This document shows positions 1 to 46,074 of a stretch of 46,074 bases of DNA, in pieces. Position 1 is the stretch's first letter; every line of letters starts with the position of its first letter. Location: NCBI GenBank assembly GCA_014727925.1, contig WJMN01000027.1, positions 1 through 46,074 on the forward strand, read 5' to 3'. This stretch comes from Candidatus Micrarchaeota archaeon (GTDB lineage Archaea > Micrarchaeota > Micrarchaeia > Anstonellales > Bilamarchaeaceae). The notes under the pieces were generated by a model. The model worked only from the letters and a program-made list of their open reading frames with translations. It searched no databases and was not told where the DNA came from. The translations under genes were made by a program, and so were the position numbers.

Positions 1-281
1 GGCTCATGCGCCTTAATCAGGTCATGGTCCAAAGCGCCCCCGGTAGTAACAATAACATCCGCATAAGCCTCCTTCACCATATCAGCAAGCACTCCCCTCA
101 ATCCCGAAGCCACCACATTCGCAGTAAAGGCAAGGAAAATAGTCGCCCCCTCCCCCTTCATCTTCTTCACAAGTTCCACAGCATCCCCAAGGTGCGTCCC
201 CTGGAACCCACTCTTCCCATATGCTTCCACAAGCTCTTTCACTGAGGGTGATTCCCCAAGATGAATATCCTTAATGTCCAT
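1..281 (-). CDS. dys: Deoxyhypusine synthase (5' part; runs off the window)
   Basis: Manual translation from ATG at 281: MDIKDIHLGESPSVKELVEAYGKSGFQGTHLG...TIFLAFTANVVASGLRG...DVIVTTGGALDHDLIKA. The GFQ, FTAN..SGLR and VTTGG.L.HD motifs are typical of DHS. Not listed in the ORF track. Confidence 0.9.
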   Translation of the reverse strand, partial: MDIKDIHLGESPSVKELVEAYGKSGFQGTHLGDAVELVKKMKGEGATIFLAFTANVVASGLRGVLADMVKEAYADVIVTTGGALDHDLIKAHE

Positions 282-330
282 ACTGATTTTTTTGCTCCCA
301 ACTCTTTTTATATACCTAATTTACGCTCTT

Positions 331-350
331 TGCCGTATCCAATTACGGCA
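331..350. promoter_or_regulatory. Perfect 7-bp inverted repeat between divergent promoters (candidate operator)
   Basis: TGCCGTA-tccaat-TACGGCA lies between TATA-like boxes at about 305-315 and 360-370. Confidence 0.4.
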
Positions 351-414
351 CATAGAAACCTTTTTATATTCTCCCTCCCACAACAGAGTACCTACCCTCC
401 AGAGGTCATAATAT

Positions 415-1098
415 ATGGAGAAACTTAAGCTAAGGATTGCAGGCGAAATCTCCCTTTCCGAGGACCCGGGCTCCACAATGAAGAAGTGGAGGGAAATCTT
501 CGGCATCACCCAGGGAGAATTAGCAAAAGCAATAGGAATCTCAGTCTCCACAATCAGCGACTACGAGTCCAACCGCAGAAAATCTCCAGGCTCCAACATC
601 ATCAAGCGCTTTGTAAACGTCCTCTTCGAAATAGATGCAAAGAAGGGAGGCAGCATCACCCAGAAGCTTCTAGAAGGCGGCTCCAGCACTGAGGAGTATT
701 TTGAGCTCCACGAGTTTGCCCGCTCCCTCCCCCTCTCAGATTTTGTAGAGCTCATTGAAGGGGAAATAATCACCAACCAGGACCTTGTAGAGGACCGCAA
801 GCTCTACGGCTACACCCTAGTTGACTCAATAAAAGTAATCCTGGACATGCCATTTACCTACTTCACAAATATATATGGAAATATGAGCGAGCGTGCAATG
901 ATTTTCACTGGAGTCTCAACCGGCCGCAGCCCCATGGTAGTAATACGTGTTTCCCCCTCTAAGCCCTCTGCCGTAATTCTCCACGGCATAAAGAAGGTGG
1001 ACAAGCTCGCCCTAAAGCTCTCTGAAAAAGAGCAAGTCCCCGTCATAACAACAAATCTTGAGATAAGCAAGATAAAAGAAAGACTGAAAAAAATCTAA
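415..1098 (+). CDS. XRE-family HTH transcriptional regulator with C-terminal DRTGG-like domain (COG1709-like)
   Basis: HTH: ITQGELAKAIGISVSTISDYESNRRKSPG. C-terminal motif FTGVSTGRSPMV. Directly precedes the archaeal HMG-CoA synthase. Confidence 0.85.
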   Translation: MEKLKLRIAGEISLSEDPGSTMKKWREIFGITQGELAKAIGISVSTISDYESNRRKSPGSNIIKRFVNVLFEIDAKKGGSITQKLLEGGSSTEEYFELHEFARSLPLSDFVELIEGEIITNQDLVEDRKLYGYTLVDSIKVILDMPFTYFTNIYGNMSERAMIFTGVSTGRSPMVVIRVSPSKPSAVILHGIKKVDKLALKLSEKEQVPVITTNLEISKIKERLKKI

Positions 1099-1104
1099 GG
1101 TGCA

Positions 1105-2154
1105 ATGAAAATGGCAGGAATTGTAGGTTATGGAGCATACATCCCAAAATACCGGATAAAGAGCGAAACAATCGCAGAAGTATGGGGCGAAGACCCCGAC
1201 CGTATCCAGAAAGGCCTGGGCATATTGGAAAAGTCTGTTCCGGCATCTGATGAGGATTCAGCAACAATGTCTGTGGAAGCAGCAAGGATTGCAATGAAGC
1301 GCGCAGGCATACCCCGGGAAAGCATAGGCGCTGTTTATGTGGGAAGCGAATCCCACCCTTATGCTGTAAAGCCCACAGCCACCATGGTTGCCCAGGCTCT
1401 GGGCACAATTCCCAACCTAACTGCAGCAGATCTTGAGTTTGCCTGCAAGGCAGGCACCGCAGGTATACAAATTTGCATGGGACTCGCAGGATCCAACATG
1501 GTCAGATATGGCCTTGCAATCGGAGCAGATACTGCCCAGGGGCGCCCAGGAGATGCCCTAGAATATTCAGCCGCAGCAGCCGCAGCCGCATACATAATCG
1601 GCCCGGAAGAGGAGTCCCTTGCCCTAATAGAGGACACTTTCTCCTACACAACCGATACCCCAGATTTCTGGAGGCGCCCGAAGGCAGATTTCCCTTCCCA
1701 CGGAGGCAGGTTCACAGGAGAGCCAGCCTATTTTAAGCACGTCCAGGGCGCATTCAATGGGCTGATGGAAAAAATGGATGAAAAAATCGACAACTATGAT
1801 TACTTCATCTTCCACCAGCCAAATGCAAAGTTCCCCAGGGCAGTTGCAAAGAAGCTTGGCGTTCCAAAGGAAAAGCTTGCAGAAGGAATGCTCTGCCCAA
1901 TAATAGGAAACACCTACTCTGCGAACGCGCCCCTTGCACTCGCCAACGTCCTTGACCACGCAAAGGCAGGAGAGCGTATCTTCGTAACTTCCTTCGGTTC
2001 AGGCGCAGGCTCCGACGCCTTCTCAATAAAAGTAACAGACAAGATTGAAGAGAAGCGCAGGAATGGCTATCCTCTATCCCACTTTATAGAAAATAAGGAA
2101 TACATTACCTACGCGATTTACGCGAAGCTCAGGAAGAAGTACAAGGGAATGTGA
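1105..2154 (+). CDS. Archaeal hydroxymethylglutaryl-CoA synthase
   Basis: [26 protein letters not shown], catalytic [28 protein letters not shown]. Confidence 0.95.
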
Positions 2155-2159
2155 TAACG

Positions 2160-3323
2160 ATGAGAAAAGTAGCAATCATTGGAGTAGGAATGACTAAGTT
2201 CGGGGAGAACTGGGACGAGAGTTTCCGCGGTATGGTCACTGAAGCAGGAGTAAAAGCAATCCAGGATGCAAACATAAAAGGGGATGAAATTTCCGCCGGA
2301 TATCTCGGAACAATGGCCTCCGGCTCACTTGTAGGGCAGGAGCACGCAGGCGCTCTTATCGCAGATTACATGGGTCTCAACCCAGTTCCCATCACCCGGG
2401 TTGAGGGGGCATGTGCCTCAGGCTCAATCGCCCTGCGCCAGGGAGTTCTTGCAGTTGCATCCGGCCTCCACGATATTGTGGTGGTAGGAGGAGTAGAGAA
2501 GATGACCGACCTGGATACCGCTGCGGTTTCCCAAATCCTTGGCGGCGCAGGCGACCAGGAGTGGGAGCTTTTTATGGGCGCCACTTTTCCGGGCCTCTAT
2601 GCAATGATGGCCCGCCGCCATATGTACGAATATGGCACCACCGAAGAGATGCTTGCTTCAGTTGCAGTGAAAAACCACAGCAACGGAGTAAACAACAAAC
2701 ATGCCCAGTTCCAGCGGGAGATAACCCTGGAGCAGGCCCTGAATTCAAAGATGGTCGCAGACCCGCTTAGGATAATGGACTGCTCTCCGATTACAGATGG
2801 GGCAGCTGCCCTGGTTCTTGCCCCCCTTGATTCAGCCACCAGCTACAATGAGAAACCTATAGAGGTGGTTGCAAGTGAGCAGACCAGCGGAACTCTTGCC
2901 CTGCACGACCGCGAATCCCTCACAAGTATAAAGGCAGCAAAGATAGCGGGCCAGCGTGCCTACAACTACGCAGGCATTTCCCCTTCAGACATCGATATCG
3001 CAGAAGTCCACGACTGTTTCACAATCGCAGAGATAATTGCAACTGAAGACCTCGGATTTTTTGCTCCCGGGGAAGGCGGAAGGGCAGCTCTTGAAGGGAA
3101 AACAAGAATAGGGGGGGAGGTCGCCGTCAACACAAGCGGAGGCCTCAAGTCCACCGGCCACCCGGTAGGCGCAACTGGTGTAAAGCAGGCCTGCGAGGTC
3201 GCCTGGCAGCTCCGTGGAGATGCAGCAGAGCGCCAGGTAAAGGATATCTCCTATGGATTGACCCACAATGTGGGGGGAAGCGGGGCAACCGCAGTTGTAA
3301 ATATTTTCCAGCGAGGATACTGA
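2160..3323 (+). CDS. Acetoacetyl-CoA thiolase (archaeal)
   Basis: VEGACASG, DCSPITDGAAA, EVHDCFT, NTSGGLKSTGHPVGATG, HNVGG. Confidence 0.95.
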   Translation: MRKVAIIGVGMTKFGENWDESFRGMVTEAGVKAIQDANIKGDEISAGYLGTMASGSLVGQEHAGALIADYMGLNPVPITRVEGACASGSIALRQGVLAVASGLHDIVVVGGVEKMTDLDTAAVSQILGGAGDQEWELFMGATFPGLYAMMARRHMYEYGTTEEMLASVAVKNHSNGVNNKHAQFQREITLEQALNSKMVADPLRIMDCSPITDGAAALVLAPLDSATSYNEKPIEVVASEQTSGTLALHDRESLTSIKAAKIAGQRAYNYAGISPSDIDIAEVHDCFTIAEIIATEDLGFFAPGEGGRAALEGKTRIGGEVAVNTSGGLKSTGHPVGATGVKQACEVAWQLRGDAAERQVKDISYGLTHNVGGSGATAVVNIFQRGY

Positions 3324-3333
3324 GGTGTTTTGA

Positions 3334-3735
3334 ATGAAGGAATCAATTTCACTTACCTGGCGGCGCATTCCTGAGCGCTACAAGATGTATGGCTCCAAGT
3401 GCCAGACCTGCAGCTCAACTTATTTCCCCCCCCGCTCTCTATGCCCAAAGTGCAGGCGCAAGGGAAAAATGGAGCCGTTTGAGTTTTCAGGAAACGGAAA
3501 GGTCTATTCTTTTACCGAAATCCATGCCCCCCCCTCAGGCTTTGAGGAGCAGGTTCCCTATGTAATCGCGGTTGTTGAGCTTGATGAGGGAAGCAGGTGT
3601 ACAGGCCAGATTGTGGATGCGGAAGGAAAAGATGTAAAAATCGGCGACCATGTAGAGGGGGTGTTCCGCAAAATCCTATCAGATGACCCCGAAGGACCAA
3701 TACATTATGGTTTCAAATTCAGGCTGAAGAAATGA
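3334..3735 (+). CDS. DUF35 Zn-ribbon/OB-fold scaffold protein of the thiolase/HMGCS complex
   Basis: CQTC..YFPPR..CPKC, GKVYSFT, PYVIAVVELDEG, IHYGFKF; operon context. Confidence 0.92.
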   Translation: MKESISLTWRRIPERYKMYGSKCQTCSSTYFPPRSLCPKCRRKGKMEPFEFSGNGKVYSFTEIHAPPSGFEEQVPYVIAVVELDEGSRCTGQIVDAEGKDVKIGDHVEGVFRKILSDDPEGPIHYGFKFRLKK

Positions 3736-4823
3736 TAAGACTATGCGGCAGCTGCAATTCCCGCTTCCAAAAGGATTTCCCCCAAGGCCCCTGCCACATT
3801 TGCGGCGGGGTGTTGCAGTCCCTTCCCACTCTTCTTGCCCATGCAGAAAAGGCAATGAAGCCTGAGTGGGAAACATTTTCCCTCTCAAGCCACATCCCCA
3901 GGCAGGTTCTTTCAAAAGAGGAAGAGGCATGGGATTATTCAGAAGGCGAGTCCCTGAAATCCTGGCTGAATGCCCAAATTTCCCACCACATTGAGTCTTC
4001 AACAGGCAAGAGATATTCCCCCCTTTCTTCAGATGGCCGTATAACTGTTGATTTTTCCACCCTGGAAGCAGATGGAAAAAACGAGCCGCTTTTTCTTTTC
4101 GGCTGCTACAATAAGCTTGTCCGCGGAATATCTCAGAGCAAATGGGTTTGCCTGAAATGCGGGGGTGCGGGCTGCTCCCATTGTGCAGGAAAAGGAAAGA
4201 TGTATGAGGAATCCGTAGAGGAAATAATCGGGGATGCAGCAGGTTCCCTTACTGGGGGAAAGTATACCTTCCATGCTTCTGGGAGGGAGGATATTGATGT
4301 GCTGAATTTTGCCGGCCGCCCCTTTGTTCTTGAAGTAAAAGGCCCACTGAAAATACGCCCGGACCTCGCCCTCCTCCAAGAGAAAATAAATTCCCAGGGA
4401 AAAGTCGAAGTTTCTTCCCTTAAGCTTGTTCCTCCCGGCTCCGTAACCCTTGTTTCTGATTCCCATTTCCCCAAGACATATCGTGCCTGGATTGATTCAG
4501 ACCAGCCCCTTACAGAAGAAGACGCCCAAAAAATTAGCAAATTCAGCTTTAGCCTGAACCAAAGAACCCCGGAAAGAGTTGCCCACAGGCGCGCGGACAA
4601 AATCCGACGCCGCCATGCACAGATTACCGCATCAAAGCTTGAGCAGAGCCAACTGGTAATTGATGTGCGTGCAGATGCAGGCACCTACATAAAGGAGTTA
4701 ATCCATGGGGACAACGGCCGCACCGAGCCCTCCATCTCCTCTTTCCTAAGCAAGCCCTGCACCTGCTCCCGCCTGGATGTAATTGGAATGGACGATGATT
4801 TCCTTTCCCTGGTTCTGGGTTAA
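3732..4823 (+). CDS. pus10: tRNA pseudouridine(54/55) synthase Pus10
   Basis: YNKLVRGISQ, HASGREDIDV (catalytic Asp), GRPFVLEV, QRTPERVAHRRAD, GTYIKELIHGDNGRTEPS. Confidence 0.93.
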   Translation: MIRLCGSCNSRFQKDFPQGPCHICGGVLQSLPTLLAHAEKAMKPEWETFSLSSHIPRQVLSKEEEAWDYSEGESLKSWLNAQISHHIESSTGKRYSPLSSDGRITVDFSTLEADGKNEPLFLFGCYNKLVRGISQSKWVCLKCGGAGCSHCAGKGKMYEESVEEIIGDAAGSLTGGKYTFHASGREDIDVLNFAGRPFVLEVKGPLKIRPDLALLQEKINSQGKVEVSSLKLVPPGSVTLVSDSHFPKTYRAWIDSDQPLTEEDAQKISKFSFSLNQRTPERVAHRRADKIRRRHAQITASKLEQSQLVIDVRADAGTYIKELIHGDNGRTEPSISSFLSKPCTCSRLDVIGMDDDFLSLVLG

Positions 4824-4853
4824 TCTTATAAATTGCCAAGAGAAAAACCAAAT

Positions 4854-5711
4854 ATGCTCGAAAAGCTTCTTTTTTCAACCCTGATAATGCCAGGGGAACT
4901 GCTAAGAATTGCAATAGCACTCCTGGGCACAGCAGCCGCAACCTATTTCGATATCTTCAACAGTCGCAATGTCCCCAACAATCTCCTTTATGCCTTCCTT
5001 GCTGCAGCAGTCCTCACCAATCTTGTGTTTTTCAATGCAGACATATTTCTTTATGCAGCATCCCTCACCGCAATCCTGTTCGGATTCGGCTTTCTCCTCT
5101 ACCGGGCCGGCCAGCTGGGCGGGGCCGATCTTTTTGTGGTATGCTCCATAACTCTGCTCCTCCCAATCCATCCCTCTTTCCTGAACACCCCATTCAATTA
5201 CCCCTTAATCTTTTCCACGCTGCTCTACAGCGGTGTTGCATTTGCCCTTTACTCTGTCCTGTATTTTGGCAGGCTTGTTGCCTCTTCCGGCAAACCCAAG
5301 GCAAATCCGGTATACCTCCTTCTGTTTATCCCCTACCTTTTCTTTGCCTACATATTCATCAATGCCCCCTTCTTTTCCCCAGTCTATTTTTTCATCGCTT
5401 CTGTGCTTCTGCTTTCCACGATTTTCTTCCTGGTATACAAGAAATCCATAAATGAAGCCATAATAGAAAAGGTAAAGGTTTCCTCGCTCTCTGGAGAGGA
5501 GGATGTCCTTGCAAAGGAGAAAATGAAAAAGCTGATGGAAGCCCAGGATATTGGCCCTGTCCTTGGAAAGAATGAGGTCTCCAAGCTCAGAAAAGCAGGA
5601 GTAAAGGAGGTCTGGATTTATTCCCGGCTTCCCCCGTTTCTCCCTTTTCTCCTGGTGGGCCTGCTCGGCGCTATATTCCTCGGGGACTGGATTTTCCTGG
5701 TTTTTTACTAG
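4854..5711 (+). CDS. A24-family prepilin/preflagellin peptidase (start uncertain)
   Basis: Multi-TM protein with the two catalytic Asp motifs YFDIFNSRNVPN and GQLGGAD; C-terminal PPFLPFL. Confidence 0.85.
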   Translation: MLEKLLFSTLIMPGELLRIAIALLGTAAATYFDIFNSRNVPNNLLYAFLAAAVLTNLVFFNADIFLYAASLTAILFGFGFLLYRAGQLGGADLFVVCSITLLLPIHPSFLNTPFNYPLIFSTLLYSGVAFALYSVLYFGRLVASSGKPKANPVYLLLFIPYLFFAYIFINAPFFSPVYFFIASVLLLSTIFFLVYKKSINEAIIEKVKVSSLSGEEDVLAKEKMKKLMEAQDIGPVLGKNEVSKLRKAGVKEVWIYSRLPPFLPFLLVGLLGAIFLGDWIFLVFY

Positions 5712-5756
5712 GGATGCAGCAACCATTTTTATATTTGCTGTTTCATATAAGTCCCC

Positions 5757-7367
5757 ATGTCTCCGGGAAAAAAATACATCATTGTTTTGGGAACAATAAT
5801 GTCTGGGCTGGGAAAAGGGATAGTAACTGCTTCTATTGGCCGCCTCCTGAAAACCCACGGCTACAAGGTAGTGCCGATAAAGTTTGATGGCTATCTGAAT
5901 GTTGATTGCGGAACCATGAACCCCTTCCGCCATGGCGAGGTTTTTGTCCTGGACGATGGAGGTGAAGTGGACATGGATTTTGGCACATATGAGCGCTTCC
6001 TCAACACTTCCCTCACAAAAGAATCATCAATTACCGGAGGCAAGATATTCAAGTTCGTCCTGGAGAAGGAGAGGAGGGGTGACTACCTGGGAAGGGATGT
6101 CCAGATGGTTCCCCATCTTACAAATGAGCTTAAGAACAGGGTGCGCTCAGTGGGCGAGCAGTCCAGGGCAGATATGGTCCTGGTGGAAGTTGGCGGCACA
6201 GTAGGGGACATTGAAAACGGCTATTTCATAGAGGCAATGAGGCAGCTTTCCGGAGAAGAAGATGTTCTTTTCATCCAGCTTACTTATGTCCCCAGTCTCA
6301 GCCCCGGGGAACAGAAGACAAAGCCCACCCAGCATTCCAATCGCCTTATCCAGTCTCTTGGAATAAAGCCGGAGATAATCCTCTGCAGGGAGCAGGAACC
6401 TCTTACAAAAGAGGCAAAGGATAAAATAGCCCTGTTCTGCGATGTTCCGCAGGAAAATGTTTTTGATGACCCGGCAGTAGATACAGTTTACCAGCTTCCC
6501 CAGGTGCTCAAGAAGCAGAAGCTTTATGATGCAATCGCAAAGCGCTTCAAGCTAAGAAAGACCAAGGTAAATGTGGGGGCATGGAACCGGATGGTCCGCA
6601 GGATAACAAAGCCCCCAAAGAAGCTCCTCAGGGTGGGCATAGTAGGCAAGTATACTGCAGTAAAAGATGCTTATGTAAGTGTGAACGAAGCAATCCTACA
6701 TGCAGCGGCAGCCAATAACGTACACGCGGATGTTTGTTTTGTGGAATCCACAGATGTTGAAAAGAAAGGCACCCAGGCTCTCTATGGGCTAGACGCAATA
6801 ATTGTCCCCGGCGGCTTCGGGAAAAGAGGAATAGAGGGAAAGATTTCAGCAATACGCTATGCCCGCAAAAACAACATCCCCTTCCTCGGGCTCTGTCTGG
6901 GGATGCAGATGATGGTAATTGAGTATGCAAGGTCAGTATGCGGGATGAAGGATGCAAATTCAGAGGAGATAAATAAGTCCACCCCTTACCCGGTAATCGC
7001 CCTTCTTCCTGAGCAGATGAGGATAGAGGAGAAAGGCGGGACGATGCGCCTGGGCTCTTACCCATGTATCCTAGAACAAGATACCCGCTCCCATTCTCTT
7101 TACAAGAAAAAACTAATCCACGAGAGGCACCGACACCGCTATGAGGTGAATCCCGAACTTGCCCCAAAACTTGAGGAATGCAGCCTGGTGATTTCCGGCC
7201 GCTCCCCTAAGAAAGGCATTGTGGAGATGGTTGAATGGAAAGATGGATTCGGTATAGGCACCCAGGCCCACCCTGAGCTAAAGAGCCGCCTTGAAGATCC
7301 AGCACCCCTTTTTGTGGGCCTGCTCAAAGCCGCGTCAGAAAAGAGAAGAAGAAGGAAAAAAGCCTAA
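5757..7367 (+). CDS. pyrG: CTP synthase
   Basis: SGLGKGI, YLNVDCGTMNPFRHGEV, KTKPTQ, GLCLGMQ, ERHRHRYE, QAHPE. Confidence 0.97.
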   Translation: MSPGKKYIIVLGTIMSGLGKGIVTASIGRLLKTHGYKVVPIKFDGYLNVDCGTMNPFRHGEVFVLDDGGEVDMDFGTYERFLNTSLTKESSITGGKIFKFVLEKERRGDYLGRDVQMVPHLTNELKNRVRSVGEQSRADMVLVEVGGTVGDIENGYFIEAMRQLSGEEDVLFIQLTYVPSLSPGEQKTKPTQHSNRLIQSLGIKPEIILCREQEPLTKEAKDKIALFCDVPQENVFDDPAVDTVYQLPQVLKKQKLYDAIAKRFKLRKTKVNVGAWNRMVRRITKPPKKLLRVGIVGKYTAVKDAYVSVNEAILHAAAANNVHADVCFVESTDVEKKGTQALYGLDAIIVPGGFGKRGIEGKISAIRYARKNNIPFLGLCLGMQMMVIEYARSVCGMKDANSEEINKSTPYPVIALLPEQMRIEEKGGTMRLGSYPCILEQDTRSHSLYKKKLIHERHRHRYEVNPELAPKLEECSLVISGRSPKKGIVEMVEWKDGFGIGTQAHPELKSRLEDPAPLFVGLLKAASEKRRRRKKA

Positions 7368-7711
7368 AGCTCTATTTCCTTGTGTGGAACCGAGGAAAGC
7401 GCATTTTTCAGGCGGTATCTGTTTATTATTCCGCTGGCCCTCTCCATTTTCCCTTTTCTTGATTCCTTTTTGTTCTTCACAAGATATTCCTCAATATACA
7501 GCCCAAAGTCCGAAAGGTTTTCCGAGCCGTCTTCTATTAGTGTGCCAAGAACTTCTGCAACAAGCACCTTCCCCTTCTCATCTGTTCCCCATATGCTGAG
7601 TGCAAGCGCCACCTGGTCCACAAAGTAGTCCTTGTCCTCCATTTTCATCTCCTTCCATATGCGGACCATGTCTTTTTTCCGCACCATGTTTATTTTTTCA
7701 AATGCTCCCAT
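7364..7711 (-). CDS. Hypothetical protein
   Basis: 115-aa ORF with the minus-strand coding bias; it abuts pyrG tail-to-tail and starts 3 nt after the upstream ORF. Confidence 0.6.
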   Translation of the reverse strand: MGAFEKINMVRKKDMVRIWKEMKMEDKDYFVDQVALALSIWGTDEKGKVLVAEVLGTLIEDGSENLSDFGLYIEEYLVKNKKESRKGKMERASGIINRYRLKNALSSVPHKEIEL

Positions 7712-7714
7712 CTC

Positions 7715-8011
7715 TTACGCCTCCCTTTCTCCCCATCCATCCAATGACCGGACGCTTTTCAGGGATTCTGCGAGGATGCTGGCAATTTCTGCAGCTTTCG
7801 GAAGCTTTTTCACCTCTTCCCCGCGGAGACCTTCCTCTGCCTTTCTGAACCCCCCAAGCCTCCTGAGCATTCTCTTCCCCCTCATTTTATTCTCAATTCG
7901 CGCTTCAATTTCAGAAATACGCGCAATTACCTCTGTGGGGTCCCCCATGATTTCCTTTCCCCTCTCCCCTTTCTTTACCCCCTTCTTTGTTTTGCTTGCA
8001 CTCCTTGCCAT
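7715..8011 (-). CDS. Hypothetical basic protein
   Basis: 98-aa ORF with a Lys-rich N-terminus and a GGTG SD-like motif upstream. Confidence 0.55.
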   Translation of the reverse strand: MARSASKTKKGVKKGERGKEIMGDPTEVIARISEIEARIENKMRGKRMLRRLGGFRKAEEGLRGEEVKKLPKAAEIASILAESLKSVRSLDGWGEREA

Positions 8012-8047
8012 ATTAACACCATCATATACCCATCTCTTTCCTAATTT

Positions 8048-8335
8048 TTATTCCTTTTCCCTGAGCCCGATTCTCAGGTCAACATCCGGCACAATCTCCA
8101 TCCAGGTGTCATTCATGTACTGCCAAAGCTTCCTGACACTTGAATCGTAAACTAGATTCCTTTTGTTCGCAGTTTCCTTGGGCCGGTCAATCTCAATCAA
8201 TGGAAACCTTGCCATCCATTTTATATTATCCCTGAATGGGTTCCGTTCCACAGTGTACATAATCCCCTTTTTCTTTTTTACCTCTTCACACCATTCCATT
8301 ACTTCATCTATTTCTTCTTTTGAAACCATGGCCAC
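8048..8335 (-). CDS. Hypothetical protein
   Basis: 95-aa globular-looking ORF starting 2 nt after the DRG GTPase stop; AGGTG SD-like motif. Confidence 0.7.
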   Translation of the reverse strand: MAMVSKEEIDEVMEWCEEVKKKKGIMYTVERNPFRDNIKWMARFPLIEIDRPKETANKRNLVYDSSVRKLWQYMNDTWMEIVPDVDLRIGLREKE

Positions 8336-8337
8336 AC

Positions 8338-9417
8338 CTACTTCTTGACAATATAAACAATATCCCCATCCCTAAGTTTATGCTCCGCCCCAACCCGCTG
8401 CCCGGGAAATTTTGCGCTTTTTCCCCACACCAGCCCGTACTTGAAATTTTTCCTGTAATCCTTGGGCAGTTTTTTCAGGAATTCTCCAATATTGTTCCCC
8501 TTTTTCAGCATCATCGGCTCTTCTCTGTCCACCCCCCTCGTCCTTGTCTTGGTGAATACCTGTATGAATTCAAGCTTGCTGTAGATTTCCTCCCTGAGCT
8601 CTTCAAGCCCTTCCCCCTCTTCAGCAGATATTGCCAGGGAATTTTTCGGAAATCCCCCAGGAACTCCCCCGGTAAGGTCTGTCTTGTTAACCGCTATAAC
8701 CTCCTCCACATACACCCGGTTCTTTTCAAGCACGTCAATGAGCTGCTCACCAGTAATGTCCTCTCTTATGGTCACTGTGGCATTATGCACCCCATACTCG
8801 TTGAGTATCGCAAGTATCTCCTGCCTGCTTATCCTGGTGAGCTTCCTTGCGCTTATTATGTGAATCCCCCCCTTCACATCCCGCTTTAGGGAAATATCCG
8901 GAGGCCTCTCCCCCATCCTTATTCCCACTTCTCCCAGCTCCCTTTTTATCACTTCATACTGGCCCCTCTTAGTTGCATCAAGCAGTACAAGAATCAGGTC
9001 TGCCTTCCTTGCAACGGAAAGCACCTCCCTTCCCCTGCCCTTTCCCTCCTGCGCCCCCTCAATTATTCCCGGAATATCCATAACCTGCATCTGAGCGCCC
9101 CTGTATTTCATTATTCCCGGAATACACTCCAGGGTAGTAAACTCGTATGCCCCCACTTTGCTTTTTGCGTCAGTTATCTGGGAAAGCAGGGTTGATTTCC
9201 CCGCGCTAGGGAAACCCACAATAACAACGGTTGCGTCCCCCTGCTTCTTTATGTCATATCCTCCCCCCCCTCCTTTTTTGGACGCTTTATCCATTACCTC
9301 TCTCTGCAGCTTTGCCCTTCTTGCCAGCAGTAGCCCTATGTGGTGCTCTGTTCCCTTGTGCCTTTTTGTTTTTGCGAGCTCTTCGGTTATTTCCTTTATT
9401 CTTTCTTCTGCACTCAT
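8338..9417 (-). CDS. DRG/OBG-family GTPase with TGS domain
   Basis: HKGTEHHIGLL, GFPSAGKSTLL, YEFTTL, DIPG, NKTD, WGKSAKFPGQRVG. Confidence 0.95.
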   Translation of the reverse strand: MSAEERIKEITEELAKTKRHKGTEHHIGLLLARRAKLQREVMDKASKKGGGGGYDIKKQGDATVVIVGFPSAGKSTLLSQITDAKSKVGAYEFTTLECIPGIMKYRGAQMQVMDIPGIIEGAQEGKGRGREVLSVARKADLILVLLDATKRGQYEVIKRELGEVGIRMGERPPDISLKRDVKGGIHIISARKLTRISRQEILAILNEYGVHNATVTIREDITGEQLIDVLEKNRVYVEEVIAVNKTDLTGGVPGGFPKNSLAISAEEGEGLEELREEIYSKLEFIQVFTKTRTRGVDREEPMMLKKGNNIGEFLKKLPKDYRKNFKYGLVWGKSAKFPGQRVGAEHKLRDGDIVYIVKK

Positions 9418-9513
9418 CTGAGATAGATTGAGTAGATAATCTTTTATAGTTCCTCTTATATTCTCCAATTTATGTGCAATGTAGTCCTTGAAGGTACCCG
9501 TGCGGTTCTTGAT

Positions 9514-11808
9514 ATGGCCAAGTGCCCCTTTGAATTCGCTTCAGCAGAGTTCCTCAACTTCCACCTAAAAGACCTCTCCACAATAGAGGCCCCCATAACC
9601 ACCATCCGCTATGAGGAGGAGATAATGGTTGAGCTGGATGAGGAGAAGACAGCATTTCTCACAGAGTATGCTTCAGTCATAAGGCAGGTTGAGGCCCTCC
9701 TGCTCCGCAAGGACATTTACGGGCTGGAGCAGGATGAGCACTATTCCGACCGCCGCCAGATTATCAGGGAATTTTACGAGTACATGTTCATGAACCCCCT
9801 GATTGCAGCCAACAAGCTCAAGAACTACAAGGAGCCAAAGCCGGAGCGCTCAATCTTTCTCAAGGGCCACACAACCTTCAAGGCCTGGCTCAATGGCATA
9901 CTTAAGCGCTATACAAAAACCGCGCTTTATAAGCTGACCAAGGAAGCAGGAGATCTCCGCTCCGCGTTCCTCTCCCTCACCGGTCTCAAATCCCTCTACT
10001 TTGTCCAGTCTCTTGTGCTGGATATGCCCCCGGATGCAAAGCCGGTTGATTCCCCGGATGCATCATACGAGCTTCCCTTCGGGATAAAGGTGCAGCTTTA
10101 CGAGGTGCCCGGTTCAGATGCTTATCTTTATGTCCAGGAAAATGAGATGATAAACAATCTCCCCAAGAGCCTCTCAAAAATTCTCAAGCGCACAATTGAT
10201 GAGCAGATGAAGGAGACTTTCAAGGCGGAGCGCTTTGATATACTCTTCCAGCTTAAGACCAGAGAATACCGCCAGCATTTTCTAGATGAGGCAATAAAAA
10301 AGGACATAAAGATAACTACCCACCAGGCGATGGCCATGGGCAGGGAAGCAGCCTCCTGGGTAGTCGGCCTCGGAGGCCCAATAGAGAATCTCGCCCTTGA
10401 TAGGCAAAATGTAACCGACATTTACATAGACAGCGAAAACTCCCCTCTCTATATAGAGCATGCAAAATTCGGGATATGCCACACCCTCTTCCGCTACAAC
10501 CACGACCTCCTCCTCCGTGCTTTCCGCAACATAGTCCTCTCAGAAAAAGGAAAGAAGTTTGATGACCTTCATCCGGTTGCGGATGTTGTGGTAAAGCGCC
10601 ACTCAATGCGCTGCCATCTCCAGCGCCCTCCAGCAACGTTCAAGGAGCTCCAGGGAGCCCTCAGGATAATGCAGGAAGAGCCCTTCACCTACCCACAGTA
10701 CCTTTATTTCAAGTCTTTCAGCCCCTTCTTCTGCGGATATGATGATGTGCTTGTAACTCTGGGCTCAAGCGAAGCTGTCCTCGGTCTAAAAGGCGTTGGA
10801 AAAACAGCATTCACTTCTGCAAAGATAGCCGCAATCGGCACCAAGAAAAGGATAATTCCAATCCAGGACATCCAGGAGATTCCTGTGCGTGCCTTCCGCA
10901 AGAGGGGCTTCCATGTTGGCGCTGCAAAGGTAAAGTCTTCTATAGGGGATCAATCAGGCTCCTCAACCGGGGAACTGGACCTGGTTGCCATGGCCAATGC
11001 CCTCCTGAGGATGGGTGATGCAGCCCTGATAATCAACGAAATCCGCTCCAGGGTTGCGGTGCAGGGGGTGATAAACCTGCTCAACACCCAGCCCGGAGTT
11101 TTCCTCCTCTACAACCTCCACGCCGAGTCCCTCCGGGATGTGCAGGACCGCCTTGAGCTGGTTTTTGGTATTCCCGGCGCAAGCATGTTTGCAACTGAAA
11201 GGTATTCCTTCCTCAAGAAGGTCCGTTTCGGGCGCAAGGGCCGTGTTTACCGCGTTCTAGGCTACGAATACGAGTCCGACCCCGAGAACCGAAAGTTTGA
11301 GGAGGTGTTCAAATACCGCCGTGGCCCCTCAATTGATGAGTGCGCCCTGGAAGCAAAGTTCATCCGGAACCCCGAAGCAGAGATGCAGGATTTCAGCAAG
11401 ATTGACCTCTCCAAGCTGGAGAATGAGCTTGACCTTGAGTTTATTCCCCCTGTTCTTTCAAGGAGGTGCGGGGAAACCGGCATCGCCCCTGAGCAGTACA
11501 TCCTTCAGGCCTTCCTTAAGGGAAAAATGTATGACATGATTTACCGGCTGAGCGTGGAGCACGATGACCCCCTTCTCATGGGACTCGACTTTGTAGTGAA
11601 AGTAAACACCTCAGTAAACCGGATGCTCGGAGAGATAGAAGATGAGCAGGGGAATGTTGATTTCGGAAAGGCCCAGAAGGAGATGGAGAAGATAGTAAAG
11701 GAGCACCTAGAGGAGGAGTTTGAGCAGCGCAAGCTAAATGCCAAGTCCAGCCCAAAGAAACCCTCAAAGAAAAAGAAGGCCAAGGAGATAGTTGCAGAAG
11801 AGAAATAG
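9514..11808 (+). CDS. Divergent type II/IV secretion-system (VirB11/FlaI/TadA-like) ATPase
   Basis: NVTDIYID, Walker A GLKGVGKT, Asp-box-like IQDIQEI, ALLRMGD, Walker B IINEIR, His-box-like NLHAES. Confidence 0.75.
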   Translation: MAKCPFEFASAEFLNFHLKDLSTIEAPITTIRYEEEIMVELDEEKTAFLTEYASVIRQVEALLLRKDIYGLEQDEHYSDRRQIIREFYEYMFMNPLIAANKLKNYKEPKPERSIFLKGHTTFKAWLNGILKRYTKTALYKLTKEAGDLRSAFLSLTGLKSLYFVQSLVLDMPPDAKPVDSPDASYELPFGIKVQLYEVPGSDAYLYVQENEMINNLPKSLSKILKRTIDEQMKETFKAERFDILFQLKTREYRQHFLDEAIKKDIKITTHQAMAMGREAASWVVGLGGPIENLALDRQNVTDIYIDSENSPLYIEHAKFGICHTLFRYNHDLLLRAFRNIVLSEKGKKFDDLHPVADVVVKRHSMRCHLQRPPATFKELQGALRIMQEEPFTYPQYLYFKSFSPFFCGYDDVLVTLGSSEAVLGLKGVGKTAFTSAKIAAIGTKKRIIPIQDIQEIPVRAFRKRGFHVGAAKVKSSIGDQSGSSTGELDLVAMANALLRMGDAALIINEIRSRVAVQGVINLLNTQPGVFLLYNLHAESLRDVQDRLELVFGIPGASMFATERYSFLKKVRFGRKGRVYRVLGYEYESDPENRKFEEVFKYRRGPSIDECALEAKFIRNPEAEMQDFSKIDLSKLENELDLEFIPPVLSRRCGETGIAPEQYILQAFLKGKMYDMIYRLSVEHDDPLLMGLDFVVKVNTSVNRMLGEIEDEQGNVDFGKAQKEMEKIVKEHLEEEFEQRKLNAKSSPKKPSKKKKAKEIVAEEK

Positions 11809-12561
11809 CTAGAATTCTCCCCCGACTTCTTTTAGCAGGACCTTGTGCACCCCGCTTCCATACTGGAGCGCCTTCTTTTTTCTCTTTACCGCTTCTTCAG
11901 GAACCCCCAGAAAGTGGGCCGCTTCCCTCAGCAAGCCTTTTTTCAGTTCCCTTTCTTCCATTCTCACAGGCACCGGAACAGAAAAAACCTCGTTTGCAAC
12001 ATTATTGCTGTAAAATGGAAACCTTGCCTCAACACCCGCCTTTCCCGCAATCTTATTTATCATCCCGATATCCCGCTTTCCCAGGGTTTCAAACTCGTCT
12101 CTGAGAATTTCCTCTAGGTTTTTTCCCTCGTTCCAGTAGGTATAATATCTCTCATACCCCACAAAAAGCTCTTCTGCGCCTGAACCGAAGAGCACCACTT
12201 CCAGCCCCAACCCCTTTGCACTTTCACAAGCAGCATAGACTGGTGCCATTATTTCCACTTTAAGGAAATCTGCATTAACCGTTTCCTTCGCTTTCCGGTA
12301 GTATTCTAGAAGCTCTTCTTTTTCCAGGATTTTTTTGTGGAGCCTCATCCCAAGCTCCTCTGCTACCCTTTCTGCAACTTCCAGGTCCTCGCTTCCTTCA
12401 ACCCCAACGCATATGAGCTCTACTTCTGCCTCTTCTTTTGCTATTTTAGCAAGGGTTGCGCTGTCTAGGCCTCCGGAAAAGGCTATCCCCACCTTGTCCT
12501 CAAGACATTCCCTCACCGATTTTTCAAGCTCATTTGCGATTTCCACCATCACCATGTCCAT
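11809..12561 (-). CDS. Asparagine synthase C-terminal-like PP-loop protein (no glutaminase domain; start uncertain)
   Basis: AFSGGLDS, GSGAEELFVGY, RFPF, KGLLREAA, RKKKALQYGSG. Confidence 0.85.
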   Translation of the reverse strand: MDMVMVEIANELEKSVRECLEDKVGIAFSGGLDSATLAKIAKEEAEVELICVGVEGSEDLEVAERVAEELGMRLHKKILEKEELLEYYRKAKETVNADFLKVEIMAPVYAACESAKGLGLEVVLFGSGAEELFVGYERYYTYWNEGKNLEEILRDEFETLGKRDIGMINKIAGKAGVEARFPFYSNNVANEVFSVPVPVRMEERELKKGLLREAAHFLGVPEEAVKRKKKALQYGSGVHKVLLKEVGGEF

Positions 12562-12613
12562 CTCCAGAATTACAACGCCTGGCCGGGCCATTACCCGCAC
12601 TACGAACCATTAA

Positions 12614-12720
12614 CGGGCCCGGAGGGAATTTCAGCAGAATAAACAGGCATTACCCTGCATTTGAACCCTCGACCTTCACCTTAGGAGGGTGCCGCGCTAT
12701 CCAGGCTGCGCTACGGGCCC
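12614..12720 (-). tRNA. tRNA-Arg(CCT) with 32-nt intron at position 59/60 (intron 12628-12659); CCA not encoded
   Basis: Reverse complement: GGGCCCG TA GCGC AGCCTGGATA GCGC G GCACC CT-CCT-AA GGTGA AGGTC GAGGG TTCAAA [intron] T CCCTC CGGGCCC G. The intron boundaries form a strict bulge-helix-bulge. Confidence 0.93.
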
Positions 12721-12741
12721 TTGTGTTTTACACGAGTTTCA

Positions 12742-12793
12742 CTTAGGAGAAAAAGCGGAATCCTAAAAAAGGGCTCCGCAGACTCCTCCTGAG
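12742..12793 (-). ncRNA. Long imperfect hairpin in the putative leader of tRNA-Arg
   Basis: CTCAGGAGGAG-TCT-GCGGAGCCCT-T5-AGGATTCCGC-TT-TTTCTCCTAAG. Several G-U pairs form only on the minus strand. Confidence 0.35.
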
Positions 12794-12891
12794 GGTTTCT
12801 ATTTATCCCCTGCTTGTTTTTAAATACCTTTTTGTTTCCCCCCCACCATCTCCATTTTAAATATTCCCGAAGCAAACAACTTGGTTTTCTT

Positions 12892-13698
12892 ATGCTCCTA
12901 AGGGACATGATGTCAAAGCTGGAGGTGAGGGAAGTAAGCTCCCTATACCCCCATGAGCAGACCATTCCCCGCAATCTCAAGCGCCTCCAGGAGGCCATGT
13001 TCAATCTCGGCCATCTTGTCGACCCACTTATTGTAGACCGAAAAACAGGGGTTGTCCTGGATGGAAACCACCGTTATGCGGTCCTGAAAAATATAGAAAT
13101 ACCAAATGCAGTTGTCCAGCCGGTTGATTACAGGGGAGATGGGAGGATAGGCCTGGGAACCTGGCTCCCCGTATGCGAGAACCACATAACTTACAAGGAT
13201 TTTGAGGCACTTGGGGAAAAAACTGAGCCTGTTGATTTTGAAACAGGCAAAAAAGCAGTAAATTCTCTTGAAGCCATTTTCATGATGGTTTCTAGCAAGG
13301 GAGGAGAAAATGATTGTCGCCTGGTCTCTCCCGGCCCCTATGATGTAATTTCAATGACTAAAAAGCAGAACAGCCTGGTTTCTGCCCTTTCCCATGTCCC
13401 GTTTGAATATTATGCAGATGACCTTATAGATGAGCATCTTGGCCTGGGCCGCACAGTGCTTTTCCGCCGCTCATACACAAAGGATGAGATTGTGCAGGAA
13501 GCAATTGCCCGCAGGCCTTTCCCTCCCAAGTCCACCCGCCACACAATCCCCGAAAGGATAATCCGGCTCAACATGCGCCTTGGGTGGCTACTTGAGGAAA
13601 GGGAAACAGCATACTCCCTCCTGGAGGAAATGCTGAGCCATCGTGTTTATTCCGGGAATGTGCGCCGCTACCCGGAACCCGTGATAGTAATCTACTAA
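12892..13698 (+). CDS. serK: SerK-like (ParB/Srx-fold) free L-serine kinase
   Basis: PHEQ, PLIVD, LDGNHR, VDY...GTWLP, FRRSYTKDEI and FPPKSTRH match Thermococcus SerK motifs as I recall them (PHEQ, DGHHR, TWYP, FSPKTTRH). Adjacent to serC/serA-like genes. Confidence 0.8.
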   Translation: MLLRDMMSKLEVREVSSLYPHEQTIPRNLKRLQEAMFNLGHLVDPLIVDRKTGVVLDGNHRYAVLKNIEIPNAVVQPVDYRGDGRIGLGTWLPVCENHITYKDFEALGEKTEPVDFETGKKAVNSLEAIFMMVSSKGGENDCRLVSPGPYDVISMTKKQNSLVSALSHVPFEYYADDLIDEHLGLGRTVLFRRSYTKDEIVQEAIARRPFPPKSTRHTIPERIIRLNMRLGWLLEERETAYSLLEEMLSHRVYSGNVRRYPEPVIVIY

Positions 13699-13718
13699 AC
13701 TTCCAAAAAGGTGTTAAG

Positions 13719-14780
13719 ATGAGTATTTTGCTAAGCCCCGGACCCGTTTACGTACCCGAGGAAATCCTGCTTGCGCAGGCAACTCCGATGATTACCCACC
13801 GCAGCCCGGCCTTTACCGAGCTTTATGGAAATATCTGCGAGAGGCTTACGGCCTACTTAAATTCCGAGGAAGCCTACCTTATTACCGGCTCAGGCACGCT
13901 TGCAAACGAAACCAATGTCCTAAACTGCTGCCTGCCAGGAGAGAAGATGCTCTGCCTTTCCAATGGGGAGTTTGGAGAGCGCCTTGCGGAGATAGGGGAG
14001 ACTTACACAAGTGTGGAAAAGCATTCCCTTTCTGCAGGGAAAGCTTGGAATCTTGAGCGCGCCAAAGAGCTCATAGACAATTCCGGTGCCCGTGTTTTTG
14101 CCATGGTATACAATGAAACCGGCTACGGAGTCGCAAACCACGCAAAGGAGATTTTCCAGTATGCAAAGTCCAAAGGAATGTTCACTATAGCAGATTCTGT
14201 TTCCGCCTGGCCTGCGCTTCCCTTCAACCAAGCCGAATACCAAGTTGATTTCTTTGGATCTGCTTCCCAGAAAGCCCTGGGCTGCCCCCCTGGAATGGGC
14301 ATAATAGGGCTCAGCAAATCCGCAATAGAGCGCATAGAGTCCAGGGACAGGATACCATCCATATACTGCGACCTGCGCAAGCACCGCAAGCGCTACCTCA
14401 AAAATCAGCAGACTCCGAATACTCCCGCAATAAGCCTTTTCCGCTCCATGCGCAAGGCTTTTGACATAATAGACCAGGAGGGGGGGATGCTTGCCTGGCA
14501 AGAGAAGCACAATTCAATATCTGCCCATGTTCGCTCCCGCATTACTTCCCTGGGTCTGAAGCTGATTCCCGAGCCCGGATATGAGTCGCCTGCCCTCACT
14601 GCATTTTACTGCGATAATGCGGATTCAATAAAAAAGAGGATGCTGGAAGAGCGCGATATCACCATAGTAGGATGCAAGGGGGAGCTCAAGGGAAAAGGAC
14701 TGCGCATTGCCCACATGGGGCAGTTTAGAAAAGAGAATCTTGATCTTTGCATAGATACACTTGAGGAGTTTCTAAAATGA
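13719..14780 (+). CDS. Class V PLP aminotransferase (archaeal phosphoserine/serine-pyruvate type)
   Basis: LLSPGP, ITHRS, GSGT, NGEFGER, NETG, DSVS, ASQKALG (PLP Lys), TPNTP, LRIAHMG. Confidence 0.88.
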   Translation: MSILLSPGPVYVPEEILLAQATPMITHRSPAFTELYGNICERLTAYLNSEEAYLITGSGTLANETNVLNCCLPGEKMLCLSNGEFGERLAEIGETYTSVEKHSLSAGKAWNLERAKELIDNSGARVFAMVYNETGYGVANHAKEIFQYAKSKGMFTIADSVSAWPALPFNQAEYQVDFFGSASQKALGCPPGMGIIGLSKSAIERIESRDRIPSIYCDLRKHRKRYLKNQQTPNTPAISLFRSMRKAFDIIDQEGGMLAWQEKHNSISAHVRSRITSLGLKLIPEPGYESPALTAFYCDNADSIKKRMLEERDITIVGCKGELKGKGLRIAHMGQFRKENLDLCIDTLEEFLK

Positions 14781-14789
14781 GGTGTCCAG

Positions 14790-15674
14790 ATGAAAGTAGT
14801 TGTTTCTGACAGCATGAATCCCGGTGCGCTTGAGAAGGTAAAGGAAACAGGGGCGGAAATAGTTTACAAGCCCGATTCCCTTGAAGATGCAGTTTCTGAT
14901 GCCGAAGTCCTTGTGGTCCGCAGCGCCACAAAGGTTACAGAAGGTCTTGTTTCCGGTGCCCCTAGCCTGAAAGCAGTGATACGGGGAGGAGTTGGCCTGG
15001 ACAACATAGACCAGGAAGCCTGCAAGAAGCGCGGGATTGAAGTTGCAAATACTCCCGGAGCTTCCACAAATGCTGTTGCCGAGCTTGCACTTTCCCTGAT
15101 TCTTGCCACTTCCCGCAACGTCCAGAAAGCCCATTTTACCATGAAGCAGGGCAGCTGGGAAAAAAAAGCTCTTGCAGGCTATGAAGTAAAAGGAAAAACC
15201 CTTGGCCTGGTAGGTTGCGGCCGCATAGGCTCCCTCCTTGCTGAAAAGGCCGCCGCCCTTGGCATGAATGTCCTCGGATTTAATCCGCCTCCCCGCCACG
15301 AATCCACCACTATCACATATGTTGAGAGCCTTGACGAGCTTTTCTGGGACTCAGATATAATCTCCCTTCATGTGCCCCTGAGCCCTTCCACGGAAAACCT
15401 GCTAAACGCTGAAGCATTTTCCAAAATGAAGGAAGGGGCAGTAGTAATCAATACTTCCAGGGGTCCGGTGATAAATGAGGATGCGCTTTATGATGCCTGC
15501 AGCTCCGGCAGGGTAGGTGCAGCCGCCCTTGATGTTTTCTGGGAGGAGCCCTACAAGGGGAAACTGCTGGAGCTAGAAAACGTGTTTTTCACACCCCACC
15601 TGGGAGCTTCCACAGCCGAGGCCCAGATAAGGATTGGGGAGGAAATTGCAGCAAAAATCCGTTCCCTGATGTAA
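14790..15674 (+). CDS. serA: D-3-phosphoglycerate dehydrogenase (short form, no ACT domain)
   Basis: VVRSATKVT, RGGVGLDNID, AVAEL, GCGRIG, SLHVP, NTSRG, LDVF, TPHLGASTAEAQ. Confidence 0.88.
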   Translation: MKVVVSDSMNPGALEKVKETGAEIVYKPDSLEDAVSDAEVLVVRSATKVTEGLVSGAPSLKAVIRGGVGLDNIDQEACKKRGIEVANTPGASTNAVAELALSLILATSRNVQKAHFTMKQGSWEKKALAGYEVKGKTLGLVGCGRIGSLLAEKAAALGMNVLGFNPPPRHESTTITYVESLDELFWDSDIISLHVPLSPSTENLLNAEAFSKMKEGAVVINTSRGPVINEDALYDACSSGRVGAAALDVFWEEPYKGKLLELENVFFTPHLGASTAEAQIRIGEEIAAKIRSLM

Positions 15675-15703
15675 TTAAAACGTTCTGGGCTAAAAGTGGT
15701 TCC

Positions 15704-16192
15704 ATGGAGTATACTCCCTTTTCCTGGCAGGAAGCAGAAAAAGCAGTTTACAGCATCTCGCAAAAAATAGAGGATTCCGGCTTTCGCCCGGACGTCCTTG
15801 TGGGAATAAGCCGCGGGGGGCTTGTCCCCTCCCGCCTTTTTTCCGATGTTCTTAATGTGCCCATTCTTTATACAATAAGAATTTCATTCTATTCCAGCGT
15901 AGGGGTTCAGATGGATGAGCCAAAGGTCACCCAGCCCCTCTCTGTTGATGTTTCAGGAAAGAGCATCCTTTTGATAGACGATATTTCAGACAGCGGAAAG
16001 AGCCTGGAGCTCGCAGAAAAATACCTAAAGCAATTTTCTCCGGCTTCCCTGAAAACAGCAACACTCCATTTCAAGCCGGATTCATGTTTCCGCCCTGATT
16101 ATTTTTATGCAGAAACCCATTCCTGGATTGTTTACCCATGGGAAAAAGGGGAGTTTGAACGGCAGACCGGAAGGAAGGTTGAAGAATTATGA
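15704..16192 (+). CDS. Type I phosphoribosyltransferase (purine salvage, HGXPRT-like)
   Basis: GISRGGLVP, ILLIDDISDSGKSL, PDY, WIVYPWE. Confidence 0.88.
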   Translation: MEYTPFSWQEAEKAVYSISQKIEDSGFRPDVLVGISRGGLVPSRLFSDVLNVPILYTIRISFYSSVGVQMDEPKVTQPLSVDVSGKSILLIDDISDSGKSLELAEKYLKQFSPASLKTATLHFKPDSCFRPDYFYAETHSWIVYPWEKGEFERQTGRKVEEL

Positions 16193-16713
16193 AACCCTAT
16201 CATCTTTTCATGCTTTTCATGGCAGTTTTCAACATCCTTATCCTGGTTACTCCCTTGCTCATGATTTCCTTTCCCCCCACAGGAGATGCCCTAAATTCCT
16301 TCTTTTCTATGACCTGCCACCAGCTTGCTGCCCGCTCCTACTGCTATTACCCTGATGCGGCAACCATCTCCGACTGCCCTGATGTTTATTCCAAAGCACC
16401 CATCCTCGATTCCCAAAATGGCCCTGCGTATAAGTTTCCAGTGTGCGCCCGTGACCTCCCCCTCTACCTTGCTGCATTTGCCGGAGGAATTGCAGTCTAT
16501 TTCACCAGGTGGCGGGATTCCAAAAAGCCCCCCAACCCAATTTATTTTCTGGTCGCACTCATTCCAATTGCATTTGACGGTGGAACCCAGTTCATAGGCT
16601 TAAGGGAAAGCACAAATGAGCTGCGCGCAATAACCGGAATCATTGCAGGGTTTGCTTTCAGCTTTTACTTTATACCTATGCTAAATTCCCTTCTCCTAAA
16701 GGATGAGAAATAG
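16189..16713 (+). CDS. DUF2085-family membrane protein
   Basis: TCHQ...RS, FPVCARD, DGGTQFIGLRESTNELRAITG. Confidence 0.85.
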   Translation: MKPYHLFMLFMAVFNILILVTPLLMISFPPTGDALNSFFSMTCHQLAARSYCYYPDAATISDCPDVYSKAPILDSQNGPAYKFPVCARDLPLYLAAFAGGIAVYFTRWRDSKKPPNPIYFLVALIPIAFDGGTQFIGLRESTNELRAITGIIAGFAFSFYFIPMLNSLLLKDEK

Positions 16714-16714
16714 C

Positions 16715-18622
16715 TTATTTCAGCCTTATTGCTTCAAGGTTCAGCGGAGCTCTGCTTTCTCTTCTGAGCATGGAGCCGATTCCCTTTGCAAGGTCCTCTG
16801 TTTTTCCCCAGTCTCCGTGAACTGTGAATACGCGCTCAGGGGTAGGCCGGATGTTTTTCATAAAGGCCATGAGCTGGTGCCTGTCGCTGTGGCCGGAGAA
16901 TCCTTCTACGGTTTCCACCCGCATGTTTATGTTCATTATCTGGGTTCTTCCATCGTCTCCAGTTGTCGGTATCTCCTTCATCCCTTTCTGTATCTTGTGT
17001 CCAAGTGAAAGTGGGCTCTGGTACCCCACAAACACAAGGGTGTTTTTTTCGTCTCCAGCCATGAGATCCAGGTATTCCACTGAAGGCCCGCCCGTAAGCA
17101 TTCCTGAGGGTGCAAGAATTACGCACGGCTCTCCGTCTGTTATCTCTTTCTTGTCTGTTCCTTTTGCAACCTTTATCATCGGAGATTCAAAGGGACTGTT
17201 GTTTGAGAGTATCCTCCTCTCCACATTGTCCCGCAAGTATTCAGGGTATGCGGTGTGGATTGCCGATGCCTCCAGCACCATGCCATCTATGTATACCGGA
17301 AGGTCAAATCCGCTGTTTTCCCTTCTGTAGTAATCTTCAAGCGCCAGCATTATCTCCTGGCTTCTCCCTACGGCAAACACAGGGATGAGCGTTTTTCCGC
17401 CTTTTTTGGCAGTTTCCTTGATGATGTTTACCAGTTTGTCTTCCATCTGCCTGCGGTTGGGCGTAACGTCGTTTCTCCCCCCATATGTGCTTTCAATGAA
17501 GAGTGTTTCTACTCTGGGAAAGTTTGTATTTGCCGGCTCAAACAACTTTGTATATCCGAATTTCATGTCTCCGGTATGGACGAAGTTATGCAGGCCCTCA
17601 CCTATGTGCAGGTGAATCATTGCGCTCCCTATTATGTGGCCTGCATTGTACATAGTCATTTTTATTTCCGGGGTTATGTCCACAACTTCCCCGTATTCTA
17701 CAGGTATGACCCTCCTCAACTCTGTCTGTATGTCTTTTTTTGTGTAAGGCGGCTCAACCCCCAGGGTTTTTTTTGCCAGGTTCAGGTAGTCCTTCTGGAG
17801 AAGGCCCATCAGGTCCCTTGTGGGAGAGGTGCAATAAACAGGCCCGTCATATCCGTATGCATAAAGATATGGGATGAATCCCATATGGTCCATGTGCCCA
17901 TGCGTTACCAGCACTGCGTCTAGGTCTTCTAGTGGAAATCCCAGCATGTTCAGATAGGGGTATGCCTTGCTTGGCTCACCGGTAACCGGGTTTATCCCCA
18001 CATCAATGAGAACTTTGCTGTTTGGAGTCTGGATAAGCACACATGACCTCCCCACTTCCCGGGACGCCCCAAGCAGCACCGCCCTTACCCAGTCACTTTG
18101 CGGAGCTGGCTGACATATCTTTTTTCCAACAGAAACCAGGAATTTTTTTCTTTCCTCAGCATCTGCAACAGCCGCTTTCCGCACCCCCTTAAGGGTTGAT
18201 GAAGGTATGGTCGGGCTCCTCAGCACCACCGGAGACCACCCAGTGCTTATCATTATCTCTTTTAGCACTGAGCCTCCCTTCCCTATGACCAGGCCAGGCT
18301 TTAGTGCCTCTATATTGACTTCTGAAAATTCAGGAACGAAAAATATGTTTGATATTCCTGCATCTTCTGAAACTGTTTCCTTTATTTTCTTTTTTGCCTC
18401 ATCCGGGTCGCTGAGCATAGACGGGTCCACCCTCACGCTGACTTTTTTTCTGAGGCTGCCTGCCAGTTGTTTTATAAGCTGGTCATTATCGTAAAATGCC
18501 TTTATGTTTTTCACATATATGACTATGTTGAGCCCTTCCGGCTCTACTTTTGTAACCTCGCATTCAGCAGGCATTATTTCTTCCACAATTTTCTCTATTT
18601 CTTTGTAATGCACTGTTCTCAC
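16715..18622 (-). CDS. fttA: Beta-CASP ribonuclease aCPSF1 (termination factor FttA)
   Basis: N-terminal KH domains (KPGLVIGKGG), EVGRSC, THGHMDH, AGHIIGS, ESTYG, GFSGHSD, VHG. Adjacent to psmB. Confidence 0.95.
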   Translation of the reverse strand: MRTVHYKEIEKIVEEIMPAECEVTKVEPEGLNIVIYVKNIKAFYDNDQLIKQLAGSLRKKVSVRVDPSMLSDPDEAKKKIKETVSEDAGISNIFFVPEFSEVNIEALKPGLVIGKGGSVLKEIMISTGWSPVVLRSPTIPSSTLKGVRKAAVADAEERKKFLVSVGKKICQPAPQSDWVRAVLLGASREVGRSCVLIQTPNSKVLIDVGINPVTGEPSKAYPYLNMLGFPLEDLDAVLVTHGHMDHMGFIPYLYAYGYDGPVYCTSPTRDLMGLLQKDYLNLAKKTLGVEPPYTKKDIQTELRRVIPVEYGEVVDITPEIKMTMYNAGHIIGSAMIHLHIGEGLHNFVHTGDMKFGYTKLFEPANTNFPRVETLFIESTYGGRNDVTPNRRQMEDKLVNIIKETAKKGGKTLIPVFAVGRSQEIMLALEDYYRRENSGFDLPVYIDGMVLEASAIHTAYPEYLRDNVERRILSNNSPFESPMIKVAKGTDKKEITDGEPCVILAPSGMLTGGPSVEYLDLMAGDEKNTLVFVGYQSPLSLGHKIQKGMKEIPTTGDDGRTQIMNINMRVETVEGFSGHSDRHQLMAFMKNIRPTPERVFTVHGDWGKTEDLAKGIGSMLRRESRAPLNLEAIRLK

Positions 18623-18670
18623 CTACTACTTCCGCAGTTTATAAATAAGTTTTAAAAAAATGAAAAAAAT

Positions 18671-19297
18671 TCAACAATGTTTTTCAATTTCTTTTTCAGA
18701 GAGCAGTTCTGCCCCTTTATCTGTTATCAGCATTACTGTAACTCCTTCCCCGCTCGCTGAATCCCTCTTCATTGCAGTGTTAACTGATTTTACTGCAACG
18801 CGTATTGCTTCTTCTGTTTCAAGTTCCGGCTTGTAAAGCTCCTCTATAAGCCCCATAGCTATCGGGGAACCGCTTCCAGTTGCCGTGTATTTTTCTTCTG
18901 TTGCCCCCCCGAGCATGTCCACGCTGAATACTCTTGGGGACTTGTCCACACCCCCTATGAGTATCTGCACGAAAAACGGATAAAATTTATACTGGGAGAG
19001 AATGTTTGCAAGAAGGGTTGCTGCCGCCTCAACGCCCATTTGCCTCTGGTTTTTCAGTTCATACAGTTTGATTTCAGCTCTCATCCACCTTACTAGGTTC
19101 TGGGCATCGCCCACTCCTCCTGCGAGTGTCATGGCAATCCGGTCATTTATTTTCTCTATTTTCTGGACATCCTTGCTTGCGATGTAATAGCCCATTGTTG
19201 CTCTTTTATCACTCGCCAGAACCACTCCGTTTTTGCAAACAAGCCCCACGGTGGTCGTCCCGGTCTTCTTAACCTGGTCTGCCTTTGTTTCTTCCAT
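18671..19297 (-). CDS. psmB: Proteasome beta subunit
   Basis: Propeptide followed by TG/TTTVG, DKRAT, GDAQ, TGSGS, RDSASG. Confidence 0.96.
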   Translation of the reverse strand: MEETKADQVKKTGTTTVGLVCKNGVVLASDKRATMGYYIASKDVQKIEKINDRIAMTLAGGVGDAQNLVRWMRAEIKLYELKNQRQMGVEAAATLLANILSQYKFYPFFVQILIGGVDKSPRVFSVDMLGGATEEKYTATGSGSPIAMGLIEELYKPELETEEAIRVAVKSVNTAMKRDSASGEGVTVMLITDKGAELLSEKEIEKHC

Positions 19298-19523
19298 TCA
19301 CTCACCAAAAATAGTTCTGTATCTAACTGTTTTCTAAATATTTATAAAGGGTATTGCTATTTTCCAACTACTTTTCTGAAAAATAGGTTTATGTACTCAT
19401 TGTGAATAAAAGTGTTTAAAAATGTTTCTATTGCTTCCAAAGCCCAACATTTGTGGCAATTTCTGGCCAATAGTTGCTTTTCCTTACTATATTTAAGCCT
19501 TCCGGCTATTATAATATAAACTA

Positions 19524-20984
19524 ATGAAGGGCAGGCTCATCCATCGACCTACTGCAAAGCATCGTATTGCACCCCCCAGAGTATGCAGTGCAAAAATAAA
19601 GAGGCACAGCCGCCAACTGCACCTTCCGGGATGCTCCCGAATTCTTAAGCGACCAATGCCCGATGCAATTCTTTCTCCCCATGAATCCCATTCCATAGGA
19701 AACCTCAGAAAAATACTTGATGCTAACAGCTATACTCCAAGGGCAAAGAAGTTTATTGAGAAAGCCTATGCATTTTCCGAGAATCTTTACCAGGGAAAAA
19801 GAAGGGATGACGGAACCCACACAATAACCCACCCGCTTGCAGTGGCTGTGCGCGCGGCCAAAATGCGCCTATCTGAATACGCGGTATGTGCTGCCCTACT
19901 CCACGATTCAATAGAGGATACAAACCGTACAAAAAACCAGCCAGGGCAGGTTCTCCCCGACCACATCCTAAATCTTTTTGGAGAAAACCCCCCTGCCAGA
20001 AGATGCGGGGAAGAAACCCTAAAAACCGTCCTCCTACTCACAAAACCAAAATATCTTGACCGGCCAGGAACCCCCAAAAACCTGCGCTGGATTTCCCCTG
20101 ATAACAAACAGTATTTCAGCATAAATGATGATTATCAGCAGTGCTACAAGAGAGAGAACTATTTCTATGATGAGAGGAGCCGTATTTACTATGACCGCCT
20201 TCTGAATTCAGGGAACATAGTTGCAATAGTATTGAAAGAGCTGGACAACATACACAATGCTGAAACAATGAAAGGGATTTCCCGGGAAAAAATAATGAAG
20301 AATCTCAGGACCATGGGGACCAACACCCTTCAGCACGCAGGCATATTTTTTGTTGAAAAAGATGTGCAATACATAAAGGGCCTTTTTAGGGACCTTGGAG
20401 TAACTGTGGACCTCATGCTGACCCCTGCCCGCCCCCGTTCAGAAGTCATTTCCTTTAAATTGCGGGACAGGATTGACCTGGAAACACTTGTTTCCCATCC
20501 CGACCCCCAGTATACCTATATTTCACTCTATGGTTCAATACCCGAAGTCGCCCTTATGCTGGATTATGTTGAAATTGGGCTTCCCCCCCGCCTTGGCCTG
20601 AACTACAAGGAACTTCTGAATATTTATTTCAATGGGGATTTTCTCCTGGAGGAGGGGAAGAGCGTTGTTCCATCCACTTCCCCTGTAAATGAGCACATAC
20701 TACGGGTCGGAGGCTTCCTTGACCAGAAAACCAGGAACAAGGTGCTCCGCCCTTCTGATGAGGAGTCTGGCTATTTTGAACTGCTCGGGTACGGCGGTGA
20801 AGTAGTTACCCGTGCCACCCTTCATGGAGTGAAGGAAGGCGATGTAAAATTGGGGGAACCAACAAGGGAACCTCTTAAGCAGGTTAAGCAGCAATACCAC
20901 CTCCTCAATCTGTACCTTTGTGGATTTTACCAGGACGTCCTTGTCCCAATCCTGGAAAAAATGGACATAAACAAAAGCAGCTAA
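19524..20984 (+). CDS. RelA/SpoT-type HD hydrolase domain protein with basic N-terminal tail and unknown C-terminal domain
   Basis: IEKAYAFS...GKRRDDG...ITHPLAVA, AALLHDSIEDT, LLTK and IVLKELDNIHN match the RSH hydrolase motifs. TATA-like TATTTAAG lies about 27 nt before the ATG. Confidence 0.8.
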   Translation: MKGRLIHRPTAKHRIAPPRVCSAKIKRHSRQLHLPGCSRILKRPMPDAILSPHESHSIGNLRKILDANSYTPRAKKFIEKAYAFSENLYQGKRRDDGTHTITHPLAVAVRAAKMRLSEYAVCAALLHDSIEDTNRTKNQPGQVLPDHILNLFGENPPARRCGEETLKTVLLLTKPKYLDRPGTPKNLRWISPDNKQYFSINDDYQQCYKRENYFYDERSRIYYDRLLNSGNIVAIVLKELDNIHNAETMKGISREKIMKNLRTMGTNTLQHAGIFFVEKDVQYIKGLFRDLGVTVDLMLTPARPRSEVISFKLRDRIDLETLVSHPDPQYTYISLYGSIPEVALMLDYVEIGLPPRLGLNYKELLNIYFNGDFLLEEGKSVVPSTSPVNEHILRVGGFLDQKTRNKVLRPSDEESGYFELLGYGGEVVTRATLHGVKEGDVKLGEPTREPLKQVKQQYHLLNLYLCGFYQDVLVPILEKMDINKSS

Positions 20985-21033
20985 CTGCCTGCCCCGGGCA
21001 ATTATTTAAAACCTCCCTATTATTATCCTATCA

Positions 21034-21651
21034 ATGGAATCCAGTGTTTCCCAGTTTAATTTTTTAGGACTCAAGCTTGATGTATTCAGGGGTGTCTATG
21101 CCCCGCAGGAAGACTCCATTCTCCTAGCCAAGCACACCCATTCAATCTGCGGAAACATACTTGAGCTGGGTACTGGATGTGGCATTTCCGCCCTTTCAAA
21201 TGCTTCGCGCAATCCGAAAAATTATGTTCTTGGCCTTGACATCAATCCAAAAGCAGTGAAGAATGCAGAGTACAATGCCAGCCACAATAAAATCAGGAAC
21301 GCCCGTTTTATCCAGTCAGACCTTTTTTCCGTAGTCCCCACTCTCCGCTTTGATGCAATCCTTTTCAATCCGCCCTATCTTCCAGAAAGCCACCGGCCCC
21401 AGGGAAAGCCCTCTCCGGTAGATGCCGCGCTTTACAGCGGCAGGGATGGCCGCCTTCATACTGATTCTTTCCTCCATCACTTGGATGATTACCTTCTTCC
21501 CGGGGGCAAGGCCTTTCTTGTCCAGAGCACCCACACAGACATCCCCCGTACCCTGGAACTTTCCCATTCCCTTGGCTTTTCATCAGAAATAGTGGAAGAG
21601 CAATCTTTCTTTTTTGAGAAAATCGCCCTGCTCAAACTGTTTAAAGAATGA
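21034..21651 (+). CDS. HemK2/Mtq2-family N5-glutamine methyltransferase
   Basis: VYAPQEDSILL, LELGTGCG, DINP, SDLF, FNPPYLP. Confidence 0.9.
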   Translation: MESSVSQFNFLGLKLDVFRGVYAPQEDSILLAKHTHSICGNILELGTGCGISALSNASRNPKNYVLGLDINPKAVKNAEYNASHNKIRNARFIQSDLFSVVPTLRFDAILFNPPYLPESHRPQGKPSPVDAALYSGRDGRLHTDSFLHHLDDYLLPGGKAFLVQSTHTDIPRTLELSHSLGFSSEIVEEQSFFFEKIALLKLFKE

Positions 21652-22807
21652 TGTAAACTTTTCCCTTTTTGCTTACAGTCATCGCGGTTTCCCCCGACCA
21701 GTCAAAGGTTTTTGAGTATGCTTTTTCCAGCTTTAATTTCATTCCCGGCCTTATGGGGTTGCCCCTCTGGTTGAAAAGGTAAATCAGCCCCTCGCTCCCG
21801 TCCGGGTCAGCCACCACAATACGGGTAAACACATCCTTTTTCGTCTTTGTCCTCTGATAATCCTTGTGCTCAAGCGATTTCACATAAAGCGCTCCCGTGT
21901 TTATGTTTTTCATTCCGCTCTGTATCTCAGTAATGTCTGTTATGTTCAGTTCCTTATAGCGTTTTTTCGCCACATCAAATGCAAGCTTTATCTGGTCCTC
22001 AGTGTTTTTGGTCAGCTTTTTCATTGCCTTTTTCATCACCTTTTCGTCTCCTTTGCTGGCCATCATAGTATCAAATGCAAACTTGAATACAGTTCCCCCC
22101 GGGGACATATCCGCATTTTCCTTTGCCCATTCTTCCTCCGGGCTGGGTCCATCCTCAACTGCGCTCTCATCCTCCAGTGAGCTTTTTTCAACTTCCTTGA
22201 ATACTTCGTCTGGCTTGAGCTCCTTGGTTGAAACAAGCCCCAGCTCTTCTGCAAGGGATTTCTGCCGTGGTTCAGATACTTCTGTTTCTTTTTCCCCACT
22301 GCCAGCAACAACATCCAGGTAGCCCTCCAGCATCTCCTCAACTACTTTCTTGTTTTCCTTGCTTATTTCCCTTTCTCCCCCCTCTTTCTCCTCCATGGCC
22401 TTCATGTACATTTTCTCAAGGGTAGGCATCATCCTCTTCTTCATCTTTTTTGCCCGCTCCTTGCCAAGCTTTTCCTCAAACATTTTCTCTATCGGCTCAA
22501 GCATTTTTTCCCGCGCGGTGGTCCGGGGCCTTTCCTGCTCCTCCTTCTCCTCTTTTCTCTCCCCGTTTTCCCCCTTGGAAAAAACATCTGCAAAGGACAT
22601 CATTTCCGGTTCTTTTCCCTTTGCCTCATCAAGCAGCTTACGGGCCGTCTCCTGAACGTTCTTGTCCTTGTCATAAGTAAGCTCAACAAGCGCAAACATT
22701 GCGCCTGGTGCATCGTATTTTGCAAGCTCTACTGCAGCCTGCTTCCTGACCTTTGGGTCCGAATCAAAGGTTAATGAGATAAGTTCATGCAGCCCCATCT
22801 TCTTCAT
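21641..22807 (-). CDS. HEAT-repeat protein with charged linker and C-terminal SSB/RPA-like OB fold
   Basis: HEAT repeats DSDPKVRKQAAVEL and DKDKNVQETA. OB-like C-terminus ITEIQSGMKNIN...VVADPDG...IYLF...IRPGMKLKLEKAY. Confidence 0.7.
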   Translation of the reverse strand: MKKMGLHELISLTFDSDPKVRKQAAVELAKYDAPGAMFALVELTYDKDKNVQETARKLLDEAKGKEPEMMSFADVFSKGENGERKEEKEEQERPRTTAREKMLEPIEKMFEEKLGKERAKKMKKRMMPTLEKMYMKAMEEKEGGEREISKENKKVVEEMLEGYLDVVAGSGEKETEVSEPRQKSLAEELGLVSTKELKPDEVFKEVEKSSLEDESAVEDGPSPEEEWAKENADMSPGGTVFKFAFDTMMASKGDEKVMKKAMKKLTKNTEDQIKLAFDVAKKRYKELNITDITEIQSGMKNINTGALYVKSLEHKDYQRTKTKKDVFTRIVVADPDGSEGLIYLFNQRGNPIRPGMKLKLEKAYSKTFDWSGETAMTVSKKGKVYIIL

Positions 22808-23549
22808 GTTCTCTACCTTCCAGTTCTTCAAGCACAACCCTCAGCACATTCATCACCGAGCGTCCCTCCTTCTCAGTGGGGTTTGCCCGACCGATTATCC
22901 TCCTGAATGCCACCTCGCACCTTTTTGGATTGCGGAACGTATATCTCCCTACCAAACTTTTAAACATTTGGTTAAGCACTTCCTTTTCCTTTCCATGAAG
23001 CCTCTCTTCCCTCGTTTTTCTCTTTTTCCCAAGCCCCAGCGCATAGATTGCAACCGCCACTGCATGGGAGAGGTTCATAACAGGGTATTCGCTGTTTGTT
23101 TCTATATTAACAAGGTAGTCACATTCTCCGATTTCCCCCTCATCCAGCCCGATTCCTTCTCTCCCGAACACCAGGGCCAGGTTGCCCTTGTATCCCCCGC
23201 GCATTTCCCTGAATTTTTTTAGTGGCACCACTGTCCTTATGCTTCCCCGGTGCCGCCTTATTATTCCTGTGAACCCAACTGCAGCATCACAGTCTTCCAC
23301 CGCTTCCCTGAGGCTCCCGAACCTCTTTGAGCTTTCTAGCACCTCTCTTGCATGCTTTGAATACATTATTGCTGTTTTACCCGCAGGGCAGGCTGGTTCC
23401 ACAACCCTCAGTTCATCCAGCCCAAAGTTTTTCATTACCCTTGCGACCATCCCAAGATTGGTTTCGTATTCCGGGCCTACAAGCACAATAATGCTCCTGC
23501 CCCTTCCTCCGGGCTTTGCCTTCTTTTTTGTTTTTTTCTGAAGTGCCAC
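22785..23549 (-). CDS. trmJ: TrmJ-family SPOUT tRNA methyltransferase
   Basis: NLGMVARVMKNFG, LVFGREGIGL, YPVMNLSHAV. Confidence 0.9.
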   Translation of the reverse strand: MALQKKTKKKAKPGGRGRSIIVLVGPEYETNLGMVARVMKNFGLDELRVVEPACPAGKTAIMYSKHAREVLESSKRFGSLREAVEDCDAAVGFTGIIRRHRGSIRTVVPLKKFREMRGGYKGNLALVFGREGIGLDEGEIGECDYLVNIETNSEYPVMNLSHAVAVAIYALGLGKKRKTREERLHGKEKEVLNQMFKSLVGRYTFRNPKRCEVAFRRIIGRANPTEKEGRSVMNVLRVVLEELEGREHEEDGAA

Positions 23550-23632
23550 TTTCCCACTCCTTTAAAAGGATTACTCCTATAAACTCCTCTACACAGTTTA
23601 TTTCTAAAAGCTTAAGCATTTTTGTGGTTTGC

Positions 23633-24163
23633 ATGGACATTGAGGAAGTAGAGCAACGGATAGATGAGCTGGAAAATAAGAAATCCAAGCTCATTTCCGA
23701 GATAAAAAAGAACTACGGCAGAATCCGTTACAAGAAGTATGAAGAAAAGGCACTGGAGCCCTTCCTCAAAGAGACCCAGGATGTTATGGTGGGCCCTGTC
23801 CGCAAGAAACTGCGCAGGCTTGAGTTCAAGATTGCCACGCAGGCATACACCCCCCAGATAGAGCGCCAGCTTGTCAAAGAGGTAAAGAAAGTTGAGGACA
23901 AGCTAAAGGAGCTCCGCGCAGTTGAAAAGGCAAGGCGCAAGAAGAAGCTTGTGAAGCAGGACATTGAAGAAGCGGAAAACCGCATTTCTGAAATAGAGGA
24001 AGAGCTTACCGGGATGCGGGCAGAGCTCAAGGAGCTCTATGGAAAGCGCAAGGCCCTCAGGTCCGGCAAGAAGCACGGCATTGTGTTCGGGGAAAAGCCC
24101 GACGATATGGTCTCCATGGAGGATATTGTTGTCCTTGAGGATACCCGGGAAAAAAGAGATTAG
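23633..24163 (+). CDS. Archaeal coiled-coil protein
   Basis: Heptad-rich sequence; the LEFKIATQAYTPQIERQLVKEV segment resembles COG1340-like proteins. Confidence 0.7.
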   Translation: MDIEEVEQRIDELENKKSKLISEIKKNYGRIRYKKYEEKALEPFLKETQDVMVGPVRKKLRRLEFKIATQAYTPQIERQLVKEVKKVEDKLKELRAVEKARRKKKLVKQDIEEAENRISEIEEELTGMRAELKELYGKRKALRSGKKHGIVFGEKPDDMVSMEDIVVLEDTREKRD

Positions 24164-24201
24164 ATATTCCCCCATTTCAAAATGAAATGCTTCCACCAAT
24201 T

Positions 24202-24582
24202 TTATTTTTTGCCCAGGCACCCAATTATTTCTCCATGGTCAAAGGCAAGCTCCGGAAGCTCATCTAGCAGAAACCATCCCGCTTCCCCAGCATCATCGCC
24301 ACCCATCGCCACCCCTCCCCTTTTCCTGCATAGATAAGCAATTGAAATTGTTCTCCTTGGGTCCCTCTCAGGTTCAGAAAAAACGCCAACAATCTCTTCC
24401 ACTTCTACCTCCAGCCCTGTTTCCTCCTCCACTTCCCGCACGCACGCTTCTTCAGCAGTTTCCCCCCTATCCACAAAACCTCCGGGAAGCGCCCACTTTC
24501 CCTTGTCCGGTTCCCTCCCCCTTTTTATGAGCAATATTTTTCCATTTTCAATAATAAGCGCATCAACAGTTGCAGGCCGCAT
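24202..24582 (-). CDS. NUDIX hydrolase (ADP-ribose pyrophosphatase-like)
   Basis: WALPGG, Nudix box GETAEEACVREVEEETGL, RDPR, LAFDH. Confidence 0.93.
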   Translation of the reverse strand: MRPATVDALIIENGKILLIKRGREPDKGKWALPGGFVDRGETAEEACVREVEEETGLEVEVEEIVGVFSEPERDPRRTISIAYLCRKRGGVAMGGDDAGEAGWFLLDELPELAFDHGEIIGCLGKK

Positions 24583-24614
24583 GCACCTCTTTATACATAA
24601 AAAGCTTTATCCCT

Positions 24615-24838
24615 TTAGCATTGCCTTCCTGAGCAGGCCCCCCTCAGATTCTTCAGTTTTTCATTTGCTTCCTCATAGCGTGTGAGCGCATCCTTGCACC
24701 GCTGCCCCCTCATAATTTACCTTGCATATCTGGGCAGCCCCACAATCCCCCGGTGATGAGAGCCGAAGCAAAAACTGCGGCAGCAGCCTTCAGGTTAGCT
24801 TTTCCGGGATTTGGCCTCCGGACTAATCTATGCCTCAG
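24615..24838 (-). pseudogene. Frameshifted, truncated paralog of the adjacent lipoprotein gene
   Basis: Starts immediately after the upstream stop with CTG. Joining two frameshifts gives RHRLVRRPNPGKANLKAAAAVFASALITG-GCGAAQICKVNYEGQRCKDALTRYEEA, compared with KTGRKIAAAALSAAMGLGMAGCGKAPQCRVYYRGQERSICTRFLEGY upstream. Confidence 0.65.
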
Positions 24839-25345
24839 TTATCCCCACCCGTATTCAACAAGCTGTTTTCTTATTTTGTTTATGCTTTCAATAAGTTCCC
24901 CGAGTTCCTTGACTGCCTGCTTCATCTCCACTGCTTTTGCTTCCCCCTTGTCTATACGGGATTTGATATAGTGCTTGCTGCTAATTTCCCTCAGCAGGCA
25001 TTCTGCATTTACCCTCATTTCCTCCAGTTTTTGCTCTTCTTCTAAGGTGTTATCCCCCTCTTTCTTTTTTATCGCGATGTTTTTTTCAAGTTCCCGGAAT
25101 TGCCCCCTCATTTTTCTTCCATTTCTTAGTGCCCCCCTGTACCCCTCTAGGAATCTTGTGCAAATGCTCCTCTCCTGTCCCCGGTAATACACCCTGCACT
25201 GGGGGGCCTTTCCGCATCCTGCCATTCCCAAGCCCATTGCTGCAGATAGTGCAGCTGCGGCTATTTTCCTGCCCGTTTTACTCCCCACAGGCCTACTGAT
25301 TTTCCTCATGCTTCTCTTTATTGGCCGGGAATATTTTATAAACAT
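24839..25345 (-). CDS. Putative lipoprotein with coiled-coil C-terminus
   Basis: Basic N-region, Ala-rich H-region, lipobox-like MAGC. Confidence 0.65.
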   Translation of the reverse strand: MFIKYSRPIKRSMRKISRPVGSKTGRKIAAAALSAAMGLGMAGCGKAPQCRVYYRGQERSICTRFLEGYRGALRNGRKMRGQFRELEKNIAIKKKEGDNTLEEEQKLEEMRVNAECLLREISSKHYIKSRIDKGEAKAVEMKQAVKELGELIESINKIRKQLVEYGWG

Positions 25346-25405
25346 AACCTTTCACCAACTACCATATCCTTTCTTTTTTAAATAGAAGCAACCAGAAGTG
25401 TTTGC

Positions 25406-26731
25406 ATGGAGTTGGGTAAGAGCCTAAGAAAGCTCGTTTCCAAGATAACGAATGCGCCGGTTGTTGACGAGAAGGCAGTAAAGTCTTTTGTCCGCGACCT
25501 CCAGCGTGTGCTGATCGCATCTGATGTGAGCGTAAAGCTGGTTTTTGACCTGACCAAGAGGATAGAGAAACGCGCCCTGGAGTCCGAGCAGCTTGAGGGC
25601 CTCACCCTCCGGGAGCACCTCCTGAAGATTGTCCATGATGAGCTGATTGCTTTTATGGGTGCTGCATACTCCCCCCGCATGGACAAGCACAAAATCCTCC
25701 TTATGGGGCTCTTCGGCGCGGGAAAAACTTCTACAACAGGAAAGCTTGCTTACTTTTACAAAAAGCGCGGTTTCAAGGTTGGGGTGGTGGGCGCAGACGT
25801 TGAGAGACCCGCAGCCCAGGAGCAGCTCCAGCAGCTCTCAGAGCAAATCGGAGTTAATTTCTATACTGTAAAAGGCGAACCCGAAGCCTATAAGGTGGTG
25901 GAGGATGCACTTTCCCGTTCTGAAGATGATGTTCTTATTGTGGATTCCGCAGGAAGAAATGCATTTGATGACCGCCTTGCCGAGGAGTTATCCAAAATAA
26001 AAAAAGCACTTTCCCCTGATGAATCATACCTGGTTTTGAGCGCTGATGTGGGGCAGGTTGCAGGAAAGCAGGCAGAGCAGTTCAATTCCCTCGTCCCAAT
26101 CAGCGGAGTCATTGTTACCAAGATGGATGGTTCAGGAAAAGGGGGAGGCGCCCTCTCTGCCGTTTCCGCTTCCGTGGCCAAAATTGCATTTGTAGGAATG
26201 GGGGAAAAAATGGAGGACCTGCAGGTTTACGACCCTGCAAAATACGTGGGCCGCCTTCTGGGAATTCCTGATATTGAAGGCCTTATGGAGAAGGTGAAGG
26301 CTGCCTCAGAGCAAGCCCAGATTTCCCCGGAAGACATCAAGGAATTCACAATAGAAACTTTTTACCAGCAACTTAAGGCCGCAAAAAACATGGGGCCCCT
26401 AGGCGGCATTTTTTCCATGATGGGAATGAGCGACCTTCCTGAGGAAATGGTAAACCAGGGTGAAGGAAAGCTCCAGGAATATGAAGCAATAATCAATTCC
26501 ATGACCAAAGACGAGCGCAAGGATGTTTCCCTGATTAGAAAGTCTCGTTCCCGCATGGAAAGGATTGCAGAAGGCTCCGGCCACCCGCTTGAGGATGTCC
26601 GTGCCTTCCTCTCCCAGTTTTCCAAAATGGAGAAGATGTTTACCCGCTTCCGAAAAGACAGGGGTTTCCGCAAGAAGATGGAAAAGATGCTAAAAGGCGG
26701 AGGGGGCGGAATGAACCTGCCCGGAATGTAA
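25406..26731 (+). CDS. srp54: Signal recognition particle protein SRP54
   Basis: GLFGAGKT, DVERPAA, DSAGR, TKMDG..KGGGALS, M domain (MGPL, IINSMT.DER, RIAEGSG). Confidence 0.96.
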   Translation: MELGKSLRKLVSKITNAPVVDEKAVKSFVRDLQRVLIASDVSVKLVFDLTKRIEKRALESEQLEGLTLREHLLKIVHDELIAFMGAAYSPRMDKHKILLMGLFGAGKTSTTGKLAYFYKKRGFKVGVVGADVERPAAQEQLQQLSEQIGVNFYTVKGEPEAYKVVEDALSRSEDDVLIVDSAGRNAFDDRLAEELSKIKKALSPDESYLVLSADVGQVAGKQAEQFNSLVPISGVIVTKMDGSGKGGGALSAVSASVAKIAFVGMGEKMEDLQVYDPAKYVGRLLGIPDIEGLMEKVKAASEQAQISPEDIKEFTIETFYQQLKAAKNMGPLGGIFSMMGMSDLPEEMVNQGEGKLQEYEAIINSMTKDERKDVSLIRKSRSRMERIAEGSGHPLEDVRAFLSQFSKMEKMFTRFRKDRGFRKKMEKMLKGGGGGMNLPGM

Positions 26732-26733
26732 TC

Positions 26734-27216
26734 CTAAATTTTCTTTCCTGCTCCGCTAAGCATTTCCCCAAAATCTTCCTTTACTATCTTGTCAAATTCA
26801 CACTCCAGCCGCTCTCCGAGCTCATGAATCCTTTCTGCATCCTCACCCCGAATCAGCATAAAGTTCCCGAGCTGGTTTATATGCACAAGCCATATTTCTT
26901 CTCTTCCCAGAACGTAAACTTTCTTTTCCATTACAACCTGCCCGAGGCTGCTGAACAGTTTGTTGAAAATCCTCCTTGCCCCCATTGCTTCCCCAACCGG
27001 GGTTAAAGCAATATCAAAGCACCCGTTTTCTTCATTGTATGCAACCAGCACCATCCGGGCCCCCTTCTCACCCTGCACTATTTTCAGCGCCCCCCGGCCC
27101 TCAGTGTCAAAATAAATAGCCGTTTCCTTAAACTCCCCCACCTTGCTACCATCTAGGTTCCTGATCTTCTGCTCTATTCCTGCAAATCCCCCGCACCGTA
27201 CTTTCAGCTCTTTCAT
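26734..27216 (-). CDS. Degenerate CYTH (class IV adenylyl cyclase-like) protein
   Basis: N-terminal KELKVR (ExExK-like), ETAIYFD, and KKVYVL...HINQLGNF (DxVxxLGxFxE-like) with acidic residues lost. Confidence 0.55.
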   Translation of the reverse strand: MKELKVRCGGFAGIEQKIRNLDGSKVGEFKETAIYFDTEGRGALKIVQGEKGARMVLVAYNEENGCFDIALTPVGEAMGARRIFNKLFSSLGQVVMEKKVYVLGREEIWLVHINQLGNFMLIRGEDAERIHELGERLECEFDKIVKEDFGEMLSGAGKKI

Positions 27217-27270
27217 ATTAGATAGAGTTTTAGCGCTATATTTTTAATCTTCACTTTACATTTTCAAAAC

Positions 27271-27483
27271 ATGCCCATCAAAATAAATCATTCCAGGTGC
27301 ATACAGTGCATAGGGTGCGCATCAGTATGCCCCACCGGGGCAATTGAACTGGATGGCCTCAGGATGGTCTTCCATCCCGAGAAATGCATTTCCTGCGGCG
27401 CATGCGCAAGGGCCTGCCCTGCAAACGCAATCAAGTTTATCCCCAAAGAAGGGGCAAAGCAGGAGCAGAAAAAAGAGGAATGA
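27271..27483 (+). CDS. 2x[4Fe-4S] ferredoxin
   Basis: CIQCIGCASVCP and CISCGACARACP. Confidence 0.95.
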   Translation: MPIKINHSRCIQCIGCASVCPTGAIELDGLRMVFHPEKCISCGACARACPANAIKFIPKEGAKQEQKKEE

Positions 27484-27488
27484 TTCCC

Positions 27489-28703
27489 ATGGAATACGAC
27501 CACGATGTTATCATTGTAGGAGCAGGCCCCTCAGGCGCAACAATTTCCCGCATCCTCGCCCAGGAAGGCCTGGATGTGATGGTTTTTGACAAGCGCAAGG
27601 AACTCGGGGAGCCAGTCCGCTGCGGAGAAGGTCTCGGAGCCCGCGAAGTAGTTGCACAGGGCATAGACATCCCAAAGCAGTGCATTTCCACGGATATCCA
27701 TGGCGCAAAGGTTATCGCCCCGGACGGCTCGGAGATAGTCTGGAAGGACAAGGAAACCACAGGCTGGGTTCTCGAAAGAAAAATGTTTGATAAGTGGCTG
27801 ATGGAGCAGGCAGTGCATAAAGGCGCCCGCGCCCAGTCCTACACCCGCGTTTTTGACCTAGTAAAAAAAGACGGAAAAACCTCAGGGGTAAAAGTAACCC
27901 ATGGAGACCGAGACCCCTACGAAGTCACCGCCCCGCTGATAATTTCCGCAGAAGGAATGGAGGCCTCCCTTGCTAGGAAAGCAGGCTTCCGCGCCCTATC
28001 CACGCTTTATGATGTGGATACCTGCTACCAGTATGAGATGCAGGAATACGACCATGAAAACCTAATTGAGCTTTATTTTGGAAACGAGGTTTCCCCAAGG
28101 GGGTACGTCTGGATTTTCCCAAAAGCAGACAAAAAAGCCAATGTGGGAATAGGAATTGGCGCCCACCTTGAAACAGGGGAGAAGGAAGGCGGAATTAAAG
28201 GCGCCACTCCCAAGGGCTACCTTGACCGGTTTATAGAAAACCACCACCAGCTCAAAAACGCCTCCAAGCTCCAGGATTTCGGAGGCGTAATCTCTGTAGG
28301 CTCCCCCATAGATTCCTTTGCAAAAGACAACTTTATGGTTGTAGGCACAGGAGCCCGCCAGGTTGATCCAATTCACGGAGGCGGAATCGCCCTTGCAATG
28401 GAATCTGGGGTAATGGCAGCAAACACCATTCTGAGGGCCCACAAGGCAAAAGACTACTCTGAAGAGTTCCTAAGTGAATACGAAACTACCTGGCGCGAAG
28501 GCCCGGGCAAGAAGGTTGCAAAGCGCCTCCTTTTGCGCAAGGTAATGGAAGCAGCAAAAGACGATGATTTTAATCATATCTTCAAGTCCATAACCGACAA
28601 AGACCTTAGCGAGGTGATGGCAGGAAAATTTGCAGGCCCGGTCTCAAAAGTAGTTGCAGGAAGGCCCCAGCTCATGGGCCTGCTCAAGGCTCTTGTGAGT
28701 TGA
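27489..28703 (+). CDS. Digeranylgeranylglycerophospholipid (geranylgeranyl) reductase
   Basis: VGAGPSG, PVRCGEG, ERKMFDKWL, PRGYVWIFPK, DPIHGGGI; cotranscribed with the ferredoxin. Confidence 0.92.
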   Translation: MEYDHDVIIVGAGPSGATISRILAQEGLDVMVFDKRKELGEPVRCGEGLGAREVVAQGIDIPKQCISTDIHGAKVIAPDGSEIVWKDKETTGWVLERKMFDKWLMEQAVHKGARAQSYTRVFDLVKKDGKTSGVKVTHGDRDPYEVTAPLIISAEGMEASLARKAGFRALSTLYDVDTCYQYEMQEYDHENLIELYFGNEVSPRGYVWIFPKADKKANVGIGIGAHLETGEKEGGIKGATPKGYLDRFIENHHQLKNASKLQDFGGVISVGSPIDSFAKDNFMVVGTGARQVDPIHGGGIALAMESGVMAANTILRAHKAKDYSEEFLSEYETTWREGPGKKVAKRLLLRKVMEAAKDDDFNHIFKSITDKDLSEVMAGKFAGPVSKVVAGRPQLMGLLKALVS

Positions 28704-29508
28704 GTTCTTCCTGCACAGCCCACGTTTCCTTTCTTTCAAGCTCCCTATTTAGCTTAACCAACTCCCTGGAGCTGTATTCGATGGCATCCGCAATCTTTTT
28801 TGCAGAAGCTGAAACCTCTTCTCCCAATATGCAGGCAAGCTCAATATTCTTGATCCTTTTTTTATGTTTTGCATACTTCATGGCCCCAAAGACAAATGCA
28901 GCAATGCCTGCAAATCCTGCCACAAAAGCCGAATGGATATCAAATATTGCTGAAGAGCTTCCGGCAATTGCCCCTCCGATTGCCCCCCCATAAATAGCGC
29001 CTTTTAGCACACCCTCTGCCCCAGACCCTTCAAGCTTTCTTACAAGTCCAGGGTCTGCGGTCATTGCATTTTCAAGGCTTTCGAAATAGTTCTGCCCTGT
29101 CATGAGCAGTGCCATATTTTTTTGTGATTCCATCAATAGAGAATTTCTGCAGAACACCGTTTCATAGTTCTCACGTGTTGCCATGTTCCTAAGCGAGCCA
29201 ACAACAGGGGTATATCCTAGCACATCAGGAGAGGTAACAATCTTCCTCCCTCTTCTATTTTTTTGGTCAAATAGATTCACTTCAAAGCAATTCTCCCTAC
29301 TCCAGCTCAGCGACAGGTTTTCACCATGGCCCTTTAGCGAGGGATTTGCATTCTCCATGCCCCTGAGCGTCATCAGCCAGACAATCTGCTCTTTGCCCGG
29401 GTCAATCTTCTTATATCTGGCAATAGCCTTAGTTATTTTTCCATTCGTTTCTGAAACTCTGTTGCGCAGTGCTTCGCCTCCGCCTTTTTTTCCAAAAGAA
29501 TTCCTCAT
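28684..29508 (-). CDS. Hypothetical membrane protein with glycine-zipper hairpin and coiled-coil tail
   Basis: GAIYGGAIGGAIAG followed by a second hydrophobic helix and a KHKKR stop-transfer stretch. Confidence 0.65.
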   Translation of the reverse strand: MRNSFGKKGGGEALRNRVSETNGKITKAIARYKKIDPGKEQIVWLMTLRGMENANPSLKGHGENLSLSWSRENCFEVNLFDQKNRRGRKIVTSPDVLGYTPVVGSLRNMATRENYETVFCRNSLLMESQKNMALLMTGQNYFESLENAMTADPGLVRKLEGSGAEGVLKGAIYGGAIGGAIAGSSSAIFDIHSAFVAGFAGIAAFVFGAMKYAKHKKRIKNIELACILGEEVSASAKKIADAIEYSSRELVKLNRELERKETWAVQEELNSQEP

Positions 29509-29634
29509 CTTTCTTTTAGTGTTTAAAAAAGTTTAAAAATGTATCAAGGGTTTCGGCTCTCTCCACTTACCCATACATATTTATTCCTTATTAATATATA
29601 AACAACCATTAGTCAAGGCTGAAGGTGTCCAAAA

Positions 29635-30741
29635 ATGGGCAAAATAAGATGCGGCGTAGTCGGAGTGGGAAATTGCTTTGCAGGCCTCTACCAGGGCCTC
29701 CATTATTACAAAGAGCATCCTGAAAAAGAGGTAATCGGCCTGATGCACCAGGATATGGCAGGCTACCGCACCCAGGATATTGAATTCGTCTCAGCTTTTG
29801 ATGTGGCCTCAAACAAGGTAGGCAAAACTCTTGATGAGGCAACATATGCTGCCCCAAACATGGTGGACTGGGCAAAGCTGCCCAAAAGCGATGTCATTGT
29901 TCGGGAGTCTCCGATTCTAGATGGCGTGGGCAAATACGTAAAAGACGTAATCAACCCGGTAGAAGAAAATTCCCCCGAACAATTAAGGGAAGATATAAAT
30001 AGCCACATAAAGGAAACCAAAACCGAAATAATCGTAAGCTACCTTCCCGTGGGAAGCCAGAAGGCTGCAGAGTTCTGGGCCGAAATCTGCCTGGAAACCG
30101 GAGCTGCCTTTGTAAACTGCATGCCGGTATTTATTGCTTCGGACCCGGACTGGGAGAGCCGCTTCCGCAAAAAAGGAATCCCAATAATCGGGGATGATAT
30201 AAAGGGCCAGCTGGGCGCCACTATAGTCCACCGGGTGCTTACCCGCCTTACCCAGGACCGCGGCGCGGAGCTGGACAAAACCTACCAGCTCAACGTTGGT
30301 GGAAACACCGATTTCCAGAATATGCTTGAGCGCTCCCGCCTAGAATCCAAGAAGGTTTCTAAGACAGAGTCAGTCCAGTCCCAGATGAAGAAAAGGATTC
30401 CGGAAGACAATATCCACATAGGCCCCAGCGACCACGTTCCGTTCCTAAAAAACACCAAGCTATGTTTCCTTTATATGGAAGGGCGCCAGTGGGCGGACAT
30501 TCCATACAAGATTGACCTCAAGCTTGATGTGGATGACAAGGCAAACTCTGCAGGCATTGTGGTGGATGCGGTGCGCGCAGCCAGGATTGCCCTGGACCGC
30601 AATTATGGGGGCGCAATAGAGTCGGCATCCGCCTACCTGATGAAGCATCCTCCTGTGCAGATGAGCGATTCTGAAGCAAAGATGGCCCTGAACTATTTCA
30701 TCATGGACAGGGAGCATAAGACAGGAGTCAAAAATCAGTAA
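29635..30741 (+). CDS. ino1: myo-Inositol-1-phosphate synthase
   Basis: GVGNC, YLPVGS, GDDIKGQLGAT, QLNVGGNTDF, SKKVSKT, IGPSD, NSAG, MKHPP. Confidence 0.95.
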   Translation: MGKIRCGVVGVGNCFAGLYQGLHYYKEHPEKEVIGLMHQDMAGYRTQDIEFVSAFDVASNKVGKTLDEATYAAPNMVDWAKLPKSDVIVRESPILDGVGKYVKDVINPVEENSPEQLREDINSHIKETKTEIIVSYLPVGSQKAAEFWAEICLETGAAFVNCMPVFIASDPDWESRFRKKGIPIIGDDIKGQLGATIVHRVLTRLTQDRGAELDKTYQLNVGGNTDFQNMLERSRLESKKVSKTESVQSQMKKRIPEDNIHIGPSDHVPFLKNTKLCFLYMEGRQWADIPYKIDLKLDVDDKANSAGIVVDAVRAARIALDRNYGGAIESASAYLMKHPPVQMSDSEAKMALNYFIMDREHKTGVKNQ

Positions 30742-31351
30742 GCTTGGGCTGGAGGATGCGCTTCATTGTGCTCCATCTTTCCCTTATCTCCCCTATCAGT
30801 TTTTTTCTTGTTTCCGGGTTTCTTAGTGCAGCAATCGTATCCTTATCTGAAGTGTATCCACAACCTATTTTTTCTCCAACCCGTTTTTCCAGCTCATGCA
30901 CCATCCTATCCCGCGTAACTTTTGCAATTATTGATGCAGCCCCGACAATGGGGTATTTTAGGTCCGCTTTGTGCTCTGCAACAATTCCCCGTTCTGCGAG
31001 CCCCGCCTTCCTCAGGAAATGCTCCACGTTTCTTTCCGGCAAGTCCAGGTAGATCTTACCTTCCAGCGGCTTAATCAGCGCCCCCATCTCCTTTGCTTCA
31101 ATCAGGTTCAGGGATTCTCTCCCCATCCTTCTATTCAGTTCTGAAGCAGCAATAATCCTGGAACTGCATCTGCACAGTTTGTTTATCTCTGGAAAAAGCT
31201 CTTCCCTCCTGGAGGCAGTGAGCTTTTTGGAATCAGTAACCCCCATCTCAGAGAGTTCCCCCCGTCTTTCCTCCTCAATACTCGCTACAGAAATAATAAG
31301 CGGGCCAAGCACTGGCCCTCTCCCGCTTTCATCCACACCAGAGAGGAGCAT
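30728..31351 (-). CDS. rnhB: Ribonuclease HII with C-terminal PIP-box
   Basis: GVDESGRGPVLGP, DSKKL, HKAD, AASIIAKVTRD; C-terminal QPKLTDF. Confidence 0.95.
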   Translation of the reverse strand: MLLSGVDESGRGPVLGPLIISVASIEEERRGELSEMGVTDSKKLTASRREELFPEINKLCRCSSRIIAASELNRRMGRESLNLIEAKEMGALIKPLEGKIYLDLPERNVEHFLRKAGLAERGIVAEHKADLKYPIVGAASIIAKVTRDRMVHELEKRVGEKIGCGYTSDKDTIAALRNPETRKKLIGEIRERWSTMKRILQPKLTDF

Positions 31352-31356
31352 GTGCC

Positions 31357-31617
31357 CTACTCTGTATGGAAGCTTCTCTTCTCAACAATTACGAAGTCCC
31401 CCACTGCGAGCACAGCATCATAGGGACACATAATCAGCCCATCTTCCTGCCTCATCTCTTCAGCAAGCGGATTGTCCGGATTGGGCTCAACAATAAGCTC
31501 CTCGATTTTGCCGGTTATCTCATTTATGTTTACATCAACGAGTCTTCCGAATTCCTCACCGTCGTTGGTGATGACCTTTTTTCCTGACATTTGTCTAGCG
31601 AGTGTGTACTTGCCCAT
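31357..31617 (-). CDS. PRC-barrel protein (CdpB-like cell-division family)
   Basis: GKKVITNDGEEFGRLVDV, TGKI..LIVEP, PYDAVLAVGDFVIV. Confidence 0.85.
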   Translation of the reverse strand: MGKYTLARQMSGKKVITNDGEEFGRLVDVNINEITGKIEELIVEPNPDNPLAEEMRQEDGLIMCPYDAVLAVGDFVIVEKRSFHTE

Positions 31618-31689
31618 TGGAACGCACCGAGAGTTTATTACTTAAAAAGTTTATAAACCCTACTCTTTTAATTCAGTAGGGTGGTCCTA

Positions 31690-32325
31690 ATGGTCGAGAA
31701 ATTATTCAGAAAAGAGCCTTACCTGGGCTCCTGCGAATCTACAGTGGCCTCTTCAGAGGGCCGGGAAGTCACCCTGGACAAAACAGTATTTTTTGCTTTT
31801 TCAGGGGGACAGCAGTCTGACTCAGGCACCATAGGAGGCTTCAACGTACTTGAAGCACGGGCAGAAGGCCCGGAAATCCACTATAAGCTAGAAGAAGGCG
31901 CTAACATTAAGGAAGGCGACAGGGTGGAAGTAAGAATTGACATGGAAAAAAGAAAACGCATCATGTGCCTGCATTCTGCCGCCCATCTTGTTTATGGTGT
32001 TTTTTCCAAACAATATGGACCCAAGAAGCTAATTGGCTCCAATGTAACAGGAGACAAGGCAAGGATAGATTTTGAGCATCCAGAATCAGTTTCCGGACTC
32101 CTCCCCCCAGTAGAAGAGGAAGCCAACAGGCTTATTGATGAAAATCCCCCTGCAAAAACATACCCTGATGAACATAACCCAGATACATGGTGGTGGGAGT
32201 GCATGGACTTCAAATACCCCTGTGGAGGCACCCATGTACAATCCTTAGGGGAAATCGGCAAAATAAAGCTCAAAAGAAAAAATATCGGTTCAGGCAAGGA
32301 ACGGATAGAGATAACTCTAGCGTAA
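31690..32325 (+). CDS. alaX: AlaX-M alanyl-tRNA editing protein
   Basis: GGQQSDSG, Zn ligands HSAAH and CGGTH. Confidence 0.92.
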   Translation: MVEKLFRKEPYLGSCESTVASSEGREVTLDKTVFFAFSGGQQSDSGTIGGFNVLEARAEGPEIHYKLEEGANIKEGDRVEVRIDMEKRKRIMCLHSAAHLVYGVFSKQYGPKKLIGSNVTGDKARIDFEHPESVSGLLPPVEEEANRLIDENPPAKTYPDEHNPDTWWWECMDFKYPCGGTHVQSLGEIGKIKLKRKNIGSGKERIEITLA

Positions 32326-32367
32326 AACGGGCCATGTTTTCTTCAGCTATGTTGAAGAGATGCAGCC

Positions 32368-32412
32368 GAATCGTGAACTCTGTTCACTAGAAGAAAGCGA
32401 AGCTTTCTCAGA
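32368..32412. repeat. Dispersed double-hairpin palindromic element, copy 1
   Basis: gaatcGTGAACtctGTTCACtagaAGAAAGCgaaGCTTTCTcaga; 39 of 45 positions identical to 45982-46026. Confidence 0.85.
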
Positions 32413-32466
32413 GGTTACAAAGATTGCGGAAATTTTTACCACAGCTTAACACAGCACCCAAAAATT

Positions 32467-33612
32467 TCAGGGCTGCATCCACTCTATCTCGTAATATTCG
32501 TATTTGCTTCCGGGCAATTCAATCCTCTTAATCAAGTAGTAAGTAACTGAGCTTTCCCTATCCGCAATTGCCACAAGCAAATCCAGCCCTCTTCCCAGGC
32601 AGGTTCTGAGTGAGGCAGCTAGCTCTTCTCCCCCAAGATACTCATCCTCCGAAAGCGAGAGCATCAGGAATGAGGGGTTTCCTGTTTTTGGGGATTCTAC
32701 ATCCTGCCCCTTCCTGTGGTAGAGGGCAAAATCCACCTCCCCCTTCTTTACTTTTCCCCTTCCCGGAATTGCAAGTATAAACGTTTTCTTAACTGAATGC
32801 GCTACCCTTATTGCCCTGGCCCATTCTGAAATAAGAAGCGAGCTTTTCCTTGGAAAAACGTGCAGCACGTGCTTTGAATGCGTCCATTCCCTGCCCTTTC
32901 CAGGCCCTGCTCCAGGAGGGTAAATCCTGAAATGCGTACCAAACTTGAAACCTGTTTTTACAACATACCCCGCCTCTCTCCATTCCCGGTAAACATTGTT
33001 AAGATCCTCAAAATATTCAATCCTCCCGCATGCCACTTTCTTGATTTTCCCTGCATCGCAGTTTTCCAGCAGCAGTTTTTTCTTGTCTATCAACAGGAGG
33101 GTCTCAAATACGTCCAGTTTTGAGATGCTTCCTCTGTGCGCGGCCTTGTAAGTGCCCATCTGGCCCAGCCAGTATTCCTGATAAAGTTTCTCCCCCGCTT
33201 CCTTATCATCAATGGTACATATCAGGTCATCAAGGAAAAACATTCCCCCTGCCGTTTGCATTTCCAGCCCAATTTCCCCCCGCATATACCTATGTAAGGA
33301 ATTCTCCCCCTTGCTTCCTTTCTCCCCCTTTTCCGGCTTGATGAACAGCCCCCGGTCCCTCCAGTCCTTGTAAGTCATGTATCTCGCAAGGAGCTTTTTT
33401 CCAGAAAATTTCCCTGCCAGTTCATTGAATCCAATCACCATTCCCTCAGAATCTATGCATTCTGCCCCCCTCACATCAATAAGGTAAAGGGCCTCCTCCG
33501 GCTCCAGCACTATCCCTTCTTTTCTTTTTTCTCCATACTGCCCCTTTACGAGCGCAGTAATTGTTTGTGCATCTCCGGCAACTGCCTGCTTTCCGTCCCA
33601 AGAAAGTTTCAT
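32467..33612 (-). CDS. endA: tRNA splicing endonuclease, three-unit epsilon (ARMAN/Micrarchaeota) type
   Basis: Partial N-unit (EEALYL...YKDWRDRG), full catalytic unit (GFKFGTHFRIY, THSKH, VAHSVKK giving the Y/H/K triad) with a GTYK insertion loop, and a C-terminal structural unit; 381 aa. Confidence 0.9.
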   Translation of the reverse strand: MKLSWDGKQAVAGDAQTITALVKGQYGEKRKEGIVLEPEEALYLIDVRGAECIDSEGMVIGFNELAGKFSGKKLLARYMTYKDWRDRGLFIKPEKGEKGSKGENSLHRYMRGEIGLEMQTAGGMFFLDDLICTIDDKEAGEKLYQEYWLGQMGTYKAAHRGSISKLDVFETLLLIDKKKLLLENCDAGKIKKVACGRIEYFEDLNNVYREWREAGYVVKTGFKFGTHFRIYPPGAGPGKGREWTHSKHVLHVFPRKSSLLISEWARAIRVAHSVKKTFILAIPGRGKVKKGEVDFALYHRKGQDVESPKTGNPSFLMLSLSEDEYLGGEELAASLRTCLGRGLDLLVAIADRESSVTYYLIKRIELPGSKYEYYEIEWMQP

Positions 33613-33662
33613 AACTGCTCTTTACCTGCAAGAGTTTAAATTATTCCCGCCCAAACAATCTC

Positions 33663-34046
33663 ATGGAATCAGAGCGTGCCCCTGATGTTCAGTTCATGCT
33701 TGAGGAAATACTTGAGCAGCTTCAGCTTGAGCATGTTATAAATTCCAGGATTATATGCATGCGGAGCCGCGGTGCAAAGGTAGCTGCCTATGCCCGCATA
33801 TGGTCTCTCCCCGCAATCTGGAGGAATGCCCTGGAAATCAACCCCTTTTACATAATAGAGGTGGTAAGCGAGGAGTACGACCATCTCCCAGAAGAGGAAA
33901 AAAAGAAAATCCTAATCCACGAGCTCCTTCACATCCCAAAGAAATTCACCGGGGGACTAGTACCCCACAAGAACCGCGGAAGAAGAATAGATGACCGTTT
34001 TGTTGATGAGCTTTATTCCCGCTACCGTTCTGCAAGAAAGGTATGA
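33663..34046 (+). CDS. Putative metallopeptidase (COG4900-like)
   Basis: YARIW, YIIEV, LIHELLHIP (HExxH), PH. Confidence 0.8.
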   Translation: MESERAPDVQFMLEEILEQLQLEHVINSRIICMRSRGAKVAAYARIWSLPAIWRNALEINPFYIIEVVSEEYDHLPEEEKKKILIHELLHIPKKFTGGLVPHKNRGRRIDDRFVDELYSRYRSARKV

Positions 34047-34052
34047 ACCTGC

Positions 34053-34529
34053 CTATCCAAATCCTGCACGGTAAGCTTTTACGAAGTTTATTTCCTCCTG
34101 CCCAACAAATGCATAAAAAAGAGCCTTTCTCATTTTCCCAGAAACCTGCAAATCCTCAAGCAGTGGGGGCTGTTCATCCATAGGGAGCACTTTAAGCAGG
34201 AATTCTGTGCGGTCCTGCCCAACTCTTATTCCCTTTTTGTAAATCCTGAGAAAGCTTCCCGGCCCGAAACGGACAATCCTGCCGGATTCCCGCAGCTTCT
34301 CTAACACAAGGAATTTTTCCCTTGCCAGAGAGTCTTCATGCAGGGCAATCCCAATGAGTTCACTGCTGCTTTTTCCTGTTGATATTTTTCCTTTTTCCTG
34401 GAAGTAGGCAGCTTCAATAAGGGGCATTTCCAGCACCCCGTCGTTTTCTCTTCCTGCACCGAGCAGCCCCAGTTTTTCAACCATCTCCGGGTTGTCCTCT
34501 AGGTACCTACCCTGTTCTATTTTCCCCAT
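34053..34529 (-). CDS. Non-catalytic tRNA-splicing-endonuclease-like (beta/pseudo-beta) subunit
   Basis: IEAAYF, LEKLRESGRIVR, FLRIYKKG, GKMRKALFYAFV; the catalytic His is absent. Confidence 0.7.
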   Translation of the reverse strand: MGKIEQGRYLEDNPEMVEKLGLLGAGRENDGVLEMPLIEAAYFQEKGKISTGKSSSELIGIALHEDSLAREKFLVLEKLRESGRIVRFGPGSFLRIYKKGIRVGQDRTEFLLKVLPMDEQPPLLEDLQVSGKMRKALFYAFVGQEEINFVKAYRAGFG

Positions 34530-34987
34530 TACTCATGCCTCTTTTTTCCAATATATCCGGAAATGCATCCAGACATTTTTTCCAGGTATTTGTTGGGTAT
34601 GCTCCCCATCGTAATCTCTGTTTTTGTTGTGCCTGCAGTGTCCACCTTTAGTGTCCCAAGCATGAATACCCGGTCAATAAGGTTATGGTCCACGTTTATG
34701 TTGGTTATTCTTTCATATGGCACGTAAGTGGTTTTCTTGTTGAACAGCCCCTTGTGCAGGGTAATTCCCTCAGTATCCACGTCTATGTACTGGATTTTTG
34801 CTTTAATAAATGAGATTACCCCTGAAGCCCCTGCAAGTACCCATACTAGAAAAATTAGTGCGTGGAGCGGCAGCTCCATCCAGTTATTCAGGCTGAAGAG
34901 AATAAAACTGACTACCACTGCGGCGACAAATGCTGTGAAATATTCCCTTCTTCCGGAACGCCGCACGACAAATTCAGTTTCAACCAT
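34529..34987 (-). CDS. Membrane protein with bacterial PH (bPH_2) domain
   Basis: Two TM helices, then KGLFNKKTTYVPYERITNINV...GTLKVDTAG. Confidence 0.85.
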   Translation of the reverse strand: MVETEFVVRRSGRREYFTAFVAAVVVSFILFSLNNWMELPLHALIFLVWVLAGASGVISFIKAKIQYIDVDTEGITLHKGLFNKKTTYVPYERITNINVDHNLIDRVFMLGTLKVDTAGTTKTEITMGSIPNKYLEKMSGCISGYIGKKRHE

Positions 34988-35041
34988 ATGCAGAAACAGT
35001 TATAAACAAAGAAATAAAAATCAATTGCAGGTGCACTCAAA

Positions 35042-35422
35042 ATGATAATATATACAGATGGAGCGTGTTCAGGCAATCCCGGCCCAATGGGAGTGGGGGC
35101 GGTTGTTTACAAGGGAGGGAAAATCCTCATGGAAATAAGCGAGAACCACGGGGACGGAACCAACAATATTGCAGAATACCTTGCAGTAAGGCGGGGTCTT
35201 GAGGAGGCGATCACTCTTGGTGCGGACGCAGTGGAGGTCCGCACAGATAGCCGCCTGGTGGTGCGCCAGCTTAGCGGCAAGTTCCGCATCAAAAAGCCCC
35301 ATCTTCGGGAGCTCAAAGCAGAGATAGAGGAGCTTTCCGAGGGCCTGGATGTGCGGTATACCTGGATTGAGAGGGAAAAGAACAATCTTGCAGACAAGCT
35401 TGCAAAAGATGCAATAAGGTGA
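35042..35422 (+). CDS. rnhA: Ribonuclease HI
   Basis: YTDGACSGNPGP, TNNIAEY, TDSRLV, WIEREKNNLADKLA. Confidence 0.93.
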   Translation: MIIYTDGACSGNPGPMGVGAVVYKGGKILMEISENHGDGTNNIAEYLAVRRGLEEAITLGADAVEVRTDSRLVVRQLSGKFRIKKPHLRELKAEIEELSEGLDVRYTWIEREKNNLADKLAKDAIR

Positions 35423-35423
35423 G

Positions 35424-36548
35424 GTGGTGAGAAGGGATCCTGGCACTTATTTCACTTTTGAGGCTTCCAAGCCCCTCCCCTTCCACCGCTGGTTTTACTA
35501 CAAGGAAGCATTTTCCCCTCCGGTTGTTGATTATTTTCTTGAATATTTTTCTTCCACCGGCCCTGTTTTTGACCCCTTTTCCGGAATAGGCACAACTCCA
35601 CTTTCCTGCAAAGCGTCCGGCTTGAAAAGCACAGCAATAGATATATCCCCCCTAGCTGTTTTTGCTTCACGCACAAAATGCGCAGATTATTCAGAAGAGG
35701 ATATTGGGGCTGCAAAAAATGAGCTCAAGGCCTTTTTCAAGAACCGGCAGGAACCCAGTTTCAGCTGGGATTTTGAGCTTTTCTCACCCCGCAAATTCTT
35801 CTCCAAGCGCAATTACAATGACATCTGCTTTATCCGGGAAAAAATTGAACAGATGGAAAACCAGAAAGTAGGCTCCCTGTTTCTCCTGGCCCTCCTCTCC
35901 ATACTCCCCCAGTCCGGCTTCTTCATAAAAGACGGCGGAGTTCTGCGCCTTGAAAAATCCAAGAGCGCCATCCCCGCAAAACATGCGTTCAAGAAAAAAG
36001 TAAAGCAGATGCTGGGAGATATAGAAATCAGCCCCATCTCCGGCCCTGAGCCGGAAATATTCCTTGCAGATGCCCGCAGCTTTTCTCCCCCTCCCCATGA
36101 ACTATTCATAACCTCCCCCCCATACCTCAACAACATAGACTATTCCAAGGTTTATGGATTAGAGCTTTCCCTGCTTTCTATGGAGAAGAATGCATCCCTC
36201 CAGATGCGCAGGGAGGCTCTGCGCTCATTCATCACAAAAGACTCAAGCAGGTCCGAGCCCCCGGAAGAAGCGGGTGAAATCGCCCACAGGATTCCGGTTG
36301 CAGGCCAGTATTTCTCAGACATGGAGAAAGTGCTCCAAAATCTCTACAAAAGTACAGAAAAAGGTGGTGCCCTGATTGTGGGCAATGCAGTTCTCCAGGG
36401 AGAGCACATAGAAGTGGACAGAATTCTTGGGGAAATAGGGAAAAGAATCGGGTTCGAATATGAAATTCCTCTCTGGATGGAAAGGATTGCGGACGTAAAG
36501 CCGGCAAAATTAAAAGTGCGGGAAAGTGCAGTAGTATTCAGGAAATAG
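35424..36548 (+). CDS. Orphan amino (N4C-like) DNA methyltransferase
   Basis: HRWFYYKEAFS, motif I DPFSGIGTT, motif IV TSPPY. Confidence 0.85.
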   Translation: MVRRDPGTYFTFEASKPLPFHRWFYYKEAFSPPVVDYFLEYFSSTGPVFDPFSGIGTTPLSCKASGLKSTAIDISPLAVFASRTKCADYSEEDIGAAKNELKAFFKNRQEPSFSWDFELFSPRKFFSKRNYNDICFIREKIEQMENQKVGSLFLLALLSILPQSGFFIKDGGVLRLEKSKSAIPAKHAFKKKVKQMLGDIEISPISGPEPEIFLADARSFSPPPHELFITSPPYLNNIDYSKVYGLELSLLSMEKNASLQMRREALRSFITKDSSRSEPPEEAGEIAHRIPVAGQYFSDMEKVLQNLYKSTEKGGALIVGNAVLQGEHIEVDRILGEIGKRIGFEYEIPLWMERIADVKPAKLKVRESAVVFRK

Positions 36549-38381
36549 CTACTTTTTCCTGCCGTTTTTCCTCCTCTCCACTGACTTAAGGTACTTTATT
36601 CTCGCCCTCAGCATTTCAAGGGCTTCAGGAGTGGTGATTTTTCCAATCAGTGCAGTACATGTTGGCCGGTTAATCCCGGTGCTTTCTTTACCCCCCAGCT
36701 CTACAAACACATGCGAGGGGGCCCGGTCAAATATTGCAAGGGGGTTTCCCTCCTTATCCTTTGCTGTTGCATATTCTTCAAAACCAACAAAGTGGTGCTC
36801 TCTTCCCTCTTTGTATTCTATAAGGGCAATGACTCCAGCAACACATTCACCGGGCCGGGTTATTACTGCTTGTTTTTTTGAGATTTCCCTCCTTCCCTTT
36901 CTCCTCTCCACAACTTCAACCCTTGCTACCCTTTCCTTCCTGCCATTTTCCTCCAAACCAGTCCAGCTGTTTCTGGTTATGGATGCTTCTACATTGTTTG
37001 CAAGTTCTTCTATCCTTCGTGACATTGCTTCTACAATTGCATCTGTAATCACATTCCCTACTTTCTTACCCCTAGAAAGCCTTCCTTTTGTGCATTCTTC
37101 CTGCAGCTCCCTGGTCCTTACCTGTATCTCTACCGGAATTTCCCTCTCTTCCCCCTTTTCCCCAACCAGCATCTTTATCTTGAGGTGGGGTGCCCTGTAA
37201 CCTGTTCTTCTTTTTCCGTATTTAAGCTCTTCAAGCTTTATTTTGCCCCTATATGCATTTCCAAGGTCCATTGCAAGGGCGCTTGCCGCCACCAAAGCAT
37301 CCTTGCTCTGCGGCTCCCTGGGGTTTTTCTTTGTTTTATCCACAACAACGGTTATCCCAAGAATGTCAGTAATGTGTTCCAGGCCAAACTTTTCCTCCCC
37401 CGATTTTCTTTTTTCCTTTATTTTCCGGAACATTCTTGAGGAGGATTTTACCCTTGAGCATTCCTCTGGGTCAATTGTCTGTGACTCAAGGCTGAGTTTC
37501 CATGAATATCTTTTTTCAGTTCTCCTAAGCGACCCGTGTATACTCCTCCTGCCCCCAAGAAGTATTTTCTGGGCCCTTTCTGCAAACGGGAGAATTTCCG
37601 CCCTGTACTCCTGACATTTTTTGTATAGCTCCCTGTCATTTTCCATGCCCTTGTAGTTGCCCAATTCCAATATAGTTTCAGTTGCCACTCGTCCTATCTC
37701 ACCGATTGTTTCTGCAGTCATTCCCAGGGTTTCTGCAATAGGATAATGGACCATCTCCAGGGCCTTTCCTGTTTCCAGCTTCTCTTCCTTTCCAAGCTCC
37801 CCCCTGATTCCAAAATATTTTACATGCATCTGCCTGGCAACCAGCACGGGCACAGGGAATTCCCCATCCTGCAGGGGCTCAGCATAGAGCACCCCATATT
37901 CTTTTTCCCCTTCACCTGCCCTAAGTTTGTCCAGTTCTTCAATCATCTGGTATTTTTCCCACAGGGATTTTGTCCTTTCCCTGTATCCCAGAATAGTGTT
38001 TTGTCTCGTGTCTGCCATCTCTTCCCCATGCCTCGCATAAATCAGCGCATTTCTGATTTCTTCATCCCCAAAAAGCCTCTGGATTCTTTTATCAAGTTCT
38101 TCTAGGAATCTGTCTGCACCATTTTTCCCAAGGCATACCATAGCAGATAGGGCGCACGCAGCCAGCCCCTCTCGTATTCCCCTGGGGCCATATCCCCCAG
38201 GCTCAAACAGGCCCCTCATCTCCTCTATCATCCCTTCTGTTTTTTCTTTTCTTTCGCCTGCAATTTTATCCAGTGCATTGCGGTATGCCTTCATTAGCCT
38301 CCCAAATGCCTTCTCCTGCTGCTTTACTAGTGACTTTGGGGGACGGGATGGTCGCGTTGCCCGTTTTCTCCTGGGTGGCAT
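36549..38381 (-). CDS. Divergent long RelA/SpoT homologue: degenerate HD plus (p)ppGpp-synthetase-like domain plus unknown or TGS-like C-terminus
   Basis: HYPIAETLGM (YAPLA.RLG-like), RVK...RK, ITDILGI, TGYRAPH, PVEIQVRT. The N-half has remnants LMKAY, LAACALSAMV (HD lost) and IQRLFGDE. Confidence 0.75.
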   Translation of the reverse strand: MPPRRKRATRPSRPPKSLVKQQEKAFGRLMKAYRNALDKIAGERKEKTEGMIEEMRGLFEPGGYGPRGIREGLAACALSAMVCLGKNGADRFLEELDKRIQRLFGDEEIRNALIYARHGEEMADTRQNTILGYRERTKSLWEKYQMIEELDKLRAGEGEKEYGVLYAEPLQDGEFPVPVLVARQMHVKYFGIRGELGKEEKLETGKALEMVHYPIAETLGMTAETIGEIGRVATETILELGNYKGMENDRELYKKCQEYRAEILPFAERAQKILLGGRRSIHGSLRRTEKRYSWKLSLESQTIDPEECSRVKSSSRMFRKIKEKRKSGEEKFGLEHITDILGITVVVDKTKKNPREPQSKDALVAASALAMDLGNAYRGKIKLEELKYGKRRTGYRAPHLKIKMLVGEKGEEREIPVEIQVRTRELQEECTKGRLSRGKKVGNVITDAIVEAMSRRIEELANNVEASITRNSWTGLEENGRKERVARVEVVERRKGRREISKKQAVITRPGECVAGVIALIEYKEGREHHFVGFEEYATAKDKEGNPLAIFDRAPSHVFVELGGKESTGINRPTCTALIGKITTPEALEMLRARIKYLKSVERRKNGRKK

Positions 38382-38437
38382 AAATTATAATTACGTGTAA
38401 AATAGTTTATATAGCTTTTCCTCCCCATAATTTTCCT

Positions 38438-39328
38438 GTGAAAACCTACATTACCGGAGCCACTGGCCGCCTCGGCCATTCTGTCCTTGAGCAAATAAAC
38501 GCAATCCCGCTTGTCCGTAAAAAATCCGGGCTCGCAAAGGAAGTGCTTACTGATTTCTCAGAGCATTCCCTGAAAAAAATCCTGAAGGGCACAACCCACA
38601 TCGTCCACCTCGCAGGCTCAGTTAAAACCTGGGACAGGAATGCACTTGAGCAGGCAAACGTGGAGCTTACCCGCTGCATCGTGAATGCTTCCCCTGAAAA
38701 CTGCCACATAGTATTTGCCAGCTCAATTTCTGTATATGGAAAAAAGCTCGCGGAAATCCCTGCAGATGAAGAAACCCCCACAAGCCCGGATTCAGATTAC
38801 GCCCGCACCAAGCTGGAAGCCGAGCAATTAGTAAAGCAAAAGAAAAAGCACACAATACTCCGCATTGGCACGCTCTATGGCCCCCAGTTCCAAGACTATT
38901 TCAATGTGCTCCGCATGATTGAGAAGGGAAAGATGAAAATCTTCGGAGATGGCTCCAACCGCATCTCCTTTATCCACTCAGAGGATTGCGCAGCCGTTTT
39001 CCCAAAGGCCCTCAAGAAAACAGGCACGTATGTTCTTGCCGGCCCTCCCGCAACCCAGCGCCAGATTTACACTTATGCAGCACGCGCACTTGGCGTGATC
39101 CCCCCTAATTCCACCCTCCCGGTTTGGGCAGGAATGCTCCTTGCACGCATCCAGGAGCTCAGGGGCAGCCCCAGGCTCACCCGCGAACACATCTCAATTC
39201 TTTCCGCAGACCGGGTTTTCGACTATTCAAAAGCCCAGCAGGAGCTCGGCTTCTCCCCCCGCCCCATAAAACGGGGGATAGAGGAGATGGTTTCCGAATA
39301 TTTGGGAAGGAAAACCCAAAACAAATAG
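38438..39328 (+). CDS. NAD-dependent epimerase/dehydratase (extended SDR)
   Basis: ITGATGRLG, HLAG, SSISVYG, YARTK, LYGP. Confidence 0.9.
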   Translation: MKTYITGATGRLGHSVLEQINAIPLVRKKSGLAKEVLTDFSEHSLKKILKGTTHIVHLAGSVKTWDRNALEQANVELTRCIVNASPENCHIVFASSISVYGKKLAEIPADEETPTSPDSDYARTKLEAEQLVKQKKKHTILRIGTLYGPQFQDYFNVLRMIEKGKMKIFGDGSNRISFIHSEDCAAVFPKALKKTGTYVLAGPPATQRQIYTYAARALGVIPPNSTLPVWAGMLLARIQELRGSPRLTREHISILSADRVFDYSKAQQELGFSPRPIKRGIEEMVSEYLGRKTQNK

Positions 39329-39368
39329 TTATAAAGGCAATTTACGCTAATTTAGAGGGAGGTTTACC

Positions 39369-40121
39369 ATGAAAGTAGAAGATTATATTCACGAAAAGCT
39401 TGAAGAGCACAAGGCACTGCTCTTCTCGGTCCTAGACCCCCTAGACTACCCCTCGCTTGAGGATGCAATAAAAACAGCCAAGAACATGGATGAAGGAGGC
39501 GCAGACATCCTCTTAATCGGAGGAAGCACCGGGGTGCAGGGCGAAATGCTCGACCAGCTAACAAATCAGGTAAAGGAAAGCGTGGATGTTCCGGTAGTTT
39601 TCTTCCCCGGAAATATTGGAACTGTTTCCAAGTACGGTGATGCTGTCTACTTTATGTCCCTTCTCAATTCCCGCAACCCCTATTGGATTACTGGGGCCCA
39701 GACCCTTGCCGCCCCCATGGTAAAGCAATATGGAATTGAGCCTCTTCCCGTAGGCTACATGGTTGTTGAGCCCGGAGGCACAGTGGGCTGGGTAGGAGAG
39801 GCAAACAAGATACCCCGCAACAAGCCCAAGCTCGCAGCCGCAACCGCCCTGGCCGCCCAGTACATGGGCTTCAGGCTAGTAGTTACTGATGCAGGAAGCA
39901 ACCCCAAGGAGGGCCACATCCCCCTGGAGATGGTTAGTGCAGTCTCCTCCACAATCGATGTTCCCTACATAGTTGCAGGGGGAATTCGCAATCCTGAAGA
40001 GGCAAAATCCGTAATCAAAGCAGGAGCAGACATTGTCCAGGTGGGCACTTCCTTTGAGAAGAATGGCGGAGCAGATGCAGTAAAGAAATTCGTAAGCGCA
40101 GTGAGGGAGGGCAAAAAATGA
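39369..40121 (+). CDS. Geranylgeranylglyceryl phosphate synthase
   Basis: LDP, IGGSTG, FPG, MSLLNSRNPYWITGAQ, GYMVVEPG, GGGIR-like AGGIR. Confidence 0.93.
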   Translation: MKVEDYIHEKLEEHKALLFSVLDPLDYPSLEDAIKTAKNMDEGGADILLIGGSTGVQGEMLDQLTNQVKESVDVPVVFFPGNIGTVSKYGDAVYFMSLLNSRNPYWITGAQTLAAPMVKQYGIEPLPVGYMVVEPGGTVGWVGEANKIPRNKPKLAAATALAAQYMGFRLVVTDAGSNPKEGHIPLEMVSAVSSTIDVPYIVAGGIRNPEEAKSVIKAGADIVQVGTSFEKNGGADAVKKFVSAVREGKK

Positions 40122-40768
40122 ACCCGGAATTCATTGAATTCCTTGTAAAAGAAGCCGCCCTGAAGTTTGGCGATTTTACTCTCAAAAGCGGAAGGAAGTC
40201 CCCCTATTTTGTAAACACGGGAGTAATCTGCACAGGGGAAGGCCTGGACAAACTGGGCAGGTTTTTCGCGTCTTCTATAATGAAGCATGGACCCGCCCCA
40301 ATAATCTACGGCCCAGCATACAAGGGAATTCCGCTTGCAGTTGCAGCCTCAATCTCCCTTTTTCGGGACCATAGCACCCCAAACAGCTGGCTCTTCAACC
40401 GCAAGGAGGTAAAGGCCCATGGGGACAAGGGCGCCTTTGTAGGAAATCTCCCCCAGGAAGGCGAAGAAGTGATCCTCATAGATGATGTGTTCACAACCGG
40501 AGGCACAAAATATGAATCCGTAGAGCTTCTCCAATCCATGGGGGCAAAGGTAAAGTCCCTCATAATAGGAGTAGACCGGGAGGAGAAAGGAGAATCCAAA
40601 AATGCAGTTGAAGAGTTTATTGAAAAAACCAAAATCCCGGTCCACTCAATTGCAAAAATTTCAGATTGCTTTGAGTATCTTAGAGGAAAGGAAATTGCCG
40701 GAAAGGTCCACGTAACTGATGAGCTCTATGCTGCCTTCCAGGAATACAGGGATGAATATGGAAAATGA
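40118..40768 (+). CDS. pyrE: Orotate phosphoribosyltransferase
   Basis: FGDFTLKSGRKSPYF, GPAYKGIPLA, RKEVKAHG, IDDVFTTG. Confidence 0.95.
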   Translation: MNPEFIEFLVKEAALKFGDFTLKSGRKSPYFVNTGVICTGEGLDKLGRFFASSIMKHGPAPIIYGPAYKGIPLAVAASISLFRDHSTPNSWLFNRKEVKAHGDKGAFVGNLPQEGEEVILIDDVFTTGGTKYESVELLQSMGAKVKSLIIGVDREEKGESKNAVEEFIEKTKIPVHSIAKISDCFEYLRGKEIAGKVHVTDELYAAFQEYRDEYGK

Positions 40769-41519
40769 AAAGCTCAAGAGATTGGCAGAGGAAACAAAAA
40801 GCATCCTCTGTTTCGGAATAGACCCGGTAAAATCCCGCATGAAAGATGAAATCGTCCCATATTTCTCAGAAATTGCTGATTCCCTCCTTGAGGAAAACCT
40901 GATTTCTGCAATCAAGCCCAATTATGCATATTTTGCAGCAGAAGGCTTTGACGGGTTGTTCGCGCTCAAAGAACTAATCGACCGCTACAAGCCCAAAACA
41001 TTCGTAATCCTTGATGCAAAGCGCGGAGATATAGGCAAGTCCAGCGAGGCATACGCTTCAGAAGTATATGATTTTTGGGGCGCGGATGCAGTAACCATCT
41101 CCCCATACATGGGAGAGGATTCTGTAAAGCCTTTCTTCAGAGAAGGGAGGCTCCCATACCTGCTGGGCCGCACAAGCAATCCGGGCGCAAGGGATTTCCA
41201 GGAACCAGACATATACAAGGAAGTTTTCCGCAAGGCAGGAGAGTGGGGAGCCGGCCTTGTAGTAGGCGCAACAAGCGAAGCAATTCCCGAAGCAGTAAGC
41301 CTTGCAGGCAAGGAAACGCCCCTGCTTATCCCGGGAATAGGCGCCCAGGGAGGCTCGTTTGCACCCCTTTCTGCACTTAAGGAAAACCCGTTTATCCATC
41401 GAGTAAATTCCTCCTCTGCAATTGCATATGCCCATGAAAAGGAGAAAATATCCCCGAAGGAAGCAGCAAAAAAGGAAGCAAAGAAAACCCTAGAAAGGAT
41501 AAACTCCCAATTATTCTGA
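40752..41519 (+). CDS. pyrF: Orotidine-5'-phosphate decarboxylase (subfamily 2)
   Basis: GIDP, KPNYAYF, DAKRGDIG, SPYMG, TSNPG, VVGAT, PGIGAQGG. Confidence 0.94.
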   Translation: MNMENEKLKRLAEETKSILCFGIDPVKSRMKDEIVPYFSEIADSLLEENLISAIKPNYAYFAAEGFDGLFALKELIDRYKPKTFVILDAKRGDIGKSSEAYASEVYDFWGADAVTISPYMGEDSVKPFFREGRLPYLLGRTSNPGARDFQEPDIYKEVFRKAGEWGAGLVVGATSEAIPEAVSLAGKETPLLIPGIGAQGGSFAPLSALKENPFIHRVNSSSAIAYAHEKEKISPKEAAKKEAKKTLERINSQLF

Positions 41520-42293
41520 ACTCCTTGTCATAATATATGAAATGGCAGCAACAAACGAAAAGAGAAAAGCCCCCCCGCCAAACACAAGCGCATTTAGCAG
41601 GAAAAGCCCTTCTATTGAGGACTGGACATAAGGAAGCGCAGACCTTAGCACAGCCAGTTCAAATTCCCCCCTAACATAATTCTCTGCCTGCCCCTCAATC
41701 AGCCAGGGAACTAGGAAAAAGCAGAGCACGCTCAGCACCACGAACCCCATTCCCCACATCCCGCTCATAAGAGAATAGTAAAATATGCCTTTGGGTATGG
41801 TGGTTGTTCCAAAATATATGATTGCAAACGCGAAAAACGCAAGTACCATCCCGATTAAAGCGAGCGGAATCCATGCATCTGCTATGCGGGAGATTTCCGG
41901 TCCGTAACGTAGCGTATACTCATCCACCTTCTGCGAAACAACCTTTCTTGCAAGGTAGTGGCGCAGCTCTTCTGTATTCTGCACCAGGCCCTGCTCTATT
42001 ACCCCGCAAACATAATCATCTGTAATCCCCTCTGACTCAAAGTCCATGTCCAGGTTTTCCCGGTACGCACAGTAGTTTACTGAACTCTGATATGTCATAG
42101 CCTCAAGCTCGGGATAGTGGCTTAGCACGAGGGGAATAATTTTTTCCGGAAGCCGGACTTTGATTGTGGCGGCAACTTCATTCTTCAATCCCGGAAGCTG
42201 GAACAGGCTTAGACCTCCCCAAACCATCAGCTGGGCAACAATAAGCATAATGCCCGCTGCACCAACAAGCAAAGGGTTCCTCATTGCCACCAT
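41511..42293 (-). CDS. Hypothetical membrane protein (about 4 TM helices, extracellular domain with two Cys)
   Basis: Hydrophobic segments at the N-terminus and in the C-terminal half. Confidence 0.7.
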   Translation of the reverse strand: MVAMRNPLLVGAAGIMLIVAQLMVWGGLSLFQLPGLKNEVAATIKVRLPEKIIPLVLSHYPELEAMTYQSSVNYCAYRENLDMDFESEGITDDYVCGVIEQGLVQNTEELRHYLARKVVSQKVDEYTLRYGPEISRIADAWIPLALIGMVLAFFAFAIIYFGTTTIPKGIFYYSLMSGMWGMGFVVLSVLCFFLVPWLIEGQAENYVRGEFELAVLRSALPYVQSSIEGLFLLNALVFGGGAFLFSFVAAISYIMTRSSE

Positions 42294-42336
42294 TTTCCAA
42301 GCCAAGCTATAAAAATTATGGGAATGAATTCAGCCC

Positions 42337-43089
42337 ATGAACCCACTCCTCCGGAAGCTAAATCTCCCGAAAAAGGATTCCCACAAAGCTGAGAATGGAA
42401 AGCTGCTTGTGGTGGGAGGGGGCAGAGAGTACCACGGTGCCCCCTTTTTTTCAATAAACGCGGCAAAACGCTTCTGCGACCTTGTTTATTTTATGCCCGG
42501 CTCACCCGCCCCAAATATCCTTCATTCCATCCGCAACATACCCGAAGCCATAATCTCTTCAGGTTTTCCCGATGCTGACTGCGCACTGTATGGCCCAGGG
42601 CTGGGAAGCTCGAAGTTTCCCTTTTCAAAGGTGAGCGAACGCTATGAAAAAATTGTAATAGACGGGGATGGGCTCAGGAAAATCCGCAGGAATTCCCTGG
42701 AAGGATGCATTCTCACCCCACACGAAAAGGAATTCGAGGACCTTTCCGGCGCCCCCGCAACGCCCAAAGAAGTGAAGCGGTTTGCAGCGGAAAATTCCTG
42801 CACTATCCTGAAAAAAGGAAAAGTTGACATTATCACCGATGGAAAAAAGATGGTTAAAAACAGGAAGGGGAATGCCGGGATGACTAAAGGGGGGACAGGA
42901 GATGTCCTTTCAGGCTTGACTGCTGCCCTATTCTGCATGAACTCCCCGCTTGTTGCAGCAGCCTCAGCCGCATTCCTTACAGGGTATGCAGGAGACCTTC
43001 TTTTCAAAAAGCAAAAATACGCCTACTGCGCTTCCGACCTCGCAGAAGCGCTTCCACTTGCTTTCAAAAAAGCGCTGGAGAAGCAGTAG
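42337..43089 (+). CDS. nnrD: ADP-dependent NAD(P)H-hydrate dehydratase
   Basis: DSHKAENG, VVGG..YHGAP, GPGLG, IDGDGL, LTPHEKEF, GGTGDVLSG. Confidence 0.92.
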   Translation: MNPLLRKLNLPKKDSHKAENGKLLVVGGGREYHGAPFFSINAAKRFCDLVYFMPGSPAPNILHSIRNIPEAIISSGFPDADCALYGPGLGSSKFPFSKVSERYEKIVIDGDGLRKIRRNSLEGCILTPHEKEFEDLSGAPATPKEVKRFAAENSCTILKKGKVDIITDGKKMVKNRKGNAGMTKGGTGDVLSGLTAALFCMNSPLVAAASAAFLTGYAGDLLFKKQKYAYCASDLAEALPLAFKKALEKQ

Positions 43090-43097
43090 AACACTAT

Positions 43098-44420
43098 TTA
43101 GCCTACTCTTATCTTTTTTACCCGCACATGCGGCCCCCCGTCACTGACCCGCACATTCTGCCCATCCTTTCCGCAGAATCCAGGGGAGATTCCAAAGTCT
43201 TTTCCCACCCCATCTACTTCATGAAGTGTCTGGAGGATTGTTCCGGTTATAGACACTGCCCGTATTCTCTTTCCTTTTTCTCCTTCTTGCACGGGGAATG
43301 CCTCCTCACATCTGAACATGAACTGGCCGGTAAAGGGGTCCACGCTTCCCCCGCTCATCCCCTTAAGGTAAAGTCCTTCCTTAATGTCCATCAGTTCCCC
43401 CAGCCTTTCCTCTCCGGGCTCAATGCAGGTGTTGCTCATCCTCACAACCGGCCCGTAGCTGTAGGATTCTGCCCTTGCATGTCCGTTTGGCTCTTCACCC
43501 AGCTCTTCTGCGGTTTCAAGGGAGTGGAGCCTGCCTGCAACCACACCCTTTTTTATCAGCTCAACCCTCTTCCCCATTACCCCCTCACTGTCAAACTTGT
43601 ACTTCCCGAACCCATTTTCCAAAGACGGGTCGTCCCAGATGGTTATCATCTCTGAGCCAATCTTCTTTCCTGCCTTGTCTCCTAATATTGAAGCTCCGTC
43701 AATTATGCCGTCCGCTTCGCAGGCGTGCCCCACAGCTTCATGGGCAAATACACCTGCAAGGTCATTATCCATTATTATGGTGTAAACTCCCGGCTTCGCA
43801 GGTTCTGCATCAAGCGATTCTTCACATTTTCTTTTTGCCTCTGCTGCATGCCAGAAGAGTTTTTCCCTGTCCCATTTTTTCAGGGAGCTGTACCTTTCTC
43901 TGCCATCTTCTATCCGCTCCCCCTTCTTGCCCACAGCAGAAAACCTGCCGTAGATTATAGTAGTTTCTGCGATTATTTCCGCCCCCAGCGAATTGTAATA
44001 TTCCTCTGCGTTGGTCTCTTCAAATAGCCCCACGGTGCGGTTTTTTATCCTTCCCCCTTCCATCTCTTTCCCCAGTTCCCCGGAAAGTTCCACCAGTTCT
44101 TCTGCCCCTATTTTGTTGCTTGATTTTTTCTTTTCTGATTTTGGACAGGCGCCCCTCTCTGCCAGTTTCAGGTTTCCCCTGCCCAGTGCAGCCAGTTTTT
44201 TTGCACTCTTGAGCAATTCCTCCATTTTTTCCGGATTCCCTGAGGCAAACCCCCAGCACCCATTTTTGAATACCCTTACGCTTCCCCCGGCACCAGTTCC
44301 TGAGTTTGTCTGGATTTCCCCATCCTTGAACCTGCTGTTTGAAAACTCAAGGCGCTCCACCCTCGCCTCGCAAAAATCCTTTTCTTTTTCAAGAATTGAG
44401 AGGATGGCATCTGGGTCCAT
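43098..44420 (-). CDS. tldD: TldD-family metalloprotease
   Basis: WGFAS, HEAVGH (HExxGH), DDP, FDSEG, RMSNT, GFCGKDGQ, GGPH. Confidence 0.92.
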   Translation of the reverse strand: MDPDAILSILEKEKDFCEARVERLEFSNSRFKDGEIQTNSGTGAGGSVRVFKNGCWGFASGNPEKMEELLKSAKKLAALGRGNLKLAERGACPKSEKKKSSNKIGAEELVELSGELGKEMEGGRIKNRTVGLFEETNAEEYYNSLGAEIIAETTIIYGRFSAVGKKGERIEDGRERYSSLKKWDREKLFWHAAEAKRKCEESLDAEPAKPGVYTIIMDNDLAGVFAHEAVGHACEADGIIDGASILGDKAGKKIGSEMITIWDDPSLENGFGKYKFDSEGVMGKRVELIKKGVVAGRLHSLETAEELGEEPNGHARAESYSYGPVVRMSNTCIEPGEERLGELMDIKEGLYLKGMSGGSVDPFTGQFMFRCEEAFPVQEGEKGKRIRAVSITGTILQTLHEVDGVGKDFGISPGFCGKDGQNVRVSDGGPHVRVKKIRVG

Positions 44421-44743
44421 TATTCTCCAGCTCCCCTGGTTCCTGTCCCGATGATGCCCTTATAGAATGCGTACTGTTCCCTGTTTTTTATAAGCACAAG
44501 AAGCACCCCTTCATGCAGCCGCTTCAGCACAATGTTTCCACGGTCGGTGGTTGCCACCAGCTCGCTTGCGCTTTCTCCTGCCTGCCTCAGCAGGCCATCT
44601 CCAACGTTGAATGCAGATGCGGCCTGGGTTTCAACTCCGCTTTCCATACCGAAATTAGAAGCAATTCTTGAGCCGTCCAGTGCAAGCACTGCCGCCATAA
44701 TGTCCCTTTCCTTGAGCTTGTCTAGAAGATTCTGGTAATTCAT
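44420..44743 (-). CDS. Roadblock/LC7 domain protein
   Basis: AAVLALDGSRIAS; length and predicted alpha/beta pattern fit the roadblock fold. Confidence 0.75.
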   Translation of the reverse strand: MNYQNLLDKLKERDIMAAVLALDGSRIASNFGMESGVETQAASAFNVGDGLLRQAGESASELVATTDRGNIVLKRLHEGVLLVLIKNREQYAFYKGIIGTGTRGAGE

Positions 44744-45448
44744 TTACTCCACCTCCACACCCAGGGACCCTACTTTCAGGGGTATAGGTATTGGCAGCCT
44801 CTTTCCCGTGAGATCCATCATTTTTCCCTTGCTTTCTAGCAGGTATTCCTCGTCTGTGCTGTGCCTGAGGGTAGTCATGAACTTTTTTTCGTGCATCCCC
44901 TCTTCAACAAGCAGGAGGATTGTCCCATTGCCTCTTTTCACCCTCTCTTCCACCGACTGCAGAAACTTGAATAGCGAATCCTGCTGGTTGTATAGTGCAA
45001 ATGTGGAAAAAGTGTGGAACACCAGCCGTATGCGCCCCTCCTGGTTCTGCCTGAGTATCTCGCTTATATAAAGGGAAATCTCGTTAAGTGCCCCCGGCCC
45101 ACTGACATCATAAACATTGTTCATGCCGGTGGTTTTTCCCTTGCTGTAGCAGTTTATGTAATACAGCTGCCCCGGGCCCTTGAAGTGGAGACCCCATCCT
45201 GCTGCGGTCTTTTCCACTTCCTTTGGTTCCTTGTCTGTAGTTATGTAGATTATGGTATCCCGCTGGTCCATTCCCCTGTTTACAAAATGGGATGCAAAAC
45301 ACTGCTTTTCTGAACCAGAGGGCGCAGTAAGCATTATTGTTGCGGGATGCTTGTATCCCCCCTCAAGCATAAGATCCAGGGCACGTATACCCGTGCTTAT
45401 CCTGTCTTTTCTGTAAAACGGAAGCTCCTTTTCGCTCATGCCCCCCAT
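44744..45448 (-). CDS. KaiC/RAD55-like protein with degenerate Walker motifs
   Basis: RISTGIRALDLMLEGG, APSGSEK (Walker A degenerate), IYITT, LVFHTFS (Walker B Asp replaced). Confidence 0.8.
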   Translation of the reverse strand: MGGMSEKELPFYRKDRISTGIRALDLMLEGGYKHPATIMLTAPSGSEKQCFASHFVNRGMDQRDTIIYITTDKEPKEVEKTAAGWGLHFKGPGQLYYINCYSKGKTTGMNNVYDVSGPGALNEISLYISEILRQNQEGRIRLVFHTFSTFALYNQQDSLFKFLQSVEERVKRGNGTILLLVEEGMHEKKFMTTLRHSTDEEYLLESKGKMMDLTGKRLPIPIPLKVGSLGVEVE

Positions 45449-45482
45449 TTCACAGGGGAAATTTAAAAGCTTCCCTCTGGGC

Positions 45483-45827
45483 TCATTTGTACCGCAATAT
45501 CAGGTTCTTCAGGCCGCTCCTCATCATGCGGGGGTGGTGATTGCTGGAGATGTAGACGAGATTCCCGTTTCCTGACATCACAACTTCGCTCAAATCGGTA
45601 TCTTCATCTACATAAACTACATTGTAGGAGCCGGAAACAACCAGCACAAGGCTCTTGTTGCTGCTTACATTGTATTCCTGCTCCACACCCCCCACCATGA
45701 TTGTTTCGTATTCCGGATTGTCCTCAGCCCCCACAGTAAGCGCATGCACAGTGGTTGCATCGCTCTGTGAAGAGCATCCTGCAAAAAGCAGCAGCACAAC
45801 CCCAAGGGCCCACACTTCCCAATCCAT
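45483..45827 (-). CDS. Putative lipoprotein with beta-repeat (DUF3060-like) domain
   Basis: Lipobox LFAGC; repeats VSGSYNVV, MSGNGNLV, RSGLKNLI. Confidence 0.65.
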   Translation of the reverse strand: MDWEVWALGVVLLLFAGCSSQSDATTVHALTVGAEDNPEYETIMVGGVEQEYNVSSNKSLVLVVSGSYNVVYVDEDTDLSEVVMSGNGNLVYISSNHHPRMMRSGLKNLILRYK

Positions 45828-45879
45828 AGCTGAATATTGCACTTCTGCCTTTTAATCCTTTCTTCCCCTCTTTTTCTTT

Positions 45880-45954
45880 ATGGAAAAACCCGAATCCCTC
45901 CTCCAGCTCCGGTCCCTGAAAAATATTGGCCCAAACTGTTGCTTCAAAAATTAA
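45880..45954 (+). pseudogene. Possible truncated HhH (TfoX-C/Cdd1-like) gene remnant
   Basis: MEKPESLLQLRSLKNIGPNCCFKN*; the L..L.NIGP motif is followed by an early stop. Confidence 0.4.
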
Positions 45955-45981
45955 TCTTCTAGCACCAAAATCAGGAAACCG

Positions 45982-46026
45982 GAATCGTGAACTTAGTTCA
46001 CGAGAAGAACCCGAAGGTTTCTCAGA
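45982..46026. repeat. Dispersed double-hairpin palindromic element, copy 2
   Basis: gaaTCGTGAACttaGTTCACGAgaagaacCCgaaGGtttctcaga, followed by a further hairpin CCCG-aaa-CGGG. Confidence 0.85.
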
Positions 46027-46055
46027 ACCCGAAACGGGAGACCAAAATAAATTAA

Positions 46056-46074
46056 TGGGCCCAAGGGGATTTGA
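46056..46074 (-). tRNA. 3' end of a tRNA gene (identity outside the window)
   Basis: Reverse complement TCAAAT CCCCT TGGGCCC A reads as T-loop, T-stem 3' strand, acceptor 3' strand and discriminator. Confidence 0.8.

Follow-up and report, generated by a model that had tools for sequence, protein, structure and literature searches.

Two RSH-type genes within a housekeeping block

The window, by which we mean the whole 46,074-nucleotide stretch of DNA that was analysed, contains two RSH-type genes. Gene A (19524..20984, + strand) is a real open reading frame of 486 aa, composed of an RSH-type HD hydrolase domain followed by a C-terminal domain for which no match was found. Gene B (36549..38381, − strand), also a real open reading frame, encodes 610 aa arranged as a pseudo-HD domain, a synthetase, a TGS and a helical (AH) domain, and ends without a ZFD or ACT. 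They lie 15,564 bp apart, in agreement with the ~15.5 kb given by the first-pass annotation, with ~20 housekeeping genes between them. Each is the sole match of its own family in this 88%-complete genome, and no tRNA genes were found in the window.

That annotation had also described a TATA-like box about 25 nt before each ATG and an R/K/P-rich N-terminal tail on both proteins. The boxes are present, but each begins 32 nt before the start: TTTAAG for A (19492..19497, + strand) and TATATAAA for B (38406..38413, − strand), the latter in the short interval between B and a divergent epimerase gene. The tails were confirmed, with R, K or P at 14 of the first 25 residues in A and 10 in B (rank 1 and joint 3 among 51 window proteins), and both are predicted to be disordered. 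The similarity of promoters and tails was considered as a sign of coupling between A and B and rejected: 19 of the 32 window gene starts examined have a TATA-like box, and those of A and B are thus ordinary promoters.

The linkage itself belongs to a housekeeping block, as the whole A–B block is syntenic across the genus and the GC of both genes resembles that of their neighbours. Spacing differs in other genomes: A and B are ~250 kb apart on one contig in G036, and ~3 kb (G018) or ~2 kb (G067, where B is a second copy) apart elsewhere, with unrelated housekeeping genes in between.

Gene A encodes an RSH-type hydrolase with an additional domain

HD_4 (Pfam) matches gene A above the cut-off (E 7.8e-9). 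The HD domain occupies 19668..20417 (+ strand; approximately residues 49–298), and the structure closest to its predicted model is Acinetobacter baumannii SpoT (7qpr; Z 20.4, r.m.s.d. 2.6, 187 residues aligned). Mesh1 (5vxa) aligns with Z 17.4, and Mesh1 and small alarmone hydrolases (SAH) together (5vxa, 7qoe, 7qoc, 6z3n and 7smg), which have the same RSH-type HD domain, with Z 14.8–17.4. The HD fold, the metal ligands (His, His-Asp, Asp), the ED motif and the base-stacking Arg and Asn of RSH-type HD hydrolases are all kept. Six residues (R94, H103, H127, D128, E131 and D241) are invariant in 64/64 A-family rows, and D132, K238 and N245 are found in 53, 63 and 60 of these rows, respectively. 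Two active-site residues are missing. The active-site Tyr (SpoT Y51), substitution of which is reported to inactivate A. baumannii SpoT (PMC9974481), is T100 in window A; this position is Tyr in 25 of the 64 rows and another residue in 39. The pyrophosphate-holding Arg (SpoT R144) is N242, and Arg is outside the six commonest residues at that position in the same 64 rows.

The C-terminal part (20421..20963, + strand; approximately residues 300–480) is an alpha/beta domain of ~180 residues with a confident predicted model, in which R314, Y336, E350, P354 and S380 are conserved. A-type proteins (~350–680 aa) share this extra domain, with a core of ~110 residues in those of genus g6, and it was encountered solely as a fusion to an HD domain. 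Pfam returned zero matches to it, comparison of the A C-part with 97 bacterial long RSH proteins revealed no similar long-RSH domain (hhalign probability 0.1–0.2%), and every row of an Atlas search with the C-domain had a TM by query below 0.4, and none was usable. The structure searches of A were made with the whole protein and their rows were filled by the HD domain, and a known fold for the C-domain is therefore possible. A pseudo-synthetase or ACT identity was considered following a low-scoring HMMER alignment with the mycobacterial Rel ACT (score −2.6), and was rejected when hhalign gave no support. A synthetase fused to the C-domain was found in none of 65 C-domain proteins and in none of 7 in a search for longer proteins, the latter being weak evidence.

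The first-pass annotation had presented A as a hydrolase-only RSH that lacks the synthetase. The hydrolase and the absence of a synthetase are upheld; loss of the synthetase from a long-RSH ancestor is not supported by the hhalign comparison, and a quick tree tentatively places the A HD domain outside the long-RSH clade, on a long branch. Judged by its sequence, A thus appears to be an RSH-type HD hydrolase joined to a domain without a match, and not a long RSH minus its synthetase. The C-domain may be a new regulatory module. A also differs from the nearest known classes. SpoT[Hs], a paralogue of full length, continues beyond its HD domain with a pseudo-synthetase, TGS, ZFD and ACT, none of which A has. 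Mesh1 and SAH consist of a single HD domain, whereas A-type proteins have the conserved C-domain, no R144 equivalent family-wide and often no Y51 equivalent; like Mesh1/SAH, however, A is found in genomes without a detected synthetase.

Gene B encodes a synthetase with a decayed hydrolase domain

RelA_SpoT (PF04607, Pfam) matches gene B above the cut-off (E 1.8e-8). Ahead of the synthetase, as in RelA-type proteins, is a pseudo-hydrolase domain (37692..38327, − strand; approximately residues 19–230), which retains the HD fold and has lost the HD and ED motifs; B therefore keeps the synthetase and has lost the hydrolase, as originally described. The predicted model of B aligns with Bacillus subtilis Rel (8acu) over residues 19–467 (Z 19.2, r.m.s.d. 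4.7, 304 residues aligned). The pseudo-HD, synthetase, TGS and helical order is that of Escherichia coli RelA[hS] (5iqr, 5l3p) and of the B. subtilis Rel N-part (8acu, 6yxa), and core synthetase residues are shared with both. However, B is archaeal, is just 13–14% identical to RelA/Rel in structural alignments, and differs from them in having no ZFD, ACT or TGS His and in the replacement of R269 by Thr.

In the synthetase domain (37002..37691, − strand), core RSH residues are kept and several others are changed. Retained are R310, K312, K320 and D339 (RelSeq R241, K243, K251 and D264) and Y395, H399, E418, Q420 and R422 (RelSeq Y308, H312, E323, Q325 and R327), so that the catalytic Asp and Glu and the acceptor-stacking Tyr of RelA_SpoT synthetases are all present. 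Among 68 B-type rows, a few of them duplicates and two of them truncated, K243 and D264 are kept in 68, H312 in 67, E323 in 66 and Y308 in 65. The substitutions relative to RelSeq are R269 to T344, S247 to R316, N306 to T393 and H342 to R437, and the K346 equivalent is likewise changed in window B. Two arginines sandwich the ATP adenine in RSH synthetases (described in PMC7983052); of these, B keeps only R310 (R241), R269 being T344. The guanine-side Asn is lost, and the protein is strongly basic, with a net charge of +27.

The TGS and helical domain (36573..36941, − strand; residues 481–603) aligns, as a predicted model, with 6htq_x (Z 9.6, r.m.s.d. 2.3, 97 residues aligned). The tRNA-CCA-binding His, to which a role in tRNA sensing is ascribed (PMC7797070), is absent from window B and from every B-type row having a TGS. 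B stops after the helical domain, and neither a ZFD nor an ACT/RRM follows; Pfam gave no ACT match. In outline, B is a truncated protein of the RelA kind. In a quick tree from which the 8 most diverged B rows were left out, most B rows have long branches and fall outside the canonical long RSH proteins, and the full-length Rel of family f21 does not group with B. Origin of A and B by duplication of one long RSH was considered and is not supported by these quick trees, which put both A and most B rows outside canonical long RSH.

The changed residues could mean that this sub-lineage has lost or strongly reduced catalysis, and that A and/or B are nucleotide- or RNA-binding regulators. Five equivalents (R269, S247, N306, H342 and K346) are changed in window B and two (Y51 and R144) in window A, Y51 being essential in SpoT, and for 5 of the 6 congeners B is just 25–27% identical to the orthologue at the syntenic position, where most neighbours are 50–95% identical. 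We consider this unlikely: neither family shows variation in its metal ligands or catalytic acids, over trees with lengths of 26 and 33 changes per site, and these substitutions are found again in other genera, with Thr at the R269 position in 27/68 B-type rows, Arg at the H342 position in 11/68 and no Tyr at the Y51 position in 39/64 A-family rows.

The charge and the altered guanine side also bear on a possible RNA substrate. B would then pyrophosphorylate the tRNA 3'-CCA, pausing translation, and A-type hydrolases would erase self-made or foreign marks. toxSAS enzymes are reported to carry out such chemistry and SAH/Mesh1 to reverse it (bioRxiv 2021.04.30.441581), and loss of the tRNA-sensing His means that canonical activation is not kept. 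Structurally, however, B is nearest to long Rel (8acu, Z 19.2) and not to CapRel (7ztb, Z 9.3) or Tas1 (6ox6, Z 8.2), the 53 genomes of family f1 that have B without A are hard to explain for a tRNA-blocking enzyme, and an RNA substrate has no direct support. This alternative appears improbable.

A and B often occur apart and are probably inherited separately

The first-pass annotation had proposed co-occurrence and co-phylogeny as checks on a shared function. Among the 176 genomes of the order, 32 have both genes, 37 A only, 64 B only and 43 neither, which is largely the pattern of patchy, independent distributions that the annotation had named among the observations refuting its proposal. 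In family f1 (99 genomes), the corresponding numbers are 32, 3, 53 and 11, after correction for three genomes that were first scored as A only and had a diverged B; two of the three remaining A-only genomes are 71–75% complete. B is present in 32/35 A-carriers versus 53/64 non-carriers (Fisher p 0.37, the related genomes not being independent). Thus, 53 of the 85 f1 genomes with B have no A. No RSH-type hydrolase was found in 44 of these 53, one B-carrier without A being the single-contig genome G021; the other 9 have a short HD hydrolase. In family f9, 11 of 19 genomes have B without A. Conversely, A occurs in 69/176 genomes of the order, in many Micrarchaeota families and in other orders, and is accompanied by no long synthetase that we could find in 28/42 genomes of family f6 and in families f4, f8, f11 and f12. 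In five genomes of 1–10 contigs, B stood without A in 4 at E ≤ 1 (the fifth gave a 30-residue match, E 0.058), and in five genomes 92–100% complete, A stood without B in 4 at E ≤ 1 (the fifth holds only a 202-aa small synthetase).

These numbers weigh on whether A and B form a dedicated make-and-break alarmone circuit, in which B would make (p)ppGpp or a variant and A would degrade it. The precedent is the Moraxellaceae pair of RelA[hS] and SpoT[Hs], described as one synthetase-only and one hydrolase-only RSH per genome (PMC3153485, PMC9974481). Several observations favour such a circuit. Both genes occur in 13/23 f1 genera, plus one genome of a 14th, and f1 A-carriers nearly always have B. 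In genus g1, 7 of 8 genomes have both, and in the eighth (G006) neither was found, the B site being cleanly empty. Genus g6, seemingly A only, proved to carry a very diverged B, and further partners may be hidden by fast divergence, apparent absences then being detection failures. Lineages missing one gene may use an undetected substitute, such as a short SAH (as the short HD hydrolase in 9 of the 53 B-only genomes could suggest), a Nudix enzyme or a very diverged partner. Finally, once the FttA distance is removed, A and B distances retain a weak correlation (r 0.20, permutation p 0.013; 26 genomes, one marker). However, each gene often occurs without the other in several families, A carries an unmatched domain in place of the pseudo-synthetase, TGS and ACT of SpoT[Hs], and paralogy of B with A is unsupported by the quick tree. 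A dedicated circuit is therefore, in our estimate, rather unlikely, and the case for a coupled A/B system in this window is weak. Of the RelA/SpoT-like division of labour first suggested, what survives is that both enzyme types coexist here and could make and break the same product.

A toxin–antidote pair of the toxSAS and SAH kind, or a host-directed tool, had also been suggested. The catalytic folds of A and B are those of the toxSAS/SAH modules (FaRel–ATfaRel, FaRel2 and CapRel), both genes evolve 7–9 times faster than FttA, as conflict genes do, and the PADLOC candidate PDC-S33 gave a weak match over the B synthetase (E 1.6e-4). That match spans only the shared synthetase fold, however, and the adjacency and obligate co-occurrence of toxSAS–SAH modules are lacking (15.6 kb here and ~250 kb in G036). 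The genes form no operon and are not co-transcribed, occur as single copies here, and are passed on vertically as fixed members of a housekeeping block; B, a long-RSH derivative, persists without A. We regard a toxin–antidote role as very unlikely, and manipulation of a host found no support in the analysis.

A model for two 3'-pyrophosphate enzymes

We propose instead, at a probability of about 0.5, that A and B are two separately inherited 3'-pyrophosphate enzymes, a hydrolase (A) and a synthetase whose hydrolase fold is dead (B), and not a dedicated pair. Because the Mg-binding Asp, the catalytic Glu and the base-stacking Tyr are kept family-wide, B likely pyrophosphorylates a 3'-hydroxyl, with a nucleoside triphosphate as donor and GDP/GTP as the most likely acceptor, to yield (p)ppGpp. 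With the TGS histidine, ZFD and ACT gone, it would escape the RelA mode of activation, in which uncharged tRNA is sensed on a stalled ribosome, and would respond to another trigger. A would likely be a metal-dependent 3'-pyrophosphohydrolase that resembles Mesh1/SAH and has a housekeeping or protective function of its own, removing 3'-pyrophosphorylated nucleotides or RNA ends whatever their source, and its C-domain would regulate or aim the hydrolase. As the sole RSH-type hydrolase found in the genome, A likely clears the B product here, as an optional partner and not as a dedicated partner or antitoxin. Since A has no catalytic Tyr and B no ATP-stacking Arg, the activity of either may be low or directed at a different substrate. 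Hydrolases without synthetases are on record in archaea and animals (PMC3153485), and NADPH and pyrophosphorylated tRNA are given as Mesh1 substrates (bioRxiv 2021.04.30.441581). Against separate inheritance stand the near-constant presence of B in f1 A-carriers (32/35), the co-absence in G006, the residual co-divergence and the hidden B in g6.

Implications for archaeal alarmone signalling

Archaea examined for (p)ppGpp have yielded none, and as late as 2023 a review described its enzymes as rare in archaea (as stated in PMC8646023 and PMC10249747). DPANN RelA/SpoT genes have been inferred to be bacterial in origin, with RSH genes in 69.0% of Diapherotrites, 41.7% of Woesearchaeota, 21.3% of Pacearchaeota and 19.0% of Nanoarchaeota (PMC8407392); in the DPANN listing of that paper, Micrarchaeota are not among the groups given, and synthetase-only and hydrolase-only forms are not separated. 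We found no study of Micrarchaeota RSH enzymes in the open-access literature. As A and B are soluble proteins, the archaeal alarmone question can be put to a direct test in E. coli or in vitro; both retain their catalytic cores despite the 7–9-fold FttA rate. We tentatively raise the possibility that an inherited pyrophosphate messenger system, independent of the ribosome and built from RelA-derived synthetases and a new hydrolase class, operates in Micrarchaeota, which would be the first archaeal alarmone signalling. If so, the rewired B synthetases, present in 85/99 f1 genomes, would produce (p)ppGpp or a novel form of it, and the hydrolases, whose sensor domain is undescribed and which occur in many families of the class, would erase the B product or, alternatively, defend the cell against alarmones and tRNA marks from hosts and neighbours.

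Two RSH genes in a conserved block

Both open reading frames that the first-pass annotation had proposed as a split synthetase/hydrolase alarmone system are present: gene A (19524–20984, forward strand, 486 aa), an RSH-type HD hydrolase, and gene B (36549–38381, reverse strand, 610 aa), a RelA-like synthetase, 15,564 bp apart. Pfam HD_4 matches A and RelA_SpoT matches B, each above its curated cut-off, and each gene is the sole match of its kind in the source genome assembly (1.0 Mb, 59 contigs, 88% complete). The interval between them holds about 20 housekeeping genes, including those for SRP54, RNases H, a tRNA endonuclease and inositol-phosphate synthase. GC content of A and B resembles that of their neighbours. 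Each has a TATA-like box starting 32 nt ahead of its ATG; such boxes precede 19 of the 32 gene starts that were examined. Among named relatives the labels are Micrarchaeota or Micrarchaeia, and one A-type cluster member is placed in Bilamarchaeaceae; we infer that f1, the window's family, is Bilamarchaeaceae.

In all six congeners having both genes, A lies between a proteasome beta gene and a HemK-like gene, and B adjoins an epimerase gene; a methylase gene is found on B's other side in all five whose contigs reach that far. Because the rest of the block is likewise conserved, the physical linkage of A and B is a by-product of block synteny. In the five more distant congeners, identity to the window proteins is 32–44% for A and 25–27% for B, with most neighbours at 50–95%. 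A and B lie ~250 kb apart on one contig in genome G036 and on separate contigs in G012 (6 contigs). In G006 the epimerase gene abuts the methylase gene, leaving an empty B site, and a different gene follows the proteasome gene at the contig end. This long ORF (L115:14234–15910), at the congeners' A site and running off the contig, gives the impression, from its sequence, of a secreted or surface protein.

Other genes of the window were also noted. The DNA-methylase-like gene (35424–36548), kept beside B in the genus, converges on B with a gap of zero (stop codons at 36548/36549). Two tRNA intron endonuclease subunit genes (32467–33612 and 34053–34529) and the phage-metallopeptidase-like gene between them (33663–34046) are conserved in the genus. 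A 778-aa gene (9472–11808) has no Pfam match and shows 83–95% identity in three congeners.

Domain structure and predicted activity of A

All catalytic assignments for A and B derive from sequence and modelled structure. In the model of A (mean pLDDT 90), the HD domain (residues ~49–298) matches Acinetobacter baumannii SpoT (Z 20.4), Bacillus subtilis Rel (17.8), human Mesh1 (17.4) and small alarmone hydrolases (SAHs; 14.8–16.8). R94, H103, H127, D128, E131 and D241 are invariant in all 64 rows of the A family. T100 and N242 stand at the positions of SpoT Y51 and R144, and Tyr is retained at the former in 25/64 rows; substitution of Y51 is reported to inactivate SpoT, and that of R144 to lower activity five- to tenfold (PMC9974481).

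Residues 300–480 form a confidently modelled alpha/beta domain. This C-domain gave no profile match against 97 bacterial long RSHs, no Pfam match (a chance hit in 1/28 members) and, modelled within the whole protein, no match in Atlas. None of the 65 C-domain proteins among new matches of a 1.84-billion profile search carries a synthetase, and a quick HD tree places A outside the long-RSH clade. Descent of A from a long RSH through loss of the synthetase is therefore not established. A is likely to be a Mesh1/SAH-like 3'-pyrophosphohydrolase with a role of its own, which would also remove B's product in the source genome. NADPH and pyrophosphorylated tRNA are reported substrates of Mesh1 and SAH enzymes (bioRxiv 2021.04.30.441581); judged on sequences and models, RNA-end chemistry by A and B seems quite improbable.

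Domain structure and predicted activity of B

In the AlphaFold model of B (mean pLDDT 85), residues 19–467 match the N-terminal part of B. subtilis Rel (Z 19.2, r.m.s.d. 4.7, 304 aligned) and residues 481–603 its TGS-helical segment (Z 9.6, r.m.s.d. 2.3, 97 aligned). B thus comprises pseudo-HD, synthetase, TGS and helical domains; the ZFD and ACT domains of long RSHs are absent from the model. Conservation was counted in 68 B-type rows (including a few duplicates and two truncated), with RelSeq numbering from the 1vj7 alignment. The window protein keeps K243, D264 (68/68 rows each), K251, H312 (67/68 each), E323 (66/68) and Y308 (65/68). At the HD aspartate (D78), Asp is outside the seven commonest residues. 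R269 is replaced by Thr (Thr in 27/68 rows), H342 by Arg (11/68), S247 by Arg and N306 by Thr. R269 and R241 are described as sandwiching the ATP adenine (PMC7983052), so the change at R269 indicates a remodelled donor site. Despite these substitutions, the retained residues of both families make it improbable, on sequence and models, that A and B are pseudo-enzymes. B probably pyrophosphorylates a 3'-hydroxyl, most likely that of GDP/GTP. The TGS histidine, through which Rel and RelA are reported to recognize the tRNA CCA end (PMC7797070), occurs in no B-type TGS of the 68-row alignment, and B's trigger is likely to be something other than stalled ribosomes.

Distribution and co-divergence

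Profiles were broadened stepwise, and the final ones (A8 and A9) were run over each of the 176 genomes retrieved for the order; rows were read by hand, A-type denoting a match that reaches the C-domain and B-type a long-form frame. Across the order, 32 genomes have both genes, 37 A only, 64 B only and 43 neither. Family f1 (99 genomes) has both in 32, A only in 3, B only in 53 and neither in 11 (Fisher p 0.37, for incomplete, related genomes). A short HD hydrolase occurs in 9 of the 53 B-only f1 genomes, and the final profiles found no RSH-type hydrolase in the other 44. By genus, f1 splits into 13 with both, 7 B only (counting g19, with A in 2/40 genomes), 1 A only and 2 neither. Family f6 has A-type genes in 28/42 genomes and no long synthetase found by the final profiles (two small synthetases of ~355 aa and three weak hits were left uncounted). 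A occurs without B in f8 (3/3), f12 (1/2), f4 (1/1) and f11 (1/1), and f9 has B in 11/19 and A-type genes in 0/19. Searches of well-assembled genomes at E ≤ 1 gave concordant results. In a 341-genome phylum sample searched for A-type proteins only, these also occur in families f17, f18, f19 and f23 of other orders. In G037, an A-type gene (L261:3641–4985) is broken into a 141-aa and a 305-aa piece in different frames, through either a frameshift or an assembly error.

Co-divergence of A and B was assessed in 26 genomes that also have the marker FttA. Tree lengths were 26.0 (A), 32.6 (B) and 3.8 (FttA); distances correlated with FttA at 0.57 (A) and 0.78 (B), and with each other at 0.55. With FttA removed, the A–B partial correlation was 0.20 (permutation p 0.013), a value limited by the single marker and saturated distances. 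The A and B topologies conflict in places. The pattern is consistent with vertical inheritance of two rapidly evolving genes, whose coupling would be weak at most.

We favour A and B as two separately inherited enzymes, at a probability of about one in two. Partnerless hydrolases and synthetases have been described in archaea and eukaryotes (PMC3153485). However, these are related, incomplete genomes; genus g6 seemed to have A only until a diverged B turned up, and within f1 A almost never occurs without B. A dedicated RelA/SpoT-like pair, to which the last point and the residual correlation would be congenial, is unlikely given the A-only and B-only families, and a toxin–antidote or host-directed pair, set in a housekeeping block, is very unlikely.

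Other RSH relatives

Genus g77, which belongs to family f21 in a different order of this class, encodes near-canonical, full-length bacterial-type Rel proteins of 647–651 aa (L322:2199–4139, L323:2065–4011, L324:775–2727 and L325:2432–4378). The four proteins read have an intact synthetase, ZFD, ACT and a TGS with the tRNA-sensing His; their HD domain keeps His-Asp, with the catalytic Glu changed to Lys or Arg. HD matches lie within ~650-aa frames in 5/6 f21 genomes. From its sequence, g77 Rel appears a better candidate than B for a ribosome-linked stringent response.

Many g19 genomes (L264–L269, L275, L276) carry a tandem pair of B-type synthetases, a few with a third copy elsewhere; some copies end after the synthetase and some are extremely diverged. 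Small or differently fused synthetases (~200, 355 and 660+ aa; L042:308–1369, L043:976–2049, L045:1–1989, L061:1399–2004) are scattered in a few relatives and are apparently separate from the B family.

Implications

RSH genes have been reported in DPANN, in a list from which Micrarchaeota are absent (PMC8407392). (p)ppGpp is reported as undetected in two model archaea, and archaea are described as lacking it or rarely having it (PMC8646023, PMC10249747). We found no published study of these Micrarchaeota families in the open-access literature. Of the coupled alarmone system, the two genes stand; the coupling is only weakly supported. The broad archaeal A and B families, and the unmatched C-domain of A, merit testing.

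Follow-up and report, generated by a model that had tools for sequence, protein, structure and literature searches.

A gene at 36549..38381 on the minus strand of the window, by which we mean the whole 46,074-nucleotide stretch of Micrarchaeota DNA that was analysed, encodes a protein of 610 residues, and we show here that it is a highly diverged and shortened descendant of the long RSH enzymes, in terms of both homology and domain architecture. Judging from its motifs, the most likely reading, which we hold to be somewhat more probable than all others taken together, is that of an active pyrophosphokinase with synthetase function only, the hydrolase being supplied in trans. The RelA-like enzyme is in this case predicted to use ATP as pyrophosphate donor and a purine nucleotide as acceptor, yielding a (p)ppGpp-type alarmone. 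Regulation would fall to the pseudo-HD and TGS domains, and degradation would take place in trans by a stand-alone HD_4 hydrolase encoded at 19524..20984.

In the accessible text of the standard RSH superfamily survey, archaea are without long RSHs (PMC3153485), and in the part at hand a report on other DPANN phyla does not list Micrarchaeota for RelA/SpoT (PMC8407392). We found no paper on RSHs of Micrarchaeota; long RSHs of archaea may be included in the taxonomic tables that Jimmy et al. (PNAS 2020) give as a supplement. As will be seen below, this one DPANN phylum holds a whole radiation of genes derived from long RSHs, which comprises canonical Rel, truncated proteins with a degenerate HD domain, a synthetase and a TGS domain (HD*-Syn-TGS; present in many genomes), and a hyper-diverged branch of about 600 residues, often accompanied by stand-alone HD_4 hydrolases. 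These are concrete enzymes with which to ask whether archaea make and use alarmones, and they constitute a natural experiment on a Rel enzyme working without ribosome-binding domains. The weight of the present gene in this respect is limited, because its more canonical relatives in Micrarchaeota are easier first targets; its altered donor-site residues and odd tempo of evolution, on the other hand, could point to a new product or to a part in conflict.

The open reading frame is a real gene under purifying selection, since it has a dN/dS of 0.13 and a gene order that is kept in all six genus relatives examined. Relative to the closest orthologue (L003) the value is 0.134, and in two close pairs it is 0.134 and 0.157; the shadow ORFs in the L003 comparison give mostly about 0.8-5.8, with a few at 0.17-0.31. 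Within one RSH type, purifying selection (dN/dS 0.13-0.16) is slightly weaker than on the flanking genes. The gene, whose stop codon is at 36549..36551, is monocistronic, with a convergent methyltransferase-like gene on one side and a divergent epimerase gene on the other, both conserved across the genus. Housekeeping genes surround it, and the contig carries tRNA-splicing endonuclease, GGGP synthase, FttA, proteasome and SRP54. The DPANN archaeal setting assumed in an earlier, sequence-only reading of this DNA is borne out by the genome size of 1.0 Mb, the archaeal neighbours, and a protein from the same genus labelled Candidatus Micrarchaeia. A tRNA scan and an Rfam search over the window gave no match.

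The AlphaFold model of the protein has a pLDDT of 84.6 and a pTM of 0.70. Its best Foldseek matches are full-length Rel, SpoT and RelA, with E-values of 8e-9 to 2e-7 over 591-607 aligned columns, and catalytic fragments of Rel match the model with Z 14.6-19.5. The identity to Rel-type chains in the structural alignments is 10-17%. At the profile level, hhalign connects the family with the canonical long RSHs at 96% (E 2.6e-9) over 316 columns, from the hinge to the helix that follows the TGS domain. The Micrarchaeota-wide relatives are linked to both sides, namely to the 600-residue family at 99.9% (E 4e-31, 396 columns) and to the canonical RSHs at 99.9% (E 3e-35). The strings quoted in the sequence-only reading are all present and in the order given there: LMKAY at residues 29-33, LAACALSAMV at 73-82, IQRLFGDE at 100-107, VLVARQMH at 179-186, HYPIAETLGM at 212-221, RVKSSSRMFRK at 310-320, DILGIT at 339-344, GYRAPH at 394-399 and EIQVRT at 418-423.

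The synthetase domain, a RelA_SpoT nucleotidyltransferase, occupies approximately residues 296-440 (37062..37496, minus strand) and is supported by Pfam, hhalign, PDB profile matches and the motif table. Residues 309-433 score 35 bits (E 1.8e-8) with the Pfam RelA_SpoT model (PF04607), whose gathering score is 27. This is the only Pfam match of the protein, and 12 of the 13 family members match the same model. Both a RelA_SpoT match and a strong long-RSH fold match, on which the earlier assignment had been made to depend, are thus found. In hhalign the region aligns with its canonical counterpart at 92% (E 5.5e-7), and the PDB entries found with the family profile include RelQ, RelP, YjbM and YwaC (E 8e-5 to 7e-4) as well as Rel_Seq (E 0.016). 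A single-sequence phmmer search of the PDB gave no match, and an NCBIfam search returned only noise (E 0.027 or worse). The best single-domain synthetase in the structural comparison is 5ded_E (Z 12.8, rmsd 2.9, 148 residues aligned). The synthetase domain is also the best conserved domain of the protein, with 34-39% identity (the four closest relatives apart) as compared to 5-31% for the pseudo-HD domain and the linker, and it contains 10 of the 17 non-Met positions that are invariant in the family.

We take R-x-K...K to be Syn1, the Asp Syn2, G-Y..H Syn3 and E-x-Q-x-R Syn4, and the conserved residues presumably have the roles (ATP phosphate binding, Mg2+, base stacking) that are given by the Rel_Seq and RelQ structures. 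In Syn1, R310 is kept in 12 of the 13 members and K312 and K320 in all of them. Also retained throughout are D339 of Syn2, G394, Y395 and H399 of Syn3, and Q420 and R422 of Syn4; E418 is present in 11 members and replaced by Asp in the other two. The Syn1 Ser, on the other hand, is replaced in all 13 members (Arg in four, Gly in nine), the Arg of Syn2 (D-x-x-G-x-R) is Thr in all 13, and Syn5, A-E..A-A-H-W-x-Y-K, is remodelled, such that Glu, Trp and Tyr are lost and the His is kept in one subfamily only. The motif table thus confirms what had been read from the DNA alone, i.e. that the Syn2 Asp and the Syn4 Glu, Gln and Arg are kept and that the Syn1 Ser, the Syn2 Arg and the downstream MH..AE are altered. 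The invariant Syn2 Thr and the loss of the Syn1 Ser, together with the remodelling of Syn5, lead us to infer that a donor pocket or a regulatory pocket is altered, and the product may therefore not be canonical (p)ppGpp. Losses of this kind could either abolish catalysis or redirect it.

We now consider the N-terminal half. It begins with a basic tail (residues 1-20, 38322..38381, minus strand; net charge +8), of which residues 1-13 are predicted to be disordered (pLDDT below 50). This is followed by an all-helical HD-like, or pseudo-hydrolase, domain assigned by its fold match to Rel (approximately residues 21-200, 37782..38321), and by a hinge with central helices, placed by motif alignment (approximately residues 201-295, 37497..37781), which includes V-H-Y-P-I-A-E-T-L-G-M. 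The overlay on Rel that had been suggested as a check succeeds: VIA-align places the model on the HD and synthetase fragment of B. subtilis Rel (8acu_B) with Z 19.5, in an alignment that covers 305 of 331 residues and pairs model 22..464 with chain 20..347. The hinge is matched to the canonical motif I-Y-x-P-[IL]-A-H-[KR]-L, and although its match in hhalign is weak when taken alone (E 0.047), it falls at the expected place.

It is important to point out that the N-terminal domain has no such counterpart in sequence. Pfam gives no match to HD_4 or HD in the protein at E-values up to 10, and hhalign of residues 1-205 against canonical HD domains or whole RSHs yields probabilities of 0.1-0.6% (0.1% for canonical HD). 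Altogether, the model supports a domain that is HD-like by fold and not by sequence. Since no HD sequence can be detected, the equivalences of individual residues to hydrolase motifs are unproven. The dead hydrolase scaffold proposed earlier is supported as a fold (Z 19.5), and the four motif equivalences proposed with it are not confirmed by sequence (hhalign 0.1%, no HD_4 or HD match). The missing hydrolase signature does not bar the protein from the long RSHs, because those of the RelA type also lack it.

The C-terminal region starts with a linker (36936..37061, minus strand), identified from the secondary structure and pLDDT of the model, which consists of a long helix at residues 447-471 and a low-confidence loop at 471-482. 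The next part, approximately residues 483-570 (36672..36935), folds in the model of the isolated domain as a TGS-like beta-grasp, and residues 571-610 (36552..36671) constitute a basic helix with a net charge of +9, modelled as helical at 585-609. Modelled alone, the C-terminal domain has a pLDDT of 80.9, and a VIA-align comparison with 48,161 chains gives the TGS domain of Rel with its following helix as the best match (6htq_x, Z 9.5, rmsd 2.4, 97 aligned). The second and third TGS-region matches in the same set are 6yxa_A (Z 8.9) and SpoT 7qpr_A (Z 6.7), while generic ubiquitin-like (beta-grasp) folds reach Z 5.4 or less. The Pfam TGS model has no match in the protein, Foldseek with the domain alone finds nothing at E <= 0.001 (RelA 5iqr_8 appears at E 0.065 among ubiquitin-like folds), and hhalign of the C-terminus gives E 0.0025-0.014. 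The domain can thus be described as TGS-like on the basis of its modelled fold. Of the Pfam profiles that had been proposed as a check, RelA_SpoT matches with 35 bits, and HD_4 and TGS do not match.

The basic helix pairs with the first post-TGS helix of Rel (chain residues up to 489-496), also in the profile alignment, and the alignment to canonical RSHs ends at canonical column 491 of 710. The protein stops about 40 residues past the TGS domain, and the zinc-finger with its conserved Cys residues and the ACT/RRM domain are absent. Of the long-RSH layout claimed earlier, the order HD-like, hinge, synthetase, TGS holds by fold, and from the hinge onwards also by profile-profile alignment, but the layout is not complete.

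Among the closest known systems is bacterial bifunctional Rel (B. subtilis 8acu, 6yxa and 6htq; T. thermophilus 6s2u), in which HD fold, hinge, synthetase, TGS domain and helix follow in the same order, with Z 19.5 and 18.1 for the catalytic half and Z 9.5 and 8.9 for the TGS domain plus helix. The core synthetase residues are shared. In contrast to bacterial Rel, the protein has no hydrolase signature, zinc-finger or ACT/RRM, its N-terminal half exceeds that of Rel by about 100 residues, and the Syn1 Ser, the Syn2 Arg and the AE..AHW.YK motif are changed. In E. coli RelA, too, a degenerate HD domain is followed by a conserved synthetase and a TGS domain, and residues 25..501 of its structure (5iqr_8) match residues 22..600 of the model with Z 15.2. 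RelA, however, keeps the ribosome-binding zinc-finger and RRM as well as all canonical Syn motifs.

RelA shares its labour with SpoT, and a similar division could exist here between the present protein and a stand-alone HD_4 protein, with the difference that SpoT is itself a long RSH. The candidate partner is a 486-residue hydrolase at 19524..20984 on the plus strand (Pfam HD_4, 35.9 bits vs 27.2), located 15.6 kb from the RSH gene and not in one operon with it. The catalytic motifs H-P-L-A, L-L-H-D-x-I-E-D and D-N-x-H-N of SpoT are kept in this protein and in seven aligned relatives, and it has an unrelated C-terminal extension. The gene is syntenic among relatives, and it occurs together with the RSH gene in the same six of seven other genomes of the genus. 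In a sample of 401 genomes, 49 have both genes, 56 only RelA_SpoT, 28 only HD_4 and 268 neither, and the corresponding odds ratio of 8.4 overstates the link because related genomes are not independent. An HD_4 match is absent from 56 of the 105 RelA_SpoT-positive genomes of the sample.

The family comprises 13 members, which are 46-80% identical within the closest subgroup and 24-31% outside it. Among 1.84 billion proteins there are 11 representatives, all of the 600-residue type except one fragment, and no close bacterial homologue. RelA_SpoT itself is found in 105 of 401 sampled Micrarchaeota genomes, including 57 of 75 in the family of the source organism, and the statement that archaeal RSHs are merely sporadic does not apply to this phylum. 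A fully canonical Rel of about 650 residues was found in one lineage (one family). The 600-residue family forms a clade (97/96) beside L011, one of the Micrarchaeota-wide truncated RSHs (loci L010-L022, about 450-560 residues), and we have thereby shown from the sequences that it descends from that wider clade. Both groups have the truncated plan HD*-Syn-TGS-helix and the hinge P-x-A-[DE], the canonical form being P-[IL]-A-[HN]. The wider group is more canonical (RelA_SpoT 26-71 bits vs 35 in the present protein), keeping the Syn1 Ser in nine of 12 cases, the Syn2 Arg in five of 12 and H..YK mostly, and one of its members, L015, still passes HD_4. The 600-residue family is longer and more derived. 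Some of the Micrarchaeota-wide relatives bear the IMG label '(p)ppGpp synthase/HD superfamily hydrolase'.

A different reading, which we consider possible but distinctly less probable, is that of a conflict-system effector, i.e. a pyrophosphokinase whose specificity has switched, in the manner of CapRel, FaRel2, FaRel or Tas1, to adenine nucleotides or the 3' ends of tRNA. It would be directed against viruses or serve in the relations between symbiont and host, and the HD_4 protein would be its antidote or reset enzyme. The tempo of evolution speaks for it, and the fast evolution of the gene resembles that of conflict systems. In five of six genus relatives the RSH is 26-27% identical while the flanks are 63-96% identical, and the divergence affects the RSH gene alone, without reaching beyond its ORF. 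The ratio of RSH to flank ML distances leaps from about 2 in close pairs to 4.6-9.2 at intermediate species distances, incongruently with the flanks, and the syntenic genes of one genus fall into two deep subfamilies. The HD_4 gene likewise diverges fast and erratically (1.5-5.8 times its flanks). A uniformly fast clock was also considered as the origin of the RSH divergence, and it is ruled out by the non-monotonic ratio (about 2 vs 4.6-9.2). A housekeeping stress regulator would not normally evolve at such a tempo, which counts against the synthetase-only reading.

Also in line with an effector are the donor-pocket residues altered in every family member, and the strongly basic character of the protein, whose pI of 9.55 and charged tails are compatible with RNA binding. 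CapRel is a tRNA pyrophosphokinase and Tas1 a (p)ppApp synthetase, such that diverged RSH synthetases can change their substrate. SAH-type hydrolases are described, in the accessible text of one study, as antitoxins of toxic small synthetases (10.1101/575399). On the other side, the gene is monocistronic among housekeeping genes, no adjacent antitoxin gene or bicistronic toxin-antitoxin layout was found at the RSH locus, the hydrolase gene is distant, and selection within one type is purifying. ToxSAS/CapRel (7ztb, 9erv) and Tas1 (6ox6) share the synthetase fold but have neither HD-fold nor TGS domains, and the C-terminal domain here matches TGS and not the CapRel antitoxin domain. The model is nearer to Rel (Z 19.5) and to (p)ppGpp-making small synthetases (RelQ, 12.8) than to CapRel (9.4) or Tas1 (8.3), although fold likeness does not fix the substrate and the closeness to Rel reflects ancestry more than substrate. 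An unlikely further variant is that the RSH and HD_4 proteins are a rapidly co-diversifying writer/eraser pair, employed in viral conflict or in dealings of Micrarchaeota with their archaeal host instead of a classical stringent response. The synthetase, with a re-tooled donor pocket (the Thr in place of Arg, the missing Ser), would then make a non-canonical product or pyrophosphorylate tRNA or other RNA, and the locus would keep its place in the chromosome while strongly diverged alleles were swapped there.

Another option, to which we give rather little credence, is a pseudoenzyme, namely a Rel-derived scaffold that has lost both activities and is kept as a regulatory or RNA/ribosome-binding protein. 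The hydrolase site is indeed undetectable, three canonical synthetase motif features are gone from the entire family of 13, the protein as a whole diverges very fast, and (p)ppGpp production has so far been demonstrated in no archaeon according to the accessible portion of one paper (PMC8646023). However, even at 24-31% identity the catalytic motifs keep their residues invariant (Syn1 Arg and Lys, Syn2 Asp, G-Y..H and E/D-x-Q-x-R), a pattern that makes little sense unless the protein is a catalyst or, at the minimum, binds nucleotides. The better conservation of the synthetase domain and the retention, in the same genomes, of a partner hydrolase that by its motifs appears active also argue against this option.

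An artefact, i.e. bacterial contamination, mis-assembly or recent bacterial transfer, might be suspected as RSHs are typically bacterial and the RelA/SpoT of other DPANN phyla are predicted, in the accessible part of PMC8407392, to be of bacterial origin, but it is effectively refuted by the archaeal housekeeping genes on the contig, the genome contamination of 0.16%, the synteny in six of six genus relatives, the even GC content along the whole window, and the 11 representatives, none of which is a close bacterial homologue.

Finally, a TATA-like element, TATATAAA, can be read on the minus strand at 38406..38413, 25-32 nt upstream of the ATG. By its position, TATATAAA is a candidate archaeal promoter, from which the 610-residue protein would be expressed as a leaderless transcript.

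The best-supported reading of the 610-aa protein, whose ORF lies at 36549..38381 on the minus strand of the window, is that of a Rel-derived enzyme that would act as a synthetase-only pyrophosphokinase. It is a new and strongly diverged form of an established enzyme family, whose signalling role in archaea is putative. All motif strings quoted by the sequence-only reading are found in this ORF in the order it gave, confirming the observation; the interpretation is also supported, with three corrections (a truncated architecture, unproven equivalences of the hydrolase motifs and RSHs that are not sporadic in this phylum). In Pfam, the protein matches a single domain, RelA_SpoT (35 bits, gathering score 27, residues 309-433), with no match to HD_4, HD or TGS even with E up to 10, and a search of NCBIfam gave nothing useful. 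The family that it forms with its relatives of ca 600 aa is tiny: four relatives were found among 5.8 billion clusters, and HMMER, run exhaustively on 1.84 billion proteins, yielded 11 representatives, ten of which have 584-642 aa and align end to end, the remaining one being a 314-aa fragment. RelA_SpoT is matched by 12 of the 13 aligned members. Against the PDB, the family profile finds the small alarmone synthetases RelQ, RelP, YjbM and YwaC at E 8e-5 to 7e-4 and Rel_Seq at E 0.016, with all matches confined to the synthetase region. The public annotation of the nearest homologue is 'hypothetical protein', and that of one family member 'ppGpp synthetase/RelA/SpoT-type nucleotidyltranferase'. 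An 87% identical homologue (P0003, ENA, 413 aa) stops short after the G-Y-R-A-P motif, its last ca 14 residues being unrelated; it is probably a contig-end or assembly artefact and not a natural short form.

The AlphaFold2 model of the protein, based on the 13-sequence alignment, is confident (pLDDT 84.6, pTM 0.70), and its top PDB matches in Foldseek are full-length long RSHs, namely B. subtilis Rel (6yxa, E 8e-9, 599 aligned columns), SpoT (7qpr, E 9e-8, 607 columns) and ribosome-bound RelA (5iqr, E 2e-7, 591 columns). In VIA-align, residues 22..464 of the model align to residues 20..347 of the Rel HD+Syn fragment 8acu_B (Z 19.5, 305 of 331), and T. thermophilus Rel 6s2u gives Z 18.1 (306 aligned). 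The corresponding values are Z 12.8 (148 aligned) for 5ded_E, the best single-domain synthetase, Z 9.4 (196) for CapRel 7ztb_B and Z 8.3 (143) for Tas1 6ox6_A. Relative to the single-domain synthetase, Rel aligns over ca 150 more residues; the helical N-terminal half of the protein can thus be superposed on the HD domain. Since the C-terminus was barely tested by the whole-model search, residues 440-610 were folded alone (14-sequence alignment, pLDDT 80.9) and compared with 48,161 chains in an unbiased VIA-align search. For this fragment Foldseek gave no match with E ≤ 0.001, RelA 5iqr_8 standing at E 0.065 among ubiquitin-like folds. In the VIA-align search, three long RSHs rank at the top: B. 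subtilis Rel 6htq_x (Z 9.5, rmsd 2.4, 97 aligned, chain 391-489), 6yxa_A (Z 8.9, rmsd 3.2, 107 aligned, chain 388-496) and SpoT 7qpr_A (Z 6.7, rmsd 4.5, 105 aligned, chain 367-476), with generic ubiquitin-like folds at Z ≤ 5.4. The C-terminus is thus the TGS domain and the first post-TGS helix of Rel. The protein ends after this helix and has neither the zinc-finger nor the ACT/RRM domains seen in long RSHs. Its homology and architecture are established by fold and profile alignment; the long-RSH layout proposed from the sequence holds as a domain plan, but in truncated form.

The profile comparisons were made with hhalign against an alignment of canonical long RSHs, consisting of three Micrarchaeota Rel proteins and E. 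coli SpoT and RelA. The family aligns to it over 316 colinear columns, from the hinge to the post-TGS helix (96%, E 2.6e-9). By domain, the synthetase reaches 92% probability (E 5.5e-7), and the hinge (E 0.047) and the C-terminus (E 0.0025-0.014) fall at the right positions. The N-terminal 205 residues do not resemble the HD domain in hhalign (probability 0.1%), and for this reason the four 'dead hydrolase' motif equivalences suggested earlier, plausible by position, are unproven. Truncated RSHs found Micrarchaeota-wide (L010-L022, 450-560 aa), which are more canonical than the family, provide a strong bridge to canonical RSHs. The family aligns to them over 396 columns (99.9%, E 4e-31), extending back to family position 141, and they in turn align to canonical RSHs over 327 columns (99.9%, E 3e-35). 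One of them, L015, still passes HD_4 (28.7 bits, cut-off 27.2), and among the matches to their profile are ordinary bacterial proteins with the layout HD_4+RelA_SpoT+TGS+ACT (E 1e-46 to 1e-25).

In the proposed mechanism, the pseudo-HD and TGS domains would regulate the synthetase, and a hydrolase encoded elsewhere would balance its product. Labour would thus be divided between synthetase and hydrolase proteins as in RelA/SpoT, but, unlike that pair, the 610-aa protein is without ribosome-binding domains. The sole HD_4 match of the genome lies inside the window, a 486-aa ORF at 19524..20984 (+) with 35.9 bits (cut-off 27.2). We infer the activity and product of the 610-aa protein, and likewise its partnership with this HD_4 hydrolase. 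Aligned with five genus orthologues (that of G321 being left out), two proteins of other families, canonical Rel, SpoT and RelA, the 486-aa protein matches SpoT exactly at H-P-L-A, L-L-H-D-x-I-E-D, the F-G..V helix and K-x-x-D-N-x-H-N, unlike the dead HD of E. coli RelA. It also has a conserved insertion of ca 30 residues past the L-T-K-P-K helix and a C-terminal extension of ca 240 residues without Pfam family, and it belongs to a Micrarchaeota-wide family (e.g. L031, L034). The six genus genomes that have the RSH gene also have the HD_4 gene, and neither was seen in the seventh (G070). Among 401 sampled genomes of the phylum, 77 have HD_4; both genes are found in 49, RelA_SpoT only in 56, HD_4 only in 28 and neither in 268, an odds ratio of 8.4 among genomes that are related and not independent, with some matches sharing one ORF.

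The RSH gene is surrounded by archaeal housekeeping genes (two tRNA-splicing endonuclease genes, RNase H, GGGP synthase (PcrB), PyrE and PyrF), with CTP synthase, FttA, a proteasome subunit, SRP54 and geranylgeranyl reductase more distant in the window. The element TATATAAA lies 25-32 nt upstream of the RSH ATG, a placement that would fit a leaderless archaeal transcript. A 374-aa protein (35424..36548, +), with only a sub-threshold N6_N4 DNA-methylase match (23.9 bits vs 26.7), starts 1 nt past the end of the RNase H ORF, and its stop directly abuts the RSH stop codon with a spacer of 0; both arrangements are kept in the genus. The two tRNA-intron endonuclease genes (32467..34529) encode one protein of 381 aa, in which the N- and C-terminal endonuclease domains are both present, and one of 158 aa that has the catalytic domain alone, and a 127-aa gene between them matches 'putative phage metallopeptidase' (80 bits). 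Two further ORFs, of 778 aa (9472..11808, +) and 398 aa (21641..22837, -; genus identity 57-93%), are without Pfam family at E 1e-5.

All six genus relatives have the same gene order (RNase H, methyltransferase-like gene, RSH, epimerase, PcrB), and their flanks are 63-96% identical to those in the window as far as the ORF borders. For the RSH itself, identity is 80% with one relative and 26-27% with the remaining five. It diverges in every domain; beyond the four closest relatives, identity is 34-39% in the synthetase and 5-31% in the pseudo-HD and linker. Comparison of close pairs shows purifying selection on the gene, with dN/dS of 0.134 for the window and its closest orthologue (L003) and 0.157 for L007 and L008 (flanking genes 0.036-0.109). 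The RSH/flank ML-distance ratio rises from ca 2 in the two closest pairs to 4.6-9.2 when distances are intermediate, and the order of RSH distances is incongruent with that of the flanks (flank 0.65 and RSH 1.40 for G082-G184; 0.31 and 2.72 for G000-G258). In the tree, which left out two rows identical to loci and whose long-branch warnings concern outgroups, the 600-aa proteins form one clade (97/96) with two subfamilies (100/99, 86/98), and the syntenic genes of the window's single genus fall in both. The HD_4 gene, syntenic in the genus, is also fast (33-45% identity vs 57-88% for the flanks, ML-distance ratio 1.5-5.8). This tempo is not accounted for by a simple fast clock, but it is by acceleration in episodes, or by deeply divergent alleles being exchanged at a fixed locus. 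Comparing window 35042..40121 with L003 and L006, and 16715..22837 with L039 and L037, we found that, on the left side of the RSH gene and in the surroundings of the HD_4 gene, the window is clearly nearer to G129 than to G258 (e.g. 90% vs 80%, 97% vs 88%), and about equally similar to both at the epimerase (84% vs 83%) and PcrB (96% vs 95%) on the right. This difference hints at a recombination breakpoint at or near the RSH gene.

Of the 17 invariant non-Met positions among the 13 family members, 10 are in the synthetase domain. In the joint alignment with canonical enzymes, the Syn1 Arg is kept in 12/13 and both Syn1 Lys, the Syn2 Asp, G-Y..H and the Syn4 Gln and Arg in 13/13; the Syn4 Glu is kept in 11, with Asp in the other two. 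The functional roles usually ascribed to Syn residues come from structural work on Rel_Seq and RelQ. At the place of the Syn1 Ser, 4 members have Arg and 9 have Gly; Thr stands for the Syn2 Arg throughout the 13, and the A-E..A-A-H-W-x-Y-K stretch is changed. The Micrarchaeota relatives are intermediate (Syn1 Ser kept in 9/12, Syn2 Arg in 5/12), and most of them have in common with the family the hinge variant P-x-A-[DE] (canonical P-[IL]-A-[HN]), which fits common descent. The altered donor pocket and the tempo of RSH evolution favour the main rival explanation, a conflict-related enzyme with a changed substrate, but its setting among housekeeping genes, the purifying selection and the lack of any antitoxin gene next to it speak against this. 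That the protein is a pseudoenzyme is less probable, since it is the catalytic residues that stay invariant. Contamination can in practice be dismissed. GC content is even over the whole window, the genome (1.0 Mb, 59 contigs) has 88% completeness and 0.16% contamination, and a genus-mate orthologue is 100% identical over aligned residues to a protein labelled Candidatus Micrarchaeia at NCBI.

In the sample of the phylum, the full-length 600-aa type is found only in the window's genus, in six of the seven other genomes. RelA_SpoT genes as such occur in 105 of the 401 sampled genomes (103 of these above the Pfam cut-off), among them 57 of the 75 of the window's own family, so that RSHs, earlier taken to be only sporadic in archaea, are common in this phylum. 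Parts of Atkinson et al. 2011 (PMC3153485) describe long RSHs as absent from archaea; Li et al. 2021 (PMC8407392), in the sections concerned, report RelA/SpoT annotated in four other DPANN phyla, with predicted bacterial origin, and Micrarchaeota is not among the phyla given there. Our literature search, which did not extend to the supplementary tables of Jimmy et al., found no published work on Micrarchaeota RSHs. Several Micrarchaeota genomes have ORFs of ca 350-370 aa with strong RelA_SpoT matches (57-68 bits, profile positions 1-99/101; e.g. G257:C100, G303:C5, G028:C2, G165:C28, G225:C15, G333:C67), which may be small alarmone synthetases. One Micrarchaeota family, f20, has fully canonical Rel proteins of ca 650 aa that would be bifunctional, with HD_4 (E 1e-44) and RelA_SpoT (E 1e-40) united in a single ORF (L023-L028, in G273, G093, G304, G167, G051 and G391). 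TGS, Cys-rich and ACT-like regions are discernible in them by eye. Among archaeal proteins, they would be the simplest to assay for (p)ppGpp.
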